Positions 1 through 43,346 of a DNA stretch of 43,346 nucleotides are shown here, piece after piece. Both the position numbers and the translations under genes were made by a program. Under the pieces are notes generated by a model. The model was not told the DNA's origin, made no database searches, and was given only the letters and a program-made list of their open reading frames with translations. Every line of letters starts with the position of its first letter. Within the stretch, counting starts at the first letter, position 1. The DNA is from an uncultured bacterium (lineage in GTDB: Bacteria > Lernaellota > Lernaellaia > Lernaellales > Lernaellaceae): contig CAZHPN010000029.1 of assembly GCA_964534375.1 (NCBI GenBank), forward strand, positions 1-43,346. The letters are read 5' to 3'.

Positions 1-7
1 AGGGGCA

Positions 8-35
8 GGAAATTTCGGCGGGCGCCGAAATTTCC
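8..35. repeat. Palindromic element copy 1: GGAAATTTCGGCG-gg-CGCCGAAATTTCC (13-bp arms, 2-bp spacer), with similar flanks to the copy at 333-355
   Basis: Read directly: the perfect inverted repeat with an AT-rich core contrasts with the GC-rich surroundings. A second, related copy lies about 325 bp downstream. Confidence 0.6.
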
Positions 36-332
36 GGGGAGAGGTCTGCGCGACCGACAAAGAGCGCAATTCTGCGCCATTTGAAGCATCGCCGCTCTTA
101 ATCCTAAAGCCTATGCCCCGCCACGGAGGAGGGCGAGCGGACGCCTTTGCGAACCCGGGATTCGAAGAGACGCCGCGCCGACCGCAACTTCGCCTCCCGC
201 CTTCTGAGCTTCTTGCAAGAATCACTTCTTGCATCTGCGAAAGGGAATTCGAGGATGATACGCAATAATTTGCTGGCCCGACACCGACTGCGGGTCCTCC
301 GCGTGCCCCCTCTCCGCGTCGGAGAGAGGCGG

Positions 333-355
333 AAAATTTCGGGAACCGAAATTTT
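333..355. repeat. Palindromic element copy 2: AAAATTTCGG-gaa-CCGAAATTTT. It is preceded by a short hairpin CTCTCCG-cgt-CGGAGAG (310-326).
   Basis: Read directly. It shares the TTTCGG..CCGAAATTT core and the G-rich flanks (GGC..GGAAA / TTTGGGGAGGGG) with copy 1. It lies about 170 bp upstream of the first CDS. Confidence 0.55.
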
Positions 356-525
356 TGGGGAGGGGCCGGCGCGACGAGTCGTGCATGATCCCGGTATTTA
401 TGCAAGAGGCTCTCCTGACTTCTCCGTTCTCCCTTCCGCCCTCTTTCGGGTTGACTCCCCCGCGCCGACTCGGCGATACTGCGTCGTCATTCAACCAACA
501 CACGAACCACGGCGAGGGCCAACAC

Positions 526-1797
526 ATGTTCGCGAAGAAAAACGGCAAGTTGCGGGTGGCGTGTTTCGGGTACAACGGCGCCAACAATACGGGTTCGGAA
601 GCGAAGCTGTTGAGCACGTTGACGACGCTGAAGAAAGTGGTCGGCGACCGGATCGGCGAACTGACGATCCTGACCATCAACGAGGAGAACCAACGGCGCT
701 ATCTGCAAGATTATCCAAACGCGAAAATGTTGGAAATCGGCCCGTGGATGACCTTCAAGAATCCGTCATTCATGATCAAAGGCGGGTTCGATCTGTTCCT
801 GCTGTCGGAAGGCTCGACCTTCATCGACCATTTCTCCTCGCTGTTTCTGATGATGTTCTGCGGCGCGGCGATGATCGAGAAAATCGAGGGCCACAAGGTC
901 GTCGCCTACAGCAACGACTGCGGCCACCTCAAACCGATGAACCAGCGCATCCTTCGCGAAACGCTGAACCGGATCGATTTGATCATGTTGCGCAACCCCG
1001 ACGCCGCGGCGCGGATGCGCGAATACGGCGTCACCAAAGACATTCACGTCACGGCGGACGGCGCCTACGAATACCCGCTGCCGCCGGCGGAATACCGCCA
1101 GAAACTCTTCGCCAAGCTGGGCCTGAAGCCGGGCCGCAAGCCGTTGATCGGCATTGCCCCCAAGGAATTTTTCTTCTGGCCGATCGACTTCCGCCCGTGG
1201 GGTCCGAAGGAAGACTTGTACCTGTATCCGTTTTATCACGTCTGGCAAAAGGGCGGTAAGGAAAGCAGCCAGCGGTACGTCGAGCAGTCCGCGCGGCACG
1301 CCGACTGGTGCGTCGAGACCTACGACGCCGACATCGTCCTGATTTCGATGGAGCATATGGATTATCCGCCGACCAAGCGCATCTACGACGCGATGAAGCA
1401 CAAGGATCGCGCCGTCATCGTTTCCAGCGACGAATATATCGTCGATGACATCATTTCGGTGCTGTCCATTTTGACGGCGCTGGTCACGACGCGGTACCAC
1501 GCCTGCGTGCTGTCGTCCTGCTCGGCCATCCCGATGATCGCGGTTTCGTCCGACACGCGGTGCGAGGCGGTGTTCCGCGAACTGGACATCATGGACATGT
1601 ACATCGACTACGTGAAGCACCCCGACCCGTTCCCCAAGATCGCCAACCTCGACGAGCAGTTGATCGAGATGACGCGGAATCTGATGAAGCGCAAGGCGGA
1701 CCTGAAGCGGCGCATCAAGGCGATGCACCCGCAGTTCGTCGAACGCGCGCAGCAAAACGAAAAGATCTTCGCCGATTGGTTCCGGGAGAATTTCTGA
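526..1797 (+). CDS. Polysaccharide pyruvyl transferase family protein (CsaB/WcaK-like)
   Basis: This is the long ORF at 355-1797. The likely start is the ATG at 526 (MFAKKNGKLRVACFGYNGANNTGSEA), which matches the N-terminal G-Y-x-G-x-x-N-x-G-[DS]-E-A pattern of PF04230-type enzymes. The C-terminal 'TRYHACVLSSCSAIPMIAV' resembles the conserved C-terminal motif of that family. The family assignment is from memory of its motifs. Confidence 0.55.
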   Translation: MFAKKNGKLRVACFGYNGANNTGSEAKLLSTLTTLKKVVGDRIGELTILTINEENQRRYLQDYPNAKMLEIGPWMTFKNPSFMIKGGFDLFLLSEGSTFIDHFSSLFLMMFCGAAMIEKIEGHKVVAYSNDCGHLKPMNQRILRETLNRIDLIMLRNPDAAARMREYGVTKDIHVTADGAYEYPLPPAEYRQKLFAKLGLKPGRKPLIGIAPKEFFFWPIDFRPWGPKEDLYLYPFYHVWQKGGKESSQRYVEQSARHADWCVETYDADIVLISMEHMDYPPTKRIYDAMKHKDRAVIVSSDEYIVDDIISVLSILTALVTTRYHACVLSSCSAIPMIAVSSDTRCEAVFRELDIMDMYIDYVKHPDPFPKIANLDEQLIEMTRNLMKRKADLKRRIKAMHPQFVERAQQNEKIFADWFRENF

Positions 1798-1849
1798 ACC
1801 GCTAGCCCGCGACAATGCGATGCGTCGTCGTGGGAAGGGGTTCTGGCCC

Positions 1850-2314
1850 ATGAGAATCATGAATTTCTATGTGGACACGTCCGTCGTGGGCGGCCTAGAG
1901 GATGAAGAATTTGCGGCGGACAGCCGCGCGTTGTGGCAGTGCTTCGAGGCCGGCAAACACCGCCTCGTCCTCTCCTTCCATACCCTTCGAGAGCTTCAAC
2001 AGGCGCCCGACGCGGTGCGGCGGCATGTGCGGGCGGTTCCCGAGCAGCACGTCATCGTCTTGGTCGAATCCAAGGAAGCGGAGGAACTCGCCCGGACATA
2101 CCTTCGGCGCGGAATCGTCGGTCCGGGCTCGTCCTCGGACGCGCTGCATGTCGCCCTGGCTACGGTTGGTCGCGTGGACGCGATGGTGAGCTGGAATTTC
2201 AAGCATATCGTGAACCTGGGCCGAATTCGGCTTTTCAACGCCGTCAACCTGGAGTTGGGTTATACTTTGATTGAGATCCGATCCCCTAAGGAGGTGATCG
2301 CTTATGAAGAATAA
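1850..2314 (+). CDS. PIN-domain protein (VapC-like putative toxin)
   Basis: The ORF runs 1820-2314. The ATG at 1850 is preceded by GGAAGGGG. The N-terminus 'MNFYVDTSVV' is a typical PIN beta-1 with the first acidic residue. Later acidic positions (DALHVALA, MVSWNFKHIVN) fit the PIN fold. Confidence 0.6.
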   Translation: MRIMNFYVDTSVVGGLEDEEFAADSRALWQCFEAGKHRLVLSFHTLRELQQAPDAVRRHVRAVPEQHVIVLVESKEAEELARTYLRRGIVGPGSSSDALHVALATVGRVDAMVSWNFKHIVNLGRIRLFNAVNLELGYTLIEIRSPKEVIAYEE

Positions 2315-2516
2315 AGCGTTCGACGCCGTCGGATTCATGCGCCGGCGGCGCAGCGAGATAGACCAGGAAGACGAGGGCCTCACTTGGGAAGAGAGGCGTG
2401 AAAAGACGCGGAAAATCCTGCAGGACGACGCCTTATTGCGCCGCTTGCGCCATCGAGCGATGCCCGAAGTCGGCCAGTCGTCCGCTGCCGAGGCCGCCGG
2501 AGCACATTCCTACTAA
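2304..2516 (+). CDS. Small (70 aa) charged protein that overlaps the 3' end of the PIN gene. It may be the partner/antitoxin of a toxin-first TA pair.
   Basis: A very strong SD (AAGGAGGTGA) lies 6-7 nt before the ATG at 2304. The gene overlaps the PIN CDS by 11 nt. The product 'MKNKAFDAVGFMRRRRSEIDQEDEGLTWEERREKTRKIL' is highly charged. Confidence 0.5.
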   Translation: MKNKAFDAVGFMRRRRSEIDQEDEGLTWEERREKTRKILQDDALLRRLRHRAMPEVGQSSAAEAAGAHSY

Positions 2517-2538
2517 CGTCAGATCGGCCCCGCGGCGA

Positions 2539-5031
2539 TCAAATCCGGCCGAACTCCGTCCGGCCGATGATCTCGTCCTGCAACGGCCGGCCGAGGTCCG
2601 TGAACAGCGCGGCGTAACCCGACACCCGCACCACGAGGTTCCGATATTTTTCCGGATGCGCCTGCGCGTCGCGCAGCATGCGGTTCGAGACCACGTTCGG
2701 CTGCAATTCCATGCCGCCCTCGGCGAAAAAGCCCTTGACCAGCGCGACCATTTTGTCGAGCCGTTCCTCGCCTTCGAAGAGGCTCGGCAGCAGTTTGATG
2801 TTGACCGCGCAGCCGTTCGAGATCAGGCGGTGATCGATCTTGGCGACCGACCGCAGCATGGCCGTCGGGCCGCGCCGCTCCGAGCCGTTGGCCGGCGAAA
2901 AGCTGTTGCTGACCGGTTCGCCGGAGCGCCGGCCGTCCGGCGTGGCGCCGACGAGCAGGCCGTCGAGCAGGTGCATGCCATAGGAGAAAAAGCTCGGGCG
3001 GAACGGCCCGCCGCGGATCGACCGCTGCGCCGCCACCTCGCGGCAGAAGAACTCCGCGACATCCCGCGCGATGGCGTCGGCGAAATCGTCGTCGCTGCCG
3101 TATTTCGGGGCTTTGGCGGCGAGCATCGCCCGTACGATCTCGCCGCCCTGGAAGTTGCCGGCGAGCAGGCCGAGCAAATGGCTCATCGAAATCGTGCGTT
3201 CGTCGTAGACGTAGCGTTTGATCGCCGCGAGCGAATCCACCGTGGTGCCGAAGCCGCGGGCGCTGAGCGAGGCGAAGTTGTACTTCGCGCCGCCTTGGGT
3301 CATGTCGCGCGCGTTCGCGACGCAGCCGGTCAGCGTCGCCGACACATACGGATTCGGAAACGCCTCACGGTACGCCTGGTCCTTGAGGTTGACCGCCAGC
3401 GCGACGATCTCGATCAGCCGGCGGACCTGGCGGCGAAACGCGTCCATGAATTCGGCGAACGTTGCGAATTGGCGCGGATCGCCGGTCGCCGGGCCGATGC
3501 GTTTGCCCATCACGCGCAGTTCGCCGTTGAGCAACGTCATTTCCAGTGCTGCCGCCAGCGACAGGTCGTTCCCCGACGTGCAGGCGAACGTGTCGCCGTC
3601 GCCCGTCGGCTCGACGCAGCCGATCACGCCGTAATTGCGCGCGTCGGCCAACGCGTAGCCGCAGTTTTGCAACGCCGGCACGGCCAAATCGTCGTTGAAC
3701 AGCGCCGCGCCGGACGTGCTGCGGTACACCGCCAGCGCCTGGCGCCAGAAAGCGGGCGGCGTCTGGCGCGACAGCCGGATCGTAAAGGTGTTGCCGAGGC
3801 CTTTCACGTTCGCGAAGGCGTCGAGGATGATGTAGGAAAGCTCGTTGACCGCGTCGCGGCCCCGTGCGTCGACGCCGCCGACGGTCGGCGCGCCGCTGTC
3901 CGCGCCCAGTTCGCTGCCCGTGCGTTTGGCGGCGTAGGGCAGCACGATCAGGCTGTACGAGAGCTTGATCAGCAATTCCTCGATCAATTCCCGCGCTTCG
4001 GCCGGCGTGATGCGGCCGGCGGCGAGATCCTTGGCGTAATAGGGATAGAGATATTGATCGAAGCGGCCGATCGCGAAAATCGCCGTCATGCCGTAGGCGA
4101 TCAGGCCGCCCACCTCGGTCAACCACAGCGCCTGCACCGCCTCGCGGAAGGTGCGCGGCGGCTGGAACGGCACGCGCCGGCAGATGGCCGCGGTTTCCAG
4201 CAAGTCGCGCCGGCGCGCGTCGTCCGTCGCGGCGGCGGCGACGCGTTCGGCCTCGTCGGCGACGCGTCCGGCGAATTCGCGAATGGCGTCGCACGACAGC
4301 ATGACGGCTTCGAGAAACGCGCGGCCGTCCGCGTCGTCGGCCGGCCGGCTCGCCAGGCGCCGCGCGGCGTGTTTCTTGACGCCGGCGAAGCCCGTTTTGA
4401 GGATATTGCGCAGGCCGAGGATCAAATGCCCCTGCACGTCGAACACGTTGGTGGCGAACGCCGGATTGTTGTAGGCCAGCTCCTCGAAGGCGCGCAGCGC
4501 GTACAGCGGCTTGACCTTTGGGATTTTGCTCAATTCGAGCATGCGGCCGACGTCCATCGCCCGCGCCATCTTGAGATAGTGCCGCGGCCGCACGGCGGCG
4601 CGAAGATACAGGCCGTTCTCCTTCCACAACTGGCGCTTGCGGTCGCGCAGGGTCTTGCCCCGCCAATAGGGCAGAATGCGGTCGCGCAATTCGCGCTCTT
4701 CCTCGGCGGTGATGCGATACGGCTGCGGCTCGCGATGGCGCAGAAAATCGAGATCCATGTCGAGCACGACATTCATATCGCCGCGCTCGACGGGGATCAC
4801 GCCGGCCACCAATTTGCTGGAGCGGTTGCCCAGAATTCGCTCTTCGTCAAGGATGTAGATCGTCATCTGCCGCAGCGTGTGCGCGAAGGCGAGGGCGGCG
4901 CGCTTCGCCGGGTGCTCGCCTTCCGTCTGCTGGAACGATTCGGTGTAATACCTCGCCCGTTCCAGGCAGATTTCATACGGGGCGGTCAGCACGCGATCTT
5001 TGTATCGTTGGTTGCGCGGGTGGATGGGCAT
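2539..5031 (-). CDS. Glycyl radical enzyme, Cys-x-Glu 'eliminase' class. It resembles the choline TMA-lyase, glycerol/propanediol dehydratase, isethionate sulfolyase and hydroxyproline dehydratase group. The substrate is unknown.
   Basis: It has the C-terminal glycyl radical motif 'RVSGYAALFTDLG' and the catalytic Cys loop 'GCVEPTGDG'. The size, about 830 aa, is typical of PFL-family enzymes. The chosen start is the Met of 'MPIHPRNQRYKDRVLTAPYEICLERARYY', preceded on the minus strand by GAGGGGGA. The longer ORF reaching 5301 is rejected because its extension is Arg/Pro-rich junk. Confidence 0.85.
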   Translation of the reverse strand: MPIHPRNQRYKDRVLTAPYEICLERARYYTESFQQTEGEHPAKRAALAFAHTLRQMTIYILDEERILGNRSSKLVAGVIPVERGDMNVVLDMDLDFLRHREPQPYRITAEEERELRDRILPYWRGKTLRDRKRQLWKENGLYLRAAVRPRHYLKMARAMDVGRMLELSKIPKVKPLYALRAFEELAYNNPAFATNVFDVQGHLILGLRNILKTGFAGVKKHAARRLASRPADDADGRAFLEAVMLSCDAIREFAGRVADEAERVAAAATDDARRRDLLETAAICRRVPFQPPRTFREAVQALWLTEVGGLIAYGMTAIFAIGRFDQYLYPYYAKDLAAGRITPAEARELIEELLIKLSYSLIVLPYAAKRTGSELGADSGAPTVGGVDARGRDAVNELSYIILDAFANVKGLGNTFTIRLSRQTPPAFWRQALAVYRSTSGAALFNDDLAVPALQNCGYALADARNYGVIGCVEPTGDGDTFACTSGNDLSLAAALEMTLLNGELRVMGKRIGPATGDPRQFATFAEFMDAFRRQVRRLIEIVALAVNLKDQAYREAFPNPYVSATLTGCVANARDMTQGGAKYNFASLSARGFGTTVDSLAAIKRYVYDERTISMSHLLGLLAGNFQGGEIVRAMLAAKAPKYGSDDDFADAIARDVAEFFCREVAAQRSIRGGPFRPSFFSYGMHLLDGLLVGATPDGRRSGEPVSNSFSPANGSERRGPTAMLRSVAKIDHRLISNGCAVNIKLLPSLFEGEERLDKMVALVKGFFAEGGMELQPNVVSNRMLRDAQAHPEKYRNLVVRVSGYAALFTDLGRPLQDEIIGRTEFGRI

Positions 5032-5149
5032 CGGCGTTCCCCCTCGGCAAGCGGGCCGGGTTGTCCGGCAAAACCAAAGCAAAACACTCAAGAATCCCCT
5101 GAACGGGTAGATTATGATCGCGGCCGCGGCAATACAAGGGCGCCGCCGC

Positions 5150-5440
5150 GGCTGCACAGGTGGATGAAAACAAAGAGTTTTTGTTGTGCGCTGCCGTGCG
5201 CCATCGGGCGCAATTCGCGCTCGGTGCGCTAAGTGCTTGAAAACAAAGACTTTGCGGGAGTGCTCGCGCAGACGGGTCGAAAAACGCGCGCGGCGGGACA
5301 TCTAAGTATGTGAAAACAAAGCGTTTGCGGGAGTGGCGGGAGTGTGCGGGAGTCGAGAAAAAGCACTCCCGCCGCCTAACTATTTGAAAATACTGGGAAA
5401 ATACAGATTTGGCGGGAGTGGCGGGAGTGTTTCCCTATGC
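5150..5440. repeat. Degenerate tandem repeat array with a 73-bp period. Units begin near 5155, 5228, 5301 and 5373 with TGAAAACAAAG(nn)TTTG (a CAAAG-nn-CTTTG mini-palindrome). They are followed by 1-3 copies of GCGGGAGTG.
   Basis: Read directly. TGAAAACAAAG occurs at 5155, 5228 and 5301, exactly 73 bp apart. TTTGAAAATAC occurs at 5373. GCGGGAGTG occurs at 5244, 5318, 5327, 5337 (variant), 5402 and 5411. Confidence 0.7.
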
Positions 5441-5490
5441 TGGGCTTAAGGAAAAAAATGAAGTTAACAATAGTGTAAAGCCGTGCGGAA

Positions 5491-5517
5491 GGGGCGGAAA
5501 CACTCCCGCCACTCCCG
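5491..5517. repeat. An inverted triple copy (CACTCCCGC x3) of the GCGGGAGTG motif, closing the repeat array. With the 5401-5419 copies it can form a long-range stem.
   Basis: Read directly: CACTCCCGCCACTCCCGCCACTCCCGC is the reverse complement of GCGGGAGTGGCGGGAGTGGCGGGAGTG. Confidence 0.7.
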
Positions 5518-6376
5518 CCACTCCCGCAAAACCCGCCGCGGTGACGCCCCGCGTACGCGTTAACTGATTGCACGCACCCGGTCGCACCATTGCCCATCGA
5601 CGCAGGTCTCGTCGCCAGCATTTTTTCGGTCGTCCGACGCAGAATGGCGAATGGCGAATAAAGACATGGCGACGCCCCTCGAATTTCTCCATTTTCCACT
5701 ATCCCTTCTCCATTCCGGTTTTCGCTCCTCTCGAACGTTGGCTTGGCGCGGAGGGAGGACGGCCAGATAGGGACCTGCCGTCGGGGAAGCGCATCTTTTC
5801 ATCGACTCCGCTCGTCCCCAAAACGGCGTCTGGCGGGCGGGCCCCGGGTCTCACCGATTTCCAGCGCTTCACATTTAACTCACATAAACAAATTGCAACG
5901 ACGAAACCGAGCCATCGAAGATTTCGCTCGCGGTTGCACGGCCGCGGCCTGCGGAAAATTTTCCAGCGACCCGCGCGGTCTCGCAATGTTGGCCGTGTTT
6001 GGCCGTAAATCGGCGGAAATTGGCCAATGGGCCGGCGCGCCCGCGGGCCGCCGCCCGGCCGGCCGCGTAAAATCGCAATACTGGCGCGGTCAAATATCAC
6101 TTTTCGAACATCACCGCCAACTTGGCACGATTATTTCATACACATTTCTCGCCGTCAGAAAAAAGTTCGAAAAGTCGAAAAGTACGGTATTGCATTGTAT
6201 TGTTTGGGGATGATGGGCGCAGGCGACACGAACTCGTTCGGGTCCTTTCGGTAACACGCGTCGCCTTCGAGAACAGACAAGCAGCAGCAGTGCGCGTCCG
6301 CGCGCCGGCGACCATTTTGCGGTCGCAGCGCAAACGACGCCGGGCGAAACACTGTCGAATGGCCGAGGGGGAAACC

Positions 6377-6898
6377 ATGGCGCGCAAGCAATCCAGAGAC
6401 CAAAGCACTGAGAAAAATGTCGGATTAGGCAATATTTTCCATAGCTTAGGCGGGTTCATCGACTTGCTGTCCGACCTGGCGGAGCAGGGCGGCGAATTCA
6501 AACGCTCCGGCGAAACCAGCAACGACAAAGACGGCGTCAAGGCCGTTTACGGCTTCTCGGTGCGCCTCGGCGGCGGCGGCGGCAAGCCGGTCGTCGAACC
6601 GTTCGGCAACGTGAAACGCGAGGGCCAAAAAGCGGTCGTCGACGATACGCGCGAGCCGATGGTGGACGTGTTCGACGAGGGCGATCATTACCGCATCGTC
6701 GCCGAACTGCCGGGCGTGACCGCCGAAGATATTCACTACGAGCTTCGTGACGATATCCTCAATCTGCGCGCGGCGCACGGCGAGAAAAAATATCGCAAAG
6801 AGATTCTGCTGCCGGCGCCGGTCGCAGCGGAGCGCATCAAGTCGTCGTACCGCAACGGCGTGCTGGAGCTCAAAGCGCCCAAAGGCAAAACGTCGTAA
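6377..6898 (+). CDS. Hsp20/alpha-crystallin family protein (GvpH-like small heat-shock protein)
   Basis: The alpha-crystallin domain reads 'MVDVFDEGDHYRIVAELPGVTAEDIHYELRDDILNLRAAHGEKKYRKEILLPAPVAAERIKSSYRNGVLELKAPK'. The start is the ATG at 6377, after GAGGGGGAAACC. The gene lies at the edge of the gas-vesicle region. Confidence 0.75.
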   Translation: MARKQSRDQSTEKNVGLGNIFHSLGGFIDLLSDLAEQGGEFKRSGETSNDKDGVKAVYGFSVRLGGGGGKPVVEPFGNVKREGQKAVVDDTREPMVDVFDEGDHYRIVAELPGVTAEDIHYELRDDILNLRAAHGEKKYRKEILLPAPVAAERIKSSYRNGVLELKAPKGKTS

Positions 6899-6954
6899 CC
6901 GAGAGCGCGGGCGCTCGGTCGCCGGCGCCGCCGTCCGACAGGGGGAGAGGCCGC

Positions 6955-7290
6955 ATGCAAACCATTCTCACGCTGGAAGACCTCATTCACGCGATGACCA
7001 ATTCGTTGAGCGTCATCTCGGGCCATTCCCAGCACCTGCTCACCAAAGAGGCGATCGCCGGCAAAGAGCGGGAAGACCTGGTGGTCATTCGCGAACAAGC
7101 CGAGCGCGCTGTGAATCTGCTCGAACTGGTGCCGCGCGATGTCGTCAAACGGCGCGTCGGCGCCGCGGCCGCCGCGGCCGCCGCGGCGCAAGCGGCCGGC
7201 GCGCCGGCCGACGGGGGACTCAATCGCGGTCGGCGGGCCGACGACGTGCGCCTCGCCGCCCAGGAAGGAGTGCGCAGTGAAACGGAGTAA
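6955..7290 (+). CDS. Small protein with a HisKA-like dimerisation/phospho-acceptor helix and no ATPase domain
   Basis: A GGGGGAGAGG SD precedes the ATG at 6955. 'LEDLIHAMTNSLSVISGHSQHLL' resembles an H-box (the E-x-x-H-x-x-x-N/S-x-L pattern). The C-terminal half is poly-Ala and low-complexity. It overlaps the following receiver gene. Confidence 0.4.
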   Translation: MQTILTLEDLIHAMTNSLSVISGHSQHLLTKEAIAGKEREDLVVIREQAERAVNLLELVPRDVVKRRVGAAAAAAAAAQAAGAPADGGLNRGRRADDVRLAAQEGVRSETE

Positions 7291-7699
7291 GAAACCGGGG
7301 CCGGACGTGATGGTCATGGTGGTGGACGACGAACCCTACATCTGCCGCTTTTTCGAGCGGGTCCTCGGCGACGAAGGCTATCGCGTCGTCACGACCACCA
7401 GCGGCCGGCGGGCGCTGACGCTCGCGACCGAGGTGCAGCCGGACCTCGTGCTGCTGGATATCGTCATGCCCGATCTCGACGGCGTGTCGACATTGCGCGG
7501 TCTGCGCACGGGCGGGTACCAGGGACCGGTGATCATGGTGACGGGCATGGGGACGATGCAGACGGCGCGCGAGGCCATGCTGCTCGAAGCGTATCAATAC
7601 ATCACCAAACCGTTCGACCTGGCGTTCGTGCGGTCGATCATTCGGGAAGTCGTGCGCGACTTTGCCGGCCGGCGGAAGGAAGTCGCGTGCGCACTCTGA
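7277..7699 (+). CDS. Single-domain response regulator (CheY-like receiver)
   Basis: The receiver motifs are 'VMVVDDEPYICRF', 'DLVLLDIVMPDLDG' (phospho-Asp) and 'ITKPF'. A GTG at 7277 is preceded by AGGAAGGAG; the ATG at 7310 is an alternative start. Confidence 0.7.
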   Translation: MKRSKKPGPDVMVMVVDDEPYICRFFERVLGDEGYRVVTTTSGRRALTLATEVQPDLVLLDIVMPDLDGVSTLRGLRTGGYQGPVIMVTGMGTMQTAREAMLLEAYQYITKPFDLAFVRSIIREVVRDFAGRRKEVACAL

Positions 7700-8334
7700 T
7701 CTACGTGCCGATCATTCATGCCGAGTCGGACCTGGGGACCATGGCCGACGATGTGCGCGCGCAGTTCGACGCCTTGCGCGAGTCCGGCGACAACTGGGAA
7801 CGGCGGGCCGCGGCGATCGACTCCATGTGGGACGGCATCCGCGCCAAACTGTTCGCGCTGCCCGTCGAATGGCGCCGCACGCGCGTCTACCAGGACGGCC
7901 TGCCCGTCTGCCATCTGGAGGCGCAAATCGTGAAGGACCTCGCGGCCAAGGGCAGCCGGAATTTTCAGTTGCTGCTCGAGTTGGCCGCGCGCGGCGGCAC
8001 GGTGATGGGCGCGGACAAATTGGAATTGCTCATCGAGGAATATCAACGCGTGCAAAAATTGGTGCAGGCGGCGCGCGACGGCGCGTCGGACGAGGCGGTG
8101 CGCGAACTGCAAGACGAGGGCGACGCCATCCTGCGCAAGCGCGACGAGTTCATCGCCGCGCACATTCAAGACACGCTGCAAGAGGGCGAAACCGGCGTGC
8201 TGTTTCTCGGCGTGCTGCATCGCGTCGACGAACTGCTGGCCGGGAAGTTCGAAGTGCGGCATTTGATCCACAGCCTCCCGTTCGAGTCGGACGTGCGGCG
8301 GCTTTTGAAGGAGCGTCAGCGATATGGTTCATGA
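7687..8334 (+). CDS. Hypothetical protein (215 aa)
   Basis: The ORF has a non-random composition and a GTG start. It overlaps the upstream receiver gene and the downstream AAA ATPase, so it may be co-transcribed. No motif is recognised. Confidence 0.4.
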   Translation: MRTLIYVPIIHAESDLGTMADDVRAQFDALRESGDNWERRAAAIDSMWDGIRAKLFALPVEWRRTRVYQDGLPVCHLEAQIVKDLAAKGSRNFQLLLELAARGGTVMGADKLELLIEEYQRVQKLVQAARDGASDEAVRELQDEGDAILRKRDEFIAAHIQDTLQEGETGVLFLGVLHRVDELLAGKFEVRHLIHSLPFESDVRRLLKERQRYGS

Positions 8335-10513
8335 AGCAAAAAAACGGCAGACGGAAAGTGTCGCCTTGCGCGTGGCCGAGGCGTTGCCCAAAGACGTCGG
8401 CCGCGGCATCGCCCGGCTCGACCCGCAGGACCTGGCGCGGCTCGGCGCCGAAGTCGGCGACGTGTTGCTGGTGACCGGCGAGCGCGCCACGGCGGCCAAG
8501 GCGATGCCCGCCTACAGCGAGAACCGCGGCCAGGGGCTCGTGCAGATCGACGGCATCGTGCGCGGCAACGCCAAGGCCGGCCTCGACCAGCGCGTCACCG
8601 TGGCCAAAAGCAGCCACGCCCCGGCCGCCAAGATTGTCATGCGGCCCGTCAACGCGGCGGCCGCGGGCCCCCGCGACGGCGACGCGCGCTACGTCGGCCG
8701 GCTGCTCGACGGCCTGCCGCTGCTCGCCGGCGACCGCGTGCGCGCCCTGCTGTTCGGCTCGCGCTTTCAGGATTTCGAGGTGGTGGCGACGCAGCCGCGC
8801 GAGGGCTGCGTGATCGTGCACCCGCAGACGCAAATCGTGATCGAAGCCGAGGGCAAAGCCGGCGGCGGCAAATCGGCCGGCATCTCGTATGAGGACGTCG
8901 GCGGCCTGCACAAGGAAACGCGCCGCGTGCGGGAAATGATCGAACTGCCGCTGCGCTATCCGCAAATCTTCGAGCGCCTGGGCATCGACGCGCCGAAGGG
9001 GGTGCTGCTCTACGGCCCGCCGGGCACGGGCAAGACCTTGCTCGCCCGCGCCGTCGCGCACGAGACCGAGGCGAATTTCATTTCGGTCAGCGGGCCGGAA
9101 GTGATTCACAAGTTCTACGGCGAAAGCGAAGCGAAGCTGCGCGGAATTTTCGAGCAGGCGCGCAAAACCGCACCGTGCATCATCTTCCTCGACGAACTCG
9201 ACGCCATCGCCCCCAAGCGCGAAAACGTGCAGGGCGACGTGGAAAAACGCGTCGTCGCCCAACTCCTGGCGTTGATGGACGGCTTGGAGACGCGCGGGCA
9301 GGTCATCGTCATCGGCGCGACGAATATCCCCAATGTGCTGGACCCGGCCCTGCGGCGGCCCGGCCGCTTCGATCGCGAAATCGAGATCGGCATCCCGGAC
9401 GCCGGGGCGCGGCGCGAAATCCTCGAGATTCATACGCGCGGCATGCCGCTGGCCGACGATGTCGACCTCGGCCGGCTCGCGGAAATCACGCACGGCTTCG
9501 TCGGCGCGGACCTGCAGGCGCTGTGCCGCGAGGCGGCGATGACGACGCTGCGCAACGTGATGCCGGGGATCGACCTGGCGAGCAAAGAAATCCCCTACGA
9601 GGTGCTGGTCGCGCTGAAGGTGACGATGGCGCACTTTCTCTCGGCCCGGGGCGAGGTCGAGGCCTCGGCGGTGCGCGAGGTGTTCGTCGACGTGCCCAAC
9701 GTCAGTTGGGACGACGTCGGCGGCCTGGACGACATCAAACGCGAATTGCACGAAGCGGTCGAGTGGCCGCTCAAACACGCCGCCTTGCTCGCGCACGCCG
9801 GCGTGTCGCCTTCGAAAGGGATTCTGCTCTACGGCCGGCCCGGCAGCGGCAAGACCCTGCTCGCCAAAGCCGTGGGCTCGCAAAGCGGCGTCAATTTCAT
9901 CTCGGTCAAAGGCCCCGCGCTGCTGTCGAAGTACGTCGGCGAAAGCGAAAAGGGCATCCGCGAAGTCTTCAAGAAAGCGCGCCAGGCCGCGCCCTGCATC
10001 TTGTTTTTCGACGAGATCGACGCGCTCGCGCCGACCCGCACCGCCGAAAGCGGCGATTCGCACGTGGCGCAACGCGTGATCAGCCAACTGCTGACCGAAA
10101 TGGACGGCGTGGAAGAGCTCAAGGGCGTGCTGGTCATCGCCGCCACCAATCGCAAGGACATGCTCGATCCGGCGCTGCTGCGACCCGGACGCTTCGATCT
10201 CTTGATCGAGATGCCGACGCCCGACGCCGGCGCCCGCGCCAAAATCTTCGAGGTCTGCCTGAAAGGGAAGCCCCTGGCCAAGGGCGTGCGCCTTACGGAT
10301 CTGGCGCAGCGCACCGAGGGCGCGACCGGCGCCGACATCGACTCGATCTGCCGCCGCGCCGCGTTCCTGGCGGTGCGCGATTTTCTCGCGACGCACGCCG
10401 ATGAAGACGCGGCCAGTCTGCGCATCACCGACGAAAAACTGCGGGCCGCGATCCGCGACATCAGGGGGTCGAATCCGTCCGCGCGCGACGAAGCCGAACA
10501 GCGAGCCCAATAA
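8324..10513 (+). CDS. CDC48/VCP-like AAA+ ATPase with two AAA domains
   Basis: It has an N-domain, two Walker A motifs ([15 protein letters not shown] and [15 protein letters not shown]) and two second-region-of-homology motifs ([13 protein letters not shown] and [13 protein letters not shown]). Confidence 0.85.
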
Positions 10514-10516
10514 GCG

Positions 10517-11830
10517 ATGTTCTGCCTGACGTACCAAAACGAACAGGAACGGGCCCGGGCCGTGGTCGCCATCGCCCGCCGTTGCCGGAAAGCGCGCACG
10601 GCTTTCGCGTTCGTCGGCACGGCGGCGCAATGCGCGGCCCTTCGGCCGGAGGTCAAACGGCTCTCGGCGCCGGTGCACCGGAGCGTGACCTACTGCGCCA
10701 CGGAACTCGCCGTGATCGCGCACAGTCATGCCGCGCTGAACGAGGCGATCGGCGCGTTGCGCACGACCTTGCTCGAACTGTCGGCCGACGGCCGCCCGCT
10801 GGTGGTCTGGGTCGATTCGCCGCTCATGCCCGCCGGCGCCGCGCATGCCGGCGCGATGTGGGTCTACCGCAACGCGGTCGACGATTTCGCGGCCCTGGCG
10901 CGGTTGCGCATCGTCAACGCCTATCGCTTCGCCGAGGTCGCGCCGGCGGTGCGCGCCAATTTGTTCGAGGTGGCCAACGCGGTCATCAGCGCCCGCTCCG
11001 TTTTCCCGCTCTGTCCGCCGTGGGTGATCGAAGCGCCGGCTGAACCGCGCCGCGACAATTCCCGGGTCGCCGGCGCGGCGGCGCCGGGGGCCGGCTTCGG
11101 CTTCGGTTCGTTGCTGCAGGCGGAAAAGCTGGCGACGATCGGGCAGATGGCCGCCGGCTTCGCGCACGAACTGGGCAATCCGCTGTCGGTTATCAGCTCC
11201 AGCATTCAGCATTTGCAACAACGGTTCGAGGCCGCCGGCGATCCGGAGCGCGAATTCGCGACGCTGGCCTTGCAAAACGTCGAGCGGATGCAGGGCCTGC
11301 TGCAGAACATTCGCGAGGCGGCGGGCGTGCGCGAACGGCAATTCCAGGCCGTCGAACTCAAAGAAGTCGTGGCGGAAGTGCTGCGCTTCGCGGCGGCGGA
11401 ATTTCGCCGGCGCGGCGTCGCGGTCCAGGTCCGGTTCGATGCGGCGTTGCCGCGCGTCTTCGTGGATCCCAGCGGCGTGAAACAGGTGTTGCTCAACGTG
11501 GTCCGCAATGCGCTCGACGCCATGAACGGCGGCGGCGGCGCGTTGCGCGTGCACGCGTCGTGGTCGCGGGACAAGAACGCGGCCGTCGTGAAAATTGCGA
11601 ACAACGGCCCGGCGATCGCCGCGGCGGATTTGCCCTGCATGTTCCGGCCGTTTTTTACGACGAAGAAAGAAGGGACCGGCCTCGGCCTTTTCCTGTCGCG
11701 AAAAATCGCGCGGGAGCATGGCGGCGACCTGGCGGCGGAAAACGTGCCGGGCGGCGTGCGCTTCGTACTGACGCTGCCGCGGGATCCCCGCGAAAGGGAC
11801 GATCATGGCCAACATACTAATTGTGGATGA
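10517..11830 (+). CDS. Cytoplasmic sensor histidine kinase (HisKA + HATPase_c) with an uncharacterised N-terminal domain
   Basis: The H-box is 'AAGFAHELGNPLSVI'. The N/G boxes are 'LLNVVRNALDAM' and 'FFTTKKEGTGLGLFLS'. No hydrophobic TM segments are seen. The 3' end overlaps the NtrC-type regulator by 26 nt. Confidence 0.8.
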   Translation: MFCLTYQNEQERARAVVAIARRCRKARTAFAFVGTAAQCAALRPEVKRLSAPVHRSVTYCATELAVIAHSHAALNEAIGALRTTLLELSADGRPLVVWVDSPLMPAGAAHAGAMWVYRNAVDDFAALARLRIVNAYRFAEVAPAVRANLFEVANAVISARSVFPLCPPWVIEAPAEPRRDNSRVAGAAAPGAGFGFGSLLQAEKLATIGQMAAGFAHELGNPLSVISSSIQHLQQRFEAAGDPEREFATLALQNVERMQGLLQNIREAAGVRERQFQAVELKEVVAEVLRFAAAEFRRRGVAVQVRFDAALPRVFVDPSGVKQVLLNVVRNALDAMNGGGGALRVHASWSRDKNAAVVKIANNGPAIAAADLPCMFRPFFTTKKEGTGLGLFLSRKIAREHGGDLAAENVPGGVRFVLTLPRDPRERDDHGQHTNCG

Positions 11831-13211
11831 CGAACCGAATCTGTGCCGGCTGCTGACGATGCTGCTGCGCGAGCACGGGCACCGGGCGCGGTACGTGCTG
11901 TCGGGCGAGGATGCGCTGACCGCCGCGGCCGAACACGTCCCCGATCTCGCGCTGCTCGACTTGAACATGACCGGCATGGACGGCATGGAAACGCTGCGGC
12001 GGCTGAAACGCCAGGCCCCCGAACTCCAGGTGGTCATCATGTCGGCCGTCGGCGACCTGAGCGTGGCCGTGCGGGCGATGAAACAGGGCGCCGTCGATTT
12101 CCTTTCCAAACCGTTCGACAACAAGGCGTTGCTGTCCACGATCGACACTCATCTGGCCAACCGTAGCGAGGCCCCCCCGGACTCGCCGTTGCTCATAGGA
12201 CAGAGCCCTACCTTCCTGACCGCCGTCGACGAGGCGCGCAAATTCGCGCCGCCCGACATCAACGTGCTGCTGCTTGGCGAGACCGGCACGGGCAAGGAAC
12301 TCTTCGCGAAGACGATCCACGCTTGCAGCAAACGGCGCAACGGACCGTTCGTGGCGATGGACTGCTCGATGCTCGCCGAGAACCTGTTCGAGAGCGAACT
12401 GTTCGGCTATGAAAAAGGGGCCTTCACCGGCGCCGACACGTCGCGTATCGGCCGGCTGGAGCTGGCCCAGGGCGGCACGCTGTTCCTGGACGAAATCGGC
12501 AATCTGCCGCTGGCGTTCCAGGCGAAGATGCTGCGCGTTCTACAGGAGCGCCGCATGGTGCGCGTCGGCGGGCGCAAGACGATCGCCCTGGATGTGCGGC
12601 TGATCTCGGCGACCAATGTCAATGTCAAAGAAGCGGTCCAGGCGGGCCGGTTCCGGCAGGATCTCTTTTATCGGCTGCAGGAAGTCGCGATCAACCTGCC
12701 GCCGCTGCGCGAACGTCCCGGCGATGTGCGGCTGCTCGCGGAACGTTTCGTCGCGACCTACGCCAAGGCCTTCCAGGCCCCGGTGGCCTCGATCTCGCCG
12801 GAGGCGCTCCGGACGCTGGAATCGCATCCGTGGCCGGGCAATGTCCGCGAACTCGAAAATGCGATGAAGTCCGCCGTGGTGCGGGCCGCGGACATTATGC
12901 GCCGCGAGGATCTGCCGCCCGAGATTCAGGGGGAGTGTGCGGCGCCCGCCGCTTCGGCCCCGGCGTCCGCGCCGATCGGCCGGCGCCAGCGGCTGCTCGT
13001 GGAAATCGAATACGAACTCGACGCGCTGGGCGTCGACTTGAAAGCGATCGGCGCGCAAGCGGCCGAGCGGGCGGAAAGCCAGGTGCTGCAGGATTTGTCG
13101 AAGCGCGTGCGCGTCGCGGGCAGCCGCCTGGCGAAAATGGTCAACGTCGACCCCAAGACGTTGCGGACCAAGCTGCGCAAATACGGTCTCGAAACTCACG
13201 GAATATCATAA
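11805..13211 (+). CDS. Sigma-54-dependent response regulator (NtrC family enhancer-binding protein)
   Basis: The receiver reads '[14 protein letters not shown]' and '[13 protein letters not shown]'. The AAA+ sigma-54 interaction domain reads '[12 protein letters not shown]' and '[15 protein letters not shown]' (GAFTGA). A C-terminal HTH is present. Confidence 0.85.
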
Positions 13212-13413
13212 AGGAGCGCGACGTGCGCCGCATCGTCCACCACAAAATTGCGCCGGCGTCGGGCAAGCATTCCCCCGCGAGGGGAACCGATTCCCGGGGT
13301 TCGTTCCCCCAGGACGGCGCGCCGATAACCGGGACTTCGGGCGCGGCCCGAAAAATATCACAAAATCCGAACGTTGACGCGTTTTCGCCGCCGCCGGCGG
13401 GCCCGGCGCCCGT

Positions 13414-13429
13414 TGGCGCCGGTCTTGCT
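13414..13429 (+). promoter_or_regulatory. Sigma-54 (-24/-12) promoter TGGCGC-cggtc-TTGCT upstream of gvpA
   Basis: Read directly: the GG and GC dinucleotides are spaced as in the consensus TGGCAC-N5-TTGCW. It lies about 50 bp upstream of the gvpA start and directly downstream of the NtrC-family activator gene. Confidence 0.6.
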
Positions 13430-13480
13430 AAACCCCATATCGCCGCAACAACGCGGCGCAAAAAAACAAGGGGTATGAAA

Positions 13481-13702
13481 ATGGCAAAGGTTATGAAGTC
13501 AACTGATTCCTCGAGCCTGGCGGAAGTGGTGGACCGGATTCTCGACAAAGGCATCGTGATCGACGCTTGGGCCAAAGTCTCGCTGGTCGGCATCGAACTG
13601 TTGTCGGTCGAAGCGCGCGTTGTTATCGCGTCGGTCGAGACGTACCTGAAGTACGCGGAAGCCATCGGCTTGACCGCCACCGCGGCCGCGCCCACGGCGT
13701 AA
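13481..13702 (+). CDS. gvpA: Gas vesicle structural protein GvpA
   Basis: '[65 protein letters not shown]' is almost the canonical GvpA sequence. An AAGGGG SD lies 8 nt upstream of the ATG at 13481. Confidence 0.95.
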
Positions 13703-13719
13703 GCGGACGTGACGGCACA

Positions 13720-13761
13720 GGGGTCCGCTCCCCGAGACTGGCGGGCACGTCGATCTCGGGG
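13720..13761 (+). terminator. GC-rich stem-loops just after gvpA: GGGG-tccgct-CCCC and CCCCGAGA-N16-TCTCGGGG. This is a possible attenuator or partial terminator with no U-tract.
   Basis: Read directly. The position is like the partial terminators often found after gvpA that lower expression of downstream gvp genes. Confidence 0.3.
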
Positions 13762-13854
13762 GGCGGCTCCGACGAAAGCCGCGGTCGGCAACGTTTCACG
13801 GCGCGCGGTTCCCTTTGACGGGCCGCCGCCTCAACCGAAGAAAGGAGATCGGTG

Positions 13855-14280
13855 ATGAGCAATCATTTTACGAGTTTCACGGTCGATACGATGAAAGCGT
13901 TTGGCCAGGATTTGGCGGATCTGGCGCAGCATCGCACGGAAAGCATCACGAACATCCGCAATCATACCGAAGGCATGCTCGCGGGGTTCCTGAAAGAATT
14001 TCACGACGCGGCCGCCAAGCGCCGGAACGATGCGGCGGAAGACGCCGAAGCCCGCCGCAACCACTTGAACGCCTTGCGCGCCGAAGTGCAGTCGCTGCGC
14101 GAGACCTTCACGGCCGAGCGCGAAGCGATGGCCACCGACATCCGCGAGATGGCCGCCGAGCTGCGGCAGGCGTGCGAAACGTTCCGCAATCGTCCGCGGG
14201 CCGACCAGGCCTCGCCGGCGAAGGAATCGCCGCGCAGCAGCGGCCGCGGCAAGAACAAGCACAACAAGAGCGCGGAGTGA
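13855..14280 (+). CDS. Coiled-coil protein in the gvpC position. It has no GvpC 33-aa repeats.
   Basis: An AGGAGA SD precedes the ATG at 13855. The protein is Ala/Glu/Arg-rich and predicted helical (AEDAEARRNHLNALRAEVQSLRETFTAEREAMATDIREMAAELRQ). It lies between gvpA and gvpN. Confidence 0.5.
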   Translation: MSNHFTSFTVDTMKAFGQDLADLAQHRTESITNIRNHTEGMLAGFLKEFHDAAAKRRNDAAEDAEARRNHLNALRAEVQSLRETFTAEREAMATDIREMAAELRQACETFRNRPRADQASPAKESPRSSGRGKNKHNKSAE

Positions 14281-14380
14281 TCGCGGGACAGCCGCGCGCC
14301 GTGCGCGGCTGCCAATGCGGGCGCGGGCCGGGCGAAACCAGAAAGCGGAGCGACGGCGGCGTCGCGAAAGGAAAGGGACG

Positions 14381-15412
14381 ATGAACGGAAACGGCGAACA
14401 ACCCAATGTCGTAGCTCTCATGGACATCGCGTCGCCGACGGGCATGGCCGTCGAACCGAGCGAGGACTTCGTTCAAACTCCCGCGGTGCGGCAGTTGGCG
14501 AACCGGGCTCTCGCCTATCTCAAAGCGGGATACCCGGTTCATTTCTCCGGCCCGACGGGAACGGGAAAAACGACGCTGGCGCTGCACGTGGCGGCGCTGC
14601 GCGGCCGGCCGGTCACGCTGATGCACGGCGACGACGAGTTCAGCTCCAGCGACCTGGTCGGCGGCGAATACGGATATCGCAAAAGCAAGCTGATCGACAA
14701 CTTCATTCACTCGGTGGTCAAAACGGAAGAAAGCGTCAACACGCTGTGGACGGACAATCGGCTGACGCTGGCCTGCCGGGCCGGCGACACGTTGGTGTAC
14801 GACGAATTCACGCGCTCGCGGCCGGAAGCGAACAACGCGCTGCTCTCGGTGCTCGAGGAGCGGTTGCTCTCGCTGCCCAAACGGATGCCGCGCGCGGACG
14901 GTTATATGGAAGTCCATCCGGATTTTCGCGCGATCTTCACGTCGAATCCGGAGGAATACGCCGGCGTCCATCGCACGCAGGACGCGCTGCTGGACCGCCT
15001 GATCACCATCAAGGTCGATTATTTCAATCGCGATACGGAGGTGGAAATTACCCGCATGAAATCCGGACTGACCTTGGCGGAAGCCGTGATGATCGTGGAT
15101 GTCGTGCGCCAGTTGCGCGATATGGGGTTGACCAAGCAAGGGCCGAGTCTGCGCGCCTGCATCATGATCGGCCGCATCGCGGCTCAGCAGGGCGCGCACG
15201 CCCGGCGCGGCGACACGGTGTTCTCCGAAATCTGCCACGACGTGCTGGGCGGCCTGGCGCCGCGGGTCGTGCACGACGGCAAAAAGGGCATTCACTCGAT
15301 GATCGACGAAATCATCGCCAAGTGCGCCAAGGACGAGCGGCGGCCCGTGCGGGAAATCGCGGTCGGCGACAACGGGACGGCGATCGCCGTGAAGAAGGAG
15401 CAGCGGTCATGA
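14381..15412 (+). CDS. gvpN: Gas vesicle protein GvpN (MoxR/CbbQ-like AAA+ ATPase)
   Basis: The Walker A motif is 'FSGPTGTGKTTLALHVA' and the Walker B region is 'TLVYDEFTRSRPEANNALLSVLEER'. The size and position after gvpA are as expected. Confidence 0.85.
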   Translation: MNGNGEQPNVVALMDIASPTGMAVEPSEDFVQTPAVRQLANRALAYLKAGYPVHFSGPTGTGKTTLALHVAALRGRPVTLMHGDDEFSSSDLVGGEYGYRKSKLIDNFIHSVVKTEESVNTLWTDNRLTLACRAGDTLVYDEFTRSRPEANNALLSVLEERLLSLPKRMPRADGYMEVHPDFRAIFTSNPEEYAGVHRTQDALLDRLITIKVDYFNRDTEVEITRMKSGLTLAEAVMIVDVVRQLRDMGLTKQGPSLRACIMIGRIAAQQGAHARRGDTVFSEICHDVLGGLAPRVVHDGKKGIHSMIDEIIAKCAKDERRPVREIAVGDNGTAIAVKKEQRS

Positions 15413-15723
15413 AAAAACCGTCGCGCGAAGCCAAGTGCATCAAGACGTTGGCGTCGATTCGGGGCTCGGGATCGAATTCGGGCGAGCGCCACGTGCACCA
15501 ATTTCAATTGGCTTCCTTGGAACTCGACCGCTCGCGGCGGATGAACGAGAAGAACTCGGCCGCGGCGCGGATTCGGGAAATCGACGTGCGGCTGCACGAG
15601 ATCGACAAAGAGATTCGCCGGCATCAGCAGGCGTTGGACGCGGGCGGCGCCGGCCGCGCGTCGTCGCCGGCGAACGCGTCCGAACCAGCGGCGGGCCCGC
15701 GCCGACGGACGTTGCGGTACTAA
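15409..15723 (+). CDS. Small coiled-coil protein (104 aa), translationally coupled to gvpN (ATGA overlap)
   Basis: The ATG at 15409 overlaps the gvpN stop codon. It has a helical charged segment 'NEKNSAAARIREIDVRLHEIDKEIRRHQQALDAGG'. Confidence 0.45.
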   Translation: MKKPSREAKCIKTLASIRGSGSNSGERHVHQFQLASLELDRSRRMNEKNSAAARIREIDVRLHEIDKEIRRHQQALDAGGAGRASSPANASEPAAGPRRRTLRY

Positions 15724-15777
15724 TCGCGAAGCGGCGGCTCGGACCGCCGCCGTACAACTAATTGGGGACGCACAAAG

Positions 15778-16029
15778 ATGAGCATCAAATTAAATTGTCT
15801 GGCCTGCGGACACACGCTGACGCTCGGCGACGCGTACGAGGACTTCACCGGCGAGGTTCATTGCTGGGGCTGCCACACGCTGCTGGAAATCGCGTTGGTG
15901 GACGGCCGGCTCCGGTCGATCCGGCGGGCGGGAACCGGCGGCGCCGCGCTGGCCGCGCCCGCACACGAACAACCGGCGGAGCCGCAAGCGCCGCTGCCGC
16001 GGGATGGCGAGGCGGGTTATGGCGAATAA
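15778..16029 (+). CDS. Small zinc-ribbon protein (CxxC ... CxxC)
   Basis: 'MSIKLNCLACGHTLTLGDAYEDFTGEVHCWGCHTLLEIALVDG' has a GGGGA SD upstream. The C-terminal half is low-complexity. It overlaps the gvpF start. Confidence 0.4.
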   Translation: MSIKLNCLACGHTLTLGDAYEDFTGEVHCWGCHTLLEIALVDGRLRSIRRAGTGGAALAAPAHEQPAEPQAPLPRDGEAGYGE

Positions 16030-16783
16030 AGGGCTTTATCTCTACGGCCTGATTCGCGCGGACGACCAGCGGGAGTTCGGCTGCATCGGCTTGGCCGACG
16101 AAGGCGCGCCGGCGCTGGTGACGTCGATTTGCATCGCCGGGGTCTGCGCCGTGGTCAGCGACTGCGGGACGCAAAAAATCATGCCGTTGCGGAAGTATCT
16201 GGATCCCTATCATCGGGTGATCCAGGAAGTGATGAAAACGGCGACGATCATCCCCATTCGTTTCGGGCACGTCGCCAGAAACCGCGACGCCATCGCGACG
16301 ATGTTGAAGCACAACCGCGACACGATCCGCGAAGGTCTCGACCGGGTCGCCGGCTGCGTCGAAATGGGGCTGAAGGTGAAATGGGATGTGGACAACATCT
16401 TCGAACATTTCATCGGCATCGACGCGGAACTGGCCGCCTTTCGCGACGAGATCTTCGGCCGGTCGCAGGCGCCGAGCCTGGCGGAAAAAATCGAGCTGGG
16501 CCGGCTCTTCGCGGAGCGGCGGGCGAAGGAACGCGAGCGGGAGACGGAGCGGGTCATCGAACAGTTCCAGGGGTTTTCCGCCGACGTGAAATCGAATACC
16601 CCCAAGAACGAAACCGTCGTCATGGATCTCGCCTTTTTGGTGGCCCGCGACGCGATGAAGACGTTCGAGGAGCGGGTGTATCAAGTGGCGGCGACGTTCC
16701 CGTCGCACTATCTGTTCGACTACACGGGGCCGTGGGCGCCGTTCAACTTCGTGGACCTGGATCTGCAAACGCCGGACGATTGA
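16019..16783 (+). CDS. gvpF: Gas vesicle protein GvpF/GvpL family
   Basis: The N-terminus 'GLYLYGLIRADDQREFGCIGL' is typical of GvpF/L. The length, about 255 aa, also fits the family. Confidence 0.8.
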   Translation: MANKGLYLYGLIRADDQREFGCIGLADEGAPALVTSICIAGVCAVVSDCGTQKIMPLRKYLDPYHRVIQEVMKTATIIPIRFGHVARNRDAIATMLKHNRDTIREGLDRVAGCVEMGLKVKWDVDNIFEHFIGIDAELAAFRDEIFGRSQAPSLAEKIELGRLFAERRAKERERETERVIEQFQGFSADVKSNTPKNETVVMDLAFLVARDAMKTFEERVYQVAATFPSHYLFDYTGPWAPFNFVDLDLQTPDD

Positions 16784-16792
16784 GGGGACGCC

Positions 16793-17023
16793 ATGGGCAT
16801 CATCAACGCGTCGGTGCGCGGGCTGTTTCGCGTGTTCGATGAGGTCGCCGATCTCGCCGAAAAAGAACTGTACGACGAGGACGGGGTCAAAAACGAACTC
16901 ATGGAAATCTACAAGAATCTCGAAGCCGGCGTGCTCGACGAAGAAGAGTTCGAACGCCGGGAAGCCCGTTTGGTCGAGCGGCTGGGCGAGATCGAGGAGC
17001 GGCAGAAATCGAGGGGTCGATGA
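16793..17023 (+). CDS. gvpG: Gas vesicle protein GvpG
   Basis: The 76-aa product 'FRVFDEVADLAEKELYDEDGVKNELMEIYKNLEAGVLDEEEFERREARLVERLGEIEE' matches the GvpG pattern (ELYDE ... EEEFE...LLERL). Confidence 0.75.
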   Translation: MGIINASVRGLFRVFDEVADLAEKELYDEDGVKNELMEIYKNLEAGVLDEEEFERREARLVERLGEIEERQKSRGR

Positions 17024-17605
17024 CGACGAGAATCGCCGGCGGCGTGTGGCGCCGCGGCGGCCGGCCGGCGCTGGCGCAGCCCGGCGACGAAGGACCGTGG
17101 CGCCGCGGAGGACGGCGTCCGACGCCGCACGGCGTGCGCGCCAAACGCCGGATCGGGCGGCGCGCGCCGTTTCATCCGGGCGACCCGCGGTTTGAGATGT
17201 TTCTGGATGGCGCGTGAATCGTCGGTTCCGCAACGCGACACGAGAGGTTGGGACGACATGAGAAAGCGGCCCGCGATCGGCGGCAAAACCAGCAACGCAA
17301 CAGCGCGCGGCGGCAACCAACCGCCTCGCGCCGTGCGATCGCCCGCGCACCACGACGGCTTGCTCGACGCCGGCGCCTCGGACGACGCGTTCGTCGCGCT
17401 CGAACGCTGCCTGGAACGGATTCCGGTCGGGAGTTGGGCGGGCATGGTGATCGTCCGGCGCACAGAGCCGAACGCGATGAGCCGGGCGCGCGAAGGCAGC
17501 CGGCAGCCGGCGCCCGGCGACGCGTACCGCAGTTGTTTCCCGACGCGTCCGCCGCTCGCGCCGGCGGCGGCGGGCGATGCGCAGGGCGCCCTCGGGAGAA
17601 TCGTG

Positions 17606-18865
17606 ATGTTGCTGCGGGCGCGCACCGGGCACGATTTCTCGCTGTACAAGAAACGGACGCTTTACTACCGCGTCGAGCGGCGGATGGAACAACATCAAAT
17701 TGACACCGTGGGGTCGTACGCGGCGTTCCTGGCCGGCGATCCGCAGGAATTGGATATTCTGTACAAGGAAATGTTGATCGGCGTGACGGGCTTTTTCCGC
17801 GACCCGGCGGCGTGGGAGGCGTTGAAATCTCACGTACTGCCGGCGCTGATCGCGAGCCGGCCGGCCGGCACGACGTTGCGCGTCTGGGCGCCCGGTTGCT
17901 CGACCGGCGAAGAGGCGTACTCGCTGGCCATTGTGTTTCAGGAGGCATTCGAAAACATCGCCCCGCGCAAGAACCAGGCGGTGCGGATTTTCGCGACGGA
18001 TTTGAATCGCGACGCGCTGCAGATCGCCCGCCGCGGATTTTACCCGCGCGAGATCGCGGCGGCGGTTTCGCCCGAACGGTTGCGGCGGTTCTTTCCCGAG
18101 GAGCCAGACGGCTATCGGGTGGCGGCGGAACTGCGCACGCCCGTCGTCTTTATGGTTCACAACGTGATCATGGATCGCCCGTTCGCCCAAATGGATCTGT
18201 TGATTTGCCGCAACCTGCTGATTTATCTCGACCCCCGCCTGCAAAAGAACCTCCTGACCATGTTCTGGCAGACCCTGAATCGGGGCGGCTTCCTTTTCCT
18301 CGGCCCCGCCGAATCGGTCAGCGGCGCGCGCGACCTGTTCACGCCGGCGCAGCGGCCGGCGAAGCTGTTTCAACGCGTCGAAATCAGTGCGCCGGCGCGA
18401 CTGGCGCCCCTCGCACCCGCCGTGCAGCGGCTGCCGTTCGGCGCCGGCGAGTCGGCCATTTTGCGGCTGGAGAGCGGCGGCGCCGCCGACCGTTCCCGCG
18501 CGCAGACCACGCGCGTGATTCCCGTCGCCTACGGCCGCGAAGATCGCCTGCTCGCCGACATTACGGCGGACTGGGCGTATCCGGAATTGGCGGCCGACGT
18601 GCGCCTGGCCTTTCAAAACGGCGCGCCCACGGACCGGGAGATCGACCTGCCCGACGGCCGGCGCTGGACCGCGCGCATCACGCCCTGGAACGTGCCCGGG
18701 CGCCAGCTCGACGCGGTCGTCGTCGCCGTGCGCGAAACGACAGCCATGCAATTGATGGAGCGGGAGCTGCGCGCGGCGGAAACGCGGCAACGGCAATTCC
18801 CGCACGCGGCGGCGGAACGCGGCGGCGAACGGCCCGCGGACGCGCGCGAGGGGGGCCGGCCGTGA
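17606..18865 (+). CDS. cheR: CheR-type protein-glutamate O-methyltransferase with a C-terminal PAS-like extension (stand-alone, not fused to CheB)
   Basis: The CheR_N region reads 'LLRARTGHDFSLYKKRTLYYRVERRM'. The SAM-binding region reads 'GFFRD...LRVWAPGCSTGEEAYSLAI...LLICRNLLIYLD'. A GGGAGAA SD lies 5 nt before the ATG at 17606. An N-terminal extension to 17477 cannot be excluded. Confidence 0.8.
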   Translation: MLLRARTGHDFSLYKKRTLYYRVERRMEQHQIDTVGSYAAFLAGDPQELDILYKEMLIGVTGFFRDPAAWEALKSHVLPALIASRPAGTTLRVWAPGCSTGEEAYSLAIVFQEAFENIAPRKNQAVRIFATDLNRDALQIARRGFYPREIAAAVSPERLRRFFPEEPDGYRVAAELRTPVVFMVHNVIMDRPFAQMDLLICRNLLIYLDPRLQKNLLTMFWQTLNRGGFLFLGPAESVSGARDLFTPAQRPAKLFQRVEISAPARLAPLAPAVQRLPFGAGESAILRLESGGAADRSRAQTTRVIPVAYGREDRLLADITADWAYPELAADVRLAFQNGAPTDREIDLPDGRRWTARITPWNVPGRQLDAVVVAVRETTAMQLMERELRAAETRQRQFPHAAAERGGERPADAREGGRP

Positions 18866-20586
18866 CCTCGGGCAAGCGGGCGATGTCGGATTTCAACACG
18901 CTGCGGCGGCGCGCCGAGGAGAAGTTGCGCGAACACCGCCACGTCGCGGCCGGCGGCGCGCTGGACGACGAAACGCAGAATTTGCTGCGCGAACTGCAGG
19001 TCCATCAGATCGAACTGGAATTGCAGAATGAAGAGTTAATCGGCTCGCGCGAGGAGCTCGAACGCACGCTGGAACGGTTCACCGACCTGTTCGACCGCGC
19101 GCCGGTGGGCTATTTCGCCATCGATCGCGAGGGCGTAATCCGGCAGGCGAACCTGACCGGCGCGACGCTGCTCGGCGTGGAGGCGCCCTTGCTGGCGAAC
19201 CGGCCGTTTGCGCAATTCGTCGTCGCGGAGGCGCGGCCGAGATTCGCCGTCTTTCTCCGGACGGTTTTCGACAAGCGGACGCGCCGCTTGTGGGAAACAT
19301 CGTTGCTGCGGCCGGGCAAGCGGCCGCGGTTCGTGCGCCTCGAGGCGACCGTTCCGGAGACGGGCGGCGAGTGCCGGCTGGCGGCGCTGGACATCACCGC
19401 CCGGCGGCGAATGGAGGAAGCGCTCCGGAAAAGCGACGAGAAATATCGGCTGATCGCGGAAAACGTAATGGACGTGATTTGGACCGCGGATTTGTCGCTG
19501 AACATTCAATATATCAGTCCGGCGGTCCTGCGCATGCGCGGGTACAGCGTCAGCGAAGCCCGGCGGCAGGCGCCGGAAGAGATCTTCCCCGCGTCGTCGT
19601 TGGAGATGTTGAATGGTCTGCTCGCCGCGGAATGGGAAAAAGATGCGCGGCCGCCGGCCGACCCCGCCGACGTGCGCACGATCGAGTTGGAACAGTACTG
19701 CAAAGACGGTTCGACCATCTGGACCGAATGTCAATTCGGTTTCCTGCGCGACGAAGACGGCCGGCCGCAGGGGATTATCTGCGTCACGCGCAACATCACC
19801 GAACGGCGGCGGGCGCAAGCGGAACGGTTGACGATGGAAGCGCAATTGCGCCATCAGCAAAAGCTCGAGTCCATCGGCACGCTGGCCAGCGGCGTCGCGC
19901 ACGAAATCAACAATCCGCTGATGGGCATCATGAACTTCGCCGAGTTGATTCAGACCCAGGACATGCCGCGGGTCAAAGTCGAGGATTTCGCCCGCAAGAT
20001 CGTCGCGGAAAGCGCGCGGGCGGCGAAAATCGTCCGCAATTTGCTGGCGTTTTCGCGGCAGGACAGCGAGGAACACAGCCCGGCGCTGATCGACACCGTC
20101 ATCCGCTCGACCTTGTCGTTGATCGAAACCGTGCTGCGCAACGAGGAAATCAAGGTCACAGTGGACGTGCCGGACGGGCTGCCGGCGATCCGCTGCCGGA
20201 GCCAGCAGATTCAGCAAGTGATCCTGAATCTGGTGACCAATGCCCGCGACGCGTTGAACGAGCGATATCCGGGCCGGGATCCCGACAAGACCCTGGCGAT
20301 CCGCGCCCGGCAAATGGAAAAGGACGGCGCGCCGTGGATTCGCACGGTCGTCGAAGACCACGGCGTCGGCATGGCCGCAAAAACAATGGCCCGGATATTC
20401 GATCCTTTTTTTTCCACCAAGCCGCGCCATCTGGGCACCGGCCTCGGGTTGTCCGTCAGTCACGGAATTATCCGGGAGCACGGCGGCAATTTATGGGTGG
20501 ACAGCAGACTGGGTGAATTTTCGCGGTTCTACGTGGACCTGCCGGTCGACAACGGCTGGCGGCTGGACCGCGACCGAACCGTGTGA
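18862..20586 (+). CDS. PAS/PAC sensor histidine kinase with an N-terminal 'LQxHQIELELQNEEL' coiled-coil motif, translationally coupled to cheR (GTGA overlap)
   Basis: The N-terminus is 'LLRELQVHQIELELQNEELIGSREELERTLERFTDLFDRAPVGYFAID'. Two PAS domains follow. The H-box is 'SGVAHEINNPLMGI', the N box is 'LNLVTNARDAL' and the G box is 'FFSTKPRHLGTGLGLSVSHGII'. Confidence 0.8.
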   Translation: MTSGKRAMSDFNTLRRRAEEKLREHRHVAAGGALDDETQNLLRELQVHQIELELQNEELIGSREELERTLERFTDLFDRAPVGYFAIDREGVIRQANLTGATLLGVEAPLLANRPFAQFVVAEARPRFAVFLRTVFDKRTRRLWETSLLRPGKRPRFVRLEATVPETGGECRLAALDITARRRMEEALRKSDEKYRLIAENVMDVIWTADLSLNIQYISPAVLRMRGYSVSEARRQAPEEIFPASSLEMLNGLLAAEWEKDARPPADPADVRTIELEQYCKDGSTIWTECQFGFLRDEDGRPQGIICVTRNITERRRAQAERLTMEAQLRHQQKLESIGTLASGVAHEINNPLMGIMNFAELIQTQDMPRVKVEDFARKIVAESARAAKIVRNLLAFSRQDSEEHSPALIDTVIRSTLSLIETVLRNEEIKVTVDVPDGLPAIRCRSQQIQQVILNLVTNARDALNERYPGRDPDKTLAIRARQMEKDGAPWIRTVVEDHGVGMAAKTMARIFDPFFSTKPRHLGTGLGLSVSHGIIREHGGNLWVDSRLGEFSRFYVDLPVDNGWRLDRDRTV

Positions 20587-20599
20587 AGAGGAGCGCGCC

Positions 20600-21724
20600 A
20601 TGCCGCGAATTTTGATCGTCGACGACGAACCGAACATCTGCGAAGCGATCGGCGAGTTTCTGCGCAACGACGGCCATGACGTCATGACGGCGCCGGACGG
20701 CGCGGACGCGCTGGCCGCCTTGACCGCGCAGCATTTCGACGTCGTGGTCACCGACATCATCATGCCGCGCTTTTCGGGCATCGAACTGCTGCACCGGATT
20801 AAAGATTCGGATCCCGAGGTGCAGGTGATTGTGGTGACCGGCGAGCCGACGCTGGAAACGGCTTCGACGGCGTTCCGCGAGCATGCGTTCGACTATCTGC
20901 CGAAGCCGGTCAGCGGCAAAGTGCTGCGGCAAGCCGTCGCCAACGCGTGCAAGCTGAAGGCGCTGGGCGAAGAAAAAAAGCGGCTCGAGGCCGAGAACGA
21001 CAAGTATCGCGAAGAACTGGAAAAGTTGGTCGAGGCCCGCACCGGCGAAGTCCTGCGCGCCAATCAACGGCTGCAGGAGTCGCTGATCTGCCTGCGCGAA
21101 AATCTGGACGACAGCACCCGCGCGATGTCGATCATGATCGAAAAGCGCGATCCGTACACCGCGGGGCACCAGGCGCGCGTCGCCCAGCTCGCACTGGCGA
21201 TGGCGACCGCGATGAATCTCGGGGAAAACGAAATCGCGTCGGTCCATACGGCGGCGCTGCTGCACGACGTGGGGAAGATTTGCGTTCCCGTCGAGATTTT
21301 GTCGAAGCCGGCGAAATTGAACGACGCGGAAATCACGTTGATCCAATGCCATTGCGAAGCGTCGTTCGAAATCCTGCGCACGATCCGGTTTCCCGGCCCG
21401 ATCGCGACGATCGCCGGCCAGCACCACGAACGGTGGAACGGCTCGGGGTATCCGGCGGGACTGCCGGGCAAGGAAGTCCTGCACGAGGCGCGGATCATCG
21501 CCGTGGCCGATGTCGTCGAGGCGATGACGCACCATCGGCCGTTTCGGCCGGCGCAGGGCGTTGCCGCGGCGCTTTCCCACATCACGGAAGCCGCCGGCGT
21601 GCTCTACGACCCGGACGTGACGGCGGCGTGCGTCGACACGTTCCGCGCGGGTTTTTCATTCAACGGCGGCTCGGCCGACATGCCGGGCCGGTACGGCGCC
21701 GATCTGAGCTGCCGCAACAATTGA
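20600..21724 (+). CDS. Response regulator with an HD-GYP domain (c-di-GMP phosphodiesterase class)
   Basis: The receiver reads '[14 protein letters not shown]' and 'VVVTDIIMPRFSG'. The HD-GYP domain reads 'AALLHDVGKI' and 'HHERWNGSGYPAGL'. A GAAGAGGAG SD lies upstream. Confidence 0.8.
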   Translation: MPRILIVDDEPNICEAIGEFLRNDGHDVMTAPDGADALAALTAQHFDVVVTDIIMPRFSGIELLHRIKDSDPEVQVIVVTGEPTLETASTAFREHAFDYLPKPVSGKVLRQAVANACKLKALGEEKKRLEAENDKYREELEKLVEARTGEVLRANQRLQESLICLRENLDDSTRAMSIMIEKRDPYTAGHQARVAQLALAMATAMNLGENEIASVHTAALLHDVGKICVPVEILSKPAKLNDAEITLIQCHCEASFEILRTIRFPGPIATIAGQHHERWNGSGYPAGLPGKEVLHEARIIAVADVVEAMTHHRPFRPAQGVAAALSHITEAAGVLYDPDVTAACVDTFRAGFSFNGGSADMPGRYGADLSCRNN

Positions 21725-21727
21725 CGG

Positions 21728-22156
21728 ATGGCAAACATCTTTCCGGGGGGAAACAAATTGACCACGCCGACGAATCTGCGACCGATGCGGGACCGCGGGA
21801 GCAAGGAATCCCTGGCCGACGCGATCGAAGTCATTCTCGACAAAGGGTTGGTGATCAACGCCGACATCACCGTGTCCGTGGCCGGCGTCGAGCTCCTCGG
21901 CATCAAAATCCGCGCGGCGCTGGCCTCGTTCGCCACGGCGGCCAAATACGGATTGGAGTTCCCGTCGGGGACCAACATCGAAACCTCCGCCTGGCGGCAG
22001 GCGCAGTCGGGCGACGAGTCTTGTCCGCAGTGCGGCAAACATTCCGCGACCGAAGAACTGCTCAATGACGGCTGCCCGTGGTGCGGCTGGCAAAGCGCGC
22101 GGGCGAGGGCGGTTGCGCCGGCGCCGCTGCCGCTGCCGATCGCCGGCAGTCAATGA
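21728..22156 (+). CDS. gvpJ: GvpJ/GvpM-type (GvpA-like) protein with a C-terminal zinc-ribbon extension
   Basis: The GvpA-like core is 'SLADAIEVILDKGLVINADITVSVAGVELLGIKIRAALASFATAAKYGL'. The C-terminus 'CPQCGKHSATEELLNDGCPWCG' is a CxxC...CxxC ribbon. The start may be the Met at 21785. Confidence 0.7.
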   Translation: MANIFPGGNKLTTPTNLRPMRDRGSKESLADAIEVILDKGLVINADITVSVAGVELLGIKIRAALASFATAAKYGLEFPSGTNIETSAWRQAQSGDESCPQCGKHSATEELLNDGCPWCGWQSARARAVAPAPLPLPIAGSQ

Positions 22157-22258
22157 AAGGCGGTTCGATGATCGGGACTTCGCCGCGGCGCGATCGCGTC
22201 CATTTGCCGACCTGCCGGGGCTGCGCGCGCGGCGACCCCGGCGCGGGCGAGGCGTAGC

Positions 22259-23230
22259 ATGGAGCCAGTGCGCGAGGCGAAAGCCACCGTCACGGACCTG
22301 CTCGATCGGTTGTTGGAAACCGGCGTCATTCTCGATTTGGACATGATCATCGGCATCGCCGGCGTGCCGTTGATCGGGGTCAGTCTGCGCGCCGCGATCG
22401 CGGCCATCGAAACGATGATCGAGTACGGGTTCATGCAGACATGGGACGAAAACACGCGGCGCTACGCCGAGCGCGAATTGCAGAGCAAACGTTTGCCGTT
22501 TGGGCGGGACGAACGCACGCTGGTGGAAATGTTCGGTTCGCATTGGTCGGCCGACGGCATCCAGCGGGCGTGGCGGCCCGGCCGGTTGTTCGTGACCAAT
22601 CAACGCTTGATCCTGTATCGGCGGATGCCCGCCGAGGTCCTGTTCGAGGCTCCGTTGGGACGCATCGCCGGCCTCGCGACCGGTGAGAGCGTGCGCTTCG
22701 ACGGGCGACGCGTCCCGCTCTTGCACATCACGTTGGACGACGGCGCCGCCGCGTCGTTCTACGCCGAGGATCTCGACGGCCTGCGGTCGGCGTTGGAAGA
22801 GCAATTGGCGGCGATGGGCGTGGCCGTCACCGCAACGAGCGAGGCCTGGGGTCAGGATTGCGAAGCGGCCGACGCGATGCCCGGCGCGCAGATCCTGGCC
22901 AAGGGCATGATGTGGCGGCAGGAATCCGGCGCGCCAGGGATCGCGGCCGAATGGCGCCCGGGAATTCTCTATTTGACCGACAAGGGGTTGCTCTGGTGGT
23001 CGCAGAACCGCCGGCGTCTGGAACTGCGCATCGCGGCCTCGTCGATCCTGGGCGTGACCGCGGAGACCCATGAAAAAAGCGCGTTGCTGCCCGAGAGTTC
23101 GATGCTGGTCGTGCGCTGGATGGGCCAGGACGCCACGATGACCAGCTTGTTCACTGGGAAAGCCGTCGAAGAGTGGCGTCGCGCGATTCGCCGCGTGGCG
23201 GTCGATGACAAAAGTGGAGCAGCGTCATGA
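22259..23230 (+). CDS. GvpJ/GvpM-like N-terminal domain fused to two PH/GRAM-like domains
   Basis: The N-terminus '[48 protein letters not shown]' is GvpA-like. Two repeats follow: '[35 protein letters not shown]' and '[35 protein letters not shown]'. These resemble bacterial PH/GRAM-like beta-sandwich domains; the domain call is by pattern, not by search. Confidence 0.55.
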
Positions 23231-23547
23231 TCGATGTCGACGAAGGGAACTTGAAGCAAGGTCTGCTGGGCCTGGTGATCGCCTTGGTCGAAGTGATCAA
23301 GGACGCGCTGGCGACGCAGGCCTTCCGGCGGATGGAAAACGGGCATTTGACCGACGCCGAGGTCGAGCGGCTCGGCGCCGCGCTGGCGGATTTGGACGTC
23401 GTGCTGGCGCAGATCAAAGAAGAACACGGCGTCGCGGAGGCGGTTCAACAGGTGCGCGACAGCCTCGACGATCTGGTCGGCGACGTGGTCGACCGCCTGT
23501 CGAATCCCGGCCGTTGGCCGGAAGCGGCCGAGCCGCTGTCGTCGTGA
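23227..23547 (+). CDS. gvpK: Gas vesicle protein GvpK
   Basis: '[57 protein letters not shown]' matches the GvpK pattern (LVLTVVELLRQLMEAQAIRRMEAGSL...). There is an ATGA overlap with the upstream gene. Confidence 0.8.
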
Positions 23548-23600
23548 ACGAATGCGGGGGGAATCCCCCACGCGTGTTCCGCTGGGGACGGAAGGCAACG

Positions 23601-26600
23601 ATGGATATTCGCCGGAAGAACGGAGGCCGCGCGGCGCGTATTTTCTACCTGATCTTCGTTCTTTTTGCCGCGGGCATCGTCGCCGGCGGCTACCTCTACT
23701 TCCATTACTATGAAAAGCACTACCGCATTGAGGTCGAGCATCAGCTTTCGGCCATCGCAGAACTGAAGGTGAGCGAACTGGCGCGGTGGCGCCAGGAAAG
23801 GTTGGCGGACGCGGCCGTCTTTTATCGGAACGACGCGTTCGCCGCGCTCGTGCGGCGTTATTTCGAGAAGCCGGACGATGCGGCAACGCAAGCGCAACTC
23901 GGGGCCTGGCTGGCGCATTTTCAGCAGGCGGAGCACTACGACGCGGTGATGTTGCTGGACAATCAATACGTCGGAAAGATGATTTTTCCCGCCGGACCGG
24001 AGCGCGGGCTCGCCTTCGTTTCTCCGGGCGTCGCGGCGACCCTGCAAGCGGGCCAGGTGGCCTTTGAGGATTTTTACCGCGACGAGCAGAACCGGCGAAT
24101 CTACCTGAAAACCATGATCCCGATTTTCGATGAACCGGACGGCGGCCGGCGTCTGGGCTGCCTGGCGCTACGAATCGATCCCACAACGTATCTCTACCCA
24201 TTTATCCAGCGCTGGCCGCTGCCCGGTCGCACCGCGGAAACGTTGCTCGTTCGCCGCGAAGGAAAGGACGTACTCTTCCTGAACGAGCTCAAATTCGCCG
24301 CCGACGTGGCGCTCACGCGGCGCATCCCGCTGGCGAGACAAGACGTGCTCGCCGTCAAGGCCGTCGCCGGACACCAAAGCATCGTCGAGGGCCTGGACTA
24401 CCGGAACGTGCCGTCGATCGGCGCGGTGCGGGCCGTTCCGGATTCGCCGTGGTTCCTCGTCGCGCGCATGGACACCGCCGAGGTGTATGCGCCGCTGCGC
24501 GGCCGGCTGTTGGCGACCGTGATCGTGGCGTGCCTGCTGCTCGTGTGTTCCGCCTTTGGCGCCGGCCTGGTCTGGCGGCAACGCGACGCCGCATTCTATC
24601 GGGCGCAATGCCAGTCGGACGAAGCCTTGCGGGAAAGTGAAAAAAAATTGCGCAGCTATATCGACAATGCGCCCGACGGGGTGTTTGTCGCCAACGAACT
24701 CGGCCACTACTTGGAGGTCAATCCGGCAGCCTGCGAGATGACCGGCTACTCCCGCGAAGAACTGACAAAATTGAATTTCATGGAGCTGGTTCCTCCGCAC
24801 GCAAAGGAAGCCGCTCGGCAGGCGTTTGCATCGGTCGCGCGGACCGGCAAGACGCGCGTCGAAATACCATTTCTTCGCAAAGACGGCCAAAGCCGTTTCT
24901 GGAGCGTCGACGCCGTCAAGCTGACGGATTCGGGATACCTCGCTTTTACCAAGGATACCACGGCACGCCGACGCGCCGAGGAAGAGCTGCGGGCGAGCGA
25001 AGGGAAACTGCGCAGCTATATCGACAATGCGCCGGACGGAGTTTTTGTCGCCAACGAACTCGGCAACTATTTGGAGGTCAATGCAGCAGCCTGTGAGATG
25101 ACCGGCTACTCCGGCGAAGAACTGACGAAAATGAATCTCATGGAACTGATTCCTCCACACGGAAAAGAAGCCGCGCAAAAGGCTTTTGAAGCGGTCGCGC
25201 AAACCGGCAAAATCCGCGTCGAAATTCCGTTTCTTCGCAAAAACGGCCAAGGCGGTTTCTGGAGCGTCGACGCCGTCAAGTTGACGGATTCGAGATACCT
25301 CGCATTTACCAAGGACATCTCGGCACGCCGACGCGCCGAGGAAGATCTGCGGGAGAGCGAAAGGAAATTGCGCAGCTATATCGACAATGCGCCCGACGGG
25401 GTTTTTCTCGCCAACGAATTGGGCAACTACGTCGAGGTCAATGCGGCGGCATGCGCGATCACCGGTTACTCCCGCGAAGAACTCCTGCAGATGAATCTGA
25501 TGGATCTCGTGCCGCCGGAAGGAAGAGACGCCGCGCGGCAGTCCTTCGAGGACGTCGTGCACACGGGCAAAACCAGCGTCGAATTTCCCGTCGTCCGCAA
25601 AAACGGCGAAGTCTTTTTCTGGAGCGTCGATGCGGTGAAATTGTCCGATACGCGATTTCTCGGATTCAAGAAGGACATCACCGCGCGCAAACGCGCCGAA
25701 GAGGCGCTGCGCGACAGCGAAGCCCGCTTTCGGGTGCTGTTCGACAGTTCCCACGACGCGATGATGATCCTGGAGCCGCCGCTCTGGAATTTCACCTCCG
25801 GGAACCCGGCGACGATCGCGATGTTCAAAGCCAAAGACAGCCGCGAATTCGAGTCGTACGGTCCGGCCGGGCTGTCTCCGGAACGCCAGCCGGACGGCCG
25901 CGCCTCCGCCGAAAAAGCGCGGGAGATGATCGACACAGCGATGCGGGAGGGCTCCCACTTTTTCGAGTGGACGCACCGGCGGGTCGACGGCGAAGATTTC
26001 TCGGCTACGGTCCTGCTCAGCAAGATCGAGTTGGCCGGGAAACCGATGCTGCAAGCGACGGTGCGGGATATTTCGGCGCAAAAACGCGCCGAGGAGACGT
26101 TGCGTCAGACGACTGAGCGGGCCAACCAAATGGCCGTCGAGGCGCAGGCGGCCAATATCGCCAAGAGCCAGTTCCTGGCCAACATGAGCCACGAAATCCG
26201 CACGCCGATGAATGGCGTCATCGGTATGACCGGCTTGCTGTTGGACACCGAGCTATCCGAGGAACAGCGCCGCTACGCCGAGACGATCCGCTCCAGCGGC
26301 GATTCGTTGCTGCGCGTGATCAACGACATTTTGGATTACTCGAAAATCGAAGCGGACAAGTTGGAATTGGAGACGCTCGATTTCGACCTGCGGGCGACGT
26401 TGGAGGACACGGCCGAACTGCTGGCGCTGCGCGCCTGCGACAAAAACCTCGAATTCGTTTGCCGCATCGATCCGACGACGCCGACTTTCCTGCGCGGCGA
26501 TCCCGGGCGTTTGCGCCAGATCCTCGTCAATCTGGGCGGCAACGCAATTAAATTCACCCAGAAAGGCGAGGTGGAAATCGACGTCCGGCCGGAGGCCGAA

Positions 26601-28109
26601 ACCGCCGAGCGGTTTACCGCCCGCTTTGCGGTGCGCGACACCGGCATCGGCGTTCCGGCCGACAAAATCGGGCTGCTGTTCAATGCCTTTCAACAGGTGG
26701 ACGCGTCCACTACGCGCTTGTTCGGCGGCACGGGGCTCGGGTTGGCCATTTCCAAACAACTGGTCGAGCAGATGGGCGGCGCGATCGGCGTGGAAAGCGT
26801 CGCAGGCCAAGGGACGACCTTCTGGTTCACTGCGGTTTTCGACAAGCAACCGCGGCGCGAAGACCGCGAGGATGCGCCGCGCGCCGACGTGCGCGGCATG
26901 CGCATTCTGGCCGTCGACGACAACGACACCAACCGCCTGGTGCTGGCGGAGCAACTGGCGTCCTGGGGCGTCCGCCACACCGAAACCGACAGCGCTCCCG
27001 AGGCGCTGCGGCTGATGCGCGCCGCCTGCGCCGAGAGCGACCCATTCCGCATTGTGGTTACGGATATGCAAATGCCGGCGATGGACGGCGAGGCGCTCGG
27101 CCGCGCCGTCAAGGCCGATCCCGAGTTGCGCGACACGCTGCTGGTGATCATGACGTCGCTCGGTCGCCGCGGCGACGCGAAACGGCTGGAGGCGATCGGC
27201 TTCGCGGCGTATTTGACCAAGCCGGTCAGACAGTCGCAATTGTACGATTGCCTCGCCACCGTGCTGGGCCGCGTGCCGACAACCGCCCAGGCCGACCCCG
27301 CACTGGTCACGCGCCACACGCTGGGCGAACTGCGCCGGCGAAAAGTTCGCATTCTGTTGGCCGAGGACAACGCCACCAATCAACAGGTGGCGCTCGGCAT
27401 CCTTGAAAAACTGGGTTTCCACGCCGACGCCGTGGCCGATGGGGAGGAAGCGATCCGCGCGCTCGAAAGCAATCCATATGATCTCGTTTTCATGGACGTG
27501 CAGATGCCGGTCATGGACGGCTTCGCGGCGACGCGCGCGATTCGTTCCGGCAAGACAAAAATAGCCAATCCGAAAATTCCCATTGTCGCGATGACGGCCC
27601 ACGCGATGAAGGGCGACCGCGAGCGCTGCCTGGCCGAAGGCATGGACGACTATGTGTCGAAACCGATCGGTTCGCAGGCGCTGGCCGAGGCGCTCGACCG
27701 CTGGCTCGGCCGCGTTTCCGACAAACGGCCGCCGCTCCACGTTTTCGCCAAAGCTCTGGACGCTGGCGAGGGGCCGCTTGTTTTCGACCGCGCGGCCCTC
27801 ACGGCGCGCCTCATGGGCGACGAGGATCTGCTCGCGGAAATCGTCGCGGGATTTCTCGGCGACATGCCCCGACAGATCGGCGAACTCCGAGCCTGCGTCG
27901 AACGGTCGGAGGCGGTGTCGGCGGCGAACCAGGCGCACACAGTTAAAGGCGCGGCGGCCAACGTGGGCGGCCTCGCCCTGAGCGCGGCGGCGCTGGCGAT
28001 CGAGAAATCCGTCAAAGCCGGCGATTGGGAAGAGAGCGCCGCCCTGTTGCCGGAGTTGGAGCGGCAGTTCGAATTGTTGCGGGCGGAGATGCCGGAGGCC
28101 GGTCGATGA
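23601..28109 (+). CDS. Large hybrid sensor histidine kinase (about 1500 aa). The domain order is an N-terminal extracytoplasmic sensor domain flanked by TM segments, 3 tandem near-identical PAS domains plus a fourth PAS, HisKA, HATPase_c, 2 receiver domains and a C-terminal Hpt domain.
   Basis: The start is the ATG at 23601, from '[34 protein letters not shown]', which contains TM1. TM2 is '[23 protein letters not shown]'. The H-box is '[15 protein letters not shown]' and the G box is '[19 protein letters not shown]'. The receivers read '[10 protein letters not shown]...[12 protein letters not shown]' and '[10 protein letters not shown]...[12 protein letters not shown]'. The Hpt domain reads '[13 protein letters not shown]'. 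The longer ORF from 23205 overlaps gvpK in another frame and is rejected. Confidence 0.85.
24620..25700 (+). repeat. Three in-frame tandem repeats of 360 bp (120 aa) inside the hybrid kinase, each encoding a PAS domain
   Basis: TTGCGCAGCTATATCGACAATGCGCCCGACGG recurs at about 24648, 25008 and 25368. The protein repeats ('[13 protein letters not shown](V/L)ANELG.Y(L/V)EVN.AAC..TGYS.EEL...N.M.L.PP....') appear about 80-90% identical to each other by eye. Confidence 0.8.
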
Positions 28110-29023
28110 AGGTCCTGATCGCCGAAGACGATCTCACCTCGCGCCGGATTCTGAGCGCGATTCTGAAGAAATGGGGCTACGAGCCCGTCGTCACGGAAGA
28201 CGGCGACGCGGCCTGGGACGCGTTGCAACAGCCGGAATCGCCCAAGCTGGTTCTCCTCGATTGGAACATGCCGGGGATGGATGGGGTGGAAGTCTGCCGG
28301 CGATTGCGGCAGAGCGTCTGCGCCAATCCGCCGTACGTCGTGCTGCTGACCGGGCACGGGGAAAAGAACGATATCGTCCGCGGCTTGGAAGCGGGCGCGA
28401 ACGACTACATCGCCAAGCCGTACGACAGCGAGGAGTTGCAGGCCCGGATCAAAGTCGGCCAGCGCATGGTCGAATTGCAAGCCGGTCTGTCGGCGGCGCG
28501 CGACGCCCTGGAGTTTCAGGCGATGCACGATTCGTTGACGGGCATTTTCAATCGCCGCGCCATTCTGGACCGGCTAGCGGCGGAGCTTTCGCGGACCAAA
28601 CGACAAGGCGGCGGCCTCAGCGTGGGCATGTGCGATATCGATCATTTCAAGAACGTCAACGACACCTTCGGCCACCAGACCGGCGACGAAGTGTTGATCG
28701 CGTTCACACGGCGCCTCCAGGCCAGCCTGCGGGAATATGACTGCCTGGGCCGCTATGGCGGCGAAGAGTTTCTCGTCATCGCCGCCGGTTCGGAAGGAAC
28801 GAGCGACGAAAGTCTCTACGAGCGGCTGCGCGCCGCCGTCGCGAACGGCGCGATGCCGACAAAAGCGGCGGTCCTGTCGATCACCGTCAGCATCGGGGTG
28901 GCGTCGGGCGCGGCGCAGAGCACGGTCGACAACTTGCTGGCCGACGCCGACGCGGCGCTGTATCAAGCCAAGGCCGACGGCCGCAATCGCGTTGCCTATT
29001 GGCAGCCGAAGGAGAAATCATGA
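28106..29023 (+). CDS. Response regulator with a GGDEF domain (PleD/WspR-like diguanylate cyclase)
   Basis: The receiver reads '[14 protein letters not shown]' and '[13 protein letters not shown]'. The GGDEF domain reads 'RYGGEEF' with the upstream '[14 protein letters not shown]'. There is an ATGA overlap with the hybrid kinase gene. Confidence 0.85.
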
Positions 29024-29730
29024 TTGAAAAAGCCGGGCGAGCCGAGTCGATCGATCACAATTCGGCGTCGCACGATCAGTCGCTGCTTGTCGCCCAGGGC
29101 GGTTTTTTGTCCCGCCCGCAGGCCGCGTGGCAAATCGGGCAATGGTCGCTGCTGTCCGAGCGGTTGGTCTTCGGTCAGTCGAGCCGGCGCGTGTTCGATC
29201 TGCCGCTCGATAAGATCGAGGCGGTGGCGCAGGAGCGCCGCAAATTCATCCTCGTACACAAGCCGGTCATCCGTTTGACCTTTCTTCACCCGCGAAGAAA
29301 CGATCGGCGCGACGCTTGGCTGATCGCGTCGCCGCTGGATCGCTGGGCGGAATCGCTTCGTCTGCTGACGGGGTTGCGGCTCGACGACGCGACTGGCGAA
29401 CGCAATCGCGCGGCCGGCGTTTTGCCGGCGGAATCCGCCGACCCGGCCAGCGATGTCGCGCAGGGCGACGAGATTCCGGGCGCCGAGCCGCAGTTTGAAG
29501 TTCACGACGAGGCCGAGGCGCTGTGGGTCGTAGCCGTCATCCCCGGCGTGCGAAAAGAGACCTTGCGTGCGGAAGTCCATGGTCGAAGTCTGGACGTGGA
29601 GACGGAGACAGCGCACGGTCCGTGCGCTTTGCGCATCCCGTTGCCCTGCCGCGTGCTGCCCCAACCGACCGAACTGAAATGCGCCAACGACGTGTTGAGC
29701 GCGCGCCTGAAAAAAACGGCGTGGAGGTGA
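29020..29730 (+). CDS. PH/GRAM-like N-terminal domain fused to an Hsp20/alpha-crystallin-like C-terminal domain (GvpH-like?)
   Basis: An AAGGAGAAATC SD precedes the ATG at 29020, and there is an ATGA overlap with the GGDEF gene. The N-terminus 'WQIGQWSLLSERLVFGQSSRRVFDLPLDKIEAV' is similar to the repeats in 22259-23230. The C-terminus 'FEVHDEAEALWVVAVIPGVRKETLRAEVHGRSLDVETE...LKCANDVLSARLKK' is alpha-crystallin-like. Confidence 0.5.
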   Translation: MIEKAGRAESIDHNSASHDQSLLVAQGGFLSRPQAAWQIGQWSLLSERLVFGQSSRRVFDLPLDKIEAVAQERRKFILVHKPVIRLTFLHPRRNDRRDAWLIASPLDRWAESLRLLTGLRLDDATGERNRAAGVLPAESADPASDVAQGDEIPGAEPQFEVHDEAEALWVVAVIPGVRKETLRAEVHGRSLDVETETAHGPCALRIPLPCRVLPQPTELKCANDVLSARLKKTAWR

Positions 29731-29734
29731 AACC

Positions 29735-30559
29735 ATGAGCCAATCGACGTACGAGCCCGTAAAGTCAGAACCGGTCGGAAGATATGTGTATTGCGTCGCC
29801 GCGGGCGAACTCGGCCCGCCGCCCGTGCCGGGGCTCGACAGTTGCCCCGTGCGCGCCGTGTCGGCCGCCGGCCTCACCGCGTTTCTGCACGACTGCGCGG
29901 CGGCGCCGTATCGCGGCGACGACGAAAAGGTCGCCGCGTGGGTGGTCGCGCACGGCGAAGTGGTCGACGCCGTTTGGGACAAAATCGACCCGGTGCTGCC
30001 GCTGGCGTTCGACACCATTATTCGCCCGGACGACGGTTTGGACGGCGACGAGCAGGTTCGGCGCTGGCTGGCGATGGAGAAGGACCGCTTTGGCGCGCTG
30101 CTCGATTCGTTGCGCGGCAAAGTCGAGCTCGGCGTTCAAGTCTTCTGGATTTCCAACGTGGTCGGCGCCGCCGTCGCCGAGGGCGACGAAGAGATTTGCC
30201 GGTTGCGCGCCGAGATGGCCGGCAAGCCCAAGGGCATGGCCTACTTTTACCAGCAGAAAATCGAGCGCGCATTGCGGCGGGCGCTCGAAATTCGCGCCGA
30301 GGCCGATTACCGCCTGTTTTTCCGGCAGATCGCCTTTCTTTGTCCGGAAGTGCGCCTCAACAAGGTGCGCAAGGCGCCGGAGCGGCAGATGATTCTCAAC
30401 GTGTCGGTGCTGGCGCCGCGCGAACAAGTCGCCGAGTTGGGCGACGTCGTCGCGGGGTTTCAAAAGACGGCCGGGGTGGAAGTGCGCTTTACGGGCCCGT
30501 GGCCGCCGTACAGTTTTGTGCGGCCGAAACCGAACCCGGCGCCGGTCGAGGAGAATTAG
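29735..30559 (+). CDS. gvpL: Gas vesicle protein GvpL/GvpF family (second paralogue)
   Basis: The N-terminus 'RYVYCVAAGELGPPPVPGLDSCPVRAVSAAGLTAF' is typical of GvpF/L. It is 274 aa with a GGAGGTGA SD. Confidence 0.75.
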   Translation: MSQSTYEPVKSEPVGRYVYCVAAGELGPPPVPGLDSCPVRAVSAAGLTAFLHDCAAAPYRGDDEKVAAWVVAHGEVVDAVWDKIDPVLPLAFDTIIRPDDGLDGDEQVRRWLAMEKDRFGALLDSLRGKVELGVQVFWISNVVGAAVAEGDEEICRLRAEMAGKPKGMAYFYQQKIERALRRALEIRAEADYRLFFRQIAFLCPEVRLNKVRKAPERQMILNVSVLAPREQVAELGDVVAGFQKTAGVEVRFTGPWPPYSFVRPKPNPAPVEEN

Positions 30560-30570
30560 GCAGGCGGCCG

Positions 30571-31944
30571 TCAGGTCGAATCCGGCCGGTCTTTGTTGAT
30601 GCCGTATTTCTTTATCCGATAACGCAAGGTCTCCACGGGCAGGCGCAAGGCCCGGGCGGCGCGGCTGCTGTTGTAGTCGTTGTTCCGCAACGCGTCGAGA
30701 ATGAGGCGTTTCTCGAATTCCTCCTTGTCCCCGGCGAGGCCCGACTTGCGCTCGGTTTCCGCGGAGGCGATCAGGAAATCCATCGGCAGGTCGGGGATGT
30801 CGAGGAATTCCTTCTTGGCGGAGGCGTAGATCGCCATCCGCTCGATCGTGTGCGACAGCTCGCGAACGTTGCCATGCCAGGGCTGCTTGGCAAAAATCCC
30901 ATACACGTCGGGCGTAAACCCCACCAGGCCCTTGTGATATTTTCGGGCGTACCGGTCGAGGAAGAACAGGCTGAGCGCGTGAATGTCGTCGGGCCGATCG
31001 CGCAACGGCGGCACGTGGATCGGCATGACCACCAGCCGATAGTATAGATCGCGGCGGAAACGACCGTCCGCCAGCATTTCGTCCAACCGCCGCGACGTCG
31101 CGGCGACGATCCGCGCATCCCCTTTGATGCGACGGTTCGAGCCGACGCGTTCGAATTCGCCGTCCTCGATGACGCGCAGCAGCTTGACCTGCTGCTCCAA
31201 CGCCAGATCGCCGATCTCGTCGAGAAAGATCGTGCCGCCGTTGGCCAATTCGAACTTGCCCTCTTGGCTGGCCACGGCGCCGGTGAACGCGCCGCGCTCG
31301 TGCCCGAAGAGCGTGGACTCGATCAAATCTTTGGGAATCGCCGGCAGGTTGACGATCACAAACGGCTGGTCGGCCCGTGCGCCGGTTTGATGGATATAAC
31401 GTGCGGCGAGGTCCTTGCCGGTTCCCGTTTCCCCTTGGAGCATGCAGATCGCGTCGCACGAAGCGGCCATGTCCAACTCCAGCGCGAGCCGCAGCGACGC
31501 CGCCGAAGAACCCAGCAACATGTCGCCCAACAGCATGGAATGGGACTCCTGAATCACATAGATCTTATCGGCGGACGACGCCGGGCCCTCCGACGCGCGG
31601 TGCAATTCGTCAAGCAATGCGGTGGGGAGAGAGTGCGGCTGCAAGAAACCAAAATCGCCCGACCGCGCCACGCGGCGGCCGTTCCCGATTTCGGCGACCG
31701 TCGTTTTCACCACGACGTCGGCTTCGGGCGAGCGATCGCGCAGCACTTTCAGGAACAACGGCAGCGGCGAACGCGGCCCCGCCGGGCCCAGAAGCACCAC
31801 CTCGAAATCTTCTTGCGCCACCAGGGTGAGCGCCTCGTTGACGTTCGTCGCGGAACGGACGATGTGGCCCGCGCGAGAATCGAAGGCAAAACTTTTTTGG
31901 CGTTCGCATTCGCCTTGGACACATAGGATTCGCAGCCGTTTCAT
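30571..31944 (-). CDS. Sigma-54-dependent transcriptional activator with a degenerate N-terminal receiver (pseudo-receiver)
   Basis: The AAA+ sigma-54 domain reads '[15 protein letters not shown]' and '[15 protein letters not shown]'. The C-terminal HTH reads '[22 protein letters not shown]'. In the receiver-like N-terminus 'RILCVQGE...DFEVVLLGPAGP', Gly replaces the phospho-acceptor Asp. The start codon overlaps the stop of the upstream hybrid kinase (ATGA). Confidence 0.8.
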   Translation of the reverse strand: MKRLRILCVQGECERQKSFAFDSRAGHIVRSATNVNEALTLVAQEDFEVVLLGPAGPRSPLPLFLKVLRDRSPEADVVVKTTVAEIGNGRRVARSGDFGFLQPHSLPTALLDELHRASEGPASSADKIYVIQESHSMLLGDMLLGSSAASLRLALELDMAASCDAICMLQGETGTGKDLAARYIHQTGARADQPFVIVNLPAIPKDLIESTLFGHERGAFTGAVASQEGKFELANGGTIFLDEIGDLALEQQVKLLRVIEDGEFERVGSNRRIKGDARIVAATSRRLDEMLADGRFRRDLYYRLVVMPIHVPPLRDRPDDIHALSLFFLDRYARKYHKGLVGFTPDVYGIFAKQPWHGNVRELSHTIERMAIYASAKKEFLDIPDLPMDFLIASAETERKSGLAGDKEEFEKRLILDALRNNDYNSSRAARALRLPVETLRYRIKKYGINKDRPDST

Positions 31945-34900
31945 GGGCTTTTTTTCGTCGGGGCGTCATGCGCGTCTGGCGGAGGATCCCCGTCGCGTCC
32001 GGCCGGGGCGTTCGCTGAGAACTTGAGGCGTTCCCTGGCAGTGTCCAACACATCGCGGACCTTGCTCGCGAGCGCGGCGGCGGTGAACGGCTTGGAAATG
32101 AATTGCGTTCCGGGCTCCAGCACGCCGTGATGCGCGATGGCGTCGTCGGTGTAGCCGGACATATAGAGCACTTTTGTTTCCGGCCGAACCGCCGACAAAC
32201 GCTCGGCGAGTTGCCGTCCGCTGGTCTGCGGCATGATCACGTCGGTGAGCAACAGATGGAGCGGGCCGCGGTGTCGCTCGGCGGCCGACAACGCGTCGCC
32301 GGAGTTCGCAAAAGCGAGAACATGGTAACCGGACAACTCGAGCGTGCGCTTCACCAGATCGAGAACGACCTCCTCGTCTTCGACCACCAGGATCGTCTCG
32401 GTCCCGCTCGACGGTTTTGTCGCCGCGTTTGGCGGCGGCGCCGCTTCCAGTTCGGAGAATTCGCGCGGCAAGAAGATCTTGAACGTCGTGCCGCGCCCCG
32501 GCTCGCTGTACACCCAAATGTTGCCGCCGCTCTGTTGCACGATCCCGTATACCGTCGAGAGGCCGAGCCCCGAGCCTTTGCCTTTTTCCTTGGTCGTGAA
32601 AAACGGATCGAAAATTGCCGCCTGGGTCGCCTCGTCCATCCCGCAGCCGGTGTCGGACACGGCCAGCATCACGTACGAACCGGGCGCGACGCCCACGTGC
32701 TGCGCGGCGTATTGCTCGTCCAACTCGGCATTGGCGGTCTCGATAGTGAGCTTGCCGCCGTGCGGCATCGCATCGCGCGCGTTGATTGCGAGGTTCAGCA
32801 GGACTTGCTCGAGTTGCCCCGGATCGGCCTTGACCTTGCCGAGATTCGCCGCGTGAACCAAGACGATTTCAATGTCTTCGCCGATGAGCCGGCGCAGCAT
32901 CTTTTCTATCTCGCCGAGCGTTTTGTTGATGTCCAGAACGACGGGGCGCAACAACTGCTTGCGGCCGAACGCCAGAAGCTGGCGGGTCAGGTTCGCGGCG
33001 CGTTGGCCCGATTCCAGGATGCTCTGCAGGTCCTTGCGGAGCGGATCTTCGGGCGCCAGTTTGCCGATGCCGTTTTCGGCATAGCCATTGATGACTTGCA
33101 GCAGGTTGTTGAAGTCGTGCGCCACGCCGCCGGCCAACCGGCCGACGGCCTCCATCTTCATCGCTTGTTGGAGTTGGTCGGTCAGTCGCTGTCTTTCGTC
33201 TTCCGCGAGCTTTCGTTCGGTGATGTCTTGATTGACCCCGTAGGTTTTTACCGTCCGTCCCGCGTCGTCCTTGACGACAAAAAACCGAACGACGATGTGG
33301 CCGACCGTCCCGTCGCCGAAAAGGACCCGGTGCTCGAGTTGTCCGTGGTGGTGGGGGTCGGAGGTCTCGATGGCCTTGTGTATTTCCAGGCCCACCAGCG
33401 GCGCGTCGTCGGGATGCACAAAGCGCCGGGCGTAGTCGGCCGACGACATCGCATACCCACCGGCCCGCTCGGCCGTGGTTCGGAACAATTTGTAGAAATG
33501 GTCGTTGAACGTGAAGCGATCGTTCGCCACGTCGTATTCCCAGTGGCCGAGATGCGCAATCTCCACGGCATTGGAAAGTTGTTGTTCATTCCGCGACAGC
33601 GCGTCCTCGGCTTGCCGGCGTTTGGTGATGTCGCGCGCGTACAGGTTGGCATAGCCGGCGTCCGCGATCGGCGTCGCGAACAAATCGAAAACACGCCCCC
33701 CATGTTCGAAATCGAACTGTTCGGCCGCACGGGCGGCCAGCGAGCGCGAGGCCGCCTCTCGCAGAATGTCGGGCGCCGCCTGGCCGATTTGCAGACGCCA
33801 ATCGGCGAATTTGTCCAAGCCCGGTCCATTGACATACAGCAGCACGCCGTCGCGGCCGATGCGAAAAACCGGGTCGGGATTTTCGTCCGGAAATCGGGCG
33901 AGGCTGCGAATCTCTTCTTCCGCCCGCTTGCGCTCGGTGACATCCTGCACAATGCGCATGCCGTACAAGAAGCGGTCGTCTGGTCCGCGCACCGCCGACG
34001 TCGTCACTTCGGCCCGGACGACGGCGCCGCCTTTCGTAACATACCGGCGCTCGCCGACGTAGGCCGGAATGTCGCCGCGGATCACGCGATCGAACAGCGT
34101 CGCCGTCGAGCCCGCTTCGTCCGGGTGGGTGATGTCGGCGACCGAACGGCCCTGCAACTCGGCCCTTGAATAACCCAGCAAGTCGCAAAGGGCGTCGTTC
34201 ACCTCGGAAAAGCGGCCGATGGCGTCGGTGAGGCCGACCCCGATGGGCGCCCGGAGAAACAGCGAGCGGAATCGGGCCTCGGTCTCGCGGAGCGCTTCTT
34301 CCGTTTTTTTCTGTTCGGTGACGTCGCGGAACACCCAGATGCGCCCGAACGTCATGCCGTTTTTGCCGACGACCGGGGCCGAGTAGCGGTCGAGAATCAT
34401 CCCATCCGCGAATTCGATCTCGTCGCGGCTGACTTCCGTGGGGTGCTCGTAGAGATAGCGGGCCTTCTCCACGAATTTTTCGGGATCTTTGGTCCGGTTC
34501 TTGACGAACTCGATTTGCCGGTTGTCGTCATCGCTCGCCGCGATCTCGTCTGGAATTTTCCACAATTCGATGCACCGGCGATTCTGAACGATCTTCTTTC
34601 CCTCGGGGTCGACAATCAGAATCCCGTCGATCGTGGAATCGAGTTGCGCTTCAAGCAGGGCCGTTTTTGCGGACAATTCGGCGCCGGCCTGCTTGCGTTC
34701 GGTGACGTCGGCGAAGATTGTCGCAAACTGGTTGGGCGCCGGTCGGAAAGCCGTAACCTCGAAGTGCTTATTGAGATCCGCGGAATAGCTCTCGAAGGTC
34801 GCCGGTTCGCCGGTCAGCGCCACCTTTCCGTATTTCTCGATCCACGTCCGTTCGATGCCGGGCAACACCTCTTTGACGGTTTTGCCCACGACGACATCCG

Positions 34901-35612
34901 CCGGCAAACCGGTCATGCGCTCGAAAGCCGGATTGACGGCAAGGAAGCGGTAATCGGTCGGAATCCCCGCCTCGTCGCAAAGGATCTCGTGCCGCGCGAA
35001 GCCGTTCAACATTTCCGTGAACAGCGCCTGATAACTTTCCTCGACTCGCTTGCGGTCGGTGATATCGCTGATCGCCATCCGAAATACGGGCTCGCCGCGC
35101 GCCTCGTCCCGCGCCGCCGTCGCTTCCAGCCGCGCCCAAAATGGCGCGCCGCCGGCGCGCAAGATGCGCAACTCGCACACTTGCCGTTCGCCCGTTTCCG
35201 CGAGCTGTCGGCAAAACAGGTGGAAAACATCCTGGTCGGCGGAAAGAACGAATCGGGCGAGCGGCAATTTGAACAAGGCGCCTCGCTCCGATCCGAACAG
35301 CGCGGCGGCGGTGAGATTCACGTCGAGCATCAACCCGTCCTCGCCGAGGGTGACGTAGCCGACCGGGGCCTGATCGTACAACTCGAAATACCGAGCCCGC
35401 GAGGCTTCCAATTCCTCCTGCGCGCGGTGAAGTTCGTCGTTCTGCGTTTCCAGCTCGAACTGCTGAACCTGCAACTCGTGAAGCAGGCGTTGCACGTCGG
35501 CAGCCGCCGCCGATTTCTCGGCTTCCGACTCGCTGACGCCGCCGGGGCTCGACGTCGCGGCGGGCGCCGTCCGGGCATTCCTATTGGGGCGCATTTTCTT
35601 TGCTTGTGTCAC
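31941..35612 (-). CDS. Multi-PAS hybrid histidine kinase with a C-terminal receiver and an N-terminal 'LQxQQFELETQNDEL' motif
   Basis: The N-terminus is 'LLHELQVQQFELETQNDELHRAQEELEASRARYFELYDQAPVGYVTL'. About 6 PAS-like segments follow. The H-box is 'GGVAHDFNNLLQVINGYAE'. The G box is 'FDPFFTTKEKGKGSGLGLSTVYGIVQQSGG'. The receiver reads 'ILVVEDEEVV...LLLTDVIMPQTSG'. Confidence 0.8.
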   Translation of the reverse strand: MTQAKKMRPNRNARTAPAATSSPGGVSESEAEKSAAAADVQRLLHELQVQQFELETQNDELHRAQEELEASRARYFELYDQAPVGYVTLGEDGLMLDVNLTAAALFGSERGALFKLPLARFVLSADQDVFHLFCRQLAETGERQVCELRILRAGGAPFWARLEATAARDEARGEPVFRMAISDITDRKRVEESYQALFTEMLNGFARHEILCDEAGIPTDYRFLAVNPAFERMTGLPADVVVGKTVKEVLPGIERTWIEKYGKVALTGEPATFESYSADLNKHFEVTAFRPAPNQFATIFADVTERKQAGAELSAKTALLEAQLDSTIDGILIVDPEGKKIVQNRRCIELWKIPDEIAASDDDNRQIEFVKNRTKDPEKFVEKARYLYEHPTEVSRDEIEFADGMILDRYSAPVVGKNGMTFGRIWVFRDVTEQKKTEEALRETEARFRSLFLRAPIGVGLTDAIGRFSEVNDALCDLLGYSRAELQGRSVADITHPDEAGSTATLFDRVIRGDIPAYVGERRYVTKGGAVVRAEVTTSAVRGPDDRFLYGMRIVQDVTERKRAEEEIRSLARFPDENPDPVFRIGRDGVLLYVNGPGLDKFADWRLQIGQAAPDILREAASRSLAARAAEQFDFEHGGRVFDLFATPIADAGYANLYARDITKRRQAEDALSRNEQQLSNAVEIAHLGHWEYDVANDRFTFNDHFYKLFRTTAERAGGYAMSSADYARRFVHPDDAPLVGLEIHKAIETSDPHHHGQLEHRVLFGDGTVGHIVVRFFVVKDDAGRTVKTYGVNQDITERKLAEDERQRLTDQLQQAMKMEAVGRLAGGVAHDFNNLLQVINGYAENGIGKLAPEDPLRKDLQSILESGQRAANLTRQLLAFGRKQLLRPVVLDINKTLGEIEKMLRRLIGEDIEIVLVHAANLGKVKADPGQLEQVLLNLAINARDAMPHGGKLTIETANAELDEQYAAQHVGVAPGSYVMLAVSDTGCGMDEATQAAIFDPFFTTKEKGKGSGLGLSTVYGIVQQSGGNIWVYSEPGRGTTFKIFLPREFSELEAAPPPNAATKPSSGTETILVVEDEEVVLDLVKRTLELSGYHVLAFANSGDALSAAERHRGPLHLLLTDVIMPQTSGRQLAERLSAVRPETKVLYMSGYTDDAIAHHGVLEPGTQFISKPFTAAALASKVRDVLDTARERLKFSANAPAGRDGDPPPDAHDAPTKKSP

Positions 35613-35828
35613 GGTTCCGTCCGAGGGTCGGAGCTAGTTTTCTTTGCAACGGATATTCACACACACGAAATAATCGTACCTCCCCATGAGCATTCAAACA
35701 TACCGAGCAAAGGAAAGTCTGTAGGATTTTCCCTACAAGACGAGTCGGATTATCCCCACGCGGCGATGCGGCCCGATTCGCGAGCCGGACGGGCGTCGGC
35801 CAAGGGGCTCGCGACGTCTTGCGGTTGG

Positions 35829-36485
35829 CTATTTCCCGGGTGCGATAACGCCGTTCCTGACGGCGAACTGCACCAACGCCGGCAGGTTATCCACGCCGAG
35901 CTTTTCCATCAGGCGGCTGCGGTAGGTGTCCACCGTCTTGGGAGAAATATCGAGCGCCTCGGCTATCTCCTTGCCGGAGCGGCCTTCCACGAGAAGCTGC
36001 ATCACTTCGCGCTCGCGCGGGCTCAATTGTTCGAGGGTCGGGACGCCGGGAACACCGTCGCTGCGAAAAGCGGCGTCCGCCAGCAAGTCGGCGGAGAGGC
36101 GCTCGCTGAGATATCGTTGCCCGGCGACGACCCGCCGTACGGCCAGAATCACTTCCCGGCCCACCGACTCCTTCAGCAGATATCCCCGGGCGCCGGCGCG
36201 GAGGGCGCGGTGCACATATTCCGCACTGGAATGCATCGACAGAATAATCACCTTCACGGCCGGGCAATGCTTGGCAATTTGCCCGGCGGCTTCGATGCCG
36301 TTGAGGTTCGCCATCGTGATGTCGAGAATCGCGACATCCGGCGGCAATTCCCTGACCTGCCGGACGGCCTCGCGCCCATCGGCTGCTTCGCCGACGACGC
36401 GGATATCGGGCTGGCTTTCGAGGATCAGGCGCAAGCCGTCGCGCAGAACCGCATGGTCGTCGGCGAGGAAAACGCGGATGGTCAT
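35829..36485 (-). CDS. NarL/LuxR-family response regulator
   Basis: The receiver reads 'RVFLADDHAVLRDGL' and 'VAILDITMANLNG'. The C-terminal LuxR HTH reads 'LSPREREVMQLLVEGRSGKEIAEALDISPKTVDTYRSRLMEKLGV'. Confidence 0.85.
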   Translation of the reverse strand: MTIRVFLADDHAVLRDGLRLILESQPDIRVVGEAADGREAVRQVRELPPDVAILDITMANLNGIEAAGQIAKHCPAVKVIILSMHSSAEYVHRALRAGARGYLLKESVGREVILAVRRVVAGQRYLSERLSADLLADAAFRSDGVPGVPTLEQLSPREREVMQLLVEGRSGKEIAEALDISPKTVDTYRSRLMEKLGVDNLPALVQFAVRNGVIAPGK

Positions 36486-36536
36486 TCGGAGCCCTCTCGT
36501 ACAGATCGCGGTCTCGGCCTGAGCCCGACGTGGGCA

Positions 36537-38273
36537 TTATGCGCCAACGGCGCCGCTTTCTCCACGATCGCGGTCGGCCGCCGCCCCGTCGGCGCGAGGC
36601 CATTCGATGCGGACGACCGTCCCACGGCCCGGCGCGCTTTCCAGTCGGAACGCGGCGCCGGCGCCCAGCGCCCGCTCGCGCATGATCGTCAGTCCGCAGT
36701 GCCGCGGATGCTCCGCGCGCGCGGTCGGGTCGAACCCTTTGCCGTCGTCGGCCAGGGTCAACGTCACCACGCCGGCTTTTTCCGTGAGCGCGACCGTCAC
36801 CCGGCCGGCCTCGGCATGTTTGAACGCGTTGTTCAGCGCTTCCTGGGCAATGCGAAAGAACGCGGTGGCGGCGGAAATGGGCAATCGCGGCTGGAGAATT
36901 TCCCCGCGCACCTCGATCGCCAGCCCCGTGCGTTTCGCGAAATGCTCCGCATACCATTGCAACGAGGAAAGCAGCCCGTAATCGTCGAGCATGGGGGGGC
37001 GGAGATCGGCGATGACGCCGCGGATCCCGTCCGTGATCTCTTCGATCTGGCGCAAGGAATCGTCGATGCGCCGAAATTGGTCGCCCGGGGATTCGGCGGG
37101 GAGCTGGTTGCGCACGAGGCTGAGGTTGATGCCCACGACGGAAAGGGTTTGGCCGATCGTGTCGTGCAATTCGCGGGAAATCCGCTGCCGTTCGGCCTCG
37201 TGCGCATCGGTCATGCGCCGGGCAATCGCGCGCAACTCCTCGCGAGAACGGCGCACGTCCTCCAACGCCGCCTTGCGCTCAGTAATGTCGCGGAGAAAAA
37301 CCACGAGGTACCCGGCATTGTCGGGTTCGGCGGGCTTGAATACGACGCTGGCTTCGACGTCGAGTAATTTGCCGTCCTTACGTCGGAGTTGCGAATCGAG
37401 CCGTTCTTCGCCTCGCTCGACGAGTTTCCTGATGCGACCGGGCGTGTCGGTCGCCGACTCGGCCACGACCAAGTCGGCGATGCGCATCGTCAACAATTCC
37501 TGCTCGCTATACCCGCTCATGCGGCAATAGGCGTCGTTGACTTTCAACAATCGTCCTTCCAGGTCCGTGAGCACGAAGCCATCGATGGCGGTCTGCAGAA
37601 TGGCGCGCGATTGCTCACCCAGCCGGATATGACTTTTCGCCATAGATCGCCGAACGTCGATCGTGACCGCGGCGATCACGCCGGTAATGACCAAATAGAC
37701 GGCCACGTTCATGACGATCACGCGCGGATCGAGAAAGACCGCGCCCAGCCGGGCGCCGTCCCTCATGAAAGGCGCGTACGGCAGGATCCCCCGAAATTCC
37801 AGGAGCAAGACCGAAAACACGACGGCATTGCTCACGCCGATGATCCAATAGGCGTGTCGCCGGCGCAGATACAACAGCAAACAGAAGTTGACCGCGATGA
37901 TGAGGATGGTCTGCGTCGAGCCGAGCAGGCCCGTGAGATACGTGTGCGCCAGCGCCGCGCCCGCGAAAATCGGCAAAAACACCAGGACGCTGCGATAATG
38001 AAAGAAAATGGCCCGGTCGCCGATGCGCCGGGCGACATGGTTCGCGGCGATGAAGACCGCGATGACGAAAACGAGGAAGAGGTCCATCGCCAGCGAAAGG
38101 AAAACAGCCCGTGAGGCGAAAACGTCGCGGGTGTCGAAGAGCAGCGTGGCCGCCCATTGGCCGAGAAACAGCGGCACGAAGAACAGCGCCATCGCATAGC
38201 CGCCGAAGAGGATCCTGTCTCGCGCCTCGTAGAGAGCCTGCCGGTCGTCGAAGGACATGCCCGCCAGGTTCAT
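36537..38273 (-). CDS. Membrane sensor histidine kinase (polytopic N-terminus + PAS + HisKA_3 + HATPase_c; NarX/DegS type)
   Basis: The N-terminal roughly 200 aa has 5-6 hydrophobic segments. The PAS domain reads 'LQTAIDGFVLTDLEGRLLKVNDAYCRMSGYSEQELL'. The HisKA_3 H-box reads 'ERQRISRELHDTIGQTLS'. A 'GLTIMRERA' motif is present. There is a 4-nt overlap with the upstream hybrid kinase. Confidence 0.8.
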   Translation of the reverse strand: MNLAGMSFDDRQALYEARDRILFGGYAMALFFVPLFLGQWAATLLFDTRDVFASRAVFLSLAMDLFLVFVIAVFIAANHVARRIGDRAIFFHYRSVLVFLPIFAGAALAHTYLTGLLGSTQTILIIAVNFCLLLYLRRRHAYWIIGVSNAVVFSVLLLEFRGILPYAPFMRDGARLGAVFLDPRVIVMNVAVYLVITGVIAAVTIDVRRSMAKSHIRLGEQSRAILQTAIDGFVLTDLEGRLLKVNDAYCRMSGYSEQELLTMRIADLVVAESATDTPGRIRKLVERGEERLDSQLRRKDGKLLDVEASVVFKPAEPDNAGYLVVFLRDITERKAALEDVRRSREELRAIARRMTDAHEAERQRISRELHDTIGQTLSVVGINLSLVRNQLPAESPGDQFRRIDDSLRQIEEITDGIRGVIADLRPPMLDDYGLLSSLQWYAEHFAKRTGLAIEVRGEILQPRLPISAATAFFRIAQEALNNAFKHAEAGRVTVALTEKAGVVTLTLADDGKGFDPTARAEHPRHCGLTIMRERALGAGAAFRLESAPGRGTVVRIEWPRADGAAADRDRGESGAVGA

Positions 38274-41242
38274 GGCCGTTTTTTCGCCGCGGCGGGAGAG
38301 GGGGGCGGAGCGCCGTCGGGGCGCTCGGGGCTTTTCTCGCCGGAGTCCAATACCTCTCGGACCTTAGTCGCCAAGGCGGCCGTTGTGAACGGTTTGGCGA
38401 TGAATTGCGTTCCCGGATCCAGCACGCCGTGCTGCGCAATCGCGTCGTCGGCGTAACCGGACATAAACAGCACCCTGGTCGTCGGGCGAATCGCCGACAA
38501 GCGCTCCGCGAGGCGGCCGCCGCTCATCTGCGGCATGATCACGTCGGTCAGCAGCAAATCGATCGGTCCTGGATGCCGCTCGCAGGCCAGCAGGGCGTCG
38601 GCGCCGTTCCGGCAAGCGATCACCGTGTACCCGGACGCTTCCAGAATCCGCCGCACGAATTCCCGAACGTTATCTTCGTCTTCGACCAGCAGGATGGTCT
38701 CGGTCCCGCGGGCGCGCGTCGTTTCCGGCGTCTCCGGCGGCGCCGCCTCCGCGGCCGCGGCGAGGCGAGGCAGGCAGATCTTGAACGTTGTGCCGCGGCC
38801 GAGTTCGCTCTCCAGCCAGATCGCGCCGCCGCTTTGGCGGACGATCCCGTAGACCGTGGCCAAGCCGAGCCCGGAGCCTTTTCCCTGTTCCTTGGTCGTG
38901 AAAAACGGCTCGAACACCGACGCCTTCGTTGCTTCGTCCATCCCGCGTCCGGTATCCGACACCGCCAGCGTCACGTAGGGGCCGGGCGCGATTCCCAGGG
39001 GCCGCGCGGCGCTTGGTTCGTTCAGTTCGACATTGACGGTCTCGATCGTCAGGGTGCCCCCTTGCGGCATCGCGTCGCGGGAGTTGACCGCCAGGTTCAT
39101 CAGGACCAGCTCGAACTGCCCCGGGTCGGCTTTGACGCGGCCGAGGTCGGGCGCGAGCGCCAAAACGAGTTCGATGTCTTCGCCGAGGAATCGGCGCAGA
39201 ATCTCCGCCATTTCGAGGGTCGCTTTGTTGACGTCCAGAACGACGGGGCGCAGCACTTGCCGGCGGCCGAATGCCAAAAGCTGGCGGGTAAGGTTCGAGG
39301 CTCGCCGGCCGGAATCGAGAATGTTCTGCATGTCCTCGCGCAGCCGGTCCTCCGGCGCGAGATTGTCGATGGCATATTCGGCGTAACCGTTGATGACCTG
39401 CAGCAGGTTGTTGAAATCGTGCGCGACGCCGCCGGCGAGCCGACCCACGGCCTCCATTTTCAGCGCTTGCTGGAGTTGGTCGTTCAGCCGTTGCTTTTCT
39501 TCTTCCGCTCGCCGCAGATCGGTGACGTCCTGCACAATTCGCATGCCGTACATAAAGCGACCGTCGGGCCCGCGCACCGCCGAGGTCGTGACTTCGGCGC
39601 GGATCACCGCGCCGCCCTTCGTCAGATAGCGGCGTTCGCCGACGTACGCGGGCACTTTGCCCCGGATCACGCGGTCGAAAAGCGTGGCCGAAGAACCGGC
39701 GTCGTCGGGGGCCGTGATCTCGGCGATCGAACGGCCCTGCAACTCGGCCCGCGTATAACCCAGCATTCCGCAAAGGGCTTCGTTCACCTCCTCGAAGCGG
39801 CCTTCCGCGTCGGTCAACGCCACGCCGATCGGGGCGCGGAGGAACAGCGAACGGAAGCGAGCTTCGCTGTCGCGCAGCGCCTTCTCCGTTTTTTTCTGTT
39901 CGGTGACATCGCGAAAAACCCAGATGCGCCCGAAATAGGCGCCGTCTTTGCCGATCACCGGAGCGGTATAGCGATCCAGAATCATCCCGTCTCTGAACTC
40001 CACTTCGTCGCGGACGGTTTCGTCGGGATGAGCGTATAAGTAAAGCGCTCTTTCGAGAAACGCTTCCGGATCCTTGGCCAGATTCTTGACGAACTCCAAC
40101 TGCCGCGCGGCGTCCGGGTCGGCCGCGATCTGCTCGGGAACTCCCCACAAATCGACGCATCGCCGATTCTGGACGATCTTTTTTCTGTTGCAGTCGACGA
40201 TCAGGATTCCGTCGATCGTGGAATCGAGCTGAGCTTCGAGAAGGGCCTTTTGCGCACGTATTTCGGCGTCCGCCCGCTTGCGTTCCGTGTTGTCACGGCT
40301 GTTCAGCACGATCCCTTTCACGAGCGGATCGCGCAGGCGGTTGCAGCCGATCGTTTCCAAGTCGACCCACGTCCCGTTCTTGTGGCGGAAGCGATGTTCG
40401 GCCTTGCGCACGGCTCCCGGCTCGGCCAAACCGTCGGCAAAAATCGTTGAAATGGCGGCTAGGTCATCCGGATGGACGCGGGCAAACATGGATTGGCCGA
40501 GCAACTCCTCGGGCCGATAACCGAGGATCCCGAAGATCGATTCGCTGATATAAGTGGGCACGGCGTTTTCGTCAAGAATCCCGATAATATCGTTCGAGTT
40601 CTGCACGAGCAGACGGAAATGTTTCTCGCGTTCGAGCAACAAGTTCTCGGCCCGCTTGCGGTCGCTGATGTCGCTCACCGTCACCCGGGAAACGCGTTCT
40701 CCACGCTCCTCGTCCCGAGCCGCAGTCGCTTCCAGCCGCGCCCAAAACGGGCCGACCCCCGCCCGCAACATGTGCAACTCGCACGCCTGCCGGGCGCCGG
40801 TTTCCGCGAGCTGTGTGCAAAACACCCGGAAAACGTCCTGGTCCGCGGGCAGGATGAATCGCGCCAGCGGCAGCTTGAACAAGACGCCTCGCTCGATGCC
40901 CAACAGCGCGGCCGCCGTGAGGTTGACGTCCAGCATCAGTTCGTCTTCGCTAAGGGTGACGTAGCCGACTGGGGCCAGGTCGTACAATTCGAAATACCGC
41001 GCCCGCGACGCTTCCAGTTCCCCCCGCGCGGCGCGAAGTTCCTCGTTCTGGGCCTCCACCTCGATTTGTTGGATCTGCAATTCCTGCAGCAATCGCTTCA
41101 CGTCGGCAGGGGGATCGGCCGCAGCCCCTTTGGTCGTGACGGCGCGGGGACTGTCGCCGGCGGGCGATGCGCCGCGGCGTCCGCCCTTATCCACCGTCGG
41201 ACGCGACTTGGTCTTGGTGCGCGGCTTGTCTTTTGCGGTCAT
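38270..41242 (-). CDS. Multi-PAS hybrid histidine kinase, a paralogue of 31941-35612, with the same N-terminal 'LQxQQIEVEAQNEEL' motif and a C-terminal receiver
   Basis: The N-terminus is 'LLQELQIQQIEVEAQNEELRAARGELEASRARYFELYDLAPVGYVTL'. The H-box is 'GGVAHDFNNLLQVINGYAE' and the G box is 'GKGSGLGLATVYGIVRQSGG'. The receiver reads 'ILLVEDEDNV...LLLTDVIMPQMSG'. DNA of its 3' two-thirds appears roughly 80-85% identical, by eye, to the corresponding part of 31941-35612. Confidence 0.8.
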   Translation of the reverse strand: MTAKDKPRTKTKSRPTVDKGGRRGASPAGDSPRAVTTKGAAADPPADVKRLLQELQIQQIEVEAQNEELRAARGELEASRARYFELYDLAPVGYVTLSEDELMLDVNLTAAALLGIERGVLFKLPLARFILPADQDVFRVFCTQLAETGARQACELHMLRAGVGPFWARLEATAARDEERGERVSRVTVSDISDRKRAENLLLEREKHFRLLVQNSNDIIGILDENAVPTYISESIFGILGYRPEELLGQSMFARVHPDDLAAISTIFADGLAEPGAVRKAEHRFRHKNGTWVDLETIGCNRLRDPLVKGIVLNSRDNTERKRADAEIRAQKALLEAQLDSTIDGILIVDCNRKKIVQNRRCVDLWGVPEQIAADPDAARQLEFVKNLAKDPEAFLERALYLYAHPDETVRDEVEFRDGMILDRYTAPVIGKDGAYFGRIWVFRDVTEQKKTEKALRDSEARFRSLFLRAPIGVALTDAEGRFEEVNEALCGMLGYTRAELQGRSIAEITAPDDAGSSATLFDRVIRGKVPAYVGERRYLTKGGAVIRAEVTTSAVRGPDGRFMYGMRIVQDVTDLRRAEEEKQRLNDQLQQALKMEAVGRLAGGVAHDFNNLLQVINGYAEYAIDNLAPEDRLREDMQNILDSGRRASNLTRQLLAFGRRQVLRPVVLDVNKATLEMAEILRRFLGEDIELVLALAPDLGRVKADPGQFELVLMNLAVNSRDAMPQGGTLTIETVNVELNEPSAARPLGIAPGPYVTLAVSDTGRGMDEATKASVFEPFFTTKEQGKGSGLGLATVYGIVRQSGGAIWLESELGRGTTFKICLPRLAAAAEAAPPETPETTRARGTETILLVEDEDNVREFVRRILEASGYTVIACRNGADALLACERHPGPIDLLLTDVIMPQMSGGRLAERLSAIRPTTRVLFMSGYADDAIAQHGVLDPGTQFIAKPFTTAALATKVREVLDSGEKSPERPDGAPPPSPAAAKKRP

Positions 41243-41474
41243 CGTTCGATCCCCGTTGGCGATTTGGCAATCGCGTCACGACGAAACTCACGTGTCGCGC
41301 GGCGGAAAGGCTCGGGGCGAAGAAAGGGCTTCAACAACAACAGACGCCTGGAAGCCCTCCGACGACGTATTTTTCTAATCACAGACGACCCGCGCAGCAC
41401 GGAAACCGCTTCGGCTCACTAGACGCCTGTGCGTCGACGTTGTCAATCTTTGTTTCCGATCGGCAGGCCGACGC

Positions 41475-42851
41475 CTACCTCCCCGATCCCGGTCCTTCTT
41501 TCTTGATGCCGTATTTTTTCATGCGATAACGCAACGTTTCTACAGGGAGGCGCAAGGCCCTCGCGGCGCGGCTGCGATTGAAGTCATTGGCGCGCAACGC
41601 GTCGAGGATGATGCGCTTTTCGAAATCTTCCTTTTCCCCCGTGATGCCGGCCTTGCGCTCGGTTTCCGCGGAGGCGACCAGGAAGTCCATCGGCAGGTCC
41701 GGAATGTCGAGAAATTCCTTCTTCGGCGACGCGTATATCGTCATGCGCTCGATCGTGTGCGACAGCTCGCGAACGTTGCCGTGCCAGGGTTGCCGCGCGA
41801 AAATCTCGTACACGTCCGGCGTAAAGCCGATCAGCTCCTTGCGATATTTCCGGGCGTAGCGGCACAGGAAAAACAGGCTGAGCGCGTGAATGTCGTCGCG
41901 CCGCTCCCGCAGCGGCGGCACGTGAATCGGCATGACCACGAGGCGATAGTACAGATCGAGGCGAAACTGACCGTCCTCCAACATTTCGTCCAGACGCCGC
42001 GACGTCGCCGCGATGATCCGCACGTCGCCCTTGACCCGGCGATTCGACCCGACGCGTTCGATCTCGCCGTCCTCGATGACACGCAGCAGTTTGACCTGCT
42101 GCTCCAGCGCCAGATCGCCGATCTCGTCGAGAAAGATCGTGCCGCCGTCGGCCAGTTCGAATTTGCCCTCCTGGCTGTTCACCGCGCCGGTGTACGCGCC
42201 GCGTTCGTGACCGAAGAGGGTGGATTCGATCAGGTCCTTCGGAATCGCCGGCAAGTTGACGACCACGAACGGTTTGTCGGCCCGCGCGCCGGTCTGATGA
42301 ATGTACCGCGCCGCGAGGTCCTTGCCGGTGCCCGTTTCCCCGTTGAGCATGCAGATCGCGTCGCAGGAGCCGGCCATGTCCAGCTCGATCGCCAAATGCC
42401 GCGACGGCGCCGAATAACCGAGCAGCATGTCGCCCGCGAGAATGGAGCGGGAATCCTGAACGATGTAGATTCTCGTTGACGACGGCTCGGGCTCCCCCGC
42501 CAGACCGTGCAGATTCTCCAGCACGTCGGAAAAGGACGAGCGCTTTCGCAACAGGCCGAAAGCGTGCAAACGCTCGTCGCCGGCGGTCTTCTCATTTTCC
42601 GCGACCATCGTTTTCACGATCACCTGGGCCTCGGGCGAACGCGTGCGAACGGCATTCAAAATGGCAAGCAGCGGCGATTCCGGACCGACGAGACCCAGAA
42701 AAATCACATCGAATGTCTGTTGCGCCAGCAGCGTCAGCGCCGCACCGGAGTCCGCCGCGATCTGGACCGCATGACCCTCGCGGAAATCGAACGAAAACCT
42801 TTTTTGATGTTCTCTGTCGCCTTCGACAAGCAGAACTCGCAACGGTTTCAT
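41475..42851 (-). CDS. Sigma-54-dependent transcriptional activator with a pseudo-receiver (paralogue of 30571-31944)
   Basis: The start is the Met of '[16 protein letters not shown]', preceded by GAGCAGGAAATC. The receiver-like '[13 protein letters not shown]' has Gly at the phospho-acceptor position. The AAA+ domain reads '[15 protein letters not shown]' and '[15 protein letters not shown]'. The C-terminal HTH reads '[22 protein letters not shown]'. Confidence 0.8.
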
Positions 42852-43305
42852 GATTTCCTGCTCGCGCCAATAGGGAAATAAGCGACCGCATCGCCGGGAG
42901 GCGAAAGCCAATCGAAGGCGCTTGCGGCAGCGTCACGAACCGCTGGAACGGGCGACCGATCGGGGCCGGTCAACGCAGGCCCCCGCCAAGCTGAACGGCT
43001 CGAACAAAACTGCACACACAAACGCGCTCTAAAAAGACGCGTAAGAACCAACTCGCTCCCCCGCGCACTCTTGCACCGCAACCGCTGTCGACTGCGGGCT
43101 GCAACCTATTTTTTTCACTAAGTCAATTTTTCTGGAAAGTCAGCGCAGATGGCAGCTCCATCATGTCGACGAATCGACGCGCCGCTGAGCCTGCGACCAA
43201 ACCTCCTTTCTTTCCTAACCAACATTTGGAATCCTCTAGGCGCACGAGCATACCACAAGAAAACCCCACCGTGCAACTATTTAAGTAGTAATTGTAACAG
43301 ACACT

Positions 43306-43342
43306 CAAGATGTCCGCAGTATAAGCAGTTAAAGATGTCCGC
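43306..43342. repeat. Direct repeat AAGATGTCCGCA x2 (25-bp spacing) in an AT-richer tract at the 3' edge of the window
   Basis: Read directly. The last roughly 150 bp are clearly less GC-rich than the rest of the window. Confidence 0.4.
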
Positions 43343-43346
43343 ATCT

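What the first reader, a model, noticed from the sequence alone, without database searches (positions are those of the whole stretch)
2539..5031. Orphan Cys-x-Glu glycyl radical enzyme with no activating enzyme or pathway genes nearby
The enzyme has RVSGYAALF and the GCVEP catalytic loop. The single Cys followed by Glu marks the dehydratase/lyase ('eliminase') branch, which includes CutC, glycerol/propanediol dehydratase, IslA and HypD, rather than the PFL or benzylsuccinate branches. Such genes are normally adjacent to their radical-SAM activase, but none is present within 2.5 kb on either side. The flanks are a PIN/small-protein pair and a 1.3-kb non-coding region. The substrate cannot be assigned from sequence alone.
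Basis: partly seen in the sequence, partly recalled or inferred. Interest (0 to 1): 0.55.

Follow-up and report, generated by a model that had tools for sequence, protein, structure and literature searches.

The report
Stand-alone glycyl radical enzyme, unknown substrate
This is an intact gene for an oxygen-sensitive radical enzyme from a large, widespread and uncharacterised family whose members almost always sit alone in the genome, away from the helper enzyme that activates them, so the lone gene is normal for its family and its substrate is still unknown.

Summary
Window 2539-5031 (-) encodes an intact 830-aa glycyl radical enzyme (GRE) with GCVEP (Cys472/Glu474) and RVSGYAALF (Gly805). 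No activase or activase remnant lies anywhere in the 43-kb window. The gene is monocistronic.

The orphan state is not special to this locus. The protein belongs to a monophyletic clade (100/100 bootstraps; at least 44% identity inside it; W at most 37%, any member at most 43%, to GD, PD, HypD, CutC, HpsG, PflD or YbiW). The clade occurs in Desulfobacterales, Myxococcota, Hydrogenedentota, Planctomycetes, Chloroflexota, Syntrophomonadaceae and many Asgard archaea. Of 78 orthologous loci (978 kb of flanks), only 2 have an adjacent activase. No Pfam family recurs in more than 5 of 134 nearest neighbours.

The clade has its own active-site signature:
- DxQGH on beta-1, retaining the His of the C-O-cleaving enzymes
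- GCVEPT...TSGND
- RPGFFSYG
- a PFL/BSS-like RVSGY glycine loop
- a roughly 41-residue insert

It fails every curated NCBIfam cut-off. The most likely function is a new-substrate 1,2-eliminase or isomerase-type GRE, activated in trans. A few orthologous loci carry AOR, Fe-ADH, acyl-CoA ligase and ECH genes, which hints at an aldehyde product. Existing annotations (PFL, "pflD", probably "Ass/Bss" in Asgard papers) are not supported. Interest is moderate: it is a good enzyme-discovery target, not a new kind of system.

The parts
2539..5031 (-). Glycyl radical enzyme CDS, 830 aa, monocistronic
   Evidence: ORF and translation. Pfam PFL-like and Gly_radical. The identical protein is found on contigs from three metagenome samples. 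AF2 model has pLDDT 89.6 and pTM 0.91.
2968..5007 (-). PFL-like barrel domain (residues 9-688)
   Evidence: Pfam PF02901, 1.5e-160. Foldseek TM 0.86-0.90 to GD, PD, HypD and CutC.
2602..2910 (-). Glycyl radical domain (residues 708-810)
   Evidence: Pfam PF01228, 3.6e-30.
2602..2628 (-). Gly loop RVSGYAALF; radical-bearing Gly805 at 2617-2619
   Evidence: Translation. R802, S804, G805 and Y806 are conserved in all family members that cover the region. Ser804 is PFL/BSS-like, where all CxE references have Ala.
3607..3621 (-). Cys loop GCVEP; catalytic Cys472 and Glu474 (CxE)
   Evidence: Translation. C472, V473 and E474 are invariant in 74/74. The clade-specific continuation is PT..G.-TF.CTSGND.
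4426..4428 (-). His202 in the invariant DxQGH motif on beta-1
   Evidence: It aligns with GD His164, PD His166 and HypD His160 (His180 of the tagged PDB chain) in HMMER alignments and in MAFFT. It is invariant in 74/74.
4444..4641 (-). Clade-specific insert region (residues 131-196). It is about 41 residues longer than in GD, HypD, PflD or YbiW and is predicted as three short helices.
   Evidence: phmmer splits the match at 130/197. The span W123-H202 is 80 residues (family median) against 38-39 in the references. Helices at 149-158, 161-167 and 175-187 have pLDDT 61-75.
5038..5045 (-). Shine-Dalgarno GAGGGGGA, 6 nt (5032-5037) before the ATG
   Evidence: Sequence.
5160..5536 (.). Repeat array in the GRE upstream region. 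It holds nine copies of CACTCCCGC in both orientations, a perfect 25-nt inverted repeat, and 3-4 direct units at 73-85-nt spacing. It is a presumed cis-regulatory array; its function is not shown.
   Evidence: All 9 copies in the window lie at 5254-5527, against 0.66 expected by chance.
5032..6358 (.). 1,327-nt intergenic region between the GRE and the divergent gas-vesicle genes
   Evidence: No credible ORF or Pfam hit. GC is 0.58. No Rfam family apart from a false mir-935 hit on the hairpin. No activase remnant.

Best explanation
The gene encodes a functional, activase-dependent glycyl radical enzyme. It belongs to a large, uncharacterised clade of the PFL2 / eliminase-isomerase branch.

**Proposed mechanism (inferred by homology).**
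1. A radical-SAM activase encoded elsewhere in the genome puts a radical on Gly805.
2. The radical passes to Cys472.
3. The thiyl radical abstracts H from a substrate carbon that carries a hydroxyl group.
4. Glu474 deprotonates that hydroxyl, giving a ketyl-type radical.
5. A leaving group on the neighbouring carbon departs. It is most likely oxygen-linked and protonated by His202.
6. The product radical takes H back from Cys472, giving an aldehyde or ketone.

The substrate differs from all characterised ones, because the clade has its own active-site signature.

The gene is transcribed alone, from a promoter region that carries a locus-specific repeat array. Being unlinked from the activase and from any pathway genes is the normal state of this clade.
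For: **Shown here.**
- The GRE is intact, with all catalytic motifs.
- The AF2 model is confident and matches GD, PD, HypD and CutC at TM 0.86-0.90.
- The clade is monophyletic in 100/100 NJ bootstraps. Identity is at least 44% inside it, against at most 37% for W and at most 43% for any member to GD, PD, GrpM, HypD, CutC, HpsG, PflD, YbiW and TdcE.
- In 74 family sequences from bacteria and Asgard archaea, C472, E474, H202, T383, T485, G322, R323 and D325 are conserved in all, and R802, S804, G805, Y806, R678 and D489 in all or almost all that cover the position. This indicates purifying selection on a working active site.
- His202 aligns with the general-acid His of GD, PD and HypD, and with a His in PflD and YbiW.
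- Two members of the clade (L053, L059) share the full signature and have a typical 310-aa activase with a ferredoxin insert immediately downstream. The clade therefore uses a standard activase.
- The other 76 of 78 loci have none within up to 10 kb.
- There is no conserved neighbour.
- The gene is monocistronic: the downstream genes are convergent, and a 1.3-kb gap with divergent genes lies upstream.

**Hints for an aldehyde product.**
- L081 (Desulfobacterales) has GntR/FadR - V4R - GRE - acyl-CoA ligase - enoyl-CoA hydratase - aldehyde:ferredoxin oxidoreductase on one strand.
- L075 (Helarchaeota) has AOR, ferredoxin and Fe-ADH 2.5-7 kb downstream, and an acyl-CoA ligase upstream.
- L008 (Desulfatibacillum alkenivorans) has Fe-ADH, GntR and V4R next to the GRE.

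**Precedent for activation in trans.** TdcE is activated by PFL-AE and shares its Gly loop (PMC13450708). A tdcE-like gene without an adjacent activase was seen.
Against: - No activase from the same organism could be identified, because only one contig is available.
- The attempt to find activases on the same long contigs as family GREs, by matching contig lengths, found none among the top 120 hits.
- The chemistry is inferred purely by homology.
- CxE also occurs in HPAD-type decarboxylases.
- The aldehyde-handling neighbours occur in only 3-4 of 78 loci, so they could be coincidental.
- The substrate-contact residues of GD (His281, Ser282, Tyr339, Asp447, Tyr640) and the HypD residue Asp278 are replaced. 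Even 'C-O cleavage' is therefore only the most likely option.
- The subfamily model TIGR01774 is not reached: 576.8 bits against a 678.2 cut-off.
Confidence: 0.7

Rival explanations
1. It is a pyruvate formate-lyase (formate C-acetyltransferase). This is how JGI names this protein, and 'pflD' is the label used in Asgard wetland genomes.
For: The source annotation is 'formate C-acetyltransferase'. PMC11291895 treats 'pflD' of Atabeyarchaeia and Freyarchaeia as PFL. The Gly loop RVSGYA resembles the RVSGYAV of PFL and TdcE.
Against: PFL and TdcE need two adjacent cysteines (PMC13450708), but here the residue before Cys472 is an invariant Gly. The NCBIfam PFL equivalog scores 133.6 bits against a 994.2 cut-off. 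Identity to TdcE is 28% and it is the outgroup in the tree. phmmer to PFL structures gives 1e-38, against 1e-131 for GD.
Confidence: 0.01
2. It is an X-succinate synthase (alkyl- or benzylsuccinate synthase) that activates hydrocarbons by addition to fumarate, as was proposed for similar Asgard GREs.
For: PMC8163825 named single-Cys Asgard GREs 'Ass/Bss'. Their identity to AssA, BssA and A. fulgidus PflD is about the same as found here. The family consensus Gly loop RVSGYSA equals the BSS/IBSS loop quoted in PMC13450708. Some Desulfobacterales loci carry acyl-CoA ligase, ECH and ACAD genes and a V4R hydrocarbon-type sensor.
Against: BSS and MASS are the most distant single-Cys matches: 24-25% identity, Foldseek 1e-44 against 1e-59, phmmer 1e-62 to 1e-74. 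There are no beta, gamma or delta small-subunit genes and no activase next to the gene, in the window or in the orthologous loci. The Glu of CxE and the beta-1 His are retained as in eliminases. From memory and not tested, the fumarate-binding Arg at Cys+15 of BSS would be Gly487 here.
Confidence: 0.05
3. It is a diverged orthologue of an already characterised eliminase or isomerase (glycerol or propanediol dehydratase, CutC, IslA/IseG/HpsG/HpfG, HypD and relatives, PflD/YbiW).
For: The best sequence and fold matches are GD, PD, HypD and CutC. His202 and Glu474 are as in GD and PD. Thr485 aligns with CutC Thr502, and the SELGA motif is shared with CutC.
Against: All NCBIfam equivalogs fail by about a factor of two: HypD 523.6/1100, HpsG 494.4/1000, HpfG 468.9/1000, PflD-type 462.2/1109, CutC 447.2/1050. 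The clade is separate in 100/100 bootstraps. Substrate contacts differ:
- GD His281/Ser282 ('ESNGHSIS') becomes 'YGM.GIFA'.
- GD Tyr339 becomes Ala/Ser.
- GD Asp447 becomes Ser486.
- GD Tyr640 becomes Phe682.
- HypD Asp278 becomes Gly/Ala.
- CutC Tyr506 and HypD Tyr450 become Asp489.
- HpsG Arg672 becomes Ser/Gly680.
Confidence: 0.07
4. It is an inactive relic or pseudo-enzyme: a GRE that has lost its activase and no longer carries a radical.
For: There is no activase in 43 kb, and no pathway genes.
Against: The reading frame is intact and all catalytic residues are invariant across bacteria and archaea at 44-79% identity. The identical protein occurs in three metagenome samples. Two clade members keep an adjacent activase. 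The lone arrangement is shared by 76 loci from many phyla, which is not what decay looks like.
Confidence: 0.03
5. It is a GRE decarboxylase (HPAD, IAD, PAD or AAD type), which also has Cys-x-Glu.
For: HPAD has Cys503/Glu505. IAD-type enzymes need no small subunit.
Against: Similarity is much weaker: the NCBIfam indoleacetate decarboxylase model scores 328.7 and the HPAD large-subunit model 283.8, against 523-577 for the eliminase models. phmmer to HPAD structures gives 3e-52 to 3e-72, with 21% identity in Foldseek.
Confidence: 0.04

Closest known systems
B12-independent glycerol dehydratase (C. butyricum, PDB 1R8W) and 1,2-propanediol dehydratase (R. inulinivorans, PDB 5I2A/5I2G)
   Same: These are the best sequence and fold matches: phmmer 1e-131 and 1e-127; Foldseek 3.9e-59 with TM 0.88; 36-37% identity over the core. 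They share the GCVEP Cys loop with catalytic Cys and Glu, and the beta-1 His (GD His164, PD His166 = His202).
   Different: - The diol-binding residues are replaced: 'ESNGHSIS' becomes 'YGM.GIFA', Tyr339 becomes Ala/Ser, Asp447 becomes Ser, Tyr640 becomes Phe.
- The Gly loop is RVSGY, not RVAGY.
- There is a roughly 41-residue insert before beta-1.
- There is no adjacent activase or alcohol dehydrogenase. In C. butyricum the GRE, activase and Fe-ADH are contiguous.
- It forms a separate clade.
Choline trimethylamine-lyase CutC (PDB 5FAU, 9F3W)
   Same: CxE; Thr485 aligns with CutC Thr502; the 'SELGA' stretch on the neighbouring strand is shared; TM 0.89.
   Different: TIGR04394 scores 447 against a 1050 cut-off. 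CutC Tyr506 becomes Asp489. There is a His rather than (from memory) Asp216 on beta-1. There are no microcompartment genes and no activase.
trans-4-hydroxy-L-proline dehydratase HypD (PDB 6VXC)
   Same: It is the second-best profile match (NF043068, 523.6 bits). His160 equals His202, CxE is present, and the fold matches.
   Different: The score is half the 1100 cut-off. Asp278 becomes Gly/Ala and Tyr450 becomes Asp489. There is no adjacent activase or proC (compare).
TdcE and GrcA of E. coli (GREs activated in trans by PFL-AE)
   Same: The gene has no activase of its own next to it (PMC13450708). The window protein's Gly loop RVSGYA(A) nearly equals the RVSGYAV of PFL and TdcE.
   Different: TdcE is a two-Cys formate-lyase, only 28% identical. 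The two clade members that do keep an activase have the long ferredoxin-insert type, not the short PflA type.
Archaeoglobus fulgidus PflD (PDB 2F3O) and Asgard 'Ass/Bss' or 'pflD' annotations
   Same: These are single-Cys PFL-like GREs of disputed or unknown function in archaea. The clade studied here includes Jord-, Frey-, Atabey-, Thor-, Hel- and Hodarchaeota genes. PMC13450708 states that no archaeal PFL-like GRE has an established function.
   Different: Identity to 2F3O is only about 30%, so it is not the same isofunctional family. It is likely, but not verified here, that the published Hermodarchaeota sequences fall in this clade.

Membership tests
Glycyl radical enzyme superfamily (PFL-like) | PFL-like 10-stranded barrel domain plus C-terminal glycyl radical domain | tested here: met
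   Pfam PF02901 1.5e-160 and PF01228 3.6e-30. The AF2 model has pLDDT 89.6 and matches solved GREs at TM 0.86-0.90.
Glycyl radical enzyme superfamily (PFL-like) | Gly loop RVxG[FY] with the radical glycine, and a catalytic Cys on the Cys loop | tested here: met
   RVSGYAALF (Gly805) and GCVEP (Cys472). Both are invariant in the clade.
Glycyl radical enzyme superfamily (PFL-like) | A radical-SAM activating enzyme in the same genome | not testable with these tools
   None in the 43-kb window, and only this contig of the organism is available. Two clade members have one adjacent. Contig-length matching of activase hits found nothing.
GRE 1,2-eliminases / isomerases (PFL2 branch) | Single Cys followed by Glu (CxE) on the Cys loop | tested here: met
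   C472-V-E474, invariant in 74/74. The motif definition comes from PMC13450708. HPAD also has CxE.
GRE 1,2-eliminases / isomerases (PFL2 branch) | Membership of NCBIfam subfamily TIGR01774 (PFL2/glycerol dehydratase family) | tested here: not met
   It is the best-scoring model, but 576.8 bits is below the curated 678.2 cut-off.
GRE 1,2-eliminases / isomerases (PFL2 branch) | beta-1 His acting as general acid in the C-O-cleaving members (GD His164, PD His166, HypD His160) | tested here: met
   His202 aligns with them and is invariant.
GRE 1,2-eliminases / isomerases (PFL2 branch) | Catalysed elimination or isomerisation giving an aldehyde or ketone | not testable with these tools
   There are only indirect hints: AOR, Fe-ADH and acyl-CoA ligase genes near the gene in L081, L075 and L008.
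Pyruvate / 2-ketobutyrate formate-lyase (PFL, TdcE) | Two adjacent catalytic cysteines; TIGR01255 equivalog | tested here: not met
   Gly471-Cys472. 133.6 bits against a 994.2 cut-off. 28% identity to TdcE.
X-succinate synthases (BSS, MASS/ASS) | Adjacent small subunits (beta, gamma, delta) and an adjacent activase; close similarity to BssA, AssA or MasD | tested here: not met
   No small same-strand ORFs or activase. 24-25% identity, the weakest single-Cys matches apart from HPAD. Fumarate-binding residues were not tested.
Choline TMA-lyase CutC | TIGR04394 equivalog; choline-contact residues (Asp216, Thr502, Tyr506 and others) | tested here: not met
   447.2 bits against a 1050 cut-off. The Thr502 equivalent is kept (Thr485) but Tyr506 becomes Asp489. 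The Asp216 position is His202, an equivalence recalled from memory.
Sulfonate C-S lyases / DHPS enzymes (IslA, IseG, HpsG, HpfG) | Two Arg plus one Gln binding the sulfonate; NF048011 and NF048009 equivalogs | tested here: not met
   494.4 and 468.9 bits against 1000 cut-offs. HpsG Arg672 aligns with Ser/Gly680. The beta-1 Arg and Gln positions correspond, by extrapolation, to Asp198 and His202.
Hydroxyproline dehydratase HypD | NF043068 equivalog; Asp278 and Tyr450 contacts | tested here: not met
   523.6 bits against a 1100 cut-off. Asp278 becomes Ala317 (Gly/Ala in the clade) and Tyr450 becomes Asp489.
GRE-associated microcompartment (GRM) loci | BMC shell genes next to the GRE | tested here: not met
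   No BMC domain among the window proteins scanned or among the 25 most frequent Pfam families listed for the 134 nearest neighbours of orthologues. Compare the grpM locus.

The most novel reading that the evidence does not exclude
The clade represents a new GRE reaction, not just a new substrate for a diol-dehydratase-like enzyme. One example would be radical cleavage of a C-O ether or ester-type bond in a lipid- or polymer-derived hydroxylated compound common in anoxic peat and sediment, feeding an aldehyde into AOR, acyl-CoA ligase and beta-oxidation. On this reading the clade has also evolved to be serviced by a shared, unlinked activase across bacteria and Asgard archaea. Its hybrid loop pattern (PFL/BSS-like RVSGY glycine loop on an eliminase-like CxE core) would reflect that partnership. 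If so, the 'PFL' and 'alkylsuccinate synthase' roles assigned to it in Asgard metabolic reconstructions would be wrong.
Probability: 0.25. Interest if true: 0.7.

Novelty: new member of a known kind. Interest (0 to 1): 0.45.

Why it matters
Glycyl radical enzymes carry out some of the hardest anaerobic chemistry, and each newly assigned clade (CutC, HypD, IslA, YbiW/PflD) has revealed a new pathway.

This clade is large. There are more than 120 clusters at 90% identity among close hits, from at least seven bacterial phyla and most Asgard lineages. It is common in peat, wetland and sediment metagenomes. It is currently annotated as pyruvate formate-lyase or, probably, as alkylsuccinate synthase, and both labels feed into published carbon-flow models for Asgard archaea.

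Genome context, the usual route to GRE function, gives almost nothing here because the gene is systematically alone. That explains why the clade has stayed uncharacterised. It also means that the few informative loci, and the two that keep an activase (L053, L059), are the practical entry points for biochemistry.

Tried and rejected
1. **Activase in the window.** A CxxxCxxC scan of all six frames hit only off-frame sequence. phmmer, an HMM of six activases and tblastn found nothing, including in the 1.3-kb gap, so there is no pseudogene remnant.
2. **Activase just outside the window.** The contig ends about 294 nt further on, and the 'gene' called there translates to low-complexity junk.
3. 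**Conserved neighbourhood.** All-against-all BLAST clustering of ORFs from 78 loci, and a Pfam census of 134 nearest neighbours, found nothing in more than 5-7 loci. The two closest relatives (78-79% identity) have unrelated neighbours.
4. **Activases on the same long contigs as family GREs.** I searched the protein database with the L053 activase and compared contig lengths. None of the top 120 matched, so the result is inconclusive.
5. **RNA elements upstream.** Rfam gave only a spurious mir-935 hit on the inverted repeat.
6. **Sigma-54 promoter for the GRE.** None was found. The only good match (6123-6138, plus strand) faces the gas-vesicle genes, and the count does not exceed chance.
7. 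**Family members on plasmids.** None were found; the best hit was 33% identity.
8. **Organism name.** The cluster look-up returned none.
9. **Residue geometry.** Model coordinates are not exposed, so active-site residues were assigned only by alignment to solved structures.
10. **Literature.** I found no paper that characterises this clade.


Full report
**What is at the coordinates.**
The minus-strand ORF is open from 5301, but the true start is the ATG at 5031. It is preceded by a GAGGGGGA ribosome-binding site at 5038-5045, and its N-terminus MPIHPRNQRYK is shared by all homologues. The 830-aa product has a PFL-like domain (1.5e-160) and a glycyl radical domain (3.6e-30). An AlphaFold2 model built on 30 homologues is confident (pLDDT 89.6, pTM 0.91). 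It superposes on solved GREs at TM 0.86-0.90.

**No activase, and a gene that stands alone.**
- No CxxxCxxC motif falls in a credible frame anywhere in the 43,346-nt window.
- An HMM and tblastn with six verified GRE activases find nothing. The best tblastn E-value is 0.15, and there is no remnant in the 1.3-kb gap.
- The window is almost the whole JGI contig Ga0455670_0007791 (43,684 nt). The roughly 294 nt beyond the GRE-side end look non-coding.
- Downstream of the GRE, the genes are convergent on the plus strand. They are a weak PIN-like ORF at 1859-2314, an overlapping 70-aa ORF at 2304-2516, and a polysaccharide pyruvyl transferase at 526-1797.
- Upstream lies a 1,327-nt gap, and then divergent plus-strand genes of a gas-vesicle cluster.

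**Which branch of the superfamily.**
- phmmer against PDB sequences ranks glycerol dehydratase first (1e-131), then CutC (2.5e-130), HypD (8.7e-128) and propanediol dehydratase (1.4e-127). BSS and MASS score 1e-62 to 1e-74, HPAD 3e-52 and PFL 1e-38. Foldseek gives the same order.
- No curated NCBIfam cut-off is reached:

| Model | Score (bits) | Cut-off (bits) |
|---|---|---|
| TIGR01774 (subfamily) | 576.8 | 678.2 |
| HypD | 523.6 | 1100 |
| HpsG | 494.4 | 1000 |
| HpfG | 468.9 | 1000 |
| PflD-type | 462.2 | 1109 |
| CutC | 447.2 | 1050 |
| PFL | 133.6 | 994.2 |

- The 2026 Drennan-lab review states that CxE is kept by all eliminases and by the isomerases HplG, YbiW and PflD. HPAD also has Cys503/Glu505. 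CxE alone therefore does not define the eliminase class. The assignment rests on overall similarity plus His202, which aligns with GD His164, PD His166 and HypD His160, and with a His in PflD and YbiW.

**A large, distinct clade.**
- The protein database holds more than 120 clusters at 53-79% identity with the same length of about 831 aa.
- A scan of one genome per species returned 78 loci. They come from Desulfobacterales (including Desulfatibacillum alkenivorans DSM 16219), Myxococcota, Hydrogenedentota, Planctomycetes, Chloroflexota, Syntrophomonadaceae and many Asgard archaea (Jord-, Frey-, Atabey-, Thor-, Hel- and Hodarchaeota).
- I built a neighbour-joining tree of the core (629 columns) with references. 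GD, HypD, GrpM, PflD, YbiW and TdcE were fetched from annotated records. PD, HpsG and CutC were transcribed from the PDB alignments. The family is monophyletic in 100/100 bootstraps. Identity is at least 44% inside it; the window protein is at most 37% identical to any reference and no family member exceeds 43%. Its sister group is unresolved.
- The clade's signature is conserved from bacteria to archaea:
  - DxQGH on beta-1
  - 'YGM.GIFA', where the diol and sugar enzymes have 'ESNGHSIS'
  - GSELGAD
  - GCVEPT..G.-TF.CTSGND
  - fRPgFFSYGmH
  - a glycine loop RVSGY(S/A)A, where every CxE reference has RVAGYSA and PFL/TdcE have RVSGYAV
  - a roughly 41-residue insert before beta-1 (80 residues against 38-39 between two anchor positions), predicted as three short helices of lower confidence
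- Substrate contacts of the known enzymes are replaced:
  - GD His281/Ser282, Tyr339, Asp447 and Tyr640
  - HypD Asp278 and Tyr450
  - CutC Tyr506
  - HpsG Arg672

**The orphan state is the family norm.**
- The 78 loci carry 978 kb of flanking DNA, and 44 loci have at least 2.5 kb on both sides.
- Only L053 and L059 have an activase. It is a 310-aa radical-SAM protein with the ferredoxin insert, placed immediately downstream.
- These two GREs form their own small subclade, but they carry the full family signature. The family therefore does use a conventional activase, which has simply become unlinked almost everywhere.
- By contrast, the reference loci fetched for GD, HypD, GrpM and YbiW all have the activase next door. 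The tdcE-like gene, which uses PFL-AE in trans, does not.
- No neighbour is conserved. BLAST clustering finds nothing beyond shadow ORFs and generic regulators. In a Pfam census of the 134 nearest neighbours, no family occurs more than five times.
- Even the relatives at 78-79% identity have unrelated neighbours: a weak GH130-like hit (E 0.003, below the gathering score), a carboxylesterase and a GMC oxidoreductase.

**Hints to function.**
- A Desulfobacterales subset has a GntR/FadR regulator and a V4R ligand-binding protein next to the GRE (L008, L009, L010, L072, L081, L012).
- L081 reads GntR - V4R - GRE - acyl-CoA ligase - enoyl-CoA hydratase - aldehyde:ferredoxin oxidoreductase on one strand, followed by a second, 1,096-aa GRE.
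- The Helarchaeota locus L075 has AOR, ferredoxin and Fe-ADH within 7 kb, plus an acyl-CoA ligase. D. alkenivorans has an Fe-ADH nearby.
- These few, phylogenetically distant cases fit the eliminase logic: an aldehyde product that is then oxidised or reduced, possibly with a CoA-activated, beta-oxidisable chain. They are too few to prove it.

**Mechanism proposed (inferred).**
1. An activase acting in trans puts a radical on Gly805.
2. The radical passes to Cys472 as a thiyl radical.
3. The thiyl radical abstracts H from a carbinol carbon.
4. Glu474 deprotonates the hydroxyl group.
5. A neighbouring, probably O-linked, leaving group is lost with help from His202.
6. H returns from Cys472.

**Literature.**
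I found no characterisation of this clade. The review notes that whole GRE clades, and all archaeal PFL-like GREs, lack a function. Asgard papers label similar genes 'Ass/Bss' (PMC8163825) or 'pflD, pyruvate formate-lyase' (PMC11291895). The single Cys, the CxE Glu, the His and the distances measured here argue against both labels. I did not verify that those exact published sequences belong to this clade. The Atabey- and Freyarchaeia genomes of the second paper do carry clade members (L030, L031).

**Verdict.**
However, 'orphan' is a clade-wide property rather than a peculiarity of this locus. The gene is a new, uncharacterised member of a known kind of enzyme. It is of moderate interest as an enzyme-discovery target, and as a correction to current annotations.

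Noticed in passing
window 5160-5536: A locus-specific repeat array lies 130-500 nt upstream of the GRE start. The 9-mer CACTCCCGC occurs nine times, all within 5254-5527 and in both orientations (0.66 expected in the whole window). There is a perfect 25-nt inverted repeat (5410-5434 / 5496-5520) and 3-4 direct units at 73-85-nt spacing that contain TGAAAACAAAG...TTTGCGGGAGTG. It is probably a regulator-binding array. It is absent upstream of the 78-79% identical relatives, which have only about 100-nt intergenic regions.
   Followed up: partly
window 6359-30559: This stretch holds a gas-vesicle gene cluster:
- GvpH/Hsp20-like, 6359-6898
- CDC48-type AAA, 8324-10513
- three GvpA/J-type genes, 13223-13702, 21725-22156 and 22259-23230
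- GvpN-like AAA_5, 14315-15412
- two GvpL/F genes, 16004-16783 and 29735-30559

It is interleaved with response regulators, PAS histidine kinases, an HD-GYP-type and a GGDEF response regulator, and a sigma-54 activator. It is unrelated to the GRE.
   Followed up: partly
window 6123-6138 (+): TGGCACGATTATTTCA has one mismatch to the sigma-54 -24/-12 consensus. It lies about 220 nt upstream of the gvpH-like gene, and three sigma-54 enhancer-binding proteins are encoded in the window (11805-13211, 30571-31944, 41475-42911). The number of such matches in the window does not exceed chance.
   Followed up: no
window 30571-42911 (-): This is a dense block of signalling genes on the minus strand: two sigma-54 activators, two PAS hybrid histidine kinase/response regulators of 990 and 1,223 aa, a HisKA_3 kinase and a LuxR-type response regulator. 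A 1,634-aa multi-PAS hybrid kinase with an Hpt domain lies at 23205-28109 (+).
   Followed up: no
window 1859-2516 (+): A PIN-like 151-aa ORF (Pfam PIN E 4.9e-4, below the gathering score) overlaps by 11 nt a following 70-aa ORF that has no family. If this is a toxin-antitoxin pair, the gene order (PIN first) is unusual for VapBC.
   Followed up: partly
L019 18148-21174 (-) and L081 18432-21722 (+): A second, different and much larger GRE (1,008-1,096 aa, with a roughly 300-aa N-terminal extension, GCVEPT Cys loop and RISGYNAYF Gly loop) lies 6-8 kb from the family GRE in two Desulfobacterales MAGs. It too has no activase within the locus, and it is about 33-35% identical to the family.
   Followed up: partly
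L081 8450-16869 (+): An operon-like row reads GntR/FadR - V4R - GRE - AMP-dependent ligase - enoyl-CoA hydratase - aldehyde:ferredoxin oxidoreductase. It is the most informative context found for the clade.
   Followed up: partly
L026, L029, L030, L074 (Asgard loci), about 120-160 nt downstream of the GRE, opposite strand: An OsmC-like protein (Pfam 1.3e-15) is the immediate convergent neighbour of the GRE in four Asgard loci.
   Followed up: no
window 1-405 and the contig end (L001 14627-15325): The gene that the source called at the contig end translates to Arg/Gly/Pro-rich junk. The contig probably ends in non-coding or repeat sequence.
   Followed up: no

Follow-up and report, generated by a model that had tools for sequence, protein, structure and literature searches.

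Predicted c-di-GMP signalling modules within the gas-vesicle locus of an uncultured bacterium

What are genes predicted to make and break c-di-GMP doing among genes for gas vesicles? We examined a gas-vesicle (gvp) gene cluster of ~24 kb in a 43,346-nt stretch of DNA (the window) from an uncultured bacterium, whose gas-vesicle formation is predicted from its genes. The reading that we prefer, tentatively and with a probability of about 0.45, is a gvp cluster with two added c-di-GMP two-component modules that would be read together from the gvp promoter and tied to the floating state.

Layout and transcription signals

Pfam and NCBIfam searches confirmed the gvp, Hsp20-like, CheR, PAS kinase, HD-GYP, hybrid kinase and GGDEF genes named in a preliminary description of this DNA, at about the positions given there and with the genes of the cluster all on the plus strand (Table 1). 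The string from gvpA to gvpL comprises 17 tightly packed genes plus one doubtful ORF of 76% GC with no detected homologues. The best NCBIfam match of the GvpM/J-PH fusion is GvpM (82 bits, under the cut-off of 109), and for its homologues the precomputed Pfam matches include GRAM and Vps36-GLUE. The conserved core block has the order gvpJ-gvpM(PH)-gvpK-PH/Hsp20-gvpL, and the convergent sigma-54 activator that follows also adjoins gvpL in a sister lineage. Upstream, the cluster reaches to a GvrA/B/C-like regulator set with a Cdc48-type AAA+ gene (7139-13211); homologues of this ATPase (56-65% identity) occur in many related loci and are common in such gvp clusters.

Table 1. Features of the gvp cluster and its borders in the window
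Feature	Position	Strand	Evidence or remark
Sigma-54-like -24/-12 box TGGCACGATTATTTCA, 1 mismatch	6123..6138	+	motif match only; 5′ of Hsp20/regulator unit
Hsp20/GvpH-like small heat-shock protein	6377..6898	+	Pfam HSP20 and GvpH; NCBIfam Hsp20 142 bits
Single-domain receiver, GvrC-like	7139..7699	+	PF00072, E=3e-27
215-aa ORF	7687..8334	+	no domain detected; coding-like GC3 0.83
Cdc48-family double AAA+ ATPase	8324..10513	+	TIGR01243, 906 bits
Histidine kinase, GvrB-like	10517..11830	+	HisKA + HATPase_c
REC-AAA+-HTH sigma-54 activator, GvrA-like	11805..13211	+	Response_reg + Sigma54_activat, E=6e-68
Sigma-54 -24/-12 box TGGCGCCGGTCTTGCT	13414..13429	+	~50 nt 5′ of gvpA
gvpA, major gas-vesicle structural protein	13481..13702	+	PF00741, E=1.6e-16
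Strong hairpin, no U-run	13720..13770	+	directly 3′ of gvpA
141-aa ORF (orf141)	13855..14280	+	family matches all sub-threshold
gvpN, AAA+ ATPase	14381..15412	+	TIGR02640, 358 bits vs cut-off 267
104-aa ORF	15409..15723	+	weak conservation beside gvpN in locus L070
83-aa CxxC...CxxC protein	15778..16029	+	kept in loci L008 and L070
gvpF	16019..16783	+	PF06386, E=7e-56
gvpG	16793..17023	+	PF05120, E=1e-15
Doubtful 65-codon Arg-rich ORF or non-coding spacer	17020..17217	+	present in public gene call
CheR-type SAM methyltransferase with C-terminal PAS-like tail	17258..18865	+	CheR E=4e-50, CheR_N E=1e-14
Cytoplasmic PAS-PAS-HisKA-HATPase kinase	18862..20586	+	GTGA start overlaps stop of cheR-like gene
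REC-HD-GYP (RpfG-type), predicted c-di-GMP phosphodiesterase	20600..21724	+	HD_5 E=3e-37, Response_reg E=7e-29
gvpJ with C-terminal CxxC...CxxC tail	21728..22156	+	PF00741; top NCBIfam GvpJ 101 bits, under curated cut-off 125
GvpM/J-PH fusion: GvpM/J-like N-terminus, then two PH/GRAM-like domains	22259..23230	+	PF00741
gvpK	23227..23547	+	PF05121, E=4e-17
1502-aa membrane hybrid kinase	23601..28109	+	2 TM, weak dCache, 3 PAS, HisKA, HATPase, 2 REC, Hpt
Tandem triplication of 360-nt PAS-coding unit, in hybrid kinase	24645..25722	+	82% matches
REC-GGDEF (PleD/WspR-type), predicted diguanylate cyclase	28106..29023	+	GGDEF E=7e-45, Response_reg E=2e-28
PH-like + Hsp20-like protein	29020..29730	+	weak C-terminal NCBIfam Hsp20 match
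gvpL	29735..30559	+	PF06386, E=2e-61
Convergent sigma-54 activator	30571..31944	-	N-terminal receiver-like domain without phospho-acceptor Asp

Sigma-54-like matches occur at chance frequency across the whole window, and locus L008, home of the closest gvpA relative (93% identical), has a perfect sigma-54 box 94 nt 5′ of its gvpA. Intergenic gaps are at most 102 nt (3 nt from HD-GYP to gvpJ, 53 nt from gvpK to the hybrid kinase), except those of 152 nt between gvpA and orf141, where a 148-nt spacer folds at -76.7 kcal/mol (z = -2.5), and of ~234 nt between gvpG and cheR, which contains the doubtful ORF. An SD-like GGAG or GAGG precedes every gene start. Terminator-like sites showed no excess over shuffled sequences (29 vs 24 ± 5.6) and none lies at any junction; sigma-70-like and sigma-54-like sites were likewise not found at any junction. 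Terminators and separate promoters at the junctions, named in the preliminary description as evidence that would refute it, are thus not predicted. Its argument for co-transcription rather than chance insertion leaned on tight packing and on 4-nt overlaps at three junctions between signalling and structural genes, of which one is of that kind (GGDEF/PH-Hsp20, ATGA at 29020-29023); GvpM-PH/gvpK joins two structural genes, and hybrid kinase/GGDEF two signalling genes. The single strand, small gaps and SD-like sequences make co-transcription across the cluster plausible, and the gvpG-cheR spacer and the hairpin 3′ of gvpA could be transcription-unit boundaries. Overall, the preliminary interpretation is borne out in part.

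The two signalling modules

The first module (17258-21724) lies just 5′ of the conserved gvpJ-M-K-H-L core. Its CheR-like protein has no CheB domain and no detectable homology over the N-terminal 110 aa. Its closest homologues are mostly 800-1600 aa long, and the CheR region aligns to their positions ~210-500; five of six that were scanned are CheB-CheR-PAS fusions (CheB_methylest + CheR + PAS), and of the five, four also have PAS_10 and two a kinase core. Judged from these homologues, the gene is the N-terminal half, the methyltransferase part, of a split sensor of CheB-CheR-PAS-kinase type. The earlier wording of chemosensory-like, methylation-based signalling was an over-reading, there being no MCP, CheA, CheW or CheB in the window. 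In the REC-HD-GYP protein the motifs are intact (D51, HD222, HHERWNGSGYP 275-285). One sister lineage (L005/L168) holds the module at the same place and also keeps the stop/GTG split between the cheR-like and kinase genes. Amino acid identities to the sister are 53, 72 and 81% for the CheR-like protein, kinase and REC-HD-GYP, with dN/dS of 0.33, 0.28 and 0.17 (0.13-0.46 for gvp genes). Other relatives have different regulators or a second gvpF at this position, so the module was not in the middle of the ancestral operon.

The second module (23601-29023) pairs the hybrid kinase with a REC-GGDEF protein whose motifs are also intact (D52, I-site REYD 209-212, GGEEF 218-222) and which has thousands of relatives, the best among the matches listed at 67-80% identity. 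The pair was found neither in the sister lineage nor in any of 63 related loci that share this gene order, and is seen in this single population only; the recurrence proposed earlier for the embedded signalling genes thus extends to the first module, in the sister lineage, and not to the second. In all 63 loci PH/Hsp20 starts at most 65 nt from the end of gvpK; here the distance is 5.5 kb, and DNA colinearity with L168 stops at 23528 and restarts at 29496. On this comparison the second module is a lineage-specific insertion that separates gvpK from PH/Hsp20. The homologue nearest to it (80%/64% identity) is a free-standing kinase-GGDEF-HD-GYP cassette with no gvp cluster around it, and the hybrid kinase is colinear with the kinase of the non-gvp locus L169 (48% identity N-terminally, 64% over the rest). 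This homologue and the window contig come from the same samples, and it may therefore be a same-genome paralogue.

Possible roles and rival explanations

In the preferred reading, an upstream unit (Hsp20/GvpH, CheY-like receiver, Cdc48-type AAA+, kinase and NtrC-type activator) is followed by a sigma-54-type promoter and the gvp string. Two two-component modules, each complete and with c-di-GMP outputs that are predicted to oppose one another, would have joined this string at two separate times. The older addition would be the split CheR-like/PAS sensor kinase with REC-HD-GYP, common to the sister lineage; the younger would derive from a free-standing kinase-GGDEF(-HD-GYP) cassette, a copy of which inserted between gvpK and PH/Hsp20. 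Read-through from the gvp promoter would most likely transcribe both. Once vesicle synthesis was turned on by the GvrA-like activator, a breaker and a maker of c-di-GMP, each sensor-gated, would be made too, and the floating state may thereby be linked to the decision, under c-di-GMP control, between a free-living and an attached life. Alternatively, the modules might feed back on vesicle production via a putative c-di-GMP receptor.

Somewhat doubtful, though a serious possibility, is that the modules are passengers: ordinary two-component/c-di-GMP cassettes that came to lie in tolerated gvp positions, in a genome that multiplies its signalling genes by duplication, and that are read through and serve the general c-di-GMP network with no specific role in buoyancy. 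GGDEF/HD-GYP genes show no enrichment around 161 related gvp clusters (hits per 100 kb: 0.17 inside, 1.75 within 3 kb and 4.57 beyond 3 kb), and the next-closest REC-HD-GYP homologues (58%, 52%) lie 3′ of PAS kinases in unrelated contexts, much as the nearest relative of the second module stands alone elsewhere. Duplicates of signalling genes are unusually frequent in the flanking DNA, among them an activator + hybrid-kinase pair (74%/61%), and together with the PAS triplication they make chance capture credible. Nor was a c-di-GMP effector found in the cluster: no scanned product has a PilZ domain, and an Rfam scan gave no family at E<=1, hence no c-di-GMP riboswitch. Against passengers speak the position, gene split and purifying selection of the first module, all kept since the sister lineages diverged, and the ATGA coupling to PH/Hsp20, preserved despite a 5.5-kb insertion at an otherwise invariant junction. 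Moreover, two groups of Anaerolineae have, independently, their own c-di-GMP genes in or at gvp clusters, as REC-GGDEF within the cluster (L038, L023) or PAS-PAS-HD-GYP directly 3′ of gvpL (L034, L024, L123).

It is unlikely that both kinases mainly feed the GvrA-like activator and CheY-like receiver, and so gvp transcription, with the c-di-GMP enzymes secondary and the Hpt domain as the second kinase's route to the cluster regulators. Two receivers plus Hpt do fit branched phosphorelays, loci L008 and L070 have kinase + receiver pairs directly 5′ of gvpA, and in Serratia gvpA1 expression requires GvrB/GvrC (PMC4982088); however, each kinase adjoins or overlaps a REC-output gene of its own, an arrangement typical of cognate pairs, and the GvrA-like activator already has an adjoining dedicated kinase. 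An assembly chimera or decaying cluster of no biological meaning might be suspected in a metagenome-derived contig with a 65-codon ORF and a CheR-like N-terminus that lack detectable homology, yet we consider this very improbable. Four independent assemblies contain the gvpK to hybrid-kinase junction. Four contain that between GGDEF and PH-Hsp20, and one of the latter runs on into gvpL; the assemblies come from JGI, ENA and Logan, and the gene layout is no assembly artefact. None of the ORFs is disrupted, their GC3 is coding-like and matches between signalling (0.77-0.83) and gvp genes (0.74-0.83), and dN/dS is well under 1.

Comparison with known systems

RpfC/RpfG of Xanthomonas are a sensor kinase and a REC-HD-GYP c-di-GMP phosphodiesterase, RpfC being the DSF-sensing membrane hybrid kinase of a quorum-sensing locus. 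The REC-HD-GYP gene of the window similarly adjoins a presumed sensor kinase and has HD and HHExxDGxGYP-type motifs, but this kinase is of a cytoplasmic PAS type split from a CheR-like module, the context is gas vesicles, and the activity is predicted. With PleD/WspR the second module shares a receiver with phospho-acceptor Asp joined to a GGDEF domain that has GGEEF and, five residues before it, an RxxD I-site. The input to WspR comes from a full chemosensory array (MCP, CheA, CheW, CheR and CheB homologues), whereas here an Hpt-containing hybrid kinase is the partner and the sole Che-type domain (CheR) is in the first module. The CheB-CheR-PAS_10-PAS(-HisKA-HATPase) fusions that include the closest homologues of the CheR-like protein differ from it in having CheB and in being one gene; the window version is two, joined by a stop/GTG overlap, and the sister's is likewise split. 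Such fusion sensors are widespread and their function has been little studied.

Regulators of gas-vesicle formation encoded in gvp clusters include haloarchaeal GvpD/GvpE (mentioned in PMC4982088), which belong to protein families unrelated to those of the window regulators and involve no second messenger. The gvp cluster of Serratia sp. ATCC 39006 embeds GvrA (NtrC-type, sigma-54), GvrB (kinase) and GvrC (receiver), with a sigma-54 promoter at gvpA1 and a need for GvrB/GvrC in gvpA1 expression (PMC4982088). GGDEF, HD-GYP and CheR-like genes are not described in that cluster, and its regulators act on transcription (PMC4982088). The preliminary description had taken the coupling of vesicle assembly to such signalling to be, to its knowledge, undescribed. 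Our literature search found no publication on c-di-GMP genes in gvp clusters, and it is the modules with predicted c-di-GMP output that are new here, cluster-embedded regulators as such being already known from Serratia. In the window, three regulators have these same domain types (7139-13211), with no orthology to GvrA/B/C implied, and there is likewise an NtrC-type activator within the cluster and a -24/-12 box 5′ of gvpA. In overall build it thus resembles the proteobacterial GvrA/B/C-regulated gvp clusters, and unlike the Serratia cluster it has two further modules with predicted second-messenger outputs.

Cluster contents and identity

The gene map of the window (about 64% GC) was drawn from GC3 frame analysis, ORF listing and the public gene calls for identical contigs, which were mutually consistent, and domains of the window ORFs were identified with Pfam and NCBIfam. 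By these same means the gene list and coordinates of the preliminary description were found correct. A GvpA-family protein is accompanied by the accessory proteins GvpN, GvpF/L, GvpG, GvpJ/M and GvpK, as expected of a gas-vesicle (gvp) cluster; PF00741 matches both the gvpJ and the gvpM/J-like genes, while their NCBIfam GvpJ and GvpM scores lie under the curated cut-offs. The host is uncultured and represented by metagenome contigs only, and its formation of gas vesicles is a prediction from the genes.

Features of the gvp cluster and of its downstream flank
Feature	Positions	Strand	Evidence
Hsp20/GvpH-like	6377-6898	+	Pfam/NCBIfam
CheY-like receiver	7139-7699	+	Pfam/NCBIfam
215-aa ORF, no identity	7687-8334	+	
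Cdc48-family AAA+ ATPase	8324-10513	+	Pfam/NCBIfam
Histidine kinase	10517-11830	+	Pfam/NCBIfam
REC-sigma-54 activator	11805-13211	+	Pfam/NCBIfam
gvpA, GvpA-family major structural protein	13481-13702	+	PF00741 E=1.6e-16
141-aa protein, no identity	13855-14280	+	
gvpN	14381-15412	+	TIGR02640, above cut-off
Small conserved ORF	15409-15723	+	
Small conserved ORF, two CxxC pairs, precedes gvpF	15778-16029	+	
gvpF	16019-16783	+	PF06386
gvpG	16793-17023	+	PF05120
CheR-like methyltransferase (module 1)	17258-18865	+	CheR_N E=1e-14, CheR E=4e-50
PAS kinase (module 1)	18862-20586	+	Pfam
REC-HD-GYP (module 1)	20600-21724	+	PF13487 E=3e-37
gvpJ	21728-22156	+	PF00741
GvpM/J-like protein with PH/GRAM-like C-terminal domains (GvpM-PH)	22259-23230	+	PF00741
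gvpK	23227-23547	+	PF05121
1502-aa hybrid kinase (module 2)	23601-28109	+	Pfam
REC-GGDEF (module 2)	28106-29023	+	PF00990 E=7e-45
PH-like/Hsp20-like protein (PH/Hsp20)	29020-29730	+	
gvpL	29735-30559	+	PF06386
NarL-type regulator between duplication copies	35829-36485		
PAS-HisKA_3 kinase between duplication copies	36537-38273		

The junction of gvpK with the hybrid kinase is found, with identical proteins, in four independent assemblies (JGI, ENA, Logan), as is that of the GGDEF gene with PH/Hsp20, where one assembly runs on into gvpL; an assembly chimera was dismissed on this recurrence. The contig is present in JGI 3300014160 and 3300014161, SRR6946416, SRR6181340 and ERZ27249816.

Several other features of the region were recorded. 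GvpM-PH and PH/Hsp20 form a conserved pair of fusion proteins flanking gvpK (loci L006-L167 of those compared). In GvpM-PH the GvpM/J-like N-terminus is joined to two PH/GRAM-like domains. With this protein as marker, tblastn confirmed 359 genome stretches and 554 metagenome stretches, and the record titles cover many groups (Chloroflexota, Actinomycetota, Desulfobacteraceae, Bacillota, Omnitrophota, Planctomycetota-type orders and one Methanocellales archaeon). GvpJ ends in a zinc-ribbon-like tail (CPQC...CPWC), with tail homologues following gvpM-PH genes at many related loci. A glycyl-radical enzyme (PFL-like plus Gly_radical; 2539-5301, minus strand) precedes the gvp cluster by a few kb and is similarly placed in the 56%-related locus L006 (3529-6000), which may be coincidence or a conserved neighborhood.

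Origin and recurrence of the two signalling modules

Module 1 comprises the CheR-like, PAS kinase and REC-HD-GYP genes, and module 2 the hybrid kinase and REC-GGDEF genes. REC-HD-GYP has the features of RpfG-type proteins, namely fusion to a receiver (D51), an HD-GYP domain, the HD dyad (222-223) and an HHExxDGxGYP-type motif (HHERWNGSGYP, 275-285, with N replacing D), and looks like an active c-di-GMP phosphodiesterase. REC-GGDEF has those of PleD/WspR-type proteins, with receiver Asp D52, a GG[D/E]EF active site (GGEEF, 218-222) and an RxxD I-site (REYD, 209-212) five residues upstream, and likewise looks like an active diguanylate cyclase; both activities are predicted.

Module 1 had been called chemosensory-like. 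That label is wrong: Pfam scans of the ORFs of the 43-kb window returned CheR_N and CheR as the sole Che-type domains, with no MCPsignal, CheW, CheB_methylest or CheA-type kinase, so that CheR stands there without MCP, CheA, CheW or CheB. The best solved relative of the CheR-like protein is P. aeruginosa CheR1. An exhaustive search showed that its closest homologues are mostly proteins of 800-1600 aa, with the CheR region some 210-500 residues in; CheB_methylest, CheR and PAS domains occur together in five of the six homologues scanned (PAS_10 in four of these, a HisKA-HATPase core in two). Compared with such CheB-CheR-PAS-kinase fusion sensors, the window protein is clearly homologous in its CheR region but is missing the CheB domain, has no detected PAS_10 (PAS_4 E=0.074), and has its kinase as a separate gene. 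The boundary between the two genes is a GTGA overlap, and the split is identical in the sister lineage (loci L005/L168; assembly GCA_964653995.1). The CheR-like gene and PAS kinase are best described as a split, truncated derivative of the fusion family. Given that homology, the missing CheB and the shared split, module 1 is one two-component system with a split-fusion sensor, not a chemosensory pathway. A vestigial CheB in the first 110 aa of the CheR-like protein was considered from a by-eye likeness and rejected, Pfam giving no support even at E<=0.5.

The preliminary description proposed searching related gvp clusters for the same embedded signalling genes. With GvpM-PH as marker (90 homologues, aligned), 80 genome and 80 metagenome loci with flanks of up to 10 kb were compared, and all window proteins were mapped by tblastn. 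Module 1 was found kept in the sister lineage, while module 2 occurs in the window population only. The sister is the closest relative (GvpM-PH 72% identical), and its locus reads CheR-like, PAS kinase, REC-HD-GYP, gvpJ, gvpM-PH, gvpK, PH/Hsp20, gvpL and a convergent sigma-54 activator; module 1 is thus conserved in place. Identities are 53% for the CheR-like protein, 72% for the PAS kinase and 81% for REC-HD-GYP, with dN/dS of 0.33, 0.28 and 0.17 respectively (flanking gvp genes 0.13-0.46). In both sister lineages module 1 is a stable component of the cluster and under selection. Its site, on the upstream side of the conserved core from gvpJ to gvpL, is variable in relatives (a TetR gene and second gvpF, or other genes) and is not the middle of an ancestral operon.

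The hybrid kinase and GGDEF gene are absent from the sister locus, where DNA colinearity with the window is lost at 23528 and is back at 29496. PH/Hsp20 starts no more than 65 nt from gvpK in all 63 loci ordered gvpM-PH, gvpK, PH/Hsp20 (the median being an overlap), and the gap in the window is 5.5 kb; module 2 is therefore a derived feature, inserted in this lineage alone at a junction that does not otherwise vary. The REC-GGDEF family is very large and highly conserved, with thousands of relatives, the best-listed 120 at 67-80% identity. The nearest (80%) sits in a stand-alone cassette of hybrid kinase, REC-GGDEF and REC-HD-GYP (L169/L170), bordered by unrelated, non-gvp genes. The window hybrid kinase has a weakly dCache-like domain between two predicted membrane segments, then three tandem PAS domains, HisKA, HATPase, two receivers and Hpt. 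The L169 kinase is colinear with it (48% identity over the sensor part and 64% elsewhere) and about 240 aa shorter, the extra length in the window being due to tandem triplication of a 360-nt PAS unit (24645-25722, 82% matches). The cassette REC-HD-GYP is 47% identical to that of module 1, whose next homologues (58% and 52%) lie downstream of PAS kinases in non-gvp contexts. The cassette is present in three samples with the window contig and in the sample of the sister contig; it is either an orthologue belonging to the sister or a paralogue within the genome from which the window comes. No target-site duplications, terminal inverted repeats or mobile-element signatures border the insertion (23.5-29.0 kb). 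A foreign origin by composition was rejected, GC and GC3 of the inserted genes equalling those of their neighbors. Module 2 is a common cassette that was captured recently and in this population only.

Transcription signals and candidate c-di-GMP effectors

The sequence TGGCGCCGGTCTTGCT, about 50 nt before gvpA, is a sigma-54 -24/-12 box with one mismatch. In L008, whose GvpA is 93% identical and which is the nearest gvpA relative to include upstream sequence, a perfect box precedes the gene by 94 nt. Terminator-like sites from gvpA to gvpL number 29, no excess over shuffled sequence (24 +/- 5.6), and none falls at a junction, the sole well-placed one coming after gvpL; neither sigma-70-like nor sigma-54-like sites were found at the junctions of this stretch. 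An SD-like GGAG/GAGG precedes every gene. Directly 3′ of gvpA is a very stable hairpin (13720-13770; 13-bp perfect stem, no U-run), which could be a transcript stabilizer or a partial attenuator keeping gvpA mRNA in excess.

Since the junctions are free of terminators and promoters and every gene has an SD-like sequence, the signalling genes are likely co-transcribed with the gvp genes. The weakest point is the spacer between gvpG and cheR (17020-17257; 234 nt, 76% GC), which is either non-coding or the site where an internal promoter would sit; it contains a gene-caller ORF of 65 Arg-rich codons for which no homologues were detected. Co-transcription had been argued from three 4-nt overlaps said to join structural and signalling genes. 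Only GGDEF/PH-Hsp20 joins genes of the two kinds, the remaining such junctions having gaps of 3, 53 and about 234 nt.

No c-di-GMP riboswitch (GEMM-I/II) or other Rfam family was found on the cluster at E<=1, the lone match in that range lying outside it, a spurious miRNA hit (5402-5528), and Pfam scans of the window ORFs gave no PilZ domain or other c-di-GMP effector in any product. The convergent sigma-54 activator adjoining gvpL, also present in the sister, has a receiver-like N-terminus without the phospho-acceptor Asp. Best structural relatives of the convergent activators are NtrC1-type, with FleQ ranking lower, and by eye they do not seem to fit the LFRS and post-Walker-A R-N motifs of FleQ for c-di-GMP.

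Possible meaning of the embedded c-di-GMP genes

Across 161 related clusters, GGDEF/HD-GYP-domain tblastn matches per 100 kb were 0.17 inside, 1.75 within 3 kb and 4.57 further out, giving no statistical sign of a general association between gvp and c-di-GMP genes. Independent, lineage-conserved cases are found in Anaerolineae, all Pfam-confirmed: a REC-GGDEF gene within the cluster, between its gvpA end and a divergent Cdc48/Hsp20 pair, in two MAGs (L038, 15232-16197; L023, 10861-11736), and a PAS-PAS-HD-GYP gene directly after gvpL on the same strand in Anaerolineales (L034, 13756-15267; L024; L123), followed in L034 by an OmpR-type regulator. In two further loci (L093, 13806-14054; L094, 5900-6148), some 250 nt immediately following gvpL code for no more than the C-terminal third of an HD-GYP domain, with 53% identity to the window protein; this stretch may be the remnant of a lost gene.

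Gas vesicles are a form of motility, flotation, and are under development as acoustic reporter genes; to our knowledge their regulation is almost unknown beyond haloarchaea, cyanobacteria and Serratia. Whether bacteria live free or attached is switched chiefly by c-di-GMP. Our best explanation, at a probability of roughly 0.45, is that one operon encodes a pair of sensor-gated c-di-GMP enzymes tying the flotation programme to the choice of lifestyle under c-di-GMP control. Its chief competitor, that the modules are passengers inserted in a signalling-gene hot spot, we regard as possible, with the odds against it. The flank downstream of gvpL is packed with minus-strand signalling genes, including a sigma-54 activator and PAS hybrid kinase pair present twice by segmental duplication (30571-35612 and 38270-42911), with aa identities of 74% for the activators and 61%/47% for the kinases; both activators have receiver-like N-termini without the phospho-acceptor Asp ('VVLLGPAG'), and the sister has a single activator at this site. 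Signalling genes evidently build up in this region, which makes neutral capture more likely from the outset. Of the earlier interpretation as a whole, likely co-transcription and the stable place of module 1 hold up; module 2, on the other side, is population-specific, and the chemosensory reading falls away.

A stronger version, that both modules form a dedicated operon-encoded push-pull circuit that uses a new c-di-GMP receptor to gate the assembly or expression of vesicles, we consider unlikely. The two sensor-gated enzymes, phosphodiesterase and cyclase, would be synthesized only during gas-vesicle production, and candidate receptors would be the pseudo-receiver sigma-54 activator, the Cdc48 and GvpN ATPases, and the PH-like domains on GvpM and Hsp20. 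Were such a circuit real, buoyancy would be c-di-GMP-controlled, as swimming and attachment are, and the Anaerolineae clusters with GGDEF or HD-GYP genes would be independent inventions of the gvp/c-di-GMP link. More generally, should buoyancy really respond to the embedded cyclase and phosphodiesterase, flotation would be one more c-di-GMP-controlled behavior, and the cluster would be a compact natural sensor-to-buoyancy circuit for heterologous testing. The evidence so far is the genomic setting of these genes in a single small, uncultured lineage.

A full-text literature search for gas vesicles with c-di-GMP, GGDEF, HD-GYP or diguanylate cyclase returned incidental co-mentions only; neither a description of the arrangement nor any published connection of c-di-GMP with the formation of gas vesicles was found, in line with the preliminary description. 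Regulators embedded in gvp clusters are a known theme, of which c-di-GMP genes there are a new form. Kinase matches occur within 3 kb of the related clusters at 24 loci and inside at three; kinase and receiver genes beside or inside gvp clusters are common, in agreement with the Gvr paradigm of Serratia sp. ATCC 39006. In this strain the cluster encodes an NtrC-type protein, GvrA, which drives gvpA1 from a sigma-54 promoter; the kinase GvrB and receiver GvrC are needed too (PMC4982088). At the level of domain types the window matches GvrA/B/C, having an NtrC-type sigma-54 activator, a kinase and a receiver in its cluster together with a predicted sigma-54 promoter at gvpA.

Follow-up and report, generated by a model that had tools for sequence, protein, structure and literature searches.

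Gas vesicle regulation in described systems

In Serratia sp. ATCC 39006, the 5'-RACE-mapped start of gvpA1 transcription lies behind a sigma-54 consensus and depends on the NtrC-like protein GvrA (PMC4982088), and an rpoN mutant loses both gas vesicles and transcription of the gvpA1 operon (PMC11778176). Sigma-54 control of gas vesicles is thus not unusual, as the original prediction had supposed, and GvrA/B/C, cited there as a contrast, include in GvrA an NtrC-like sigma-54 activator. In haloarchaea, GvpD causes loss of the activator GvpE (PMC9501494). Additional energy-using or chaperone genes, such as those for GvpN, ArsA-like ATPases, and Hsp20/GvpH, also accompany gvp genes (PMC2963123).

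The DNA analyzed here, termed the window, is the whole of a 43,346-nucleotide (nt) stretch from an uncultured bacterium of the Lernaellota. Its gvpA is very likely switched on via a sigma-54 promoter by the neighboring two-component activator. For the locus as a whole, the reading that we consider probable combines a genuine sigma-54 promoter, an adjacent kinase/activator switch, and a separate CDC48 gas vesicle module. The analysis was computational throughout and drew on motifs, gene identities, synteny, conservation, and site enrichment; loci used for comparison are designated by L numbers.

The gas vesicle genes

13481 to 13702, plus strand: gvpA, major gas vesicle shell protein
13852 to 17023, plus strand: downstream gvp genes, encoding a conserved 142-aa protein, GvpN, two small open reading frames, GvpF/L, and GvpG
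14315 to 15412, plus strand: GvpN
16004 to 16783, plus strand: GvpF/L
16793 to 17023, plus strand: GvpG

The window qualifies as a gas vesicle cluster in encoding GvpA together with GvpN, GvpF/L, GvpG, and GvpJ-type paralogues; GvpK was not identified in it. GvpA (Pfam Gas_vesicle, E = 1.7e-16) is 94 to 97% identical to the GvpA proteins of L001, L005, L081, and L083, and the conserved start MAKVMKS... corresponds to the ATG at 13481. An in-frame ATG at 13475 was rejected as the start, being too near the GGGG Shine-Dalgarno sequence (13470 to 13473). GvpN is recognized by TIGR02640 (358 bits), GvpF/L by Pfam GvpL_GvpF, and GvpG by Pfam GvpG, and the order of these downstream genes recurs in L001, L005, L081, and L163.

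A CDC48-type ATPase and its conserved neighbors

6377 to 6898, plus strand: GvpH-like small heat shock protein (Hsp20), at the head of the co-directional block
6955 to 7290, plus strand: small H-box-like protein, possible phosphotransfer protein
7307 to 7699, plus strand: REC-only response regulator
7687 to 8334, plus strand: conserved ATPase partner of ~210 aa with a ChaN/TraB/Tiki/erythromycin-esterase-like fold
8324 to 10513, plus strand: CDC48/VAT-family double-ring AAA+ ATPase (CDC48_N, CDC48_2, and two AAA domains)

The ATPase scores 906 bits against TIGR01243 (cutoff, 803) and matches VAT (5g4f) over its full length (E = 1e-215), with aromatic pore loops in both D1 (KFYG) and D2 (KYVG). 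Its C terminus (...DEAEQRAQ) has no HbYX motif, which serves in docking to the 20S proteasome and characterizes archaeal members rather than the CDC48/VAT/p97 family in general. The partner shares its fold with the ChaN/TraB/Tiki/erythromycin-esterase superfamily; its match to the TraB_PrgY_gumN profile (E = 0.018, 15 bits) falls below the cutoff of 27, and a profile search against PDB sequences gave no match. It carries invariant His and Glu residues and could possibly be a hydrolase or peptidase.

The GvpH-like protein matches Pfam HSP20, GvpH PF05455 (28.9 bits; cutoff, 22), and NCBIfam Hsp20 (142.5 bits; cutoff, 140), and its orthologue heads the matching block in L001, L081, L161, L162, and L163. 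The small protein that follows it has a HisKA match below threshold (E = 0.015); tblastn shows it to be conserved in L001 as well as L084, and L164 has a HisKA-only gene in that position. The REC-only protein (Response_reg, 96.9 bits) probably starts near 7307, the listed reading frame beginning at 7139, and a REC-only gene of 129 to 140 aa lies beside the partner gene in L161, L163, L164, L166, and L167. A second sigma-54-like site occurs at 6123 (TGGCACgattaTTTC), 250 nt 5' of the GvpH-like gene; it was set aside, its -12 element reading TTTC and its score falling outside the top 15 weight-matrix matches. Good sigma-54 sites precede the operon of the GvpH-like gene in L088, L001, and Hyalangium.

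All 10 of the ATPase homologue contexts sampled are in or beside gvp clusters, and some of these clusters have no nearby sigma-54 activator (Hyalangium, L166, the Chloroflexi locus L169, and L170, with a Poribacteria-like lineage included). There, the ATPase gene is flanked by gvpF/L, Hsp20, and gvpA-like genes. Its usual companions are the ~210-aa ChaN/TraB/Tiki-fold protein, the Hsp20/GvpH-like protein, and the REC-only protein, and this module extends across Myxococcota, Acidobacteriota, Desulfobacterota, Chloroflexi, and a Poribacteria-labeled lineage. In the open-access gas vesicle literature, we found no description of a CDC48-family ATPase; an earlier description elsewhere is possible, but the ATPase gene is apparently an undescribed and widely conserved member of gas vesicle clusters.

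The ATPase gene is grouped with kinase and activator genes in the window, L001 to L004, L081, L163 to L165, and L168, and in L086 to L088 it lies directly 5' of a gene for a receiver-less activator, with no kinase; the accompanying REC-only protein recalls adaptor proteins such as RssB. These arrangements would suit a regulatory device that unfolds the activator or another regulator or delivers it for turnover, a role with a precedent in haloarchaea, where GvpD brings about the breakdown of GvpE (PMC9501494). We nevertheless regard such a role as unlikely, because the ATPase persists among gvp genes in the clusters that have no sigma-54 activator, which favors gas vesicle proteins over a regulator as its target. 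The original hint of a chaperone or turnover role directed at GvpA or the regulator is reasonable, with gas vesicle proteins the likelier target.

By its gene contexts, the ATPase group is most likely a gas vesicle protein-handling module rather than a regulator. A more specific and tentative proposal is that the CDC48/VAT-type unfoldase, the ChaN/TraB/Tiki-fold partner, the GvpH-like Hsp20, and the REC-only protein form a phosphorylation-controlled machine acting on gas vesicle shell proteins. Through such a machine, GvpA may be extracted and recycled from collapsed or surplus vesicles or may be kept competent for assembly.

The kinase, the activator, and its candidate binding sites

10517 to 11830, plus strand: cytoplasmic histidine kinase (HisKA and HATPase_c) with a MEDS-like N-terminal sensor region
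11805 to 13211, plus strand: NtrC-type sigma-54 enhancer-binding response regulator (REC, AAA+ with GAFTGA, Fis-type HTH)
13269 to 13310, no strand assigned: candidate upstream activator sites, the dyads TTCCCC-N5-GGGGAA and GGGGAAC-N15-GTTCCCC with GATTCCC between
30571 to 31944 and 41475 to 42911, minus strand: two other sigma-54 activators

Pfam assigns Response_reg (102 bits), Sigma54_activat (228 bits), and AAA_lid_14 to the activator, and the phospho-acceptor Asp motif of the receiver, Walker A and B, GAFTGA, and a C-terminal HTH can be read in its sequence. Pfam HTH_8 is not reported at E ≤ 0.001; the NtrC model aligns to residues 4 to 459, reaching the last position of the model. Among NCBIfam models, those for NtrC, AtoC, and ZraR come closest, with scores well below the equivalog cutoffs (377 versus 559, 374 versus 714, and 351 versus 760 bits, respectively). 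Judged by these profiles, the activator is a member of the family but none of NtrC, AtoC, and ZraR proper. The kinase is most similar to AtoS and ZraS, again with scores well below the equivalog cutoffs. Its translation contains no obvious hydrophobic segment, and its N terminus, where the signal would be sensed, aligns with positions 3 to 156 of the 161 in MEDS PF14417 at E = 6e-4 and 20.1 bits, below the cutoff of 29.8. The genes for the ATPase, kinase, and activator overlap or abut, and both the identities first proposed for the three and their operon-like arrangement are supported.

Another 12 non-redundant loci, representing no fewer than three phyla, likewise have an activator gene directly 5' of gvpA. 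These gvp-linked activators are 38 to 64% identical to the 11805-13211 protein and have a recognition helix in common, whereas the two other sigma-54 activators of the window are 30 to 32% identical to it and differ in the helix. The adjacency is not universal: in L161, which carries the nearest relative of the CDC48 gene, no gvpA lies downstream of the kinase-activator pair.

TTCCC/GGGAA inverted repeats (I1, I7, and I12) are situated 105 to 145 bp upstream of the -24 GG, in keeping with the inverted repeats predicted at 80 to 150 bp. Over 13 loci, the 6-mers most enriched upstream of the -24 element are TTCCCT, ATTCCC, TCCCGG, GATTCC, and TTCCCC, and the half-site 6-mers are observed 9 times versus 0.9 to 1.25 expected, an enrichment that survives Bonferroni correction against a background of mostly coding DNA and with some of the loci kin to each other. 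Both L083 and L001 contain perfect dyads (GATTCCC-N6/7-GGGAATC), and Geotalea has a dense cluster. The dyads are likely candidates for the binding sites of the activator.

A genuine promoter could be fired by a different enhancer-binding protein, either one of the two minus-strand activators or one encoded elsewhere, with the adjacent regulator serving another target, such as its own operon. The presence of three sigma-54 activators within 43 kb would allow this, as would the kinase-activator pair of L161 and the case of Hyalangium, where both divergent gvp operons have sigma-54 promoters and no activator is encoded within 9 kb. We consider it quite improbable, however, given the recurrence of the activator-then-gvpA order, the distinctive recognition helix alongside which the enriched dyads recur, and the divergence of that helix in the other two activators of the window.

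A conserved, probable promoter element precedes gvpA

13414 to 13429, plus strand: predicted sigma-54 promoter, -24 TGGCGC and -12 TTGCT
13441 to 13458, plus strand: stem-loop CGCCGC-aacaac-GCGGCG (inverted repeat I8), lying where the gvpA transcript is predicted to begin

The element consists of TGGCGC (13414 to 13419), the spacer cggtc, and TTGCT (13425 to 13429), confirming the position originally given for the motif. It matches TGGCAC-N5-TTGCW at 11 of 12 positions, deviating by a G for the A of TGGCAC, and the GG (13415 and 13416) and GC (13427 and 13428) are spaced by exactly 10 nt, with the gvpA ATG 53 nt past the GC on the same strand. Agreement at four invariant positions, stressed in the original prediction, is uninformative, since GG-N10-GC occurs 859 times in the window versus 823 expected. 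Likewise, TGGC-N7-TTGC occurs twice in this 64% G+C window versus 2.2 expected. Scanned with a leave-one-out weight matrix, the window has this site (14.5 bits) as its top GG-containing match, but the score lies within the range of shuffled windows (mean maximum, 12.9 bits; overall maximum, 19.6) and is not significant window-wide. It is also the weakest of its family, the other loci scoring 18.7 to 26.5 bits. Because both count and score are at chance level across the whole window, the motif alone was not used as evidence.

TGGC-N7-TTG(C/T) precedes gvpA in 13 of the 13 other sigma-54-type gas vesicle loci examined, all non-redundant (L001, L003, L005, L081, L083, L084, L086, L088, L093, and L162 to L165), versus a background chance of ~0.0035 per locus for a match on the right strand in the 100 nt before gvpA. 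These loci span Myxococcota, Acidobacteriota, and Desulfobacterota and include Hyalangium (L162), Thermoanaerobaculia (L163), Acidobacteria (L164), and Geotalea uraniireducens (L165). In an alignment of ten orthologous spacers, the promoter is the sole invariant block, its flanks having diverged, and the element is absent from the Chloroflexi locus L169, which has an OmpR-type regulator. It is this conservation and the position of the element, rather than the motif itself, that exceed chance and make the putative promoter convincing; the -24/-12 reading is thereby backed across phyla. The comparison shows predicted sigma-54 control of gvpA to be widespread, not a peculiarity of Serratia.

No sigma-70-like site was found in 13100 to 13900 by a simple scan, which atypical promoters would escape, and no plus-strand terminator was found in the activator-gvpA spacer, so that read-through could contribute to gvpA expression. 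That the -24/-12 match is fortuitous, with gvpA transcripts arising by read-through out of the upstream regulatory operon or at an unrecognized promoter of another sigma factor, would fit these two gaps and the chance-level window scores, but is very improbable in view of an element kept in 13 further loci despite diverged flanks, its absence from the OmpR-type locus, the lack of a sigma-70-like site, and the experimental precedent in Serratia (PMC4982088, PMC11778176). The rpoN gene is absent from the 43-kb window; three window genes with sigma-54-interaction domains would imply its presence in the genome.

The stem-loop just downstream of the promoter folds in the window, L001, L005, L081, L083, and L162, and is 94% paired, with 2 compensatory pairs, across the six sequences. 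Rfam has no match anywhere in the window.

Proposed mechanism and significance

The conserved features are consistent with a switch in which sigma-54 RNA polymerase would be parked at 13414 to 13429 as a closed complex while the kinase phosphorylates the response regulator. The phosphorylated regulator would bind the dyads at 13269 to 13310, touch sigma-54 through its GAFTGA loop, and use ATP to open the promoter. Transcription would start near 13440 (13439 to 13441), placing a ~41-nt leader, headed by the conserved hairpin, in front of gvpA and the gvp genes beyond it. The scheme follows the logic by which GvrA and sigma-54 act at gvpA1 in Serratia sp. ATCC 39006. The ATPase would be co-transcribed with the regulators here but stand outside the promoter switch, its module unfolding or remodeling gas vesicle proteins.

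Through the predicted promoter and its activator, a paradigm established by experiment in Serratia is extended to relatives of Geobacter and to uncultured Myxococcota and Acidobacteriota, and a conserved leader hairpin and a candidate site for the activator are added to it. Of greater use is a CDC48-family unfoldase module that accompanies gas vesicle genes whatever the type of regulator and that is carried by two cultured hosts, Geotalea uraniireducens Rf4 and Hyalangium gracile. To our knowledge, GvpN is the one AAA+ component currently recognized in the field, acoustic-reporter engineering included. The assembly and removal of gas vesicles are poorly understood, and if the module is indeed a machine acting on shell proteins, it would bear on how these very stable shells are cleared or remodeled.

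Comparison with known systems

As in NtrB/NtrC, AtoS/AtoC, and ZraS/ZraR, the locus encodes a kinase paired with a REC-AAA+(GAFTGA)-HTH activator that is predicted to work from upstream dyads on a -24/-12 promoter. The kinase has a cytoplasmic MEDS-like region in place of the PAS or periplasmic sensors of NtrB, AtoS, and ZraS, and the predicted target, unlike those of NtrC, AtoC, and ZraR, is an organelle shell gene.

The ATPase resembles archaeal VAT and eukaryotic Cdc48/p97 in its full-length N-D1-D2 architecture, and like VAT it has an aromatic pore loop in each ring. It differs from them in being bacterial and encoded within gas vesicle clusters, in having no HbYX tail for 20S docking, and in being paired with a ChaN/TraB/Tiki-fold protein rather than with ubiquitin-type adaptors. 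Among accessory gas vesicle proteins, GvpN is present here and an ArsA gene occurs in L169, but GvpN is MoxR-like and ArsA is not an AAA+ protein, whereas the CDC48 ATPase belongs to the type II double-ring unfoldases. Like GvpD/GvpE, the locus encodes an NTPase beside a transcriptional activator within a gvp cluster; the protein families are unrelated, transcription there is archaeal, and the ATPase here persists in clusters without the activator.

The closest parallel is Serratia sp. ATCC 39006. There, in contrast to this locus, gvpA1 is a direct target of quorum sensing (SmaR), and no CDC48-family ATPase or ChaN/TraB-fold partner has been reported. In both, the major gvpA is immediately preceded by a sigma-54 -24/-12 promoter, predicted here, and the cluster encodes an NtrC-family activator, a likeness that we take as a functional analogy only. 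Serratia requires further cluster-encoded regulators, and its gene for GvpH (Hsp20-like) lies within the regulatory operon, which we count as a likeness to the arrangement described here.

Probable sigma-54 promoter ahead of gvpA

The genes leading up to gvpA in the window (G+C content, 63.7%) and the element that precedes it are as follows.

8324-10513, plus strand: CDC48-family ATPase of N-D1-D2 architecture (Pfam, NCBIfam; TIGR01243, 906 bits against a cutoff of 803)
10517-11830, plus strand: histidine kinase, HisKA/HATPase_c (Pfam, NCBIfam)
11805-13211, plus strand: activator with REC, sigma-54-interaction and lid regions (Pfam, NCBIfam), a receiver Asp (LLDLNM motif) and a C-terminal Fis-type helix-turn-helix
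13414-13419 and 13425-13429, plus strand: putative sigma-54 promoter read in the sequence, -24 TGGCGC and -12 TTGCT, spacer of 5 nt
13481-13702, plus strand: GvpA (Pfam, NCBIfam)

Sequence, Pfam and NCBIfam thus confirm the sigma-54 motif, CDC48 ATPase, kinase and activator that the original prediction placed ahead of gvpA. The ATG that relatives share as the gvpA start (MAKVMKS...), at 13481, lies 7 nt past a GGGG Shine-Dalgarno sequence and 53 nt past the GC of the -12 element, and a scan of the gvpA spacer in the window returned neither a sigma-70-like promoter nor a terminator on the plus strand. The open reading frames (ORFs) from 7139-7699 through 11805-13211 look like a single translationally coupled operon: 7139-7699 and 7687-8334 overlap by 13 nt, 7687-8334 and 8324-10513 by 11 nt, and 10517-11830 and 11805-13211 by 26 nt, with a gap of 3 nt between 8324-10513 and 10517-11830.

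The motif alone does not exceed chance, and its signal comes from position and conservation. Over the whole window, GG-N10-GC occurs 859 times (823 expected) and TGGC-N7-TTGC twice (2.2 expected). A weight matrix trained on the other loci only, with the window site left out, ranks 13414 as the top GG-containing site of the window at 14.5 bits, a score similar to the maxima of shuffled windows and lower than those of all training promoters (18.7 to 26.5 bits). The chance of a match on the right strand within 100 nt before gvpA, at the background rate of high-GC loci, is approximately 0.0035.

Scans with the activator protein retrieved orthologous loci from metagenome-assembled genomes (MAGs) labelled Deltaproteobacteria or Myxococcales and from soil, groundwater and lake metagenomes. 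By tblastn mapping, all have the same order of CDC48, kinase (when present), activator, gvpA and downstream gvp genes, and every one contains a -24/-12 element 44 to 73 nt ahead of gvpA. When ten spacers are aligned, the sole invariant block is made up of TGGC and TTG, against a mean column identity of 44%. Elements of the same type occur in contexts reached through the ATPase or through the ChaN/TraB-fold protein encoded at 7687-8334. In a Chloroflexi cluster where gvpA follows an OmpR-type regulator, there is no -24/-12 element of this type. The comparative evidence supports well the reading of the window element as a putative gvpA promoter.

Sigma-54 elements in comparison loci (L-numbers)
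L001, before gvpA: TGGCAT-N5-TTGCA
L003 and L005, before gvpA: TGGCAT-N5-TTGCT
L081, before gvpA: TGGCCC-N5-TTGCT
L083, before gvpA: TGGCAC-N5-TTGCT
L084, before gvpA: TGGCAG-N5-TTGCT
L086, L088 and L093 (receiver-less activator), before gvpA: TGGCAC-N5-TTGTC
Hyalangium gracile, before gvpA (via ATPase or ChaN/TraB-fold protein): TGGCAC-N5-TTGCT
Thermoanaerobaculia MAG (via ATPase or ChaN/TraB-fold protein): TGGCAT-N5-TTGCT
Acidobacteria MAG L164, displaced from gvpA by inserted repeats (~450 nt): TGGCAT-N5-TTGCT
Geotalea uraniireducens Rf4 (via ATPase or ChaN/TraB-fold protein): TGGCAT-N5-TTGTA

The inserts in L164 (14200-14620) are several palindromic copies of ~20 nt (GCTCCGTAGGGGCGGCCTGT and its complement) between the sigma-54 promoter and gvpA, which leave a leader of ~450 nt. 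The loci with a receiver-less activator (L086-L089 and L093, from rhizosphere metagenomes) have no kinase, and their CDC48 gene directly precedes the activator; their -12 element reads TTGT rather than TTGC, as does that of Geotalea.

Candidate activator sites and choice of activator

The inverted repeats anticipated about 80 to 150 bp upstream are present as the dyads TTCCCC-N5-GGGGAA and GGGGAAC-N15-GTTCCCC at 13269-13310, 105 to 145 bp upstream of the -24 GG. Among 6-mers counted over the 240 nt that precede the -24 element in 13 loci (1,222 tests), TTCCCT (9 observed, 0.9 expected) and ATTCCC (9 observed, 1.25 expected) survive correction, and the most overrepresented (TTCCCT, ATTCCC, TCCCGG, GATTCC and TTCCCC) are overlapping forms of a single half-site. 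Perfect GATTCCC-N6/7-GGGAATC dyads occur in L083 and L001, with a dense cluster in Geotalea.

The gvp-linked activators are 38 to 64% identical to that of the window and have a common recognition helix, [VI]DPKTLRxKL[RK][RK]YGL, whereas the other two sigma-54 activators of the window (30571-31944 and 41475-42911, minus strand) are 30 to 32% identical and differ in recognition-helix sequence, making the adjacent activator the best candidate for the gvpA promoter. The adjacent kinase shows no evident membrane segment, and its N terminus matches MEDS over nearly the full length with a score below threshold.

The GvpH-like gene heads an operon that also holds the genes for CDC48, kinase and activator, and this operon has a sigma-54 element of its own in L088 (TGGCAC-N5-TTGC at 4293), L001 (GGGCAT-N5-TTGCA at ~1108) and Hyalangium (TGGCGC-N5-TTGCT in the intergenic region 6748-7174, facing the divergent operon with the CDC48 gene), suggesting that it may be positively autoregulated. 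In L001, positions ~940-1125, before the GvpH-like gene, nearly duplicate that locus's gvpA promoter region (~9790-9980); the copy takes in the end of a REC gene together with the GATTCCC dyad and the -24/-12 element, indicating that a single duplication carried both promoter and activator site. The window itself offers only a weak candidate, TGGCACgattaTTTC at 6123-6137 (plus strand), 250 nt upstream of the GvpH-like gene and between the arms of an 11-nt inverted repeat (6099-6109/6165-6175).

CDC48 ATPase and its gene neighborhood

The CDC48 ATPase and archaeal VAT align over their full lengths (E = 1e-215). Each ring of the ATPase has an aromatic pore loop, KFYG in one and KYVG in the other; its C terminus has no HbYX tail. 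Homologues at 63 to 82% identity are spread over many phyla, and the six contexts chosen for ATPase similarity (L161, Hyalangium gracile, Thermoanaerobaculia, Acidobacteria, Chloroflexi and a Poribacteria-labelled lineage) all lie in or beside gas-vesicle clusters. In the Hyalangium, Chloroflexi and Poribacteria-like loci, no sigma-54 activator is nearby, and gvpF/L genes flank the ATPase gene. The gene for the ChaN/TraB-fold protein (~210 amino acids), whose family has only 380 members, none annotated, is adjacent or close to the ATPase gene in almost all contexts read, mostly directly upstream. Four more contexts reached through it, Geotalea uraniireducens Rf4 included, again contain CDC48, Hsp20, REC-only and gvp genes. 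The first gene of the block in the window (6377-6898) scores above the Pfam GvpH threshold and the Hsp20 equivalog.

Since contexts reached through either protein keep showing the same genes, the recurrent set is Hsp20/GvpH-like, REC-only, ChaN/TraB-fold and CDC48 proteins, with kinase and activator optional. The closest relative of the window ATPase (82% identity) is in L161, whose block runs Hsp20, small protein, REC, ChaN/TraB-fold protein, CDC48, kinase and activator with no gvpA within reach; asparagine synthase and radical-SAM/SPASM genes on the opposite strand follow the activator in its place. Because this block is complete without gvpA, the regulatory and ATPase module is separable from it.

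From gene context and fold, we read the set as a protein-handling module for gas-vesicle proteins, which would comprise a holdase, an unfoldase and a possible hydrolase under phospho-control. By analogy with haloarchaeal GvpD/GvpE (PMC9501494), the ATPase may possibly act in turnover of the regulator. If the module instead handles gas-vesicle proteins, cotranscription of CDC48 with the regulators in the window would be operon organization only. ArsA-like ATPases and Hsp20 were noted earlier in gvp clusters (PMC2963123), and the open-access literature searched made no mention of a CDC48-family gene there; the association of the ATPase with gas vesicles is real and broad, and apparently undescribed. 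Fusions of GvpF/L with a DnaJ (J) domain, in L164 (18146-19246), L166 (2847-3851), L169 (11221-12264) and L170 (2228-3406), are a further chaperone link, the clusters with such fusions (Acidobacteria, Chloroflexi and Poribacteria-like) carrying the CDC48 gene too; L169 additionally has an ArsA-type ATPase.

Stem-loops, repeats and signaling genes

A conserved stem-loop, CGCCGC-N6-GCGGCG (13441-13458), coincides with the 5' end predicted for the gvpA transcript of Myxococcota-type loci; across six sequences (window, L001, L005, L081, L083 and L162) it is 94% paired with 2 compensatory pairs, and it is not found in the Acidobacteria, Geotalea or receiver-less groups. It could be an mRNA-stabilizing 5' hairpin or a DNA operator. 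Directly past the gvpA stop codon, at 13730-13761, an 8-bp GC-rich stem (CCCCGAGA/TCTCGGGG) with a 16-nt loop, spotted by eye, has no T tract and went unreported by the terminator scan; processing or attenuation at this stem may increase the amount of gvpA transcript relative to that of the downstream genes.

Positions 5300-5540 contain at least 10 copies of a 9-nt unit, GCGGGAGTG, in both orientations and with perfect 25-nt inverted arms (5410-5434 and 5496-5520), just upstream of a gene for a pyruvate-formate-lyase-like glycyl-radical enzyme (2539-5301, minus strand). Signaling genes are unusually dense, interleaved with and following the gvp cluster (17192-29023 and 30571-42911): a CheR methyltransferase, a PAS kinase, REC-HD, a 1,634-amino-acid hybrid PAS kinase with Hpt and REC-GGDEF on the plus strand, and the two sigma-54 activators, two hybrid PAS kinases and a HisKA_3 kinase with a REC-GerE regulator on the minus strand.

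Comparison with Serratia

Sigma-54 control of gas vesicles, which the original prediction held to be unusual, had already been reported for GvrA and RpoN of Serratia (PMC4982088, PMC11778176), and the argument for novelty fails because GvrA/sigma-54 control of gvpA1 was known. Tashiro et al. placed the gvpA1 start behind a sigma-54 consensus by 5'-RACE (PMC4982088). As summarized in 2025, gas vesicles are missing from an rpoN transposon mutant, in which gvpA1-gvpY transcription is lowered, and the proposed model has sigma-54 RNA polymerase at a -24/-12 element, with opening by GvrA (PMC11778176). By analogy, the regulatory logic proposed here would be the same and of a kind already known, but in other phyla and with another gene arrangement.

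Follow-up and report, generated by a model that had tools for sequence, protein, structure and literature searches.

A doubly deleted CheB-CheR-PAS gene beside a conserved partner kinase suggests protein methylation signalling without chemoreceptors

Among described systems, the closest to the locus studied here is the adaptation of MCPs by CheR and CheB in E. coli and Salmonella. MCP methylation sites follow the consensus [ASTG][ASTG]xx[EQ][EQ]xx[ASTG][ASTG]. CheR proteins with TPR domains, such as FrzF and WspC, stay in clusters with MCP, CheA and CheW genes and methylate an MCP (PMC3447774, PMC2535941). Salmonella CheR is reported to methylate the response regulator PhoP at EE/ED pairs (PMC8546571). 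CheB/CheR fusions (KEGG K13924; JGI 'two-component system CheB/CheR fusion protein') have been annotated across thousands of genomes and metagenomes, and they occur outside chemotaxis clusters and in lineages thought to lack chemoreceptors; many hosts of CheB-CheR fusion loci are Bacteroidales. We found no functional study of these fusions in the searchable literature, where the family appears as an annotation label only, and no description of the CheR-kinase gene pair considered here.

We analysed a 43,346-nucleotide stretch of DNA from an uncultured bacterium (hereafter the window), in which a cut-down CheR gene adjoins a kinase bearing a conserved N-terminal helix, and this adjacency suggests protein methylation signalling without chemoreceptors. 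Neither the scanned ORFs nor signature motifs revealed CheB, CheA, CheW or an MCP in these 43 kb, in agreement with the first-pass annotation, which had listed the first three as missing. Signature motifs in 1.33 Mb around the fusion genes of relatives yielded one MCP and no CheA.

Extent and ancestry of the cheR gene

An earlier description of this gene as a stand-alone CheR-PAS methyltransferase had placed its start at 17606, which is probably too far downstream, as the conserved CheR_N match runs from 17567 and gene callers choose an ATG at 17258. The features of the gene are:

17258..18865, plus strand: cheR-derived gene, 535 aa (Pfam, homologs, and gene calls on two other assemblies)
17348..17473, plus strand: vestige of the CheB N-terminus, GASDDAFVALERCLERIPVGSWAGMVIVRRTEP, 42 residues (family HMM positions 30-71, a weak match of 4.6 bits)
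17567..18406, plus strand: intact CheR_N and SAM-binding CheR catalytic domain (426 bits, family HMM positions 227-506)
18467..18796, plus strand: second PAS_10, diverged (50.8 bits, E = 4e-18, family HMM positions 766-875)

The best homologs of the window CheR are CheB-CheR-PAS fusions of 880-930 aa, with 56-61% identity over the CheR part. All of the top 119 non-self matches carry CheR_N, CheR and PAS_10, and all but one also carry CheB_methylest. Against the window protein, the family HMM gave three collinear matches separated by two gaps (485 bits in total). The first gap removes HMM positions 72-226, the CheB core with its catalytic His and Asp, and the second removes positions 507-765, which hold the first PAS and the NEELQST coiled coil; NEEL occurs nowhere in the cheR ORF. 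Upstream of the first gap, the vestige corresponds to the family sequence GASAGGLEALExFLxxVPxxSGxAxVIVQHLDP. Of the CheB methylesterase domain, whose Ser, His and Asp motifs are kept in 112-117 of 119 fusion-family members, the window protein has only this vestige, and Pfam detects no CheB_methylest in the cheR product.

On this alignment the gene belongs to the CheB-CheR-PAS fusion family and has undergone two deletions, so that "stand-alone" applies in the sense of a separate gene and not in that of an ordinary stand-alone CheR. As judged from its domains, the enzyme retains the methyltransferase and the last PAS; esterase, first PAS and NEEL coiled coil have gone. The PAS domain claimed earlier is recovered as the second PAS_10 by the family-specific HMM and is missed by Pfam, including Pfam's own PAS_10 model. 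The catalytic domain matches solved CheR structures (E = 1.6e-31 for 5xly), retains the family-invariant GCSTGEEAYS, FATDL and CRNLLIYL, and lies within 535 codons free of frameshifts and stops. With two large deletions, the enzyme may be a relic; no close relative was found with which purifying selection could be compared. The window offers a natural dissection of the system, with the esterase and the enzyme's own coiled coil gone and the methyltransferase and partner kept.

The partner module and its pairing with the enzyme gene

Scanning all six frames of the window, plus translations, with a regular expression, we found exactly three copies of the core helix ELQxxQxExExQN[ED]EL, as expected from the earlier observation of three kinases with near-identical N-terminal motifs. 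The kinases, their motifs and their neighbours are:

18862..20586, plus strand: kinase 1, with partner module, second PAS, HisKA and HATPase (Pfam PAS-PAS-HisKA-HATPase)
18901..18927, plus strand: helix 1 of kinase 1, LRRRAEEKL (family form LRxxAExxL), a candidate docking element
18967..19095, plus strand: long N-terminal helix of kinase 1, residues 36-78, predicted by AlphaFold2, with the core ELQVHQIELELQNEEL at 18991-19038
18991-19038, plus strand: core motif copy of kinase 1, LLRELQVHQIELELQNEEL
20600..21724, plus strand: response regulator with receiver and HD_5 (HD-GYP-type) domains, 13 nt after the kinase 1 stop (Pfam; spacing from the gene call)
30571..31944, minus strand: sigma-54 activator, its start overlapping the kinase 2 stop (Pfam)
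31941..35612, minus strand: kinase 2, a PAS-rich hybrid with receiver, core module at 35022-35531, no helix 1 (Pfam)
35430-35477, minus strand: core motif copy of kinase 2, LLHELQVQQFELETQNDEL
35829-36485, minus strand: receiver-LuxR regulator (Pfam)
36537-38273, minus strand: PAS-HisKA_3 kinase, overlapping the kinase 3 stop (Pfam)
38270..41242, minus strand: kinase 3, a PAS-rich hybrid with receiver, core module at 40622-41131, no helix 1 (Pfam)
41036-41083, minus strand: core motif copy of kinase 3, LLQELQIQQIEVEAQNEEL

Each copy stands in a PAS histidine kinase, ~40-60 residues in from its N-terminus, with F/Y-x-[DE]-L-[FY]-D-x-APVGY after it. In kinase 1, AlphaFold2 predicts a helix from residue 36 to 78 (pLDDT 84-95 from residue 41) that runs straight into the PAS fold. 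Pfam finds no receiver domain in the sigma-54 activator at 30571..31944.

The motif belongs to an N-terminal module of ~190 residues shared by partner proteins elsewhere. It opens with helix 1 (LRxxAExxL), which precedes the core by ~25 residues and is joined through a variable linker of 15-20 residues to a ~40-residue helix with the near-invariant core HELQVHQIELEMQNEEL, and it continues with a specific PAS; as in all three window kinases, the core stands near the N-terminus and is followed by YTDLYDFAPxGY and then the PAS domain. Its carriers in other organisms are kinases, GGDEF proteins and a sigma-54 activator, or the module stands alone. Using a module HMM built without the window sequence, we obtained 227 bits for kinase 1, 180 for kinase 2 and 167 for kinase 3, and at most 33 for every other PAS in the window. 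The match begins only at module position 26 in kinase 2 and 28 in kinase 3, and within the window LRxxAExxL is confined to kinase 1. Kinase 3 is a paralogue of kinase 2 (61% identity over the N-terminal 580 residues). These two kinases lie 11 and 18 kb from cheR on the other strand with no CheR gene adjacent, and the lack of both helix 1 and a neighbouring CheR gene speaks against joint methylation of all three kinases.

Partner proteins as a whole are just 21-48% identical to kinase 1, and the N-terminal helices are far more constant. Helix 1 keeps L14, R15, A18, E19 and L22 in 43-50 of 54 partners, and core residues 41 and 43-59 (18 of 19 positions) each show a single residue in at least 33 of the 54. 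Position 42 varies among L, I and V, and position 46 alternates between Q (33 sequences) and E (13). The conserved stretch takes in surface Glu and Gln residues. An identical 17-residue peptide is encoded by 78 distinct DNA sequences, indicating that selection acts on the protein. One partner, L049, joins the N-terminal helices directly to HisKA-HATPase-REC with no PAS domain between them; by this architecture the helix is the sole input element of that kinase.

The functional coupling of CheR to this kinase family, proposed in the first-pass annotation, is strongly supported by gene order, which proved to be conserved in both directions. In the forward direction, we could evaluate 73 loci with a CheB-CheR fusion, drawn from many phyla: 63 encode the module in the gene just downstream (within 1.5 kb on the same strand, with a spacing mostly of -16 to +100 nt), and six more have it elsewhere in the locus, five of them within 6.5 kb on the strand of the fusion gene and one on the other strand. 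In the reverse direction, we sampled genes solely by the DNA pattern of the motif and then inspected the upstream gene: a CheB-CheR fusion lay directly upstream in 40 of 59 genes with at least 1 kb of upstream sequence and in 27 of 36 with at least 2.5 kb. About 30% of the consensus-motif genes had no fusion gene upstream, and the module itself abounds, with up to 17,740 clusters at E <= 1e-30. By this conserved linkage, kinase 1 is the canonical partner of the CheB-CheR-PAS enzyme family.

At the junction, the cheR stop and the kinase 1 start share the GTGA at 18862-18865, just as had been noted before. The two ORFs thus lie in different frames with a 4 nt overlap, which would fit a sequencing or assembly frameshift that broke a single CheR-PAS-kinase gene in two, an idea raised earlier together with that of a former single gene. 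We regard such a break as extremely improbable. The junction DNA is 100% identical in two other public assemblies, partner proteins elsewhere align with kinase 1 from its very first residue, and a Shine-Dalgarno-like run, GAGGGGGG, stands 7-14 nt upstream of the GTG. Moreover, enzyme and partner are separate ORFs in 63 of 63 paired loci. Because the pairing is conserved and never fused in the sample, the two-gene layout is, on these comparisons, ancestral and not a frameshift.

Methyl acceptor or docking helix

We then considered what the enzyme might act upon. The kinase motif had been likened to MCP methylation sites, and this likeness did not hold up: MCPsignal (PF00015) did not match any of the three kinases within their first 101-113 residues at E <= 10, the full methylation consensus is absent from the 54 partner N-termini and from kinases 1-3, and the half-site [EQ][EQ]xx[ASTG][ASTG], present once in each of the three window kinases, is not enriched in partner N-termini (0.17 per sequence versus 0.14 in shuffles). 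Kinase 1 carries two acidic pairs, E57-E58 and E64-E65, seven residues apart on the confidently predicted helix; conservation of the second pair within the family is weak. Methylation of the kinase helix is a plausible hypothesis. The best explanation as a whole, which we hold tentatively and would not yet call probable, is that CheR docks on the partner's N-terminal helix and methylates it, thereby tuning the kinase. A search for natural fusions of CheR to the partner module, which found none, counts against it.

The strongest methylation-like sequence is the enzyme family's own NEELQST coiled coil, which points to self-modification. There the half-site occurs 5.1 times per sequence versus 0.5 in shuffles, with heptad spacing, whereas the partner N-termini are unenriched; its form EExx[ST][ST] is abundant in this coiled coil, an element that the window protein lacks. 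A CheB-CheR-PAS enzyme could accordingly be a self-contained soluble receptor with built-in adaptation, methylated on its own coiled coil in cis or within a dimer, and the N-terminal helices of the partner would only attach to that coiled coil and sense what state it is in. Aligned without gaps over 32 columns, the partner helix and the coiled coil are 44% identical and in the same heptad phase, xELxxxx. In the window, where the deletion of HMM positions 507-765 took the acceptor away, CheR would be a non-functional or rewired remnant and the kinase motif a docking or dimerisation helix instead of a substrate. We consider self-modification somewhat unlikely. An intact catalytic domain within 535 uninterrupted codons is unexpected in an enzyme whose sole substrate was lost, the full MCP consensus is unenriched in the coiled coil too (0.05 versus 0.04), and hhalign relates the two helices only weakly (probability 4.5%). 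This last value also bears on the earlier suggestion that the kinase motif is the NEEL region of CheB/CheR fusions: a homolog alignment bears out that NEEL repeats occur in those proteins, yet NEELQST is the enzyme's internal coiled coil and not the kinase motif.

It is also conceivable, if unlikely, that the partner receives no covalent mark and that the motif is the N-terminal cap or dimerisation helix of one PAS subfamily, with the pairing reflecting a complex (through PAS-PAS or coiled-coil contacts) or co-regulation and the true substrates lying elsewhere. The single long helix of the AlphaFold2 model, continuous with the PAS fold, resembles that of many dimeric PAS sensors, the PAS core after the motif is likewise family-specific, and both the abundance of the module and the consensus-motif genes without an upstream fusion fit this picture. 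However, an ordinary dimerisation helix varies at its surface, and here positions 43 to 59 are all conserved across phyla; L049 keeps the helices and the pairing with no PAS; and the presence of a write/erase enzyme beside a conserved Glu/Gln-rich helix in 86% of loci would be hard to explain unless the helix were a substrate. That the gene is an ordinary chemotaxis CheR serving MCPs encoded elsewhere, with its PAS kinase neighbour incidental, is very unlikely. Pfam does recognise CheR_N (54.2 bits, cut-off 27) and CheR (170.4 bits) in the ORF 17192-18865, and the window covers just 43 kb of the genome. The protein nonetheless scores 99.8 bits against a cut-off of 435 for the canonical CheR equivalog NF007902 (NCBIfam), every one of its nearest relatives is a CheB-CheR-PAS fusion, the C-terminal PAS_10 of that family and a vestige of CheB are still present in it, and its downstream neighbour is the family's canonical partner.

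Proposed mechanism and comparison with known systems

Under the preferred reading, methylation of the partner helix, the enzyme would dock on the partner's N-terminal segment with helix 1 as the tether, and conserved Glu residues on the exposed face of the long helix (candidates E51, E53, E57 and E58) would be methylated. The mark would alter helix packing and hence PAS/DHp-kinase activity, and kinase 1 would signal to the receiver-HD_5 regulator encoded next, which is its likely output. Where the enzyme is complete, its fused CheB would remove the mark again, with the PAS domains of the enzyme in control; in the window only the writing half appears to be left, and unless the genome encodes an esterase at another locus, methylation would run in one direction only. 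Kinases 2 and 3, with the same core helix and PAS and no tether, are possibly weaker, secondary substrates.

More broadly, and with considerable doubt, the CheB-CheR-PAS enzyme and the LRxxAExxL/HELQVHQIELEMQNEEL module might form a widespread chemoreceptor-independent methyl-signalling system, of which the window holds a derivative that sets up to three kinases. A sensor-regulated methyltransferase/esterase would then add methyl marks to, and remove them from, the input helix carried by kinases, diguanylate cyclases and sigma-54 activators. These proteins would constitute a second class of methyl acceptors in signalling, and Bacteroidales and other non-motile lineages would possess it too. 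The derivative here, reduced to the methyltransferase and lying among the genes of a gas-vesicle cluster, would govern how active as many as three kinases are, whose c-di-GMP and sigma-54 outputs may control buoyancy. The two-way gene linkage names a candidate substrate, a ~40-residue, almost invariant N-terminal helix in a large PAS signalling family. If this helix is methylated, reversible glutamate methylation would be a general regulation of two-component and c-di-GMP signalling beyond chemotaxis; if it is not, the gene pair would still define a new conserved protein-protein module.

Set against CheR/CheB adaptation of MCPs, the catalytic domains here are homologous, with CheB_methylest also present in the parent family, and once more the candidate target is a long helix rich in Glu and Gln, placed where signals enter a histidine kinase pathway. 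Unlike that system, the window and, one exception aside, the 1.33 Mb around relatives lack MCP, CheA and CheW; the candidate target is the N-terminal helix of a PAS kinase, matching neither MCPsignal nor the methylation consensus; and the esterase of the parent family is part of the same protein as the methyltransferase, lacks a receiver domain, and in the window is missing altogether. To the K13924 fusions, the window CheR is collinear, 56-61% identical over the CheR part and followed by the same downstream partner, and it differs in lacking the CheB core, the first PAS and the NEELQST coiled coil. FrzF and WspC likewise combine CheR with an extra regulatory domain and serve non-flagellar outputs that include kinases and c-di-GMP enzymes, whereas the accessory domains here are PAS and there is no MCP cluster. 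The PhoP report sets a precedent for CheR acting on neighbouring acidic residues in a two-component protein other than a chemoreceptor, yet it concerns a canonical chemotaxis CheR and a response regulator target, with no dedicated gene pair or conserved target helix described there. Finally, by analogy only, helix 1 recalls the NWETF-type C-terminal pentapeptide tether of high-abundance chemoreceptors (PMC7390727): it is short, conserved and set off by a variable linker of 15-20 residues, and kinase 1, encoded next to the enzyme, has it while the unlinked kinases 2 and 3 do not. In contrast to that pentapeptide, helix 1 is N-terminal, helical and unrelated in sequence, and its role as a tether is putative.

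Ancestry of the cheR gene and its junction with kinase 1

In Pfam, the open reading frame at 17192-18865 (+) scored 54 bits for CheR_N and 170 bits for the SAM-binding domain of CheR. The first-pass annotation had placed the start of this gene, cheR, at 17606, which is probably too late: the conserved part runs from 17567, and independent gene calls use an ATG at 17258 (535 aa). Members of the cheR cluster were identical in sequence and differed in their start calls. In a search of a 5.8-billion-protein collection, the nearest relatives of cheR were CheB-CheR-PAS fusion proteins, not stand-alone CheR. These relatives were mostly 850–930 aa long, had the order CheB_methylest, CheR_N, CheR, PAS, coiled coil, PAS_10, and shared 56–61% identity with the window protein over the CheR part. 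Aligned to a family HMM built from 45 fusion sequences, the window protein matched in three collinear pieces.

Matches of the window CheR protein to the fusion family HMM
HMM positions 30-71: CheB N-terminus with the GASxGG nucleophile motif (4.6 bits, very weak)
HMM positions 227-506: CheR_N and CheR (426 bits)
HMM positions 766-875: second PAS_10 (50.8 bits)

The CheB core (HMM positions 72-226) is missing, and so are the first PAS domain and the entire NEELQSTNEELQST coiled coil (positions 507-765). The 535 remaining codons carry no stop and no frameshift, and the family-invariant CheR motifs are intact. Because of the three collinear pieces, the two gaps and these intact motifs, we conclude that cheR is a CheB-CheR-PAS fusion derivative with two deletions; what it has retained is the methyltransferase along with the last PAS domain. 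Pfam alone missed both this PAS domain and the CheB vestige. The vestige itself, at 17348-17473 in the cheR frame, is a short, decayed piece of the N-terminal part of CheB that still includes the Ser of the GASxGG nucleophile motif; it is a molecular fossil of the descent of cheR from a CheB-CheR fusion.

The TGA of cheR and the GTG of kinase 1 do overlap as GTGA at 18862-18865, as had been read from the sequence. The accompanying proposal that the two were formerly one gene is unsupported, enzyme and partner being separate ORFs at every paired locus. The N-terminus of kinase 1 could be aligned from residue 1 with partners from other loci, and a purine-rich, Shine-Dalgarno-like run precedes its GTG. 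The 4-nt overlap is the normal, translationally coupled arrangement for this enzyme–partner pair. A frameshift artefact at the junction was rejected, since two other public assemblies were 100% identical over 5–7.6 kb spanning it.

The N-terminal partner module

Scanning all six frames of the 43 kb for the core motif pattern gave exactly three copies, each in a PAS histidine kinase and close to its N-terminus, in agreement with the first-pass annotation. Chance occurrence was rejected on the same count and placement.

Core motif copies in the window (pattern scan)
18991-19038 (+), kinase 1
35430-35477 (-), kinase 2
41036-41083 (-), kinase 3

Kinase 1 (18862-20586) has the Pfam architecture PAS-PAS-HisKA-HATPase. 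Its motif is a piece of a larger conserved N-terminal module, the conservation of which we derived from 54 homologous proteins (partners) encoded beside CheB-CheR fusions.

Partner module across 54 partners
Start: ~13 variable residues
Helix 1: L14-R15-x-x-A18-E19-x-x-L22
Linker: 15-20 residues, variable
Core run: L41, H43, E44, L45, Q/E46, V47, H48, Q49, I50, E51, L52, E53, M54, Q55, N56, E57, E58, L59
End: Y73-T-D-L-Y-D-F-A-P-x-G-Y, then PAS domain

Each listed core-run position carried one residue in at least 33 of the 54 partners, mostly in at least 46, and overall identity of the partners to kinase 1 was only 21–48%. For kinase 1, AlphaFold2 (mean pLDDT 86.9) predicted a first helix at low confidence (residues 3–29), a loop, and then a 43-residue helix (residues 36–78; pLDDT 84–95 from residue 41) that continues straight into the PAS fold. 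Among 80 sampled loci, an identical 17-residue peptide was encoded by 78 distinct DNA sequences (GC 35–61%), and selection therefore acts at the protein level; a conserved DNA or RNA element was rejected on the same evidence.

Kinases 2 and 3 were shown to bear the same core module as kinase 1, with helix 1 absent from both. A module HMM from which the window sequence had been left out scored kinases 1, 2 and 3 at 227, 180 and 167 bits, and all remaining PAS domains of the window at ≤33 bits. Kinases 2 and 3 are paralogues (61% identity over the N-terminal 580 residues). On the minus strand, kinase 2 overlaps by 4 nt the start of a sigma-54 activator (30571-31944, -) that has no detectable receiver domain; kinase 3 (-) overlaps by 4 nt the start of a PAS-HisKA_3 kinase (36537-38273, -), which is followed by a receiver-LuxR regulator.

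The module, nearly always at the extreme N-terminus, occurs in up to 17,740 clusters (50% identity) at E ≤ 1e-30, an upper bound in which many-PAS proteins accumulate score. It is without a database model or solved structure: Pfam and NCBIfam gave no specific model for the kinase N-terminal fragments, nor an MCPsignal match, and in a PDB sequence search neither the motif helix nor any CheB-CheR-PAS protein had a structure.

Gene pairing and genomic setting

We then assayed the pairing of fusion and module genes in both directions. The forward test took 80 CheB-CheR fusion loci, one genome per species, from Desulfomonilia, Bacteroidales, Verrucomicrobiota, Planctomycetota, Burkholderiales, Chlorobi, Acidobacteria, Myxococcota, Gemmatimonas and others. 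At 63 of the 73 loci with enough downstream sequence to evaluate (86%), a same-strand module lay no more than 1.5 kb downstream, usually starting −16 to +100 nt from the fusion stop codon; in six more, the module was placed differently within the locus, on the same strand and within 6.5 kb in five of them and on the opposite strand in the sixth. The reverse test used 80 metagenome contigs, with a match to a degenerate DNA pattern for HELQVHQIELEMQNEEL as the sole criterion of choice. On nearly all of them the motif lay 25–57 residues (typically ~42) past the first candidate start codon. Where the upstream sequence was 1 kb or longer, a CheB-CheR fusion was directly upstream of the motif gene in 40/59 contigs; where it was 2.5 kb or longer, in 27/36. 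The pairing is conserved whichever of the two genes is taken as the starting point, and kinase 1 is shown to be the cognate partner of an enzyme from the CheB-CheR family. By signature motifs, 1.33 Mb around the fusion loci contained 1 MCP and 0 CheA; these loci are not chemotaxis clusters. In the window, scans of ORFs with Pfam and of signature motifs found no CheB, CheA or CheW, as the first-pass annotation had noted, and no MCP either.

Past the module the 54 partners are variable: 33 are histidine kinases, and the others include GGDEF proteins, a single sigma-54 activator and ~14 module-only proteins of ~185 residues, mostly from Bacteroidales. Module-only partners with no output domain were seen in Bacteroidales MAGs at loci L009, L013, L025, L028, L031, L033, L036 and L048; such lineages are usually regarded as non-motile and lacking chemoreceptors. 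In a Myxococcota MAG (locus L049, 4424-5827), helix 1 and the motif helix are joined straight to HisKA-HATPase-REC, the conserved helix ending ~25 residues ahead of the phospho-accepting His box. This partner has no PAS and no other sensor domain, and its N-terminal helices are the kinase's sole input element. A natural CheR-module fusion was sought among the 150 best module proteins and none was found; the few with an internal module had PAS, GGDEF or receiver domains ahead of it, never CheR. In the cultured Thauera phenylacetica B4P (locus L017, 9135-12969), a complete fusion gene (CheB-CheR-PAS-coiled coil-PAS_10; 923 aa, 9135-11906) overlaps the ORF of the next gene (11887-12969), which encodes a 360-aa protein of module and GGDEF; the pair makes a convenient experimental system.

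In the window, the trio of cheR, kinase 1 and regulator sits inside a co-directional gas-vesicle gene cluster (6122-30559, +).

Gas-vesicle cluster genes
6122-6898 (+), Hsp20/GvpH-like gene
8324-10513 (+), CDC48-type AAA gene
14315-15412 (+), AAA_5 GvpN-like gene
16004-16783 and 29735-30559 (+), GvpL/F, two copies
16793-17023 (+), GvpG
21728-22156 and 22259-23230 (+), two GvpA/J-family genes

Interleaved with these are unusually many receiver, kinase, NtrC-type, receiver-GGDEF and giant hybrid kinase genes, which suggests elaborate sensory control of buoyancy. A 1634-aa hybrid kinase (23205-28109, +) comprises three PAS, HisKA, HATPase, two receiver domains and Hpt, its first ~480 residues matching no Pfam family; a receiver-GGDEF gene follows, its ORF overlapping the kinase end. 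The best named relatives of the CDC48-type ATPase were from Deltaproteobacteria MAGs and Myxococcota (73–78% identity). The nearest relative found through this ATPase (82% identical; locus L203, ERZ28654467 scaffold_65, 101630-123777) shares the Hsp20-REC-CDC48-HK-NtrC block with the window. Neither cheR nor a motif-bearing kinase was found within 10 kb there, and the signalling content of the gas-vesicle cluster is therefore evolutionarily fluid. Upstream of the cluster, a PFL-like glycyl radical enzyme (2539-5301, -; 536 bits) with a Gly_radical domain points to an anaerobic lifestyle. A promoter and terminator scan of 15400-23300 gave sites no more numerous than in shuffled sequence.

Candidate acceptor sites and the proposed action of the enzyme on its partner

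The kinase motif had been likened to a methyl-accepting region; by the available tests it is unlike one, with no MCPsignal match, no consensus and no half-site enrichment. The classical MCP methylation consensus is [ASTG][ASTG]xx[EQ][EQ]xx[ASTG][ASTG], and the kinase motif did not match it. The half-site [EQ][EQ]xx[ASTG][ASTG] occurs at 0.17 per sequence in the partner family versus 0.14 in shuffled sequence, no excess, and once in each window kinase (EELIGS, EELEAS, EELRAA). In the coiled coil of the fusion family itself (NEELQST heptad repeats, ~residues 670-770 in fusions P0002-P0120), half-sites number 5.1 per protein versus 0.5 in shuffled sequence, a tenfold excess, and follow heptad spacing. 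Judging from these half-sites, the fusion enzyme may methylate itself. The NEEL element that the first-pass annotation had linked to CheB/CheR fusions is this coiled coil, the very part deleted in the window. Partner helix and coiled coil share the heptad phase xELxxxx; homology between them is not claimed, as profile–profile comparison gave a weak ungapped match (probability 4.5%).

We tentatively favour a mechanism, with all catalysis on the partner being what we infer, in which the enzyme would dock on its partner, perhaps via helix 1 on the flexible linker, and would methylate Glu residues of the invariant helix, changing what the PAS/DHp kinase receives as input; kinase 1 would then pass the signal to the regulator encoded 13 nt downstream, a receiver-HD-GYP protein. 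We lean this way because conservation extends to the surface positions of the helix, among them position 46 with its Q/E alternation, because the L049 partner has no PAS domain, because the window catalytic domain is intact though its own coiled coil is lost, and because CheR has been reported to methylate PhoP (PMC8546571).

The main competitor, somewhat less probable, places the acceptor in the coiled coil of the enzyme itself, with the partner only reading it; the many half-sites of that coiled coil speak for it, and it would make the window CheR a remnant, its intact catalytic domain notwithstanding. A non-covalent complex of enzyme and partner is unlikely, and a canonical chemotaxis role is very improbable. 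With the junction reproduced in other assemblies, we give an artefact almost no credence.

The searchable full-text literature gave no description of the motif or of the gene pair, and no account of what CheB-CheR-PAS fusions do. As a docking element, helix 1 on its flexible linker would have an analogue in the chemoreceptor pentapeptide tether (PMC7390727).

Follow-up and report, generated by a model that had tools for sequence, protein, structure and literature searches.

We think it on balance probable that a conserved gas-vesicle (gvp) operon received, by insertions at separate times, two ordinary c-di-GMP cassettes that are now probably co-transcribed with it, and that the resulting push-pull pair of enzymes ties c-di-GMP to floating. 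Enzyme activity, the pairing of each kinase with its regulator, co-transcription and the effect on buoyancy are matters that we infer. In sum, both enzymes are real and ordinary, and a link between c-di-GMP and buoyancy is plausible, lineage-specific and unproven. The arrangement is a hint that floating may be connected with the signal that decides between sticking and swimming.

The window, by which we mean the whole 43,346-nucleotide stretch of DNA analysed, contains gvpA, recognised from its translation as the gene of the major gas-vesicle shell protein (13481..13702, + strand; 93–95% identity to GvpA of loci L005 and L067). The PDE cassette (17192-21724) is flanked by gvpG (16793-17023) and by the gene of a GvpJ-like protein that bears a CxxC...CxxC zinc ribbon at its C-terminus (21728..22156, + strand; Pfam Gas_vesicle 58.1 bits), whose top NCBIfam match is GvpJ and which shows 66–81% identity across related loci. 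The DGC cassette (23601-29023) follows gvpK (23227..23547, + strand; Pfam GvpK E=3.7e-17), and the + strand gvp string ends with a GvpF/L gene (29735..30559, + strand; Pfam GvpL_GvpF 208.6 bits). As the preliminary description held, the two c-di-GMP enzyme genes are placed among gvp genes; all are on the same strand, and the neighbours are genuine gvp genes. The genes are tightly packed and co-directional: start and stop codons overlap by 4 bp at 18862/18865, 23227/23230, 28106/28109 and 29020/29023, and terminator-like sites show no excess over chance. The window is also unusually crowded with two-component genes.

The gvpK gene was missed in the preliminary description, concealed beneath a false 5' extension of the neighbouring kinase gene. 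The "giant kinase" reading frame of 23205-28109 (1634 aa) is spurious in its 5' part, which covers gvpK in another frame, and the true ATG is at 23601. GC3 is 0.83 in the gvpK frame versus 0.25–0.38 in the kinase frame, and 23227-23547 is annotated as GvpK in 5 independent assemblies.

The likely start of this long operon is a sigma-54-type -24/-12 promoter-like element, TGGCGCCGGTCTTGCT (13414..13429, + strand), which lies in the upstream spacer of gvpA, ~50 nt before the gene, and has one mismatch to TGGCAC-N5-TTGCW. Across the window such matches are in total no more frequent than expected by chance, and it is position that supports this one. Directly upstream of gvpA is the gene of a GvrA-like REC-AAA+ sigma-54 activator with a GAFTGA motif (11805..13211, + strand; Pfam Sigma54_activat 228, REC 102 bits).

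The first gene of the PDE cassette encodes a CheR-type methyltransferase (17192..18865, + strand; Pfam CheR 170.4, CheR_N 54.2 bits), for which other gene callers place the start at 17258 and an independent assembly gives 535 aa. This gene overlaps, at its stop codon, the beginning of the gene of a cytoplasmic PAS-PAS-HisKA-HATPase histidine kinase of 574 aa (18862..20586, + strand; domains from Pfam), also found in a sister metagenome-assembled genome (MAG) and in independent assemblies. This kinase is the presumed partner of the REC-HD-GYP response regulator (20600..21724, + strand; Pfam HD_5 128.5, Response_reg 100.7 bits), whose ATG lies 13 nt past the kinase stop at 20586. The regulator has its HD dyad at H222-D223 (nt 21263-21268) and HHERWNGSGYP at residues 275–285 (nt 21422-21454). 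Aligned to PmGH, it keeps the equivalents of D183, H189, H221/D222, K225, H250, H276/H277, GYP, D305 and R314, with Tyr at the equivalent of E185. It is a predicted c-di-GMP phosphodiesterase and, since it is without the E185 metal ligand, as is RpfG, falls in the predicted binuclear subgroup.

The DGC cassette begins with the gene of a membrane hybrid histidine kinase of 1502 aa (23601..28109, + strand; from Pfam and start-codon analysis), in which a transmembrane segment, a weak dCache-like periplasmic domain and a second transmembrane segment are followed by four PAS domains, HisKA, HATPase, two REC domains, both retaining the acceptor Asp, and Hpt. It is the presumed phosphodonor for the REC-GGDEF response regulator (28106..29023, + strand; Pfam GGDEF 153.1, Response_reg 99.2 bits), whose ATG overlaps the kinase stop (ATGA). 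The regulator scores 172 bits against TIGR00254 (cut-off 37.4), has an RYGGEEF motif (GGEEF at residues 218–222, nt 28757-28771) and conserves the active-site residues when aligned to PleD. The preliminary description tentatively took it to lack an RxxD inhibitory site, which is incorrect: R209-E-Y-D212 (codons at 28730..28741, + strand) matches PleD R359-A-I-D362 in the alignment and, as there, lies five residues ahead of GGEEF, and the equivalent of PleD R390 is also Arg. At the position that decides Hypr specificity the protein carries Asp instead of Ser, and this canonical Asp together with GGEEF predicts a c-di-GMP synthase. We regard it as a putative diguanylate cyclase with a product-inhibition site.

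Other parts of the earlier account hold. Each enzyme gene does follow that of a histidine kinase, the PAS kinase in one case and the hybrid kinase in the other, and alignment finds the HD, GYP and GGEEF residues intact, at the coordinates given here. The receivers of both regulators keep all the equivalents of CheY D12/D13, D57, T87 and K109, and to judge from sequence the two enzymes appear able to catalyse their reactions and to be gated by their receivers.

Comparison with relatives shows the cassettes to be derived insertions of generic two-component c-di-GMP units. The conserved block GvpF/L-GvpJ(Zn)-GvpM(2xPH)-GvpK-PH/Hsp20-GvpF/L is uninterrupted in six outgroup loci, those of more distant relatives, which carry neither cassette. 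A sister MAG (~78% nt identity) carries the PDE cassette without the kinase/GGDEF cassette, so a pairing of DGC with PDE is not a conserved feature of gvp clusters. Uninterrupted outgroups and a sister with the PDE cassette only imply two successive insertions in the window, each carrying a c-di-GMP enzyme; the DGC cassette is confined to the lineage of the window, while the sister genome shares the PDE cassette. The junctions of gvpK with the kinase gene and of the GGDEF gene with the next gvp gene recur in 4–5 independent assemblies, and are therefore not misassembly. The closest REC-GGDEF homologues (67–80% identity) usually retain the upstream hybrid kinase, as at L088 and L090 (hybrid kinase 64–68% and REC-GGDEF 72–80% identical), and gvp genes are absent from all 80 of the metagenomic loci with the closest REC-GGDEF genes. 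At L086, a non-gvp locus, a 48%-identical PAS kinase is followed by a 58%-identical REC-HD-GYP. Of the two phosphorelays previously suggested, the co-inheritance of each kinase–regulator pair elsewhere fits cognate pairs; the actual pairing we infer.

The PAS kinase would phosphorylate the receiver of REC-HD-GYP and so switch on c-di-GMP hydrolysis, as RpfC does for RpfG. A signal sensed in the periplasm or by the PAS domains would be relayed by way of Hpt to the receiver of REC-GGDEF and switch on synthesis, as in PleD/DgcR, with the RxxD product-inhibition site capping the output. Expressed together with the sigma-54-driven gvp operon, both cassettes would act as a kinase-gated push-pull pair, and through this pair the c-di-GMP pool may be linked to floating. 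The control of buoyancy by c-di-GMP that was proposed earlier is part observation and part suggestion: the opposing enzymes are real and inside the gvp operon, but for control itself the evidence is gene position. The reverse reading, that gvp expression resets the c-di-GMP pool, for example for adhesion or motility, fits this position equally well.

Two PH/GRAM fusion proteins had also been put forward as c-di-GMP effectors. One (22259..23230, + strand; Pfam Gas_vesicle) joins a GvpM/J-like N-terminus to two PH/GRAM-like domains and has GvpM as its top NCBIfam match; in its AF2 model the PH-like domains occupy residues 87–185 and 212–315, mostly at pLDDT 80–90. This GvpM-2xPH family comprises 90 protein clusters at 350 genomic loci in a collection of species-representative genomes. 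The other (29020..29730, + strand) joins a PH/GRAM-like N-terminus to an Hsp20 (alpha-crystallin, GvpH-like) C-terminus, the latter from an NCBIfam Hsp20 match under the cut-off (residues 153–233, E=8.5e-9). Its residues 22–116 align by hhalign with the second PH domain of GvpM-2xPH (E=2.8e-4, probability 41%), and its homologues hold the equivalent position in related loci. Both fusions are core gvp components. We examined 80 of the 350 loci for GGDEF/HD-GYP genes in sampled flanks, and 69 had none; since the fusions occur at 350 loci, and most of those examined have no c-di-GMP genes nearby, nothing marks them as c-di-GMP effectors. The other 11 of the 80 have unrelated GGDEF/HD-GYP genes beside or inside the gvp locus, with REC, PAS or GAF inputs, and at two (L019 and L033) the gene is embedded between gvpA and a CDC48 ATPase gene. 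Such genes are roughly five times as dense in gvp flanks as in a small and taxonomically unmatched control set; within the gvp span their density is low (2 per 733 kb), and it does not rise toward the cluster edge.

These data bear on three other explanations. The cassettes may be passengers, generic modules that recombined into the operon, are tolerated there and serve the general c-di-GMP network, unrelated to buoyancy. The closest homologues of both cassettes lie in unrelated contexts, the DGC cassette is present in one and absent from the other of two close relatives, most related clusters are without such genes and their density does not rise toward the cluster edge; moreover, with two-component genes crowding this genome region, any inserted cassette is the more likely to be of the signalling type. 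However, two separate insertions of c-di-GMP turnover genes would be improbable for random cargo, the insertions keep tight translational coupling to the flanking gvp genes, and the nominal five-fold enrichment in gvp flanks also argues against passengers, an explanation that we consider somewhat unlikely. Rather unlikely, in our view, is a self-contained local circuit in which c-di-GMP directly controls gvp expression or assembly through an effector in the locus, either the PH/GRAM Gvp fusions or a sigma-54 activator. Two independent insertions into one operon and repeated, independent recruitment of GGDEF/HD-GYP genes at other gvp loci would suit such a circuit, as would the invariant Trp/Arg-rich motifs of the PH-like domains (W105, R106, R116, W232) and an activator of FleQ-like domain architecture with a degenerate receiver (30571-31944), which adjoins the cluster in the sister too. 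Yet the fusions mostly have no c-di-GMP genes nearby, and Foldseek with the 22259..23230 model retrieves tandem-PH proteins, the matches being lipid- or histone-binding. We know of no PH or GRAM domain that binds c-di-GMP. The three sigma-54 activators of the window do not conserve the FleQ-type residues R144, N186 and E330. As reported before, no PilZ domain or other c-di-GMP receptor is recognisable in the window, PilZ being absent by Pfam search too; nor was a c-di-GMP riboswitch found there. The sister genome, besides, works on the PDE cassette alone.

The third explanation, that the enzymes handle 3'3'-cGAMP instead of c-di-GMP, seems to us very improbable. Among solved structures the HD-GYP domain best matches V-cGAP3, a 3'3'-cGAMP phosphodiesterase (E=1.5e-36), which makes c-di-GMP less certain as its substrate, and Hypr cGAMP synthases occur among Deltaproteobacterial REC-GGDEF enzymes (PMC6456294). 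Against this, the cyclase of the window combines Asp at the residue that sets specificity with GGEEF, and the Hypr paper shows this combination to be that of a diguanylate cyclase, the Ser/Thr enzymes being exclusively GGDE[F/Y] (PMC6456294).

The inserted push-pull pair that we favour has clear relatives. Like PleD, DgcR and WspR, the REC-GGDEF protein has a receiver then a GGDEF domain, GGEEF, RxxD and, by the PleD alignment, the R390 equivalent, and its gene directly follows that of a presumed kinase. It resembles DgcR (PDB 6ZXB/6ZXM, E=1e-45 to 1e-47) in its ~300 aa and single receiver, where PleD has two, but falls below the NCBIfam equivalog cut-offs (PleD 234 bits versus 474, DgcR 203 versus 500), and differs from all three in its large upstream Hpt-bearing hybrid kinase and its place within a gvp operon. 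REC-HD-GYP shares with RpfC/RpfG its architecture and adjoining kinase, and with PmGH and V-cGAP3 the HD dyad, HH...GYP loop and D305 equivalent; its HHERWNGSGYP has Asn in place of the Asp of consensus HHExxDGxGYP, its partner, unlike RpfC, is a cytoplasmic PAS kinase after a CheR-type methyltransferase, and it scores 235 bits against the nearest NCBIfam model (NosR-family REC c-di-GMP PDE; cut-off 400). The hybrid-kinase/REC-GGDEF cassettes of L088 and L090, uncharacterised, metagenomic and away from gvp genes, have the same 4-bp overlap, L088 adding a REC-HD-GYP directly after the cyclase, whereas the kinase of the window differs from theirs in its N-terminal sensor region and in three PAS domains that arose by tandem duplication. 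None of the papers that we found connects cyclic dinucleotides with gas vesicles. In Serratia sp. ATCC 39006, GvrA/GvrB/GvrC likewise place two-component and sigma-54 genes within a gvp cluster (PMC4982088), and the window has a Gvr-like set of its own: a REC-only regulator (7139-7699), a kinase (10517-11830), the activator at 11805-13211, analogous to Serratia GvrA (PMC4982088), and the sigma-54-like site before gvpA. No c-di-GMP enzymes are described for the Serratia system, and the cassettes of the window are additions on this Gvr-like layer.

The window has a G+C content of about 64%, so most of its long open reading frames (ORFs) are spurious, and genes were therefore chosen by third-position GC together with domain searches. 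On the forward strand these give a GvpH/Hsp20 gene (about 6378-6898), a receiver (REC)-only regulator (7139-7699), a conserved gene with no assigned function (7687-8334), a CDC48-family AAA ATPase (8324-10513), a histidine kinase (10517-11830), a REC-AAA+ sigma-54 activator (11805-13211), gvpA (13481-13702), a 142-aa gene with no assigned function (13852-14280), gvpN (14315-15412), a small zinc-ribbon gene (15778-16029), gvpF/L (16004-16783) and gvpG (16793-17023). There follow the PDE cassette, consisting of a CheR-type methyltransferase (17192-18865), a PAS kinase (18862-20586) and REC-HD-GYP (20600-21724); a GvpJ-like protein with a zinc ribbon (21728-22156), a GvpM/J-like protein with two PH-like domains (GvpM-2xPH, 22259-23230) and gvpK (23227-23547; Pfam E=3.7e-17); the DGC cassette, consisting of a hybrid kinase (23601-28109) and REC-GGDEF (28106-29023); and a PH-like/Hsp20 fusion (PH-Hsp20, 29020-29730) with a last gvpF/L (29735-30559). 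From 30571 onward the reverse strand encodes three kinases, a NarL-type regulator and two sigma-54 activators whose receivers are degenerate. The core observation of the preliminary description, that both c-di-GMP enzymes lie inside a gvp locus, is confirmed by domain scores, motif alignments and recurrence in assemblies, and it had the coordinates, motifs and neighbours of both right.

The hybrid kinase can be read as a 1634-aa ORF, of which the 5' extension, crossing gvpK in another frame, is spurious. The kinase starts at the ATG at 23601, its N-terminus comprising two TM helices on either side of a weak dCache-like periplasmic domain, and the kinase and gvpK boundaries match the gene calls of independent assemblies. 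Within it, a 360-bp unit occurs three times (24645-25722, +; 82% matches) and encodes three near-identical PAS domains, in what looks like a recent tandem duplication of the sensor module. The CheR-type gene opens the PDE cassette, while chemoreceptor, CheA and CheW genes are absent from the window; a receiver and a CheR gene likewise follow the gvp genes of a Desulfobacteraceae locus (L050:17450-18229).

Misassembly is ruled out, both cassette junctions having been found again in 4-5 independent assemblies; on contigs of several independent assemblies the HD-GYP cassette recurs whole and the GGDEF cassette at its two junctions. From gvpA through the last gvpF/L every gene reads in the same direction, with a 4-bp start/stop overlap at four junctions, and terminator-like hairpins do not exceed their frequency in shuffled sequence; we infer that the cassettes would be co-transcribed with the gvp genes. 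About 50 nt 5' of gvpA, beside the activator gene, there is a sigma-54-type -24/-12 element with a single mismatch. Another sigma-54-like element (6123-6138, +; TGGCACGATTATTTCA), weak in its -12 region, precedes by about 240 nt the GvpH/Hsp20 gene, the first of the upstream gvp/regulatory operon. At 5253-5528 (both strands), nine copies of [G/T]GCGGGAGTG, direct and inverted, cluster at the start of a PFL-like glycyl-radical enzyme gene (-, start 5301). The motif has 14 matches in the window against 5.7 expected, a count reached in 0 of 100 shuffles, and the copies are probably regulator binding sites in the spacer of about 1 kb ahead of the gvpH-like gene.

REC-GGDEF scores well over the cut-offs of Pfam PF00990 (153.1 bits vs 23.8) and TIGR00254 (172.3 bits vs 37.4), and under the equivalog cut-offs for PleD (NF007135, 233.9 bits vs 474) and DgcR (NF047654, 202.8 bits vs 500). 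Aligned with PleD, it keeps the active-site residues (a 21-residue segment pairs with DIDFFKKINDTFGHDIGDEV, and AKADGRN with AKASGRN), at positions that we take to be PleD D327, K332, N335, D344, K442 and R446, and its catalytic motif RYGGEEF is intact, with GGEEF at 218-222. A hedged guess that the enzyme has no RxxD I-site proved wrong: in the same alignment R209-E-Y-D212 stands opposite PleD R359-A-I-D362, five residues ahead of GGEEF, and the equivalent of R390 is Arg. Its receiver has E, D, D, T and K at the equivalents of CheY D12/D13, D57, T87 and K109. A specificity Asp with GGEEF denotes a diguanylate cyclase rather than a cGAMP synthase, the Hypr signature being Ser/Thr at the GacA-348 position with GGDE[F/Y] (PMC6456294). 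That signature is absent from REC-GGDEF, whose Asp (TGDEVL) and GGEEF rule it out as a Hypr/cGAMP cyclase.

REC-HD-GYP likewise exceeds its cut-offs (PF13487, 128.5 bits vs 27.2; PF01966, 60 vs 22). In alignment with PmGH, D184, H222-D223, K226 and HHERWNGSGYP (275-285) are present, the loop having Asn where the HHExxDGxGYP consensus has Asp; relative to PmGH, 7 of 8 metal ligands, the catalytic D183/K225 pair, the GYP loop and R314 are kept. The equivalent of E185 is Tyr186, as in V-cGAP3, which leaves the trinuclear ligand set of PmGH incomplete; because of this Tyr we place the enzyme with RpfG in the proposed binuclear subgroup and predict a binuclear metal site. Both response-regulator receivers have all five CheY-type conserved residues. 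Degenerate catalytic motifs are thus ruled out by the alignments to PleD, PmGH and CheY, and the catalytic residues of both enzymes are intact.

We searched the window for a c-di-GMP receptor. PilZ had no match in any ORF scanned, scans at E<=1 included, and an Rfam scan of the whole window for c-di-GMP-I and -II riboswitches (E<=1) gave only a spurious miRNA match. The FleQ reference sequence was checked against PDB 5EXP and then aligned to the window's three sigma-54 activators. FleQ reportedly binds c-di-GMP through R144 of LFRS, R185/N186 and E330/R334. This site is not conserved in the three activators: they differ at R144, N186 (Y/T) and E330 (F/R) and keep only R185 or R334. FleQ's first five residues were aligned far from the AAA+ domain, which makes that part of the alignment unreliable; in EBP30571 (the activator encoded at 30571-31944, -) the stretch directly N-terminal of the AAA+ domain, LGDM, contains no Arg. 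The activators at 30571-31944 (-) and 41475-42911 (-) are paralogous, with degenerate receivers (acceptor Asp to Gly) and a FleQ-like architecture; both adjoin hybrid kinases, and the former stays beside the gvp cluster in the sister MAG (about 78% nucleotide identity). A ShkA-like pseudo-receiver sensing c-di-GMP in the hybrid kinase was set aside as unlikely, both of its receivers keeping the acceptor Asp and other conserved residues.

The preliminary description had also proposed the two PH/GRAM-like fusions as effectors. An AF2 model of GvpM-2xPH (mostly pLDDT 80-90) has two seven-stranded beta-sandwich domains, each with a C-terminal helix cap, with Foldseek matches to BBS5, Rtt106, centaurin and AKT PH domains (E=1e-5 to 6e-7), and members of its family match Pfam GRAM and Vps36-GLUE. 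For PH-Hsp20 the PH-like assignment comes from an hhalign match alone (E=2.8e-4), weaker than for GvpM-2xPH; a single-sequence AF2 model of the 236-aa protein (pLDDT 43.6) was discarded. Both are core parts of a cluster type found at 350 genomic loci, and 69 of the 80 examined are without GGDEF or HD-GYP in the sampled flanks, so nothing marks the fusions as c-di-GMP effectors and their distribution argues against a dedicated c-di-GMP role. The proposed PH/GRAM-like fold stands, and either protein may still bind c-di-GMP.

The wider comparison was anchored on the GvpM-2xPH protein, whose family comprises 90 protein clusters, at 350 loci in species-representative genomes from many phyla; the best 80 of these loci, with 10-kb flanks, were screened with the window's domains. 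The block GvpF/L-GvpJ(Zn)-GvpM(2xPH)-GvpK-PH/Hsp20-GvpF/L is uninterrupted in six of the closest relatives. It is found at 53-81% protein identity in loci L005, L007, L008, L009, L010 and L012 (e.g. L005:9216-13544), and MAGs carrying it are labelled Rectinemataceae, Omnitrophota, Syntrophobacteraceae, Thermoleophilia and Myxococcales; its conservation across such labels implies horizontal transfer among anaerobes, or binning errors. In the sister MAG, the PAS kinase and REC-HD-GYP lie ahead of GvpJ(Zn) and gvpK is directly followed by PH/Hsp20, so that 23548-29019 of the window is a 5.5-kb indel. The most parsimonious order is insertion of the PDE cassette first, followed by that of the DGC cassette in the window's lineage only.

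As a by-product, this comparison describes a very widespread, uncharacterised gvp core block of GvpJ with a zinc ribbon, GvpM with two PH domains, GvpK and PH-Hsp20. The ribbon of the GvpJ-like protein is C-terminal (CxxC...CxxC); at many other loci (L018, L020, L074, L077, L079) a zinc ribbon is instead at the C-terminus of GvpM-2xPH, and the small zinc-ribbon protein (15778-16029) is kept in L005 and L067. The CDC48-family ATPase (TIGR01243, 906 bits, over cut-off) recurs at 58-64% identity in many gvp loci of the same type, as does, at 29-42%, the adjoining 215-aa protein (7687-8334, +), which has no family match. To our knowledge, neither has a characterised role in vesicle biogenesis.

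A GGDEF or HD-GYP gene is present at 11 of the 80 screened loci, with motifs intact where checked. Their varied input domains (REC, PAS or GAF, the HD-GYP genes included) and low identity to the window's enzymes make them independent recruitments. Only the related pair L019 and L033 have such a gene embedded, namely a REC-GGDEF flanked by gvpA and the CDC48 ATPase gene. Towards the edge of the cluster c-di-GMP genes become no denser, at 1.7 per 100 kb within 4 kb as against 4.8 per 100 kb beyond. HD-GYP and GGDEF genes are about five-fold more frequent in gvp flanks than in a 797-kb control around REC-GGDEF homologues, an enrichment (nominal Poisson P 0.0003-0.006) that is suggestive only, the control being small and taxonomically unmatched and the matches not phylogenetically independent.

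Homologues of both enzymes are plentiful (at E<1e-30, 6986 for REC-HD-GYP and 5883 for REC-GGDEF). REC-GGDEF falls in a highly conserved group (over 120 clusters, 67-80% identical), and none of its 80 closest metagenomic loci has gvp genes; where these loci extend far enough upstream, about half carry the kinase. At L088 and L090, where gvp genes are absent, REC-GGDEF follows an orthologous hybrid kinase (64-68% identical) and overlaps it in the same way, and at L089 REC-GGDEF stands without kinase or gvp genes. L088:6207-11944, outside any gvp context, is a three-gene unit of hybrid kinase, REC-GGDEF (80% identical to the window's) and REC-HD-GYP, apparently a ready-made push-pull module under one kinase. 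REC-HD-GYP is 81% identical in the sister; the next homologue (58%, in a family where about 50% is routine) lies in a housekeeping neighbourhood, behind a kinase that shares 48% identity with the PAS kinase. A gvp-specific orthologous family is ruled out for either enzyme, since the closest non-sister homologues lie outside gvp loci. As they recur together elsewhere, each kinase-regulator pair behaves as a mobile, generic unit. This supports the two phosphorelays of the preliminary description and counts against a dedicated, ancient gvp/c-di-GMP system.

As regards mechanism and ALTERNATIVES, the most likely picture would be that the two kinase-gated enzymes form a push-pull pair, expressed together with the gas-vesicle genes. 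The PAS kinase would activate the HD-GYP phosphodiesterase, and the membrane hybrid kinase, via its Hpt domain, the cyclase, which its I-site would self-limit; both enzymes would be made only while the operon is on, with no receptor encoded nearby. The output could equally be feedback on vesicle formation or the resetting of c-di-GMP behaviours encoded elsewhere (adhesion, motility) to the floating state. We lean towards a functional coupling of c-di-GMP enzymes and gas vesicles, in either direction, because two successive insertions both brought c-di-GMP enzymes; poor conservation and the generic nature of the cassettes weigh against it.

These same two points are what would be expected if the cassettes were mere passengers, and the paired insertions are what such an account has to set aside; we consider it possible though doubtful. 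Direct local control of vesicles by c-di-GMP fits the position of both enzymes among the gvp genes and sits poorly with the outcome of the receptor search, and we regard it as unlikely. Its specific form, in which operon-made c-di-GMP would bind the PH/GRAM-like domains of GvpM-2xPH and PH-Hsp20, as a new receptor class, or an AAA+ protein, and so switch vesicle assembly, clustering or collapse post-translationally, seems to us very improbable. As for a pair handling a different nucleotide, the best solved relative of REC-HD-GYP is the cGAMP phosphodiesterase V-cGAP3, and its substrate may be c-di-GMP or cGAMP; given the specificity residues of the cyclase, we give this reading scarcely any credence.

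Gas-vesicle regulation is understood in only a few models, namely GvpD/E in haloarchaea and GvrABC, quorum sensing and oxygen in Serratia, while c-di-GMP is the main bacterial signal for the choice between planktonic and attached life. In full-text literature on gas vesicles with c-di-GMP, GGDEF or HD-GYP we found no paper linking them, co-mentions being incidental. A true functional coupling would place float-or-settle and swim-or-stick under one messenger and offer a handle to tune engineered gas vesicles. It is important to note that the support is positional, drawn from an uncultured lineage and without conservation in relatives, making this a testable lead rather than a discovery: the enzymes belong to well-known families, and their gvp context is unreported but lineage-specific. 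The closest precedent for regulators encoded inside a gvp cluster is GvrA/B/C of Serratia (PMC4982088), and the sigma-54-like element and activator at gvpA parallel the GvrA-dependent transcription of gvpA1 in that organism.
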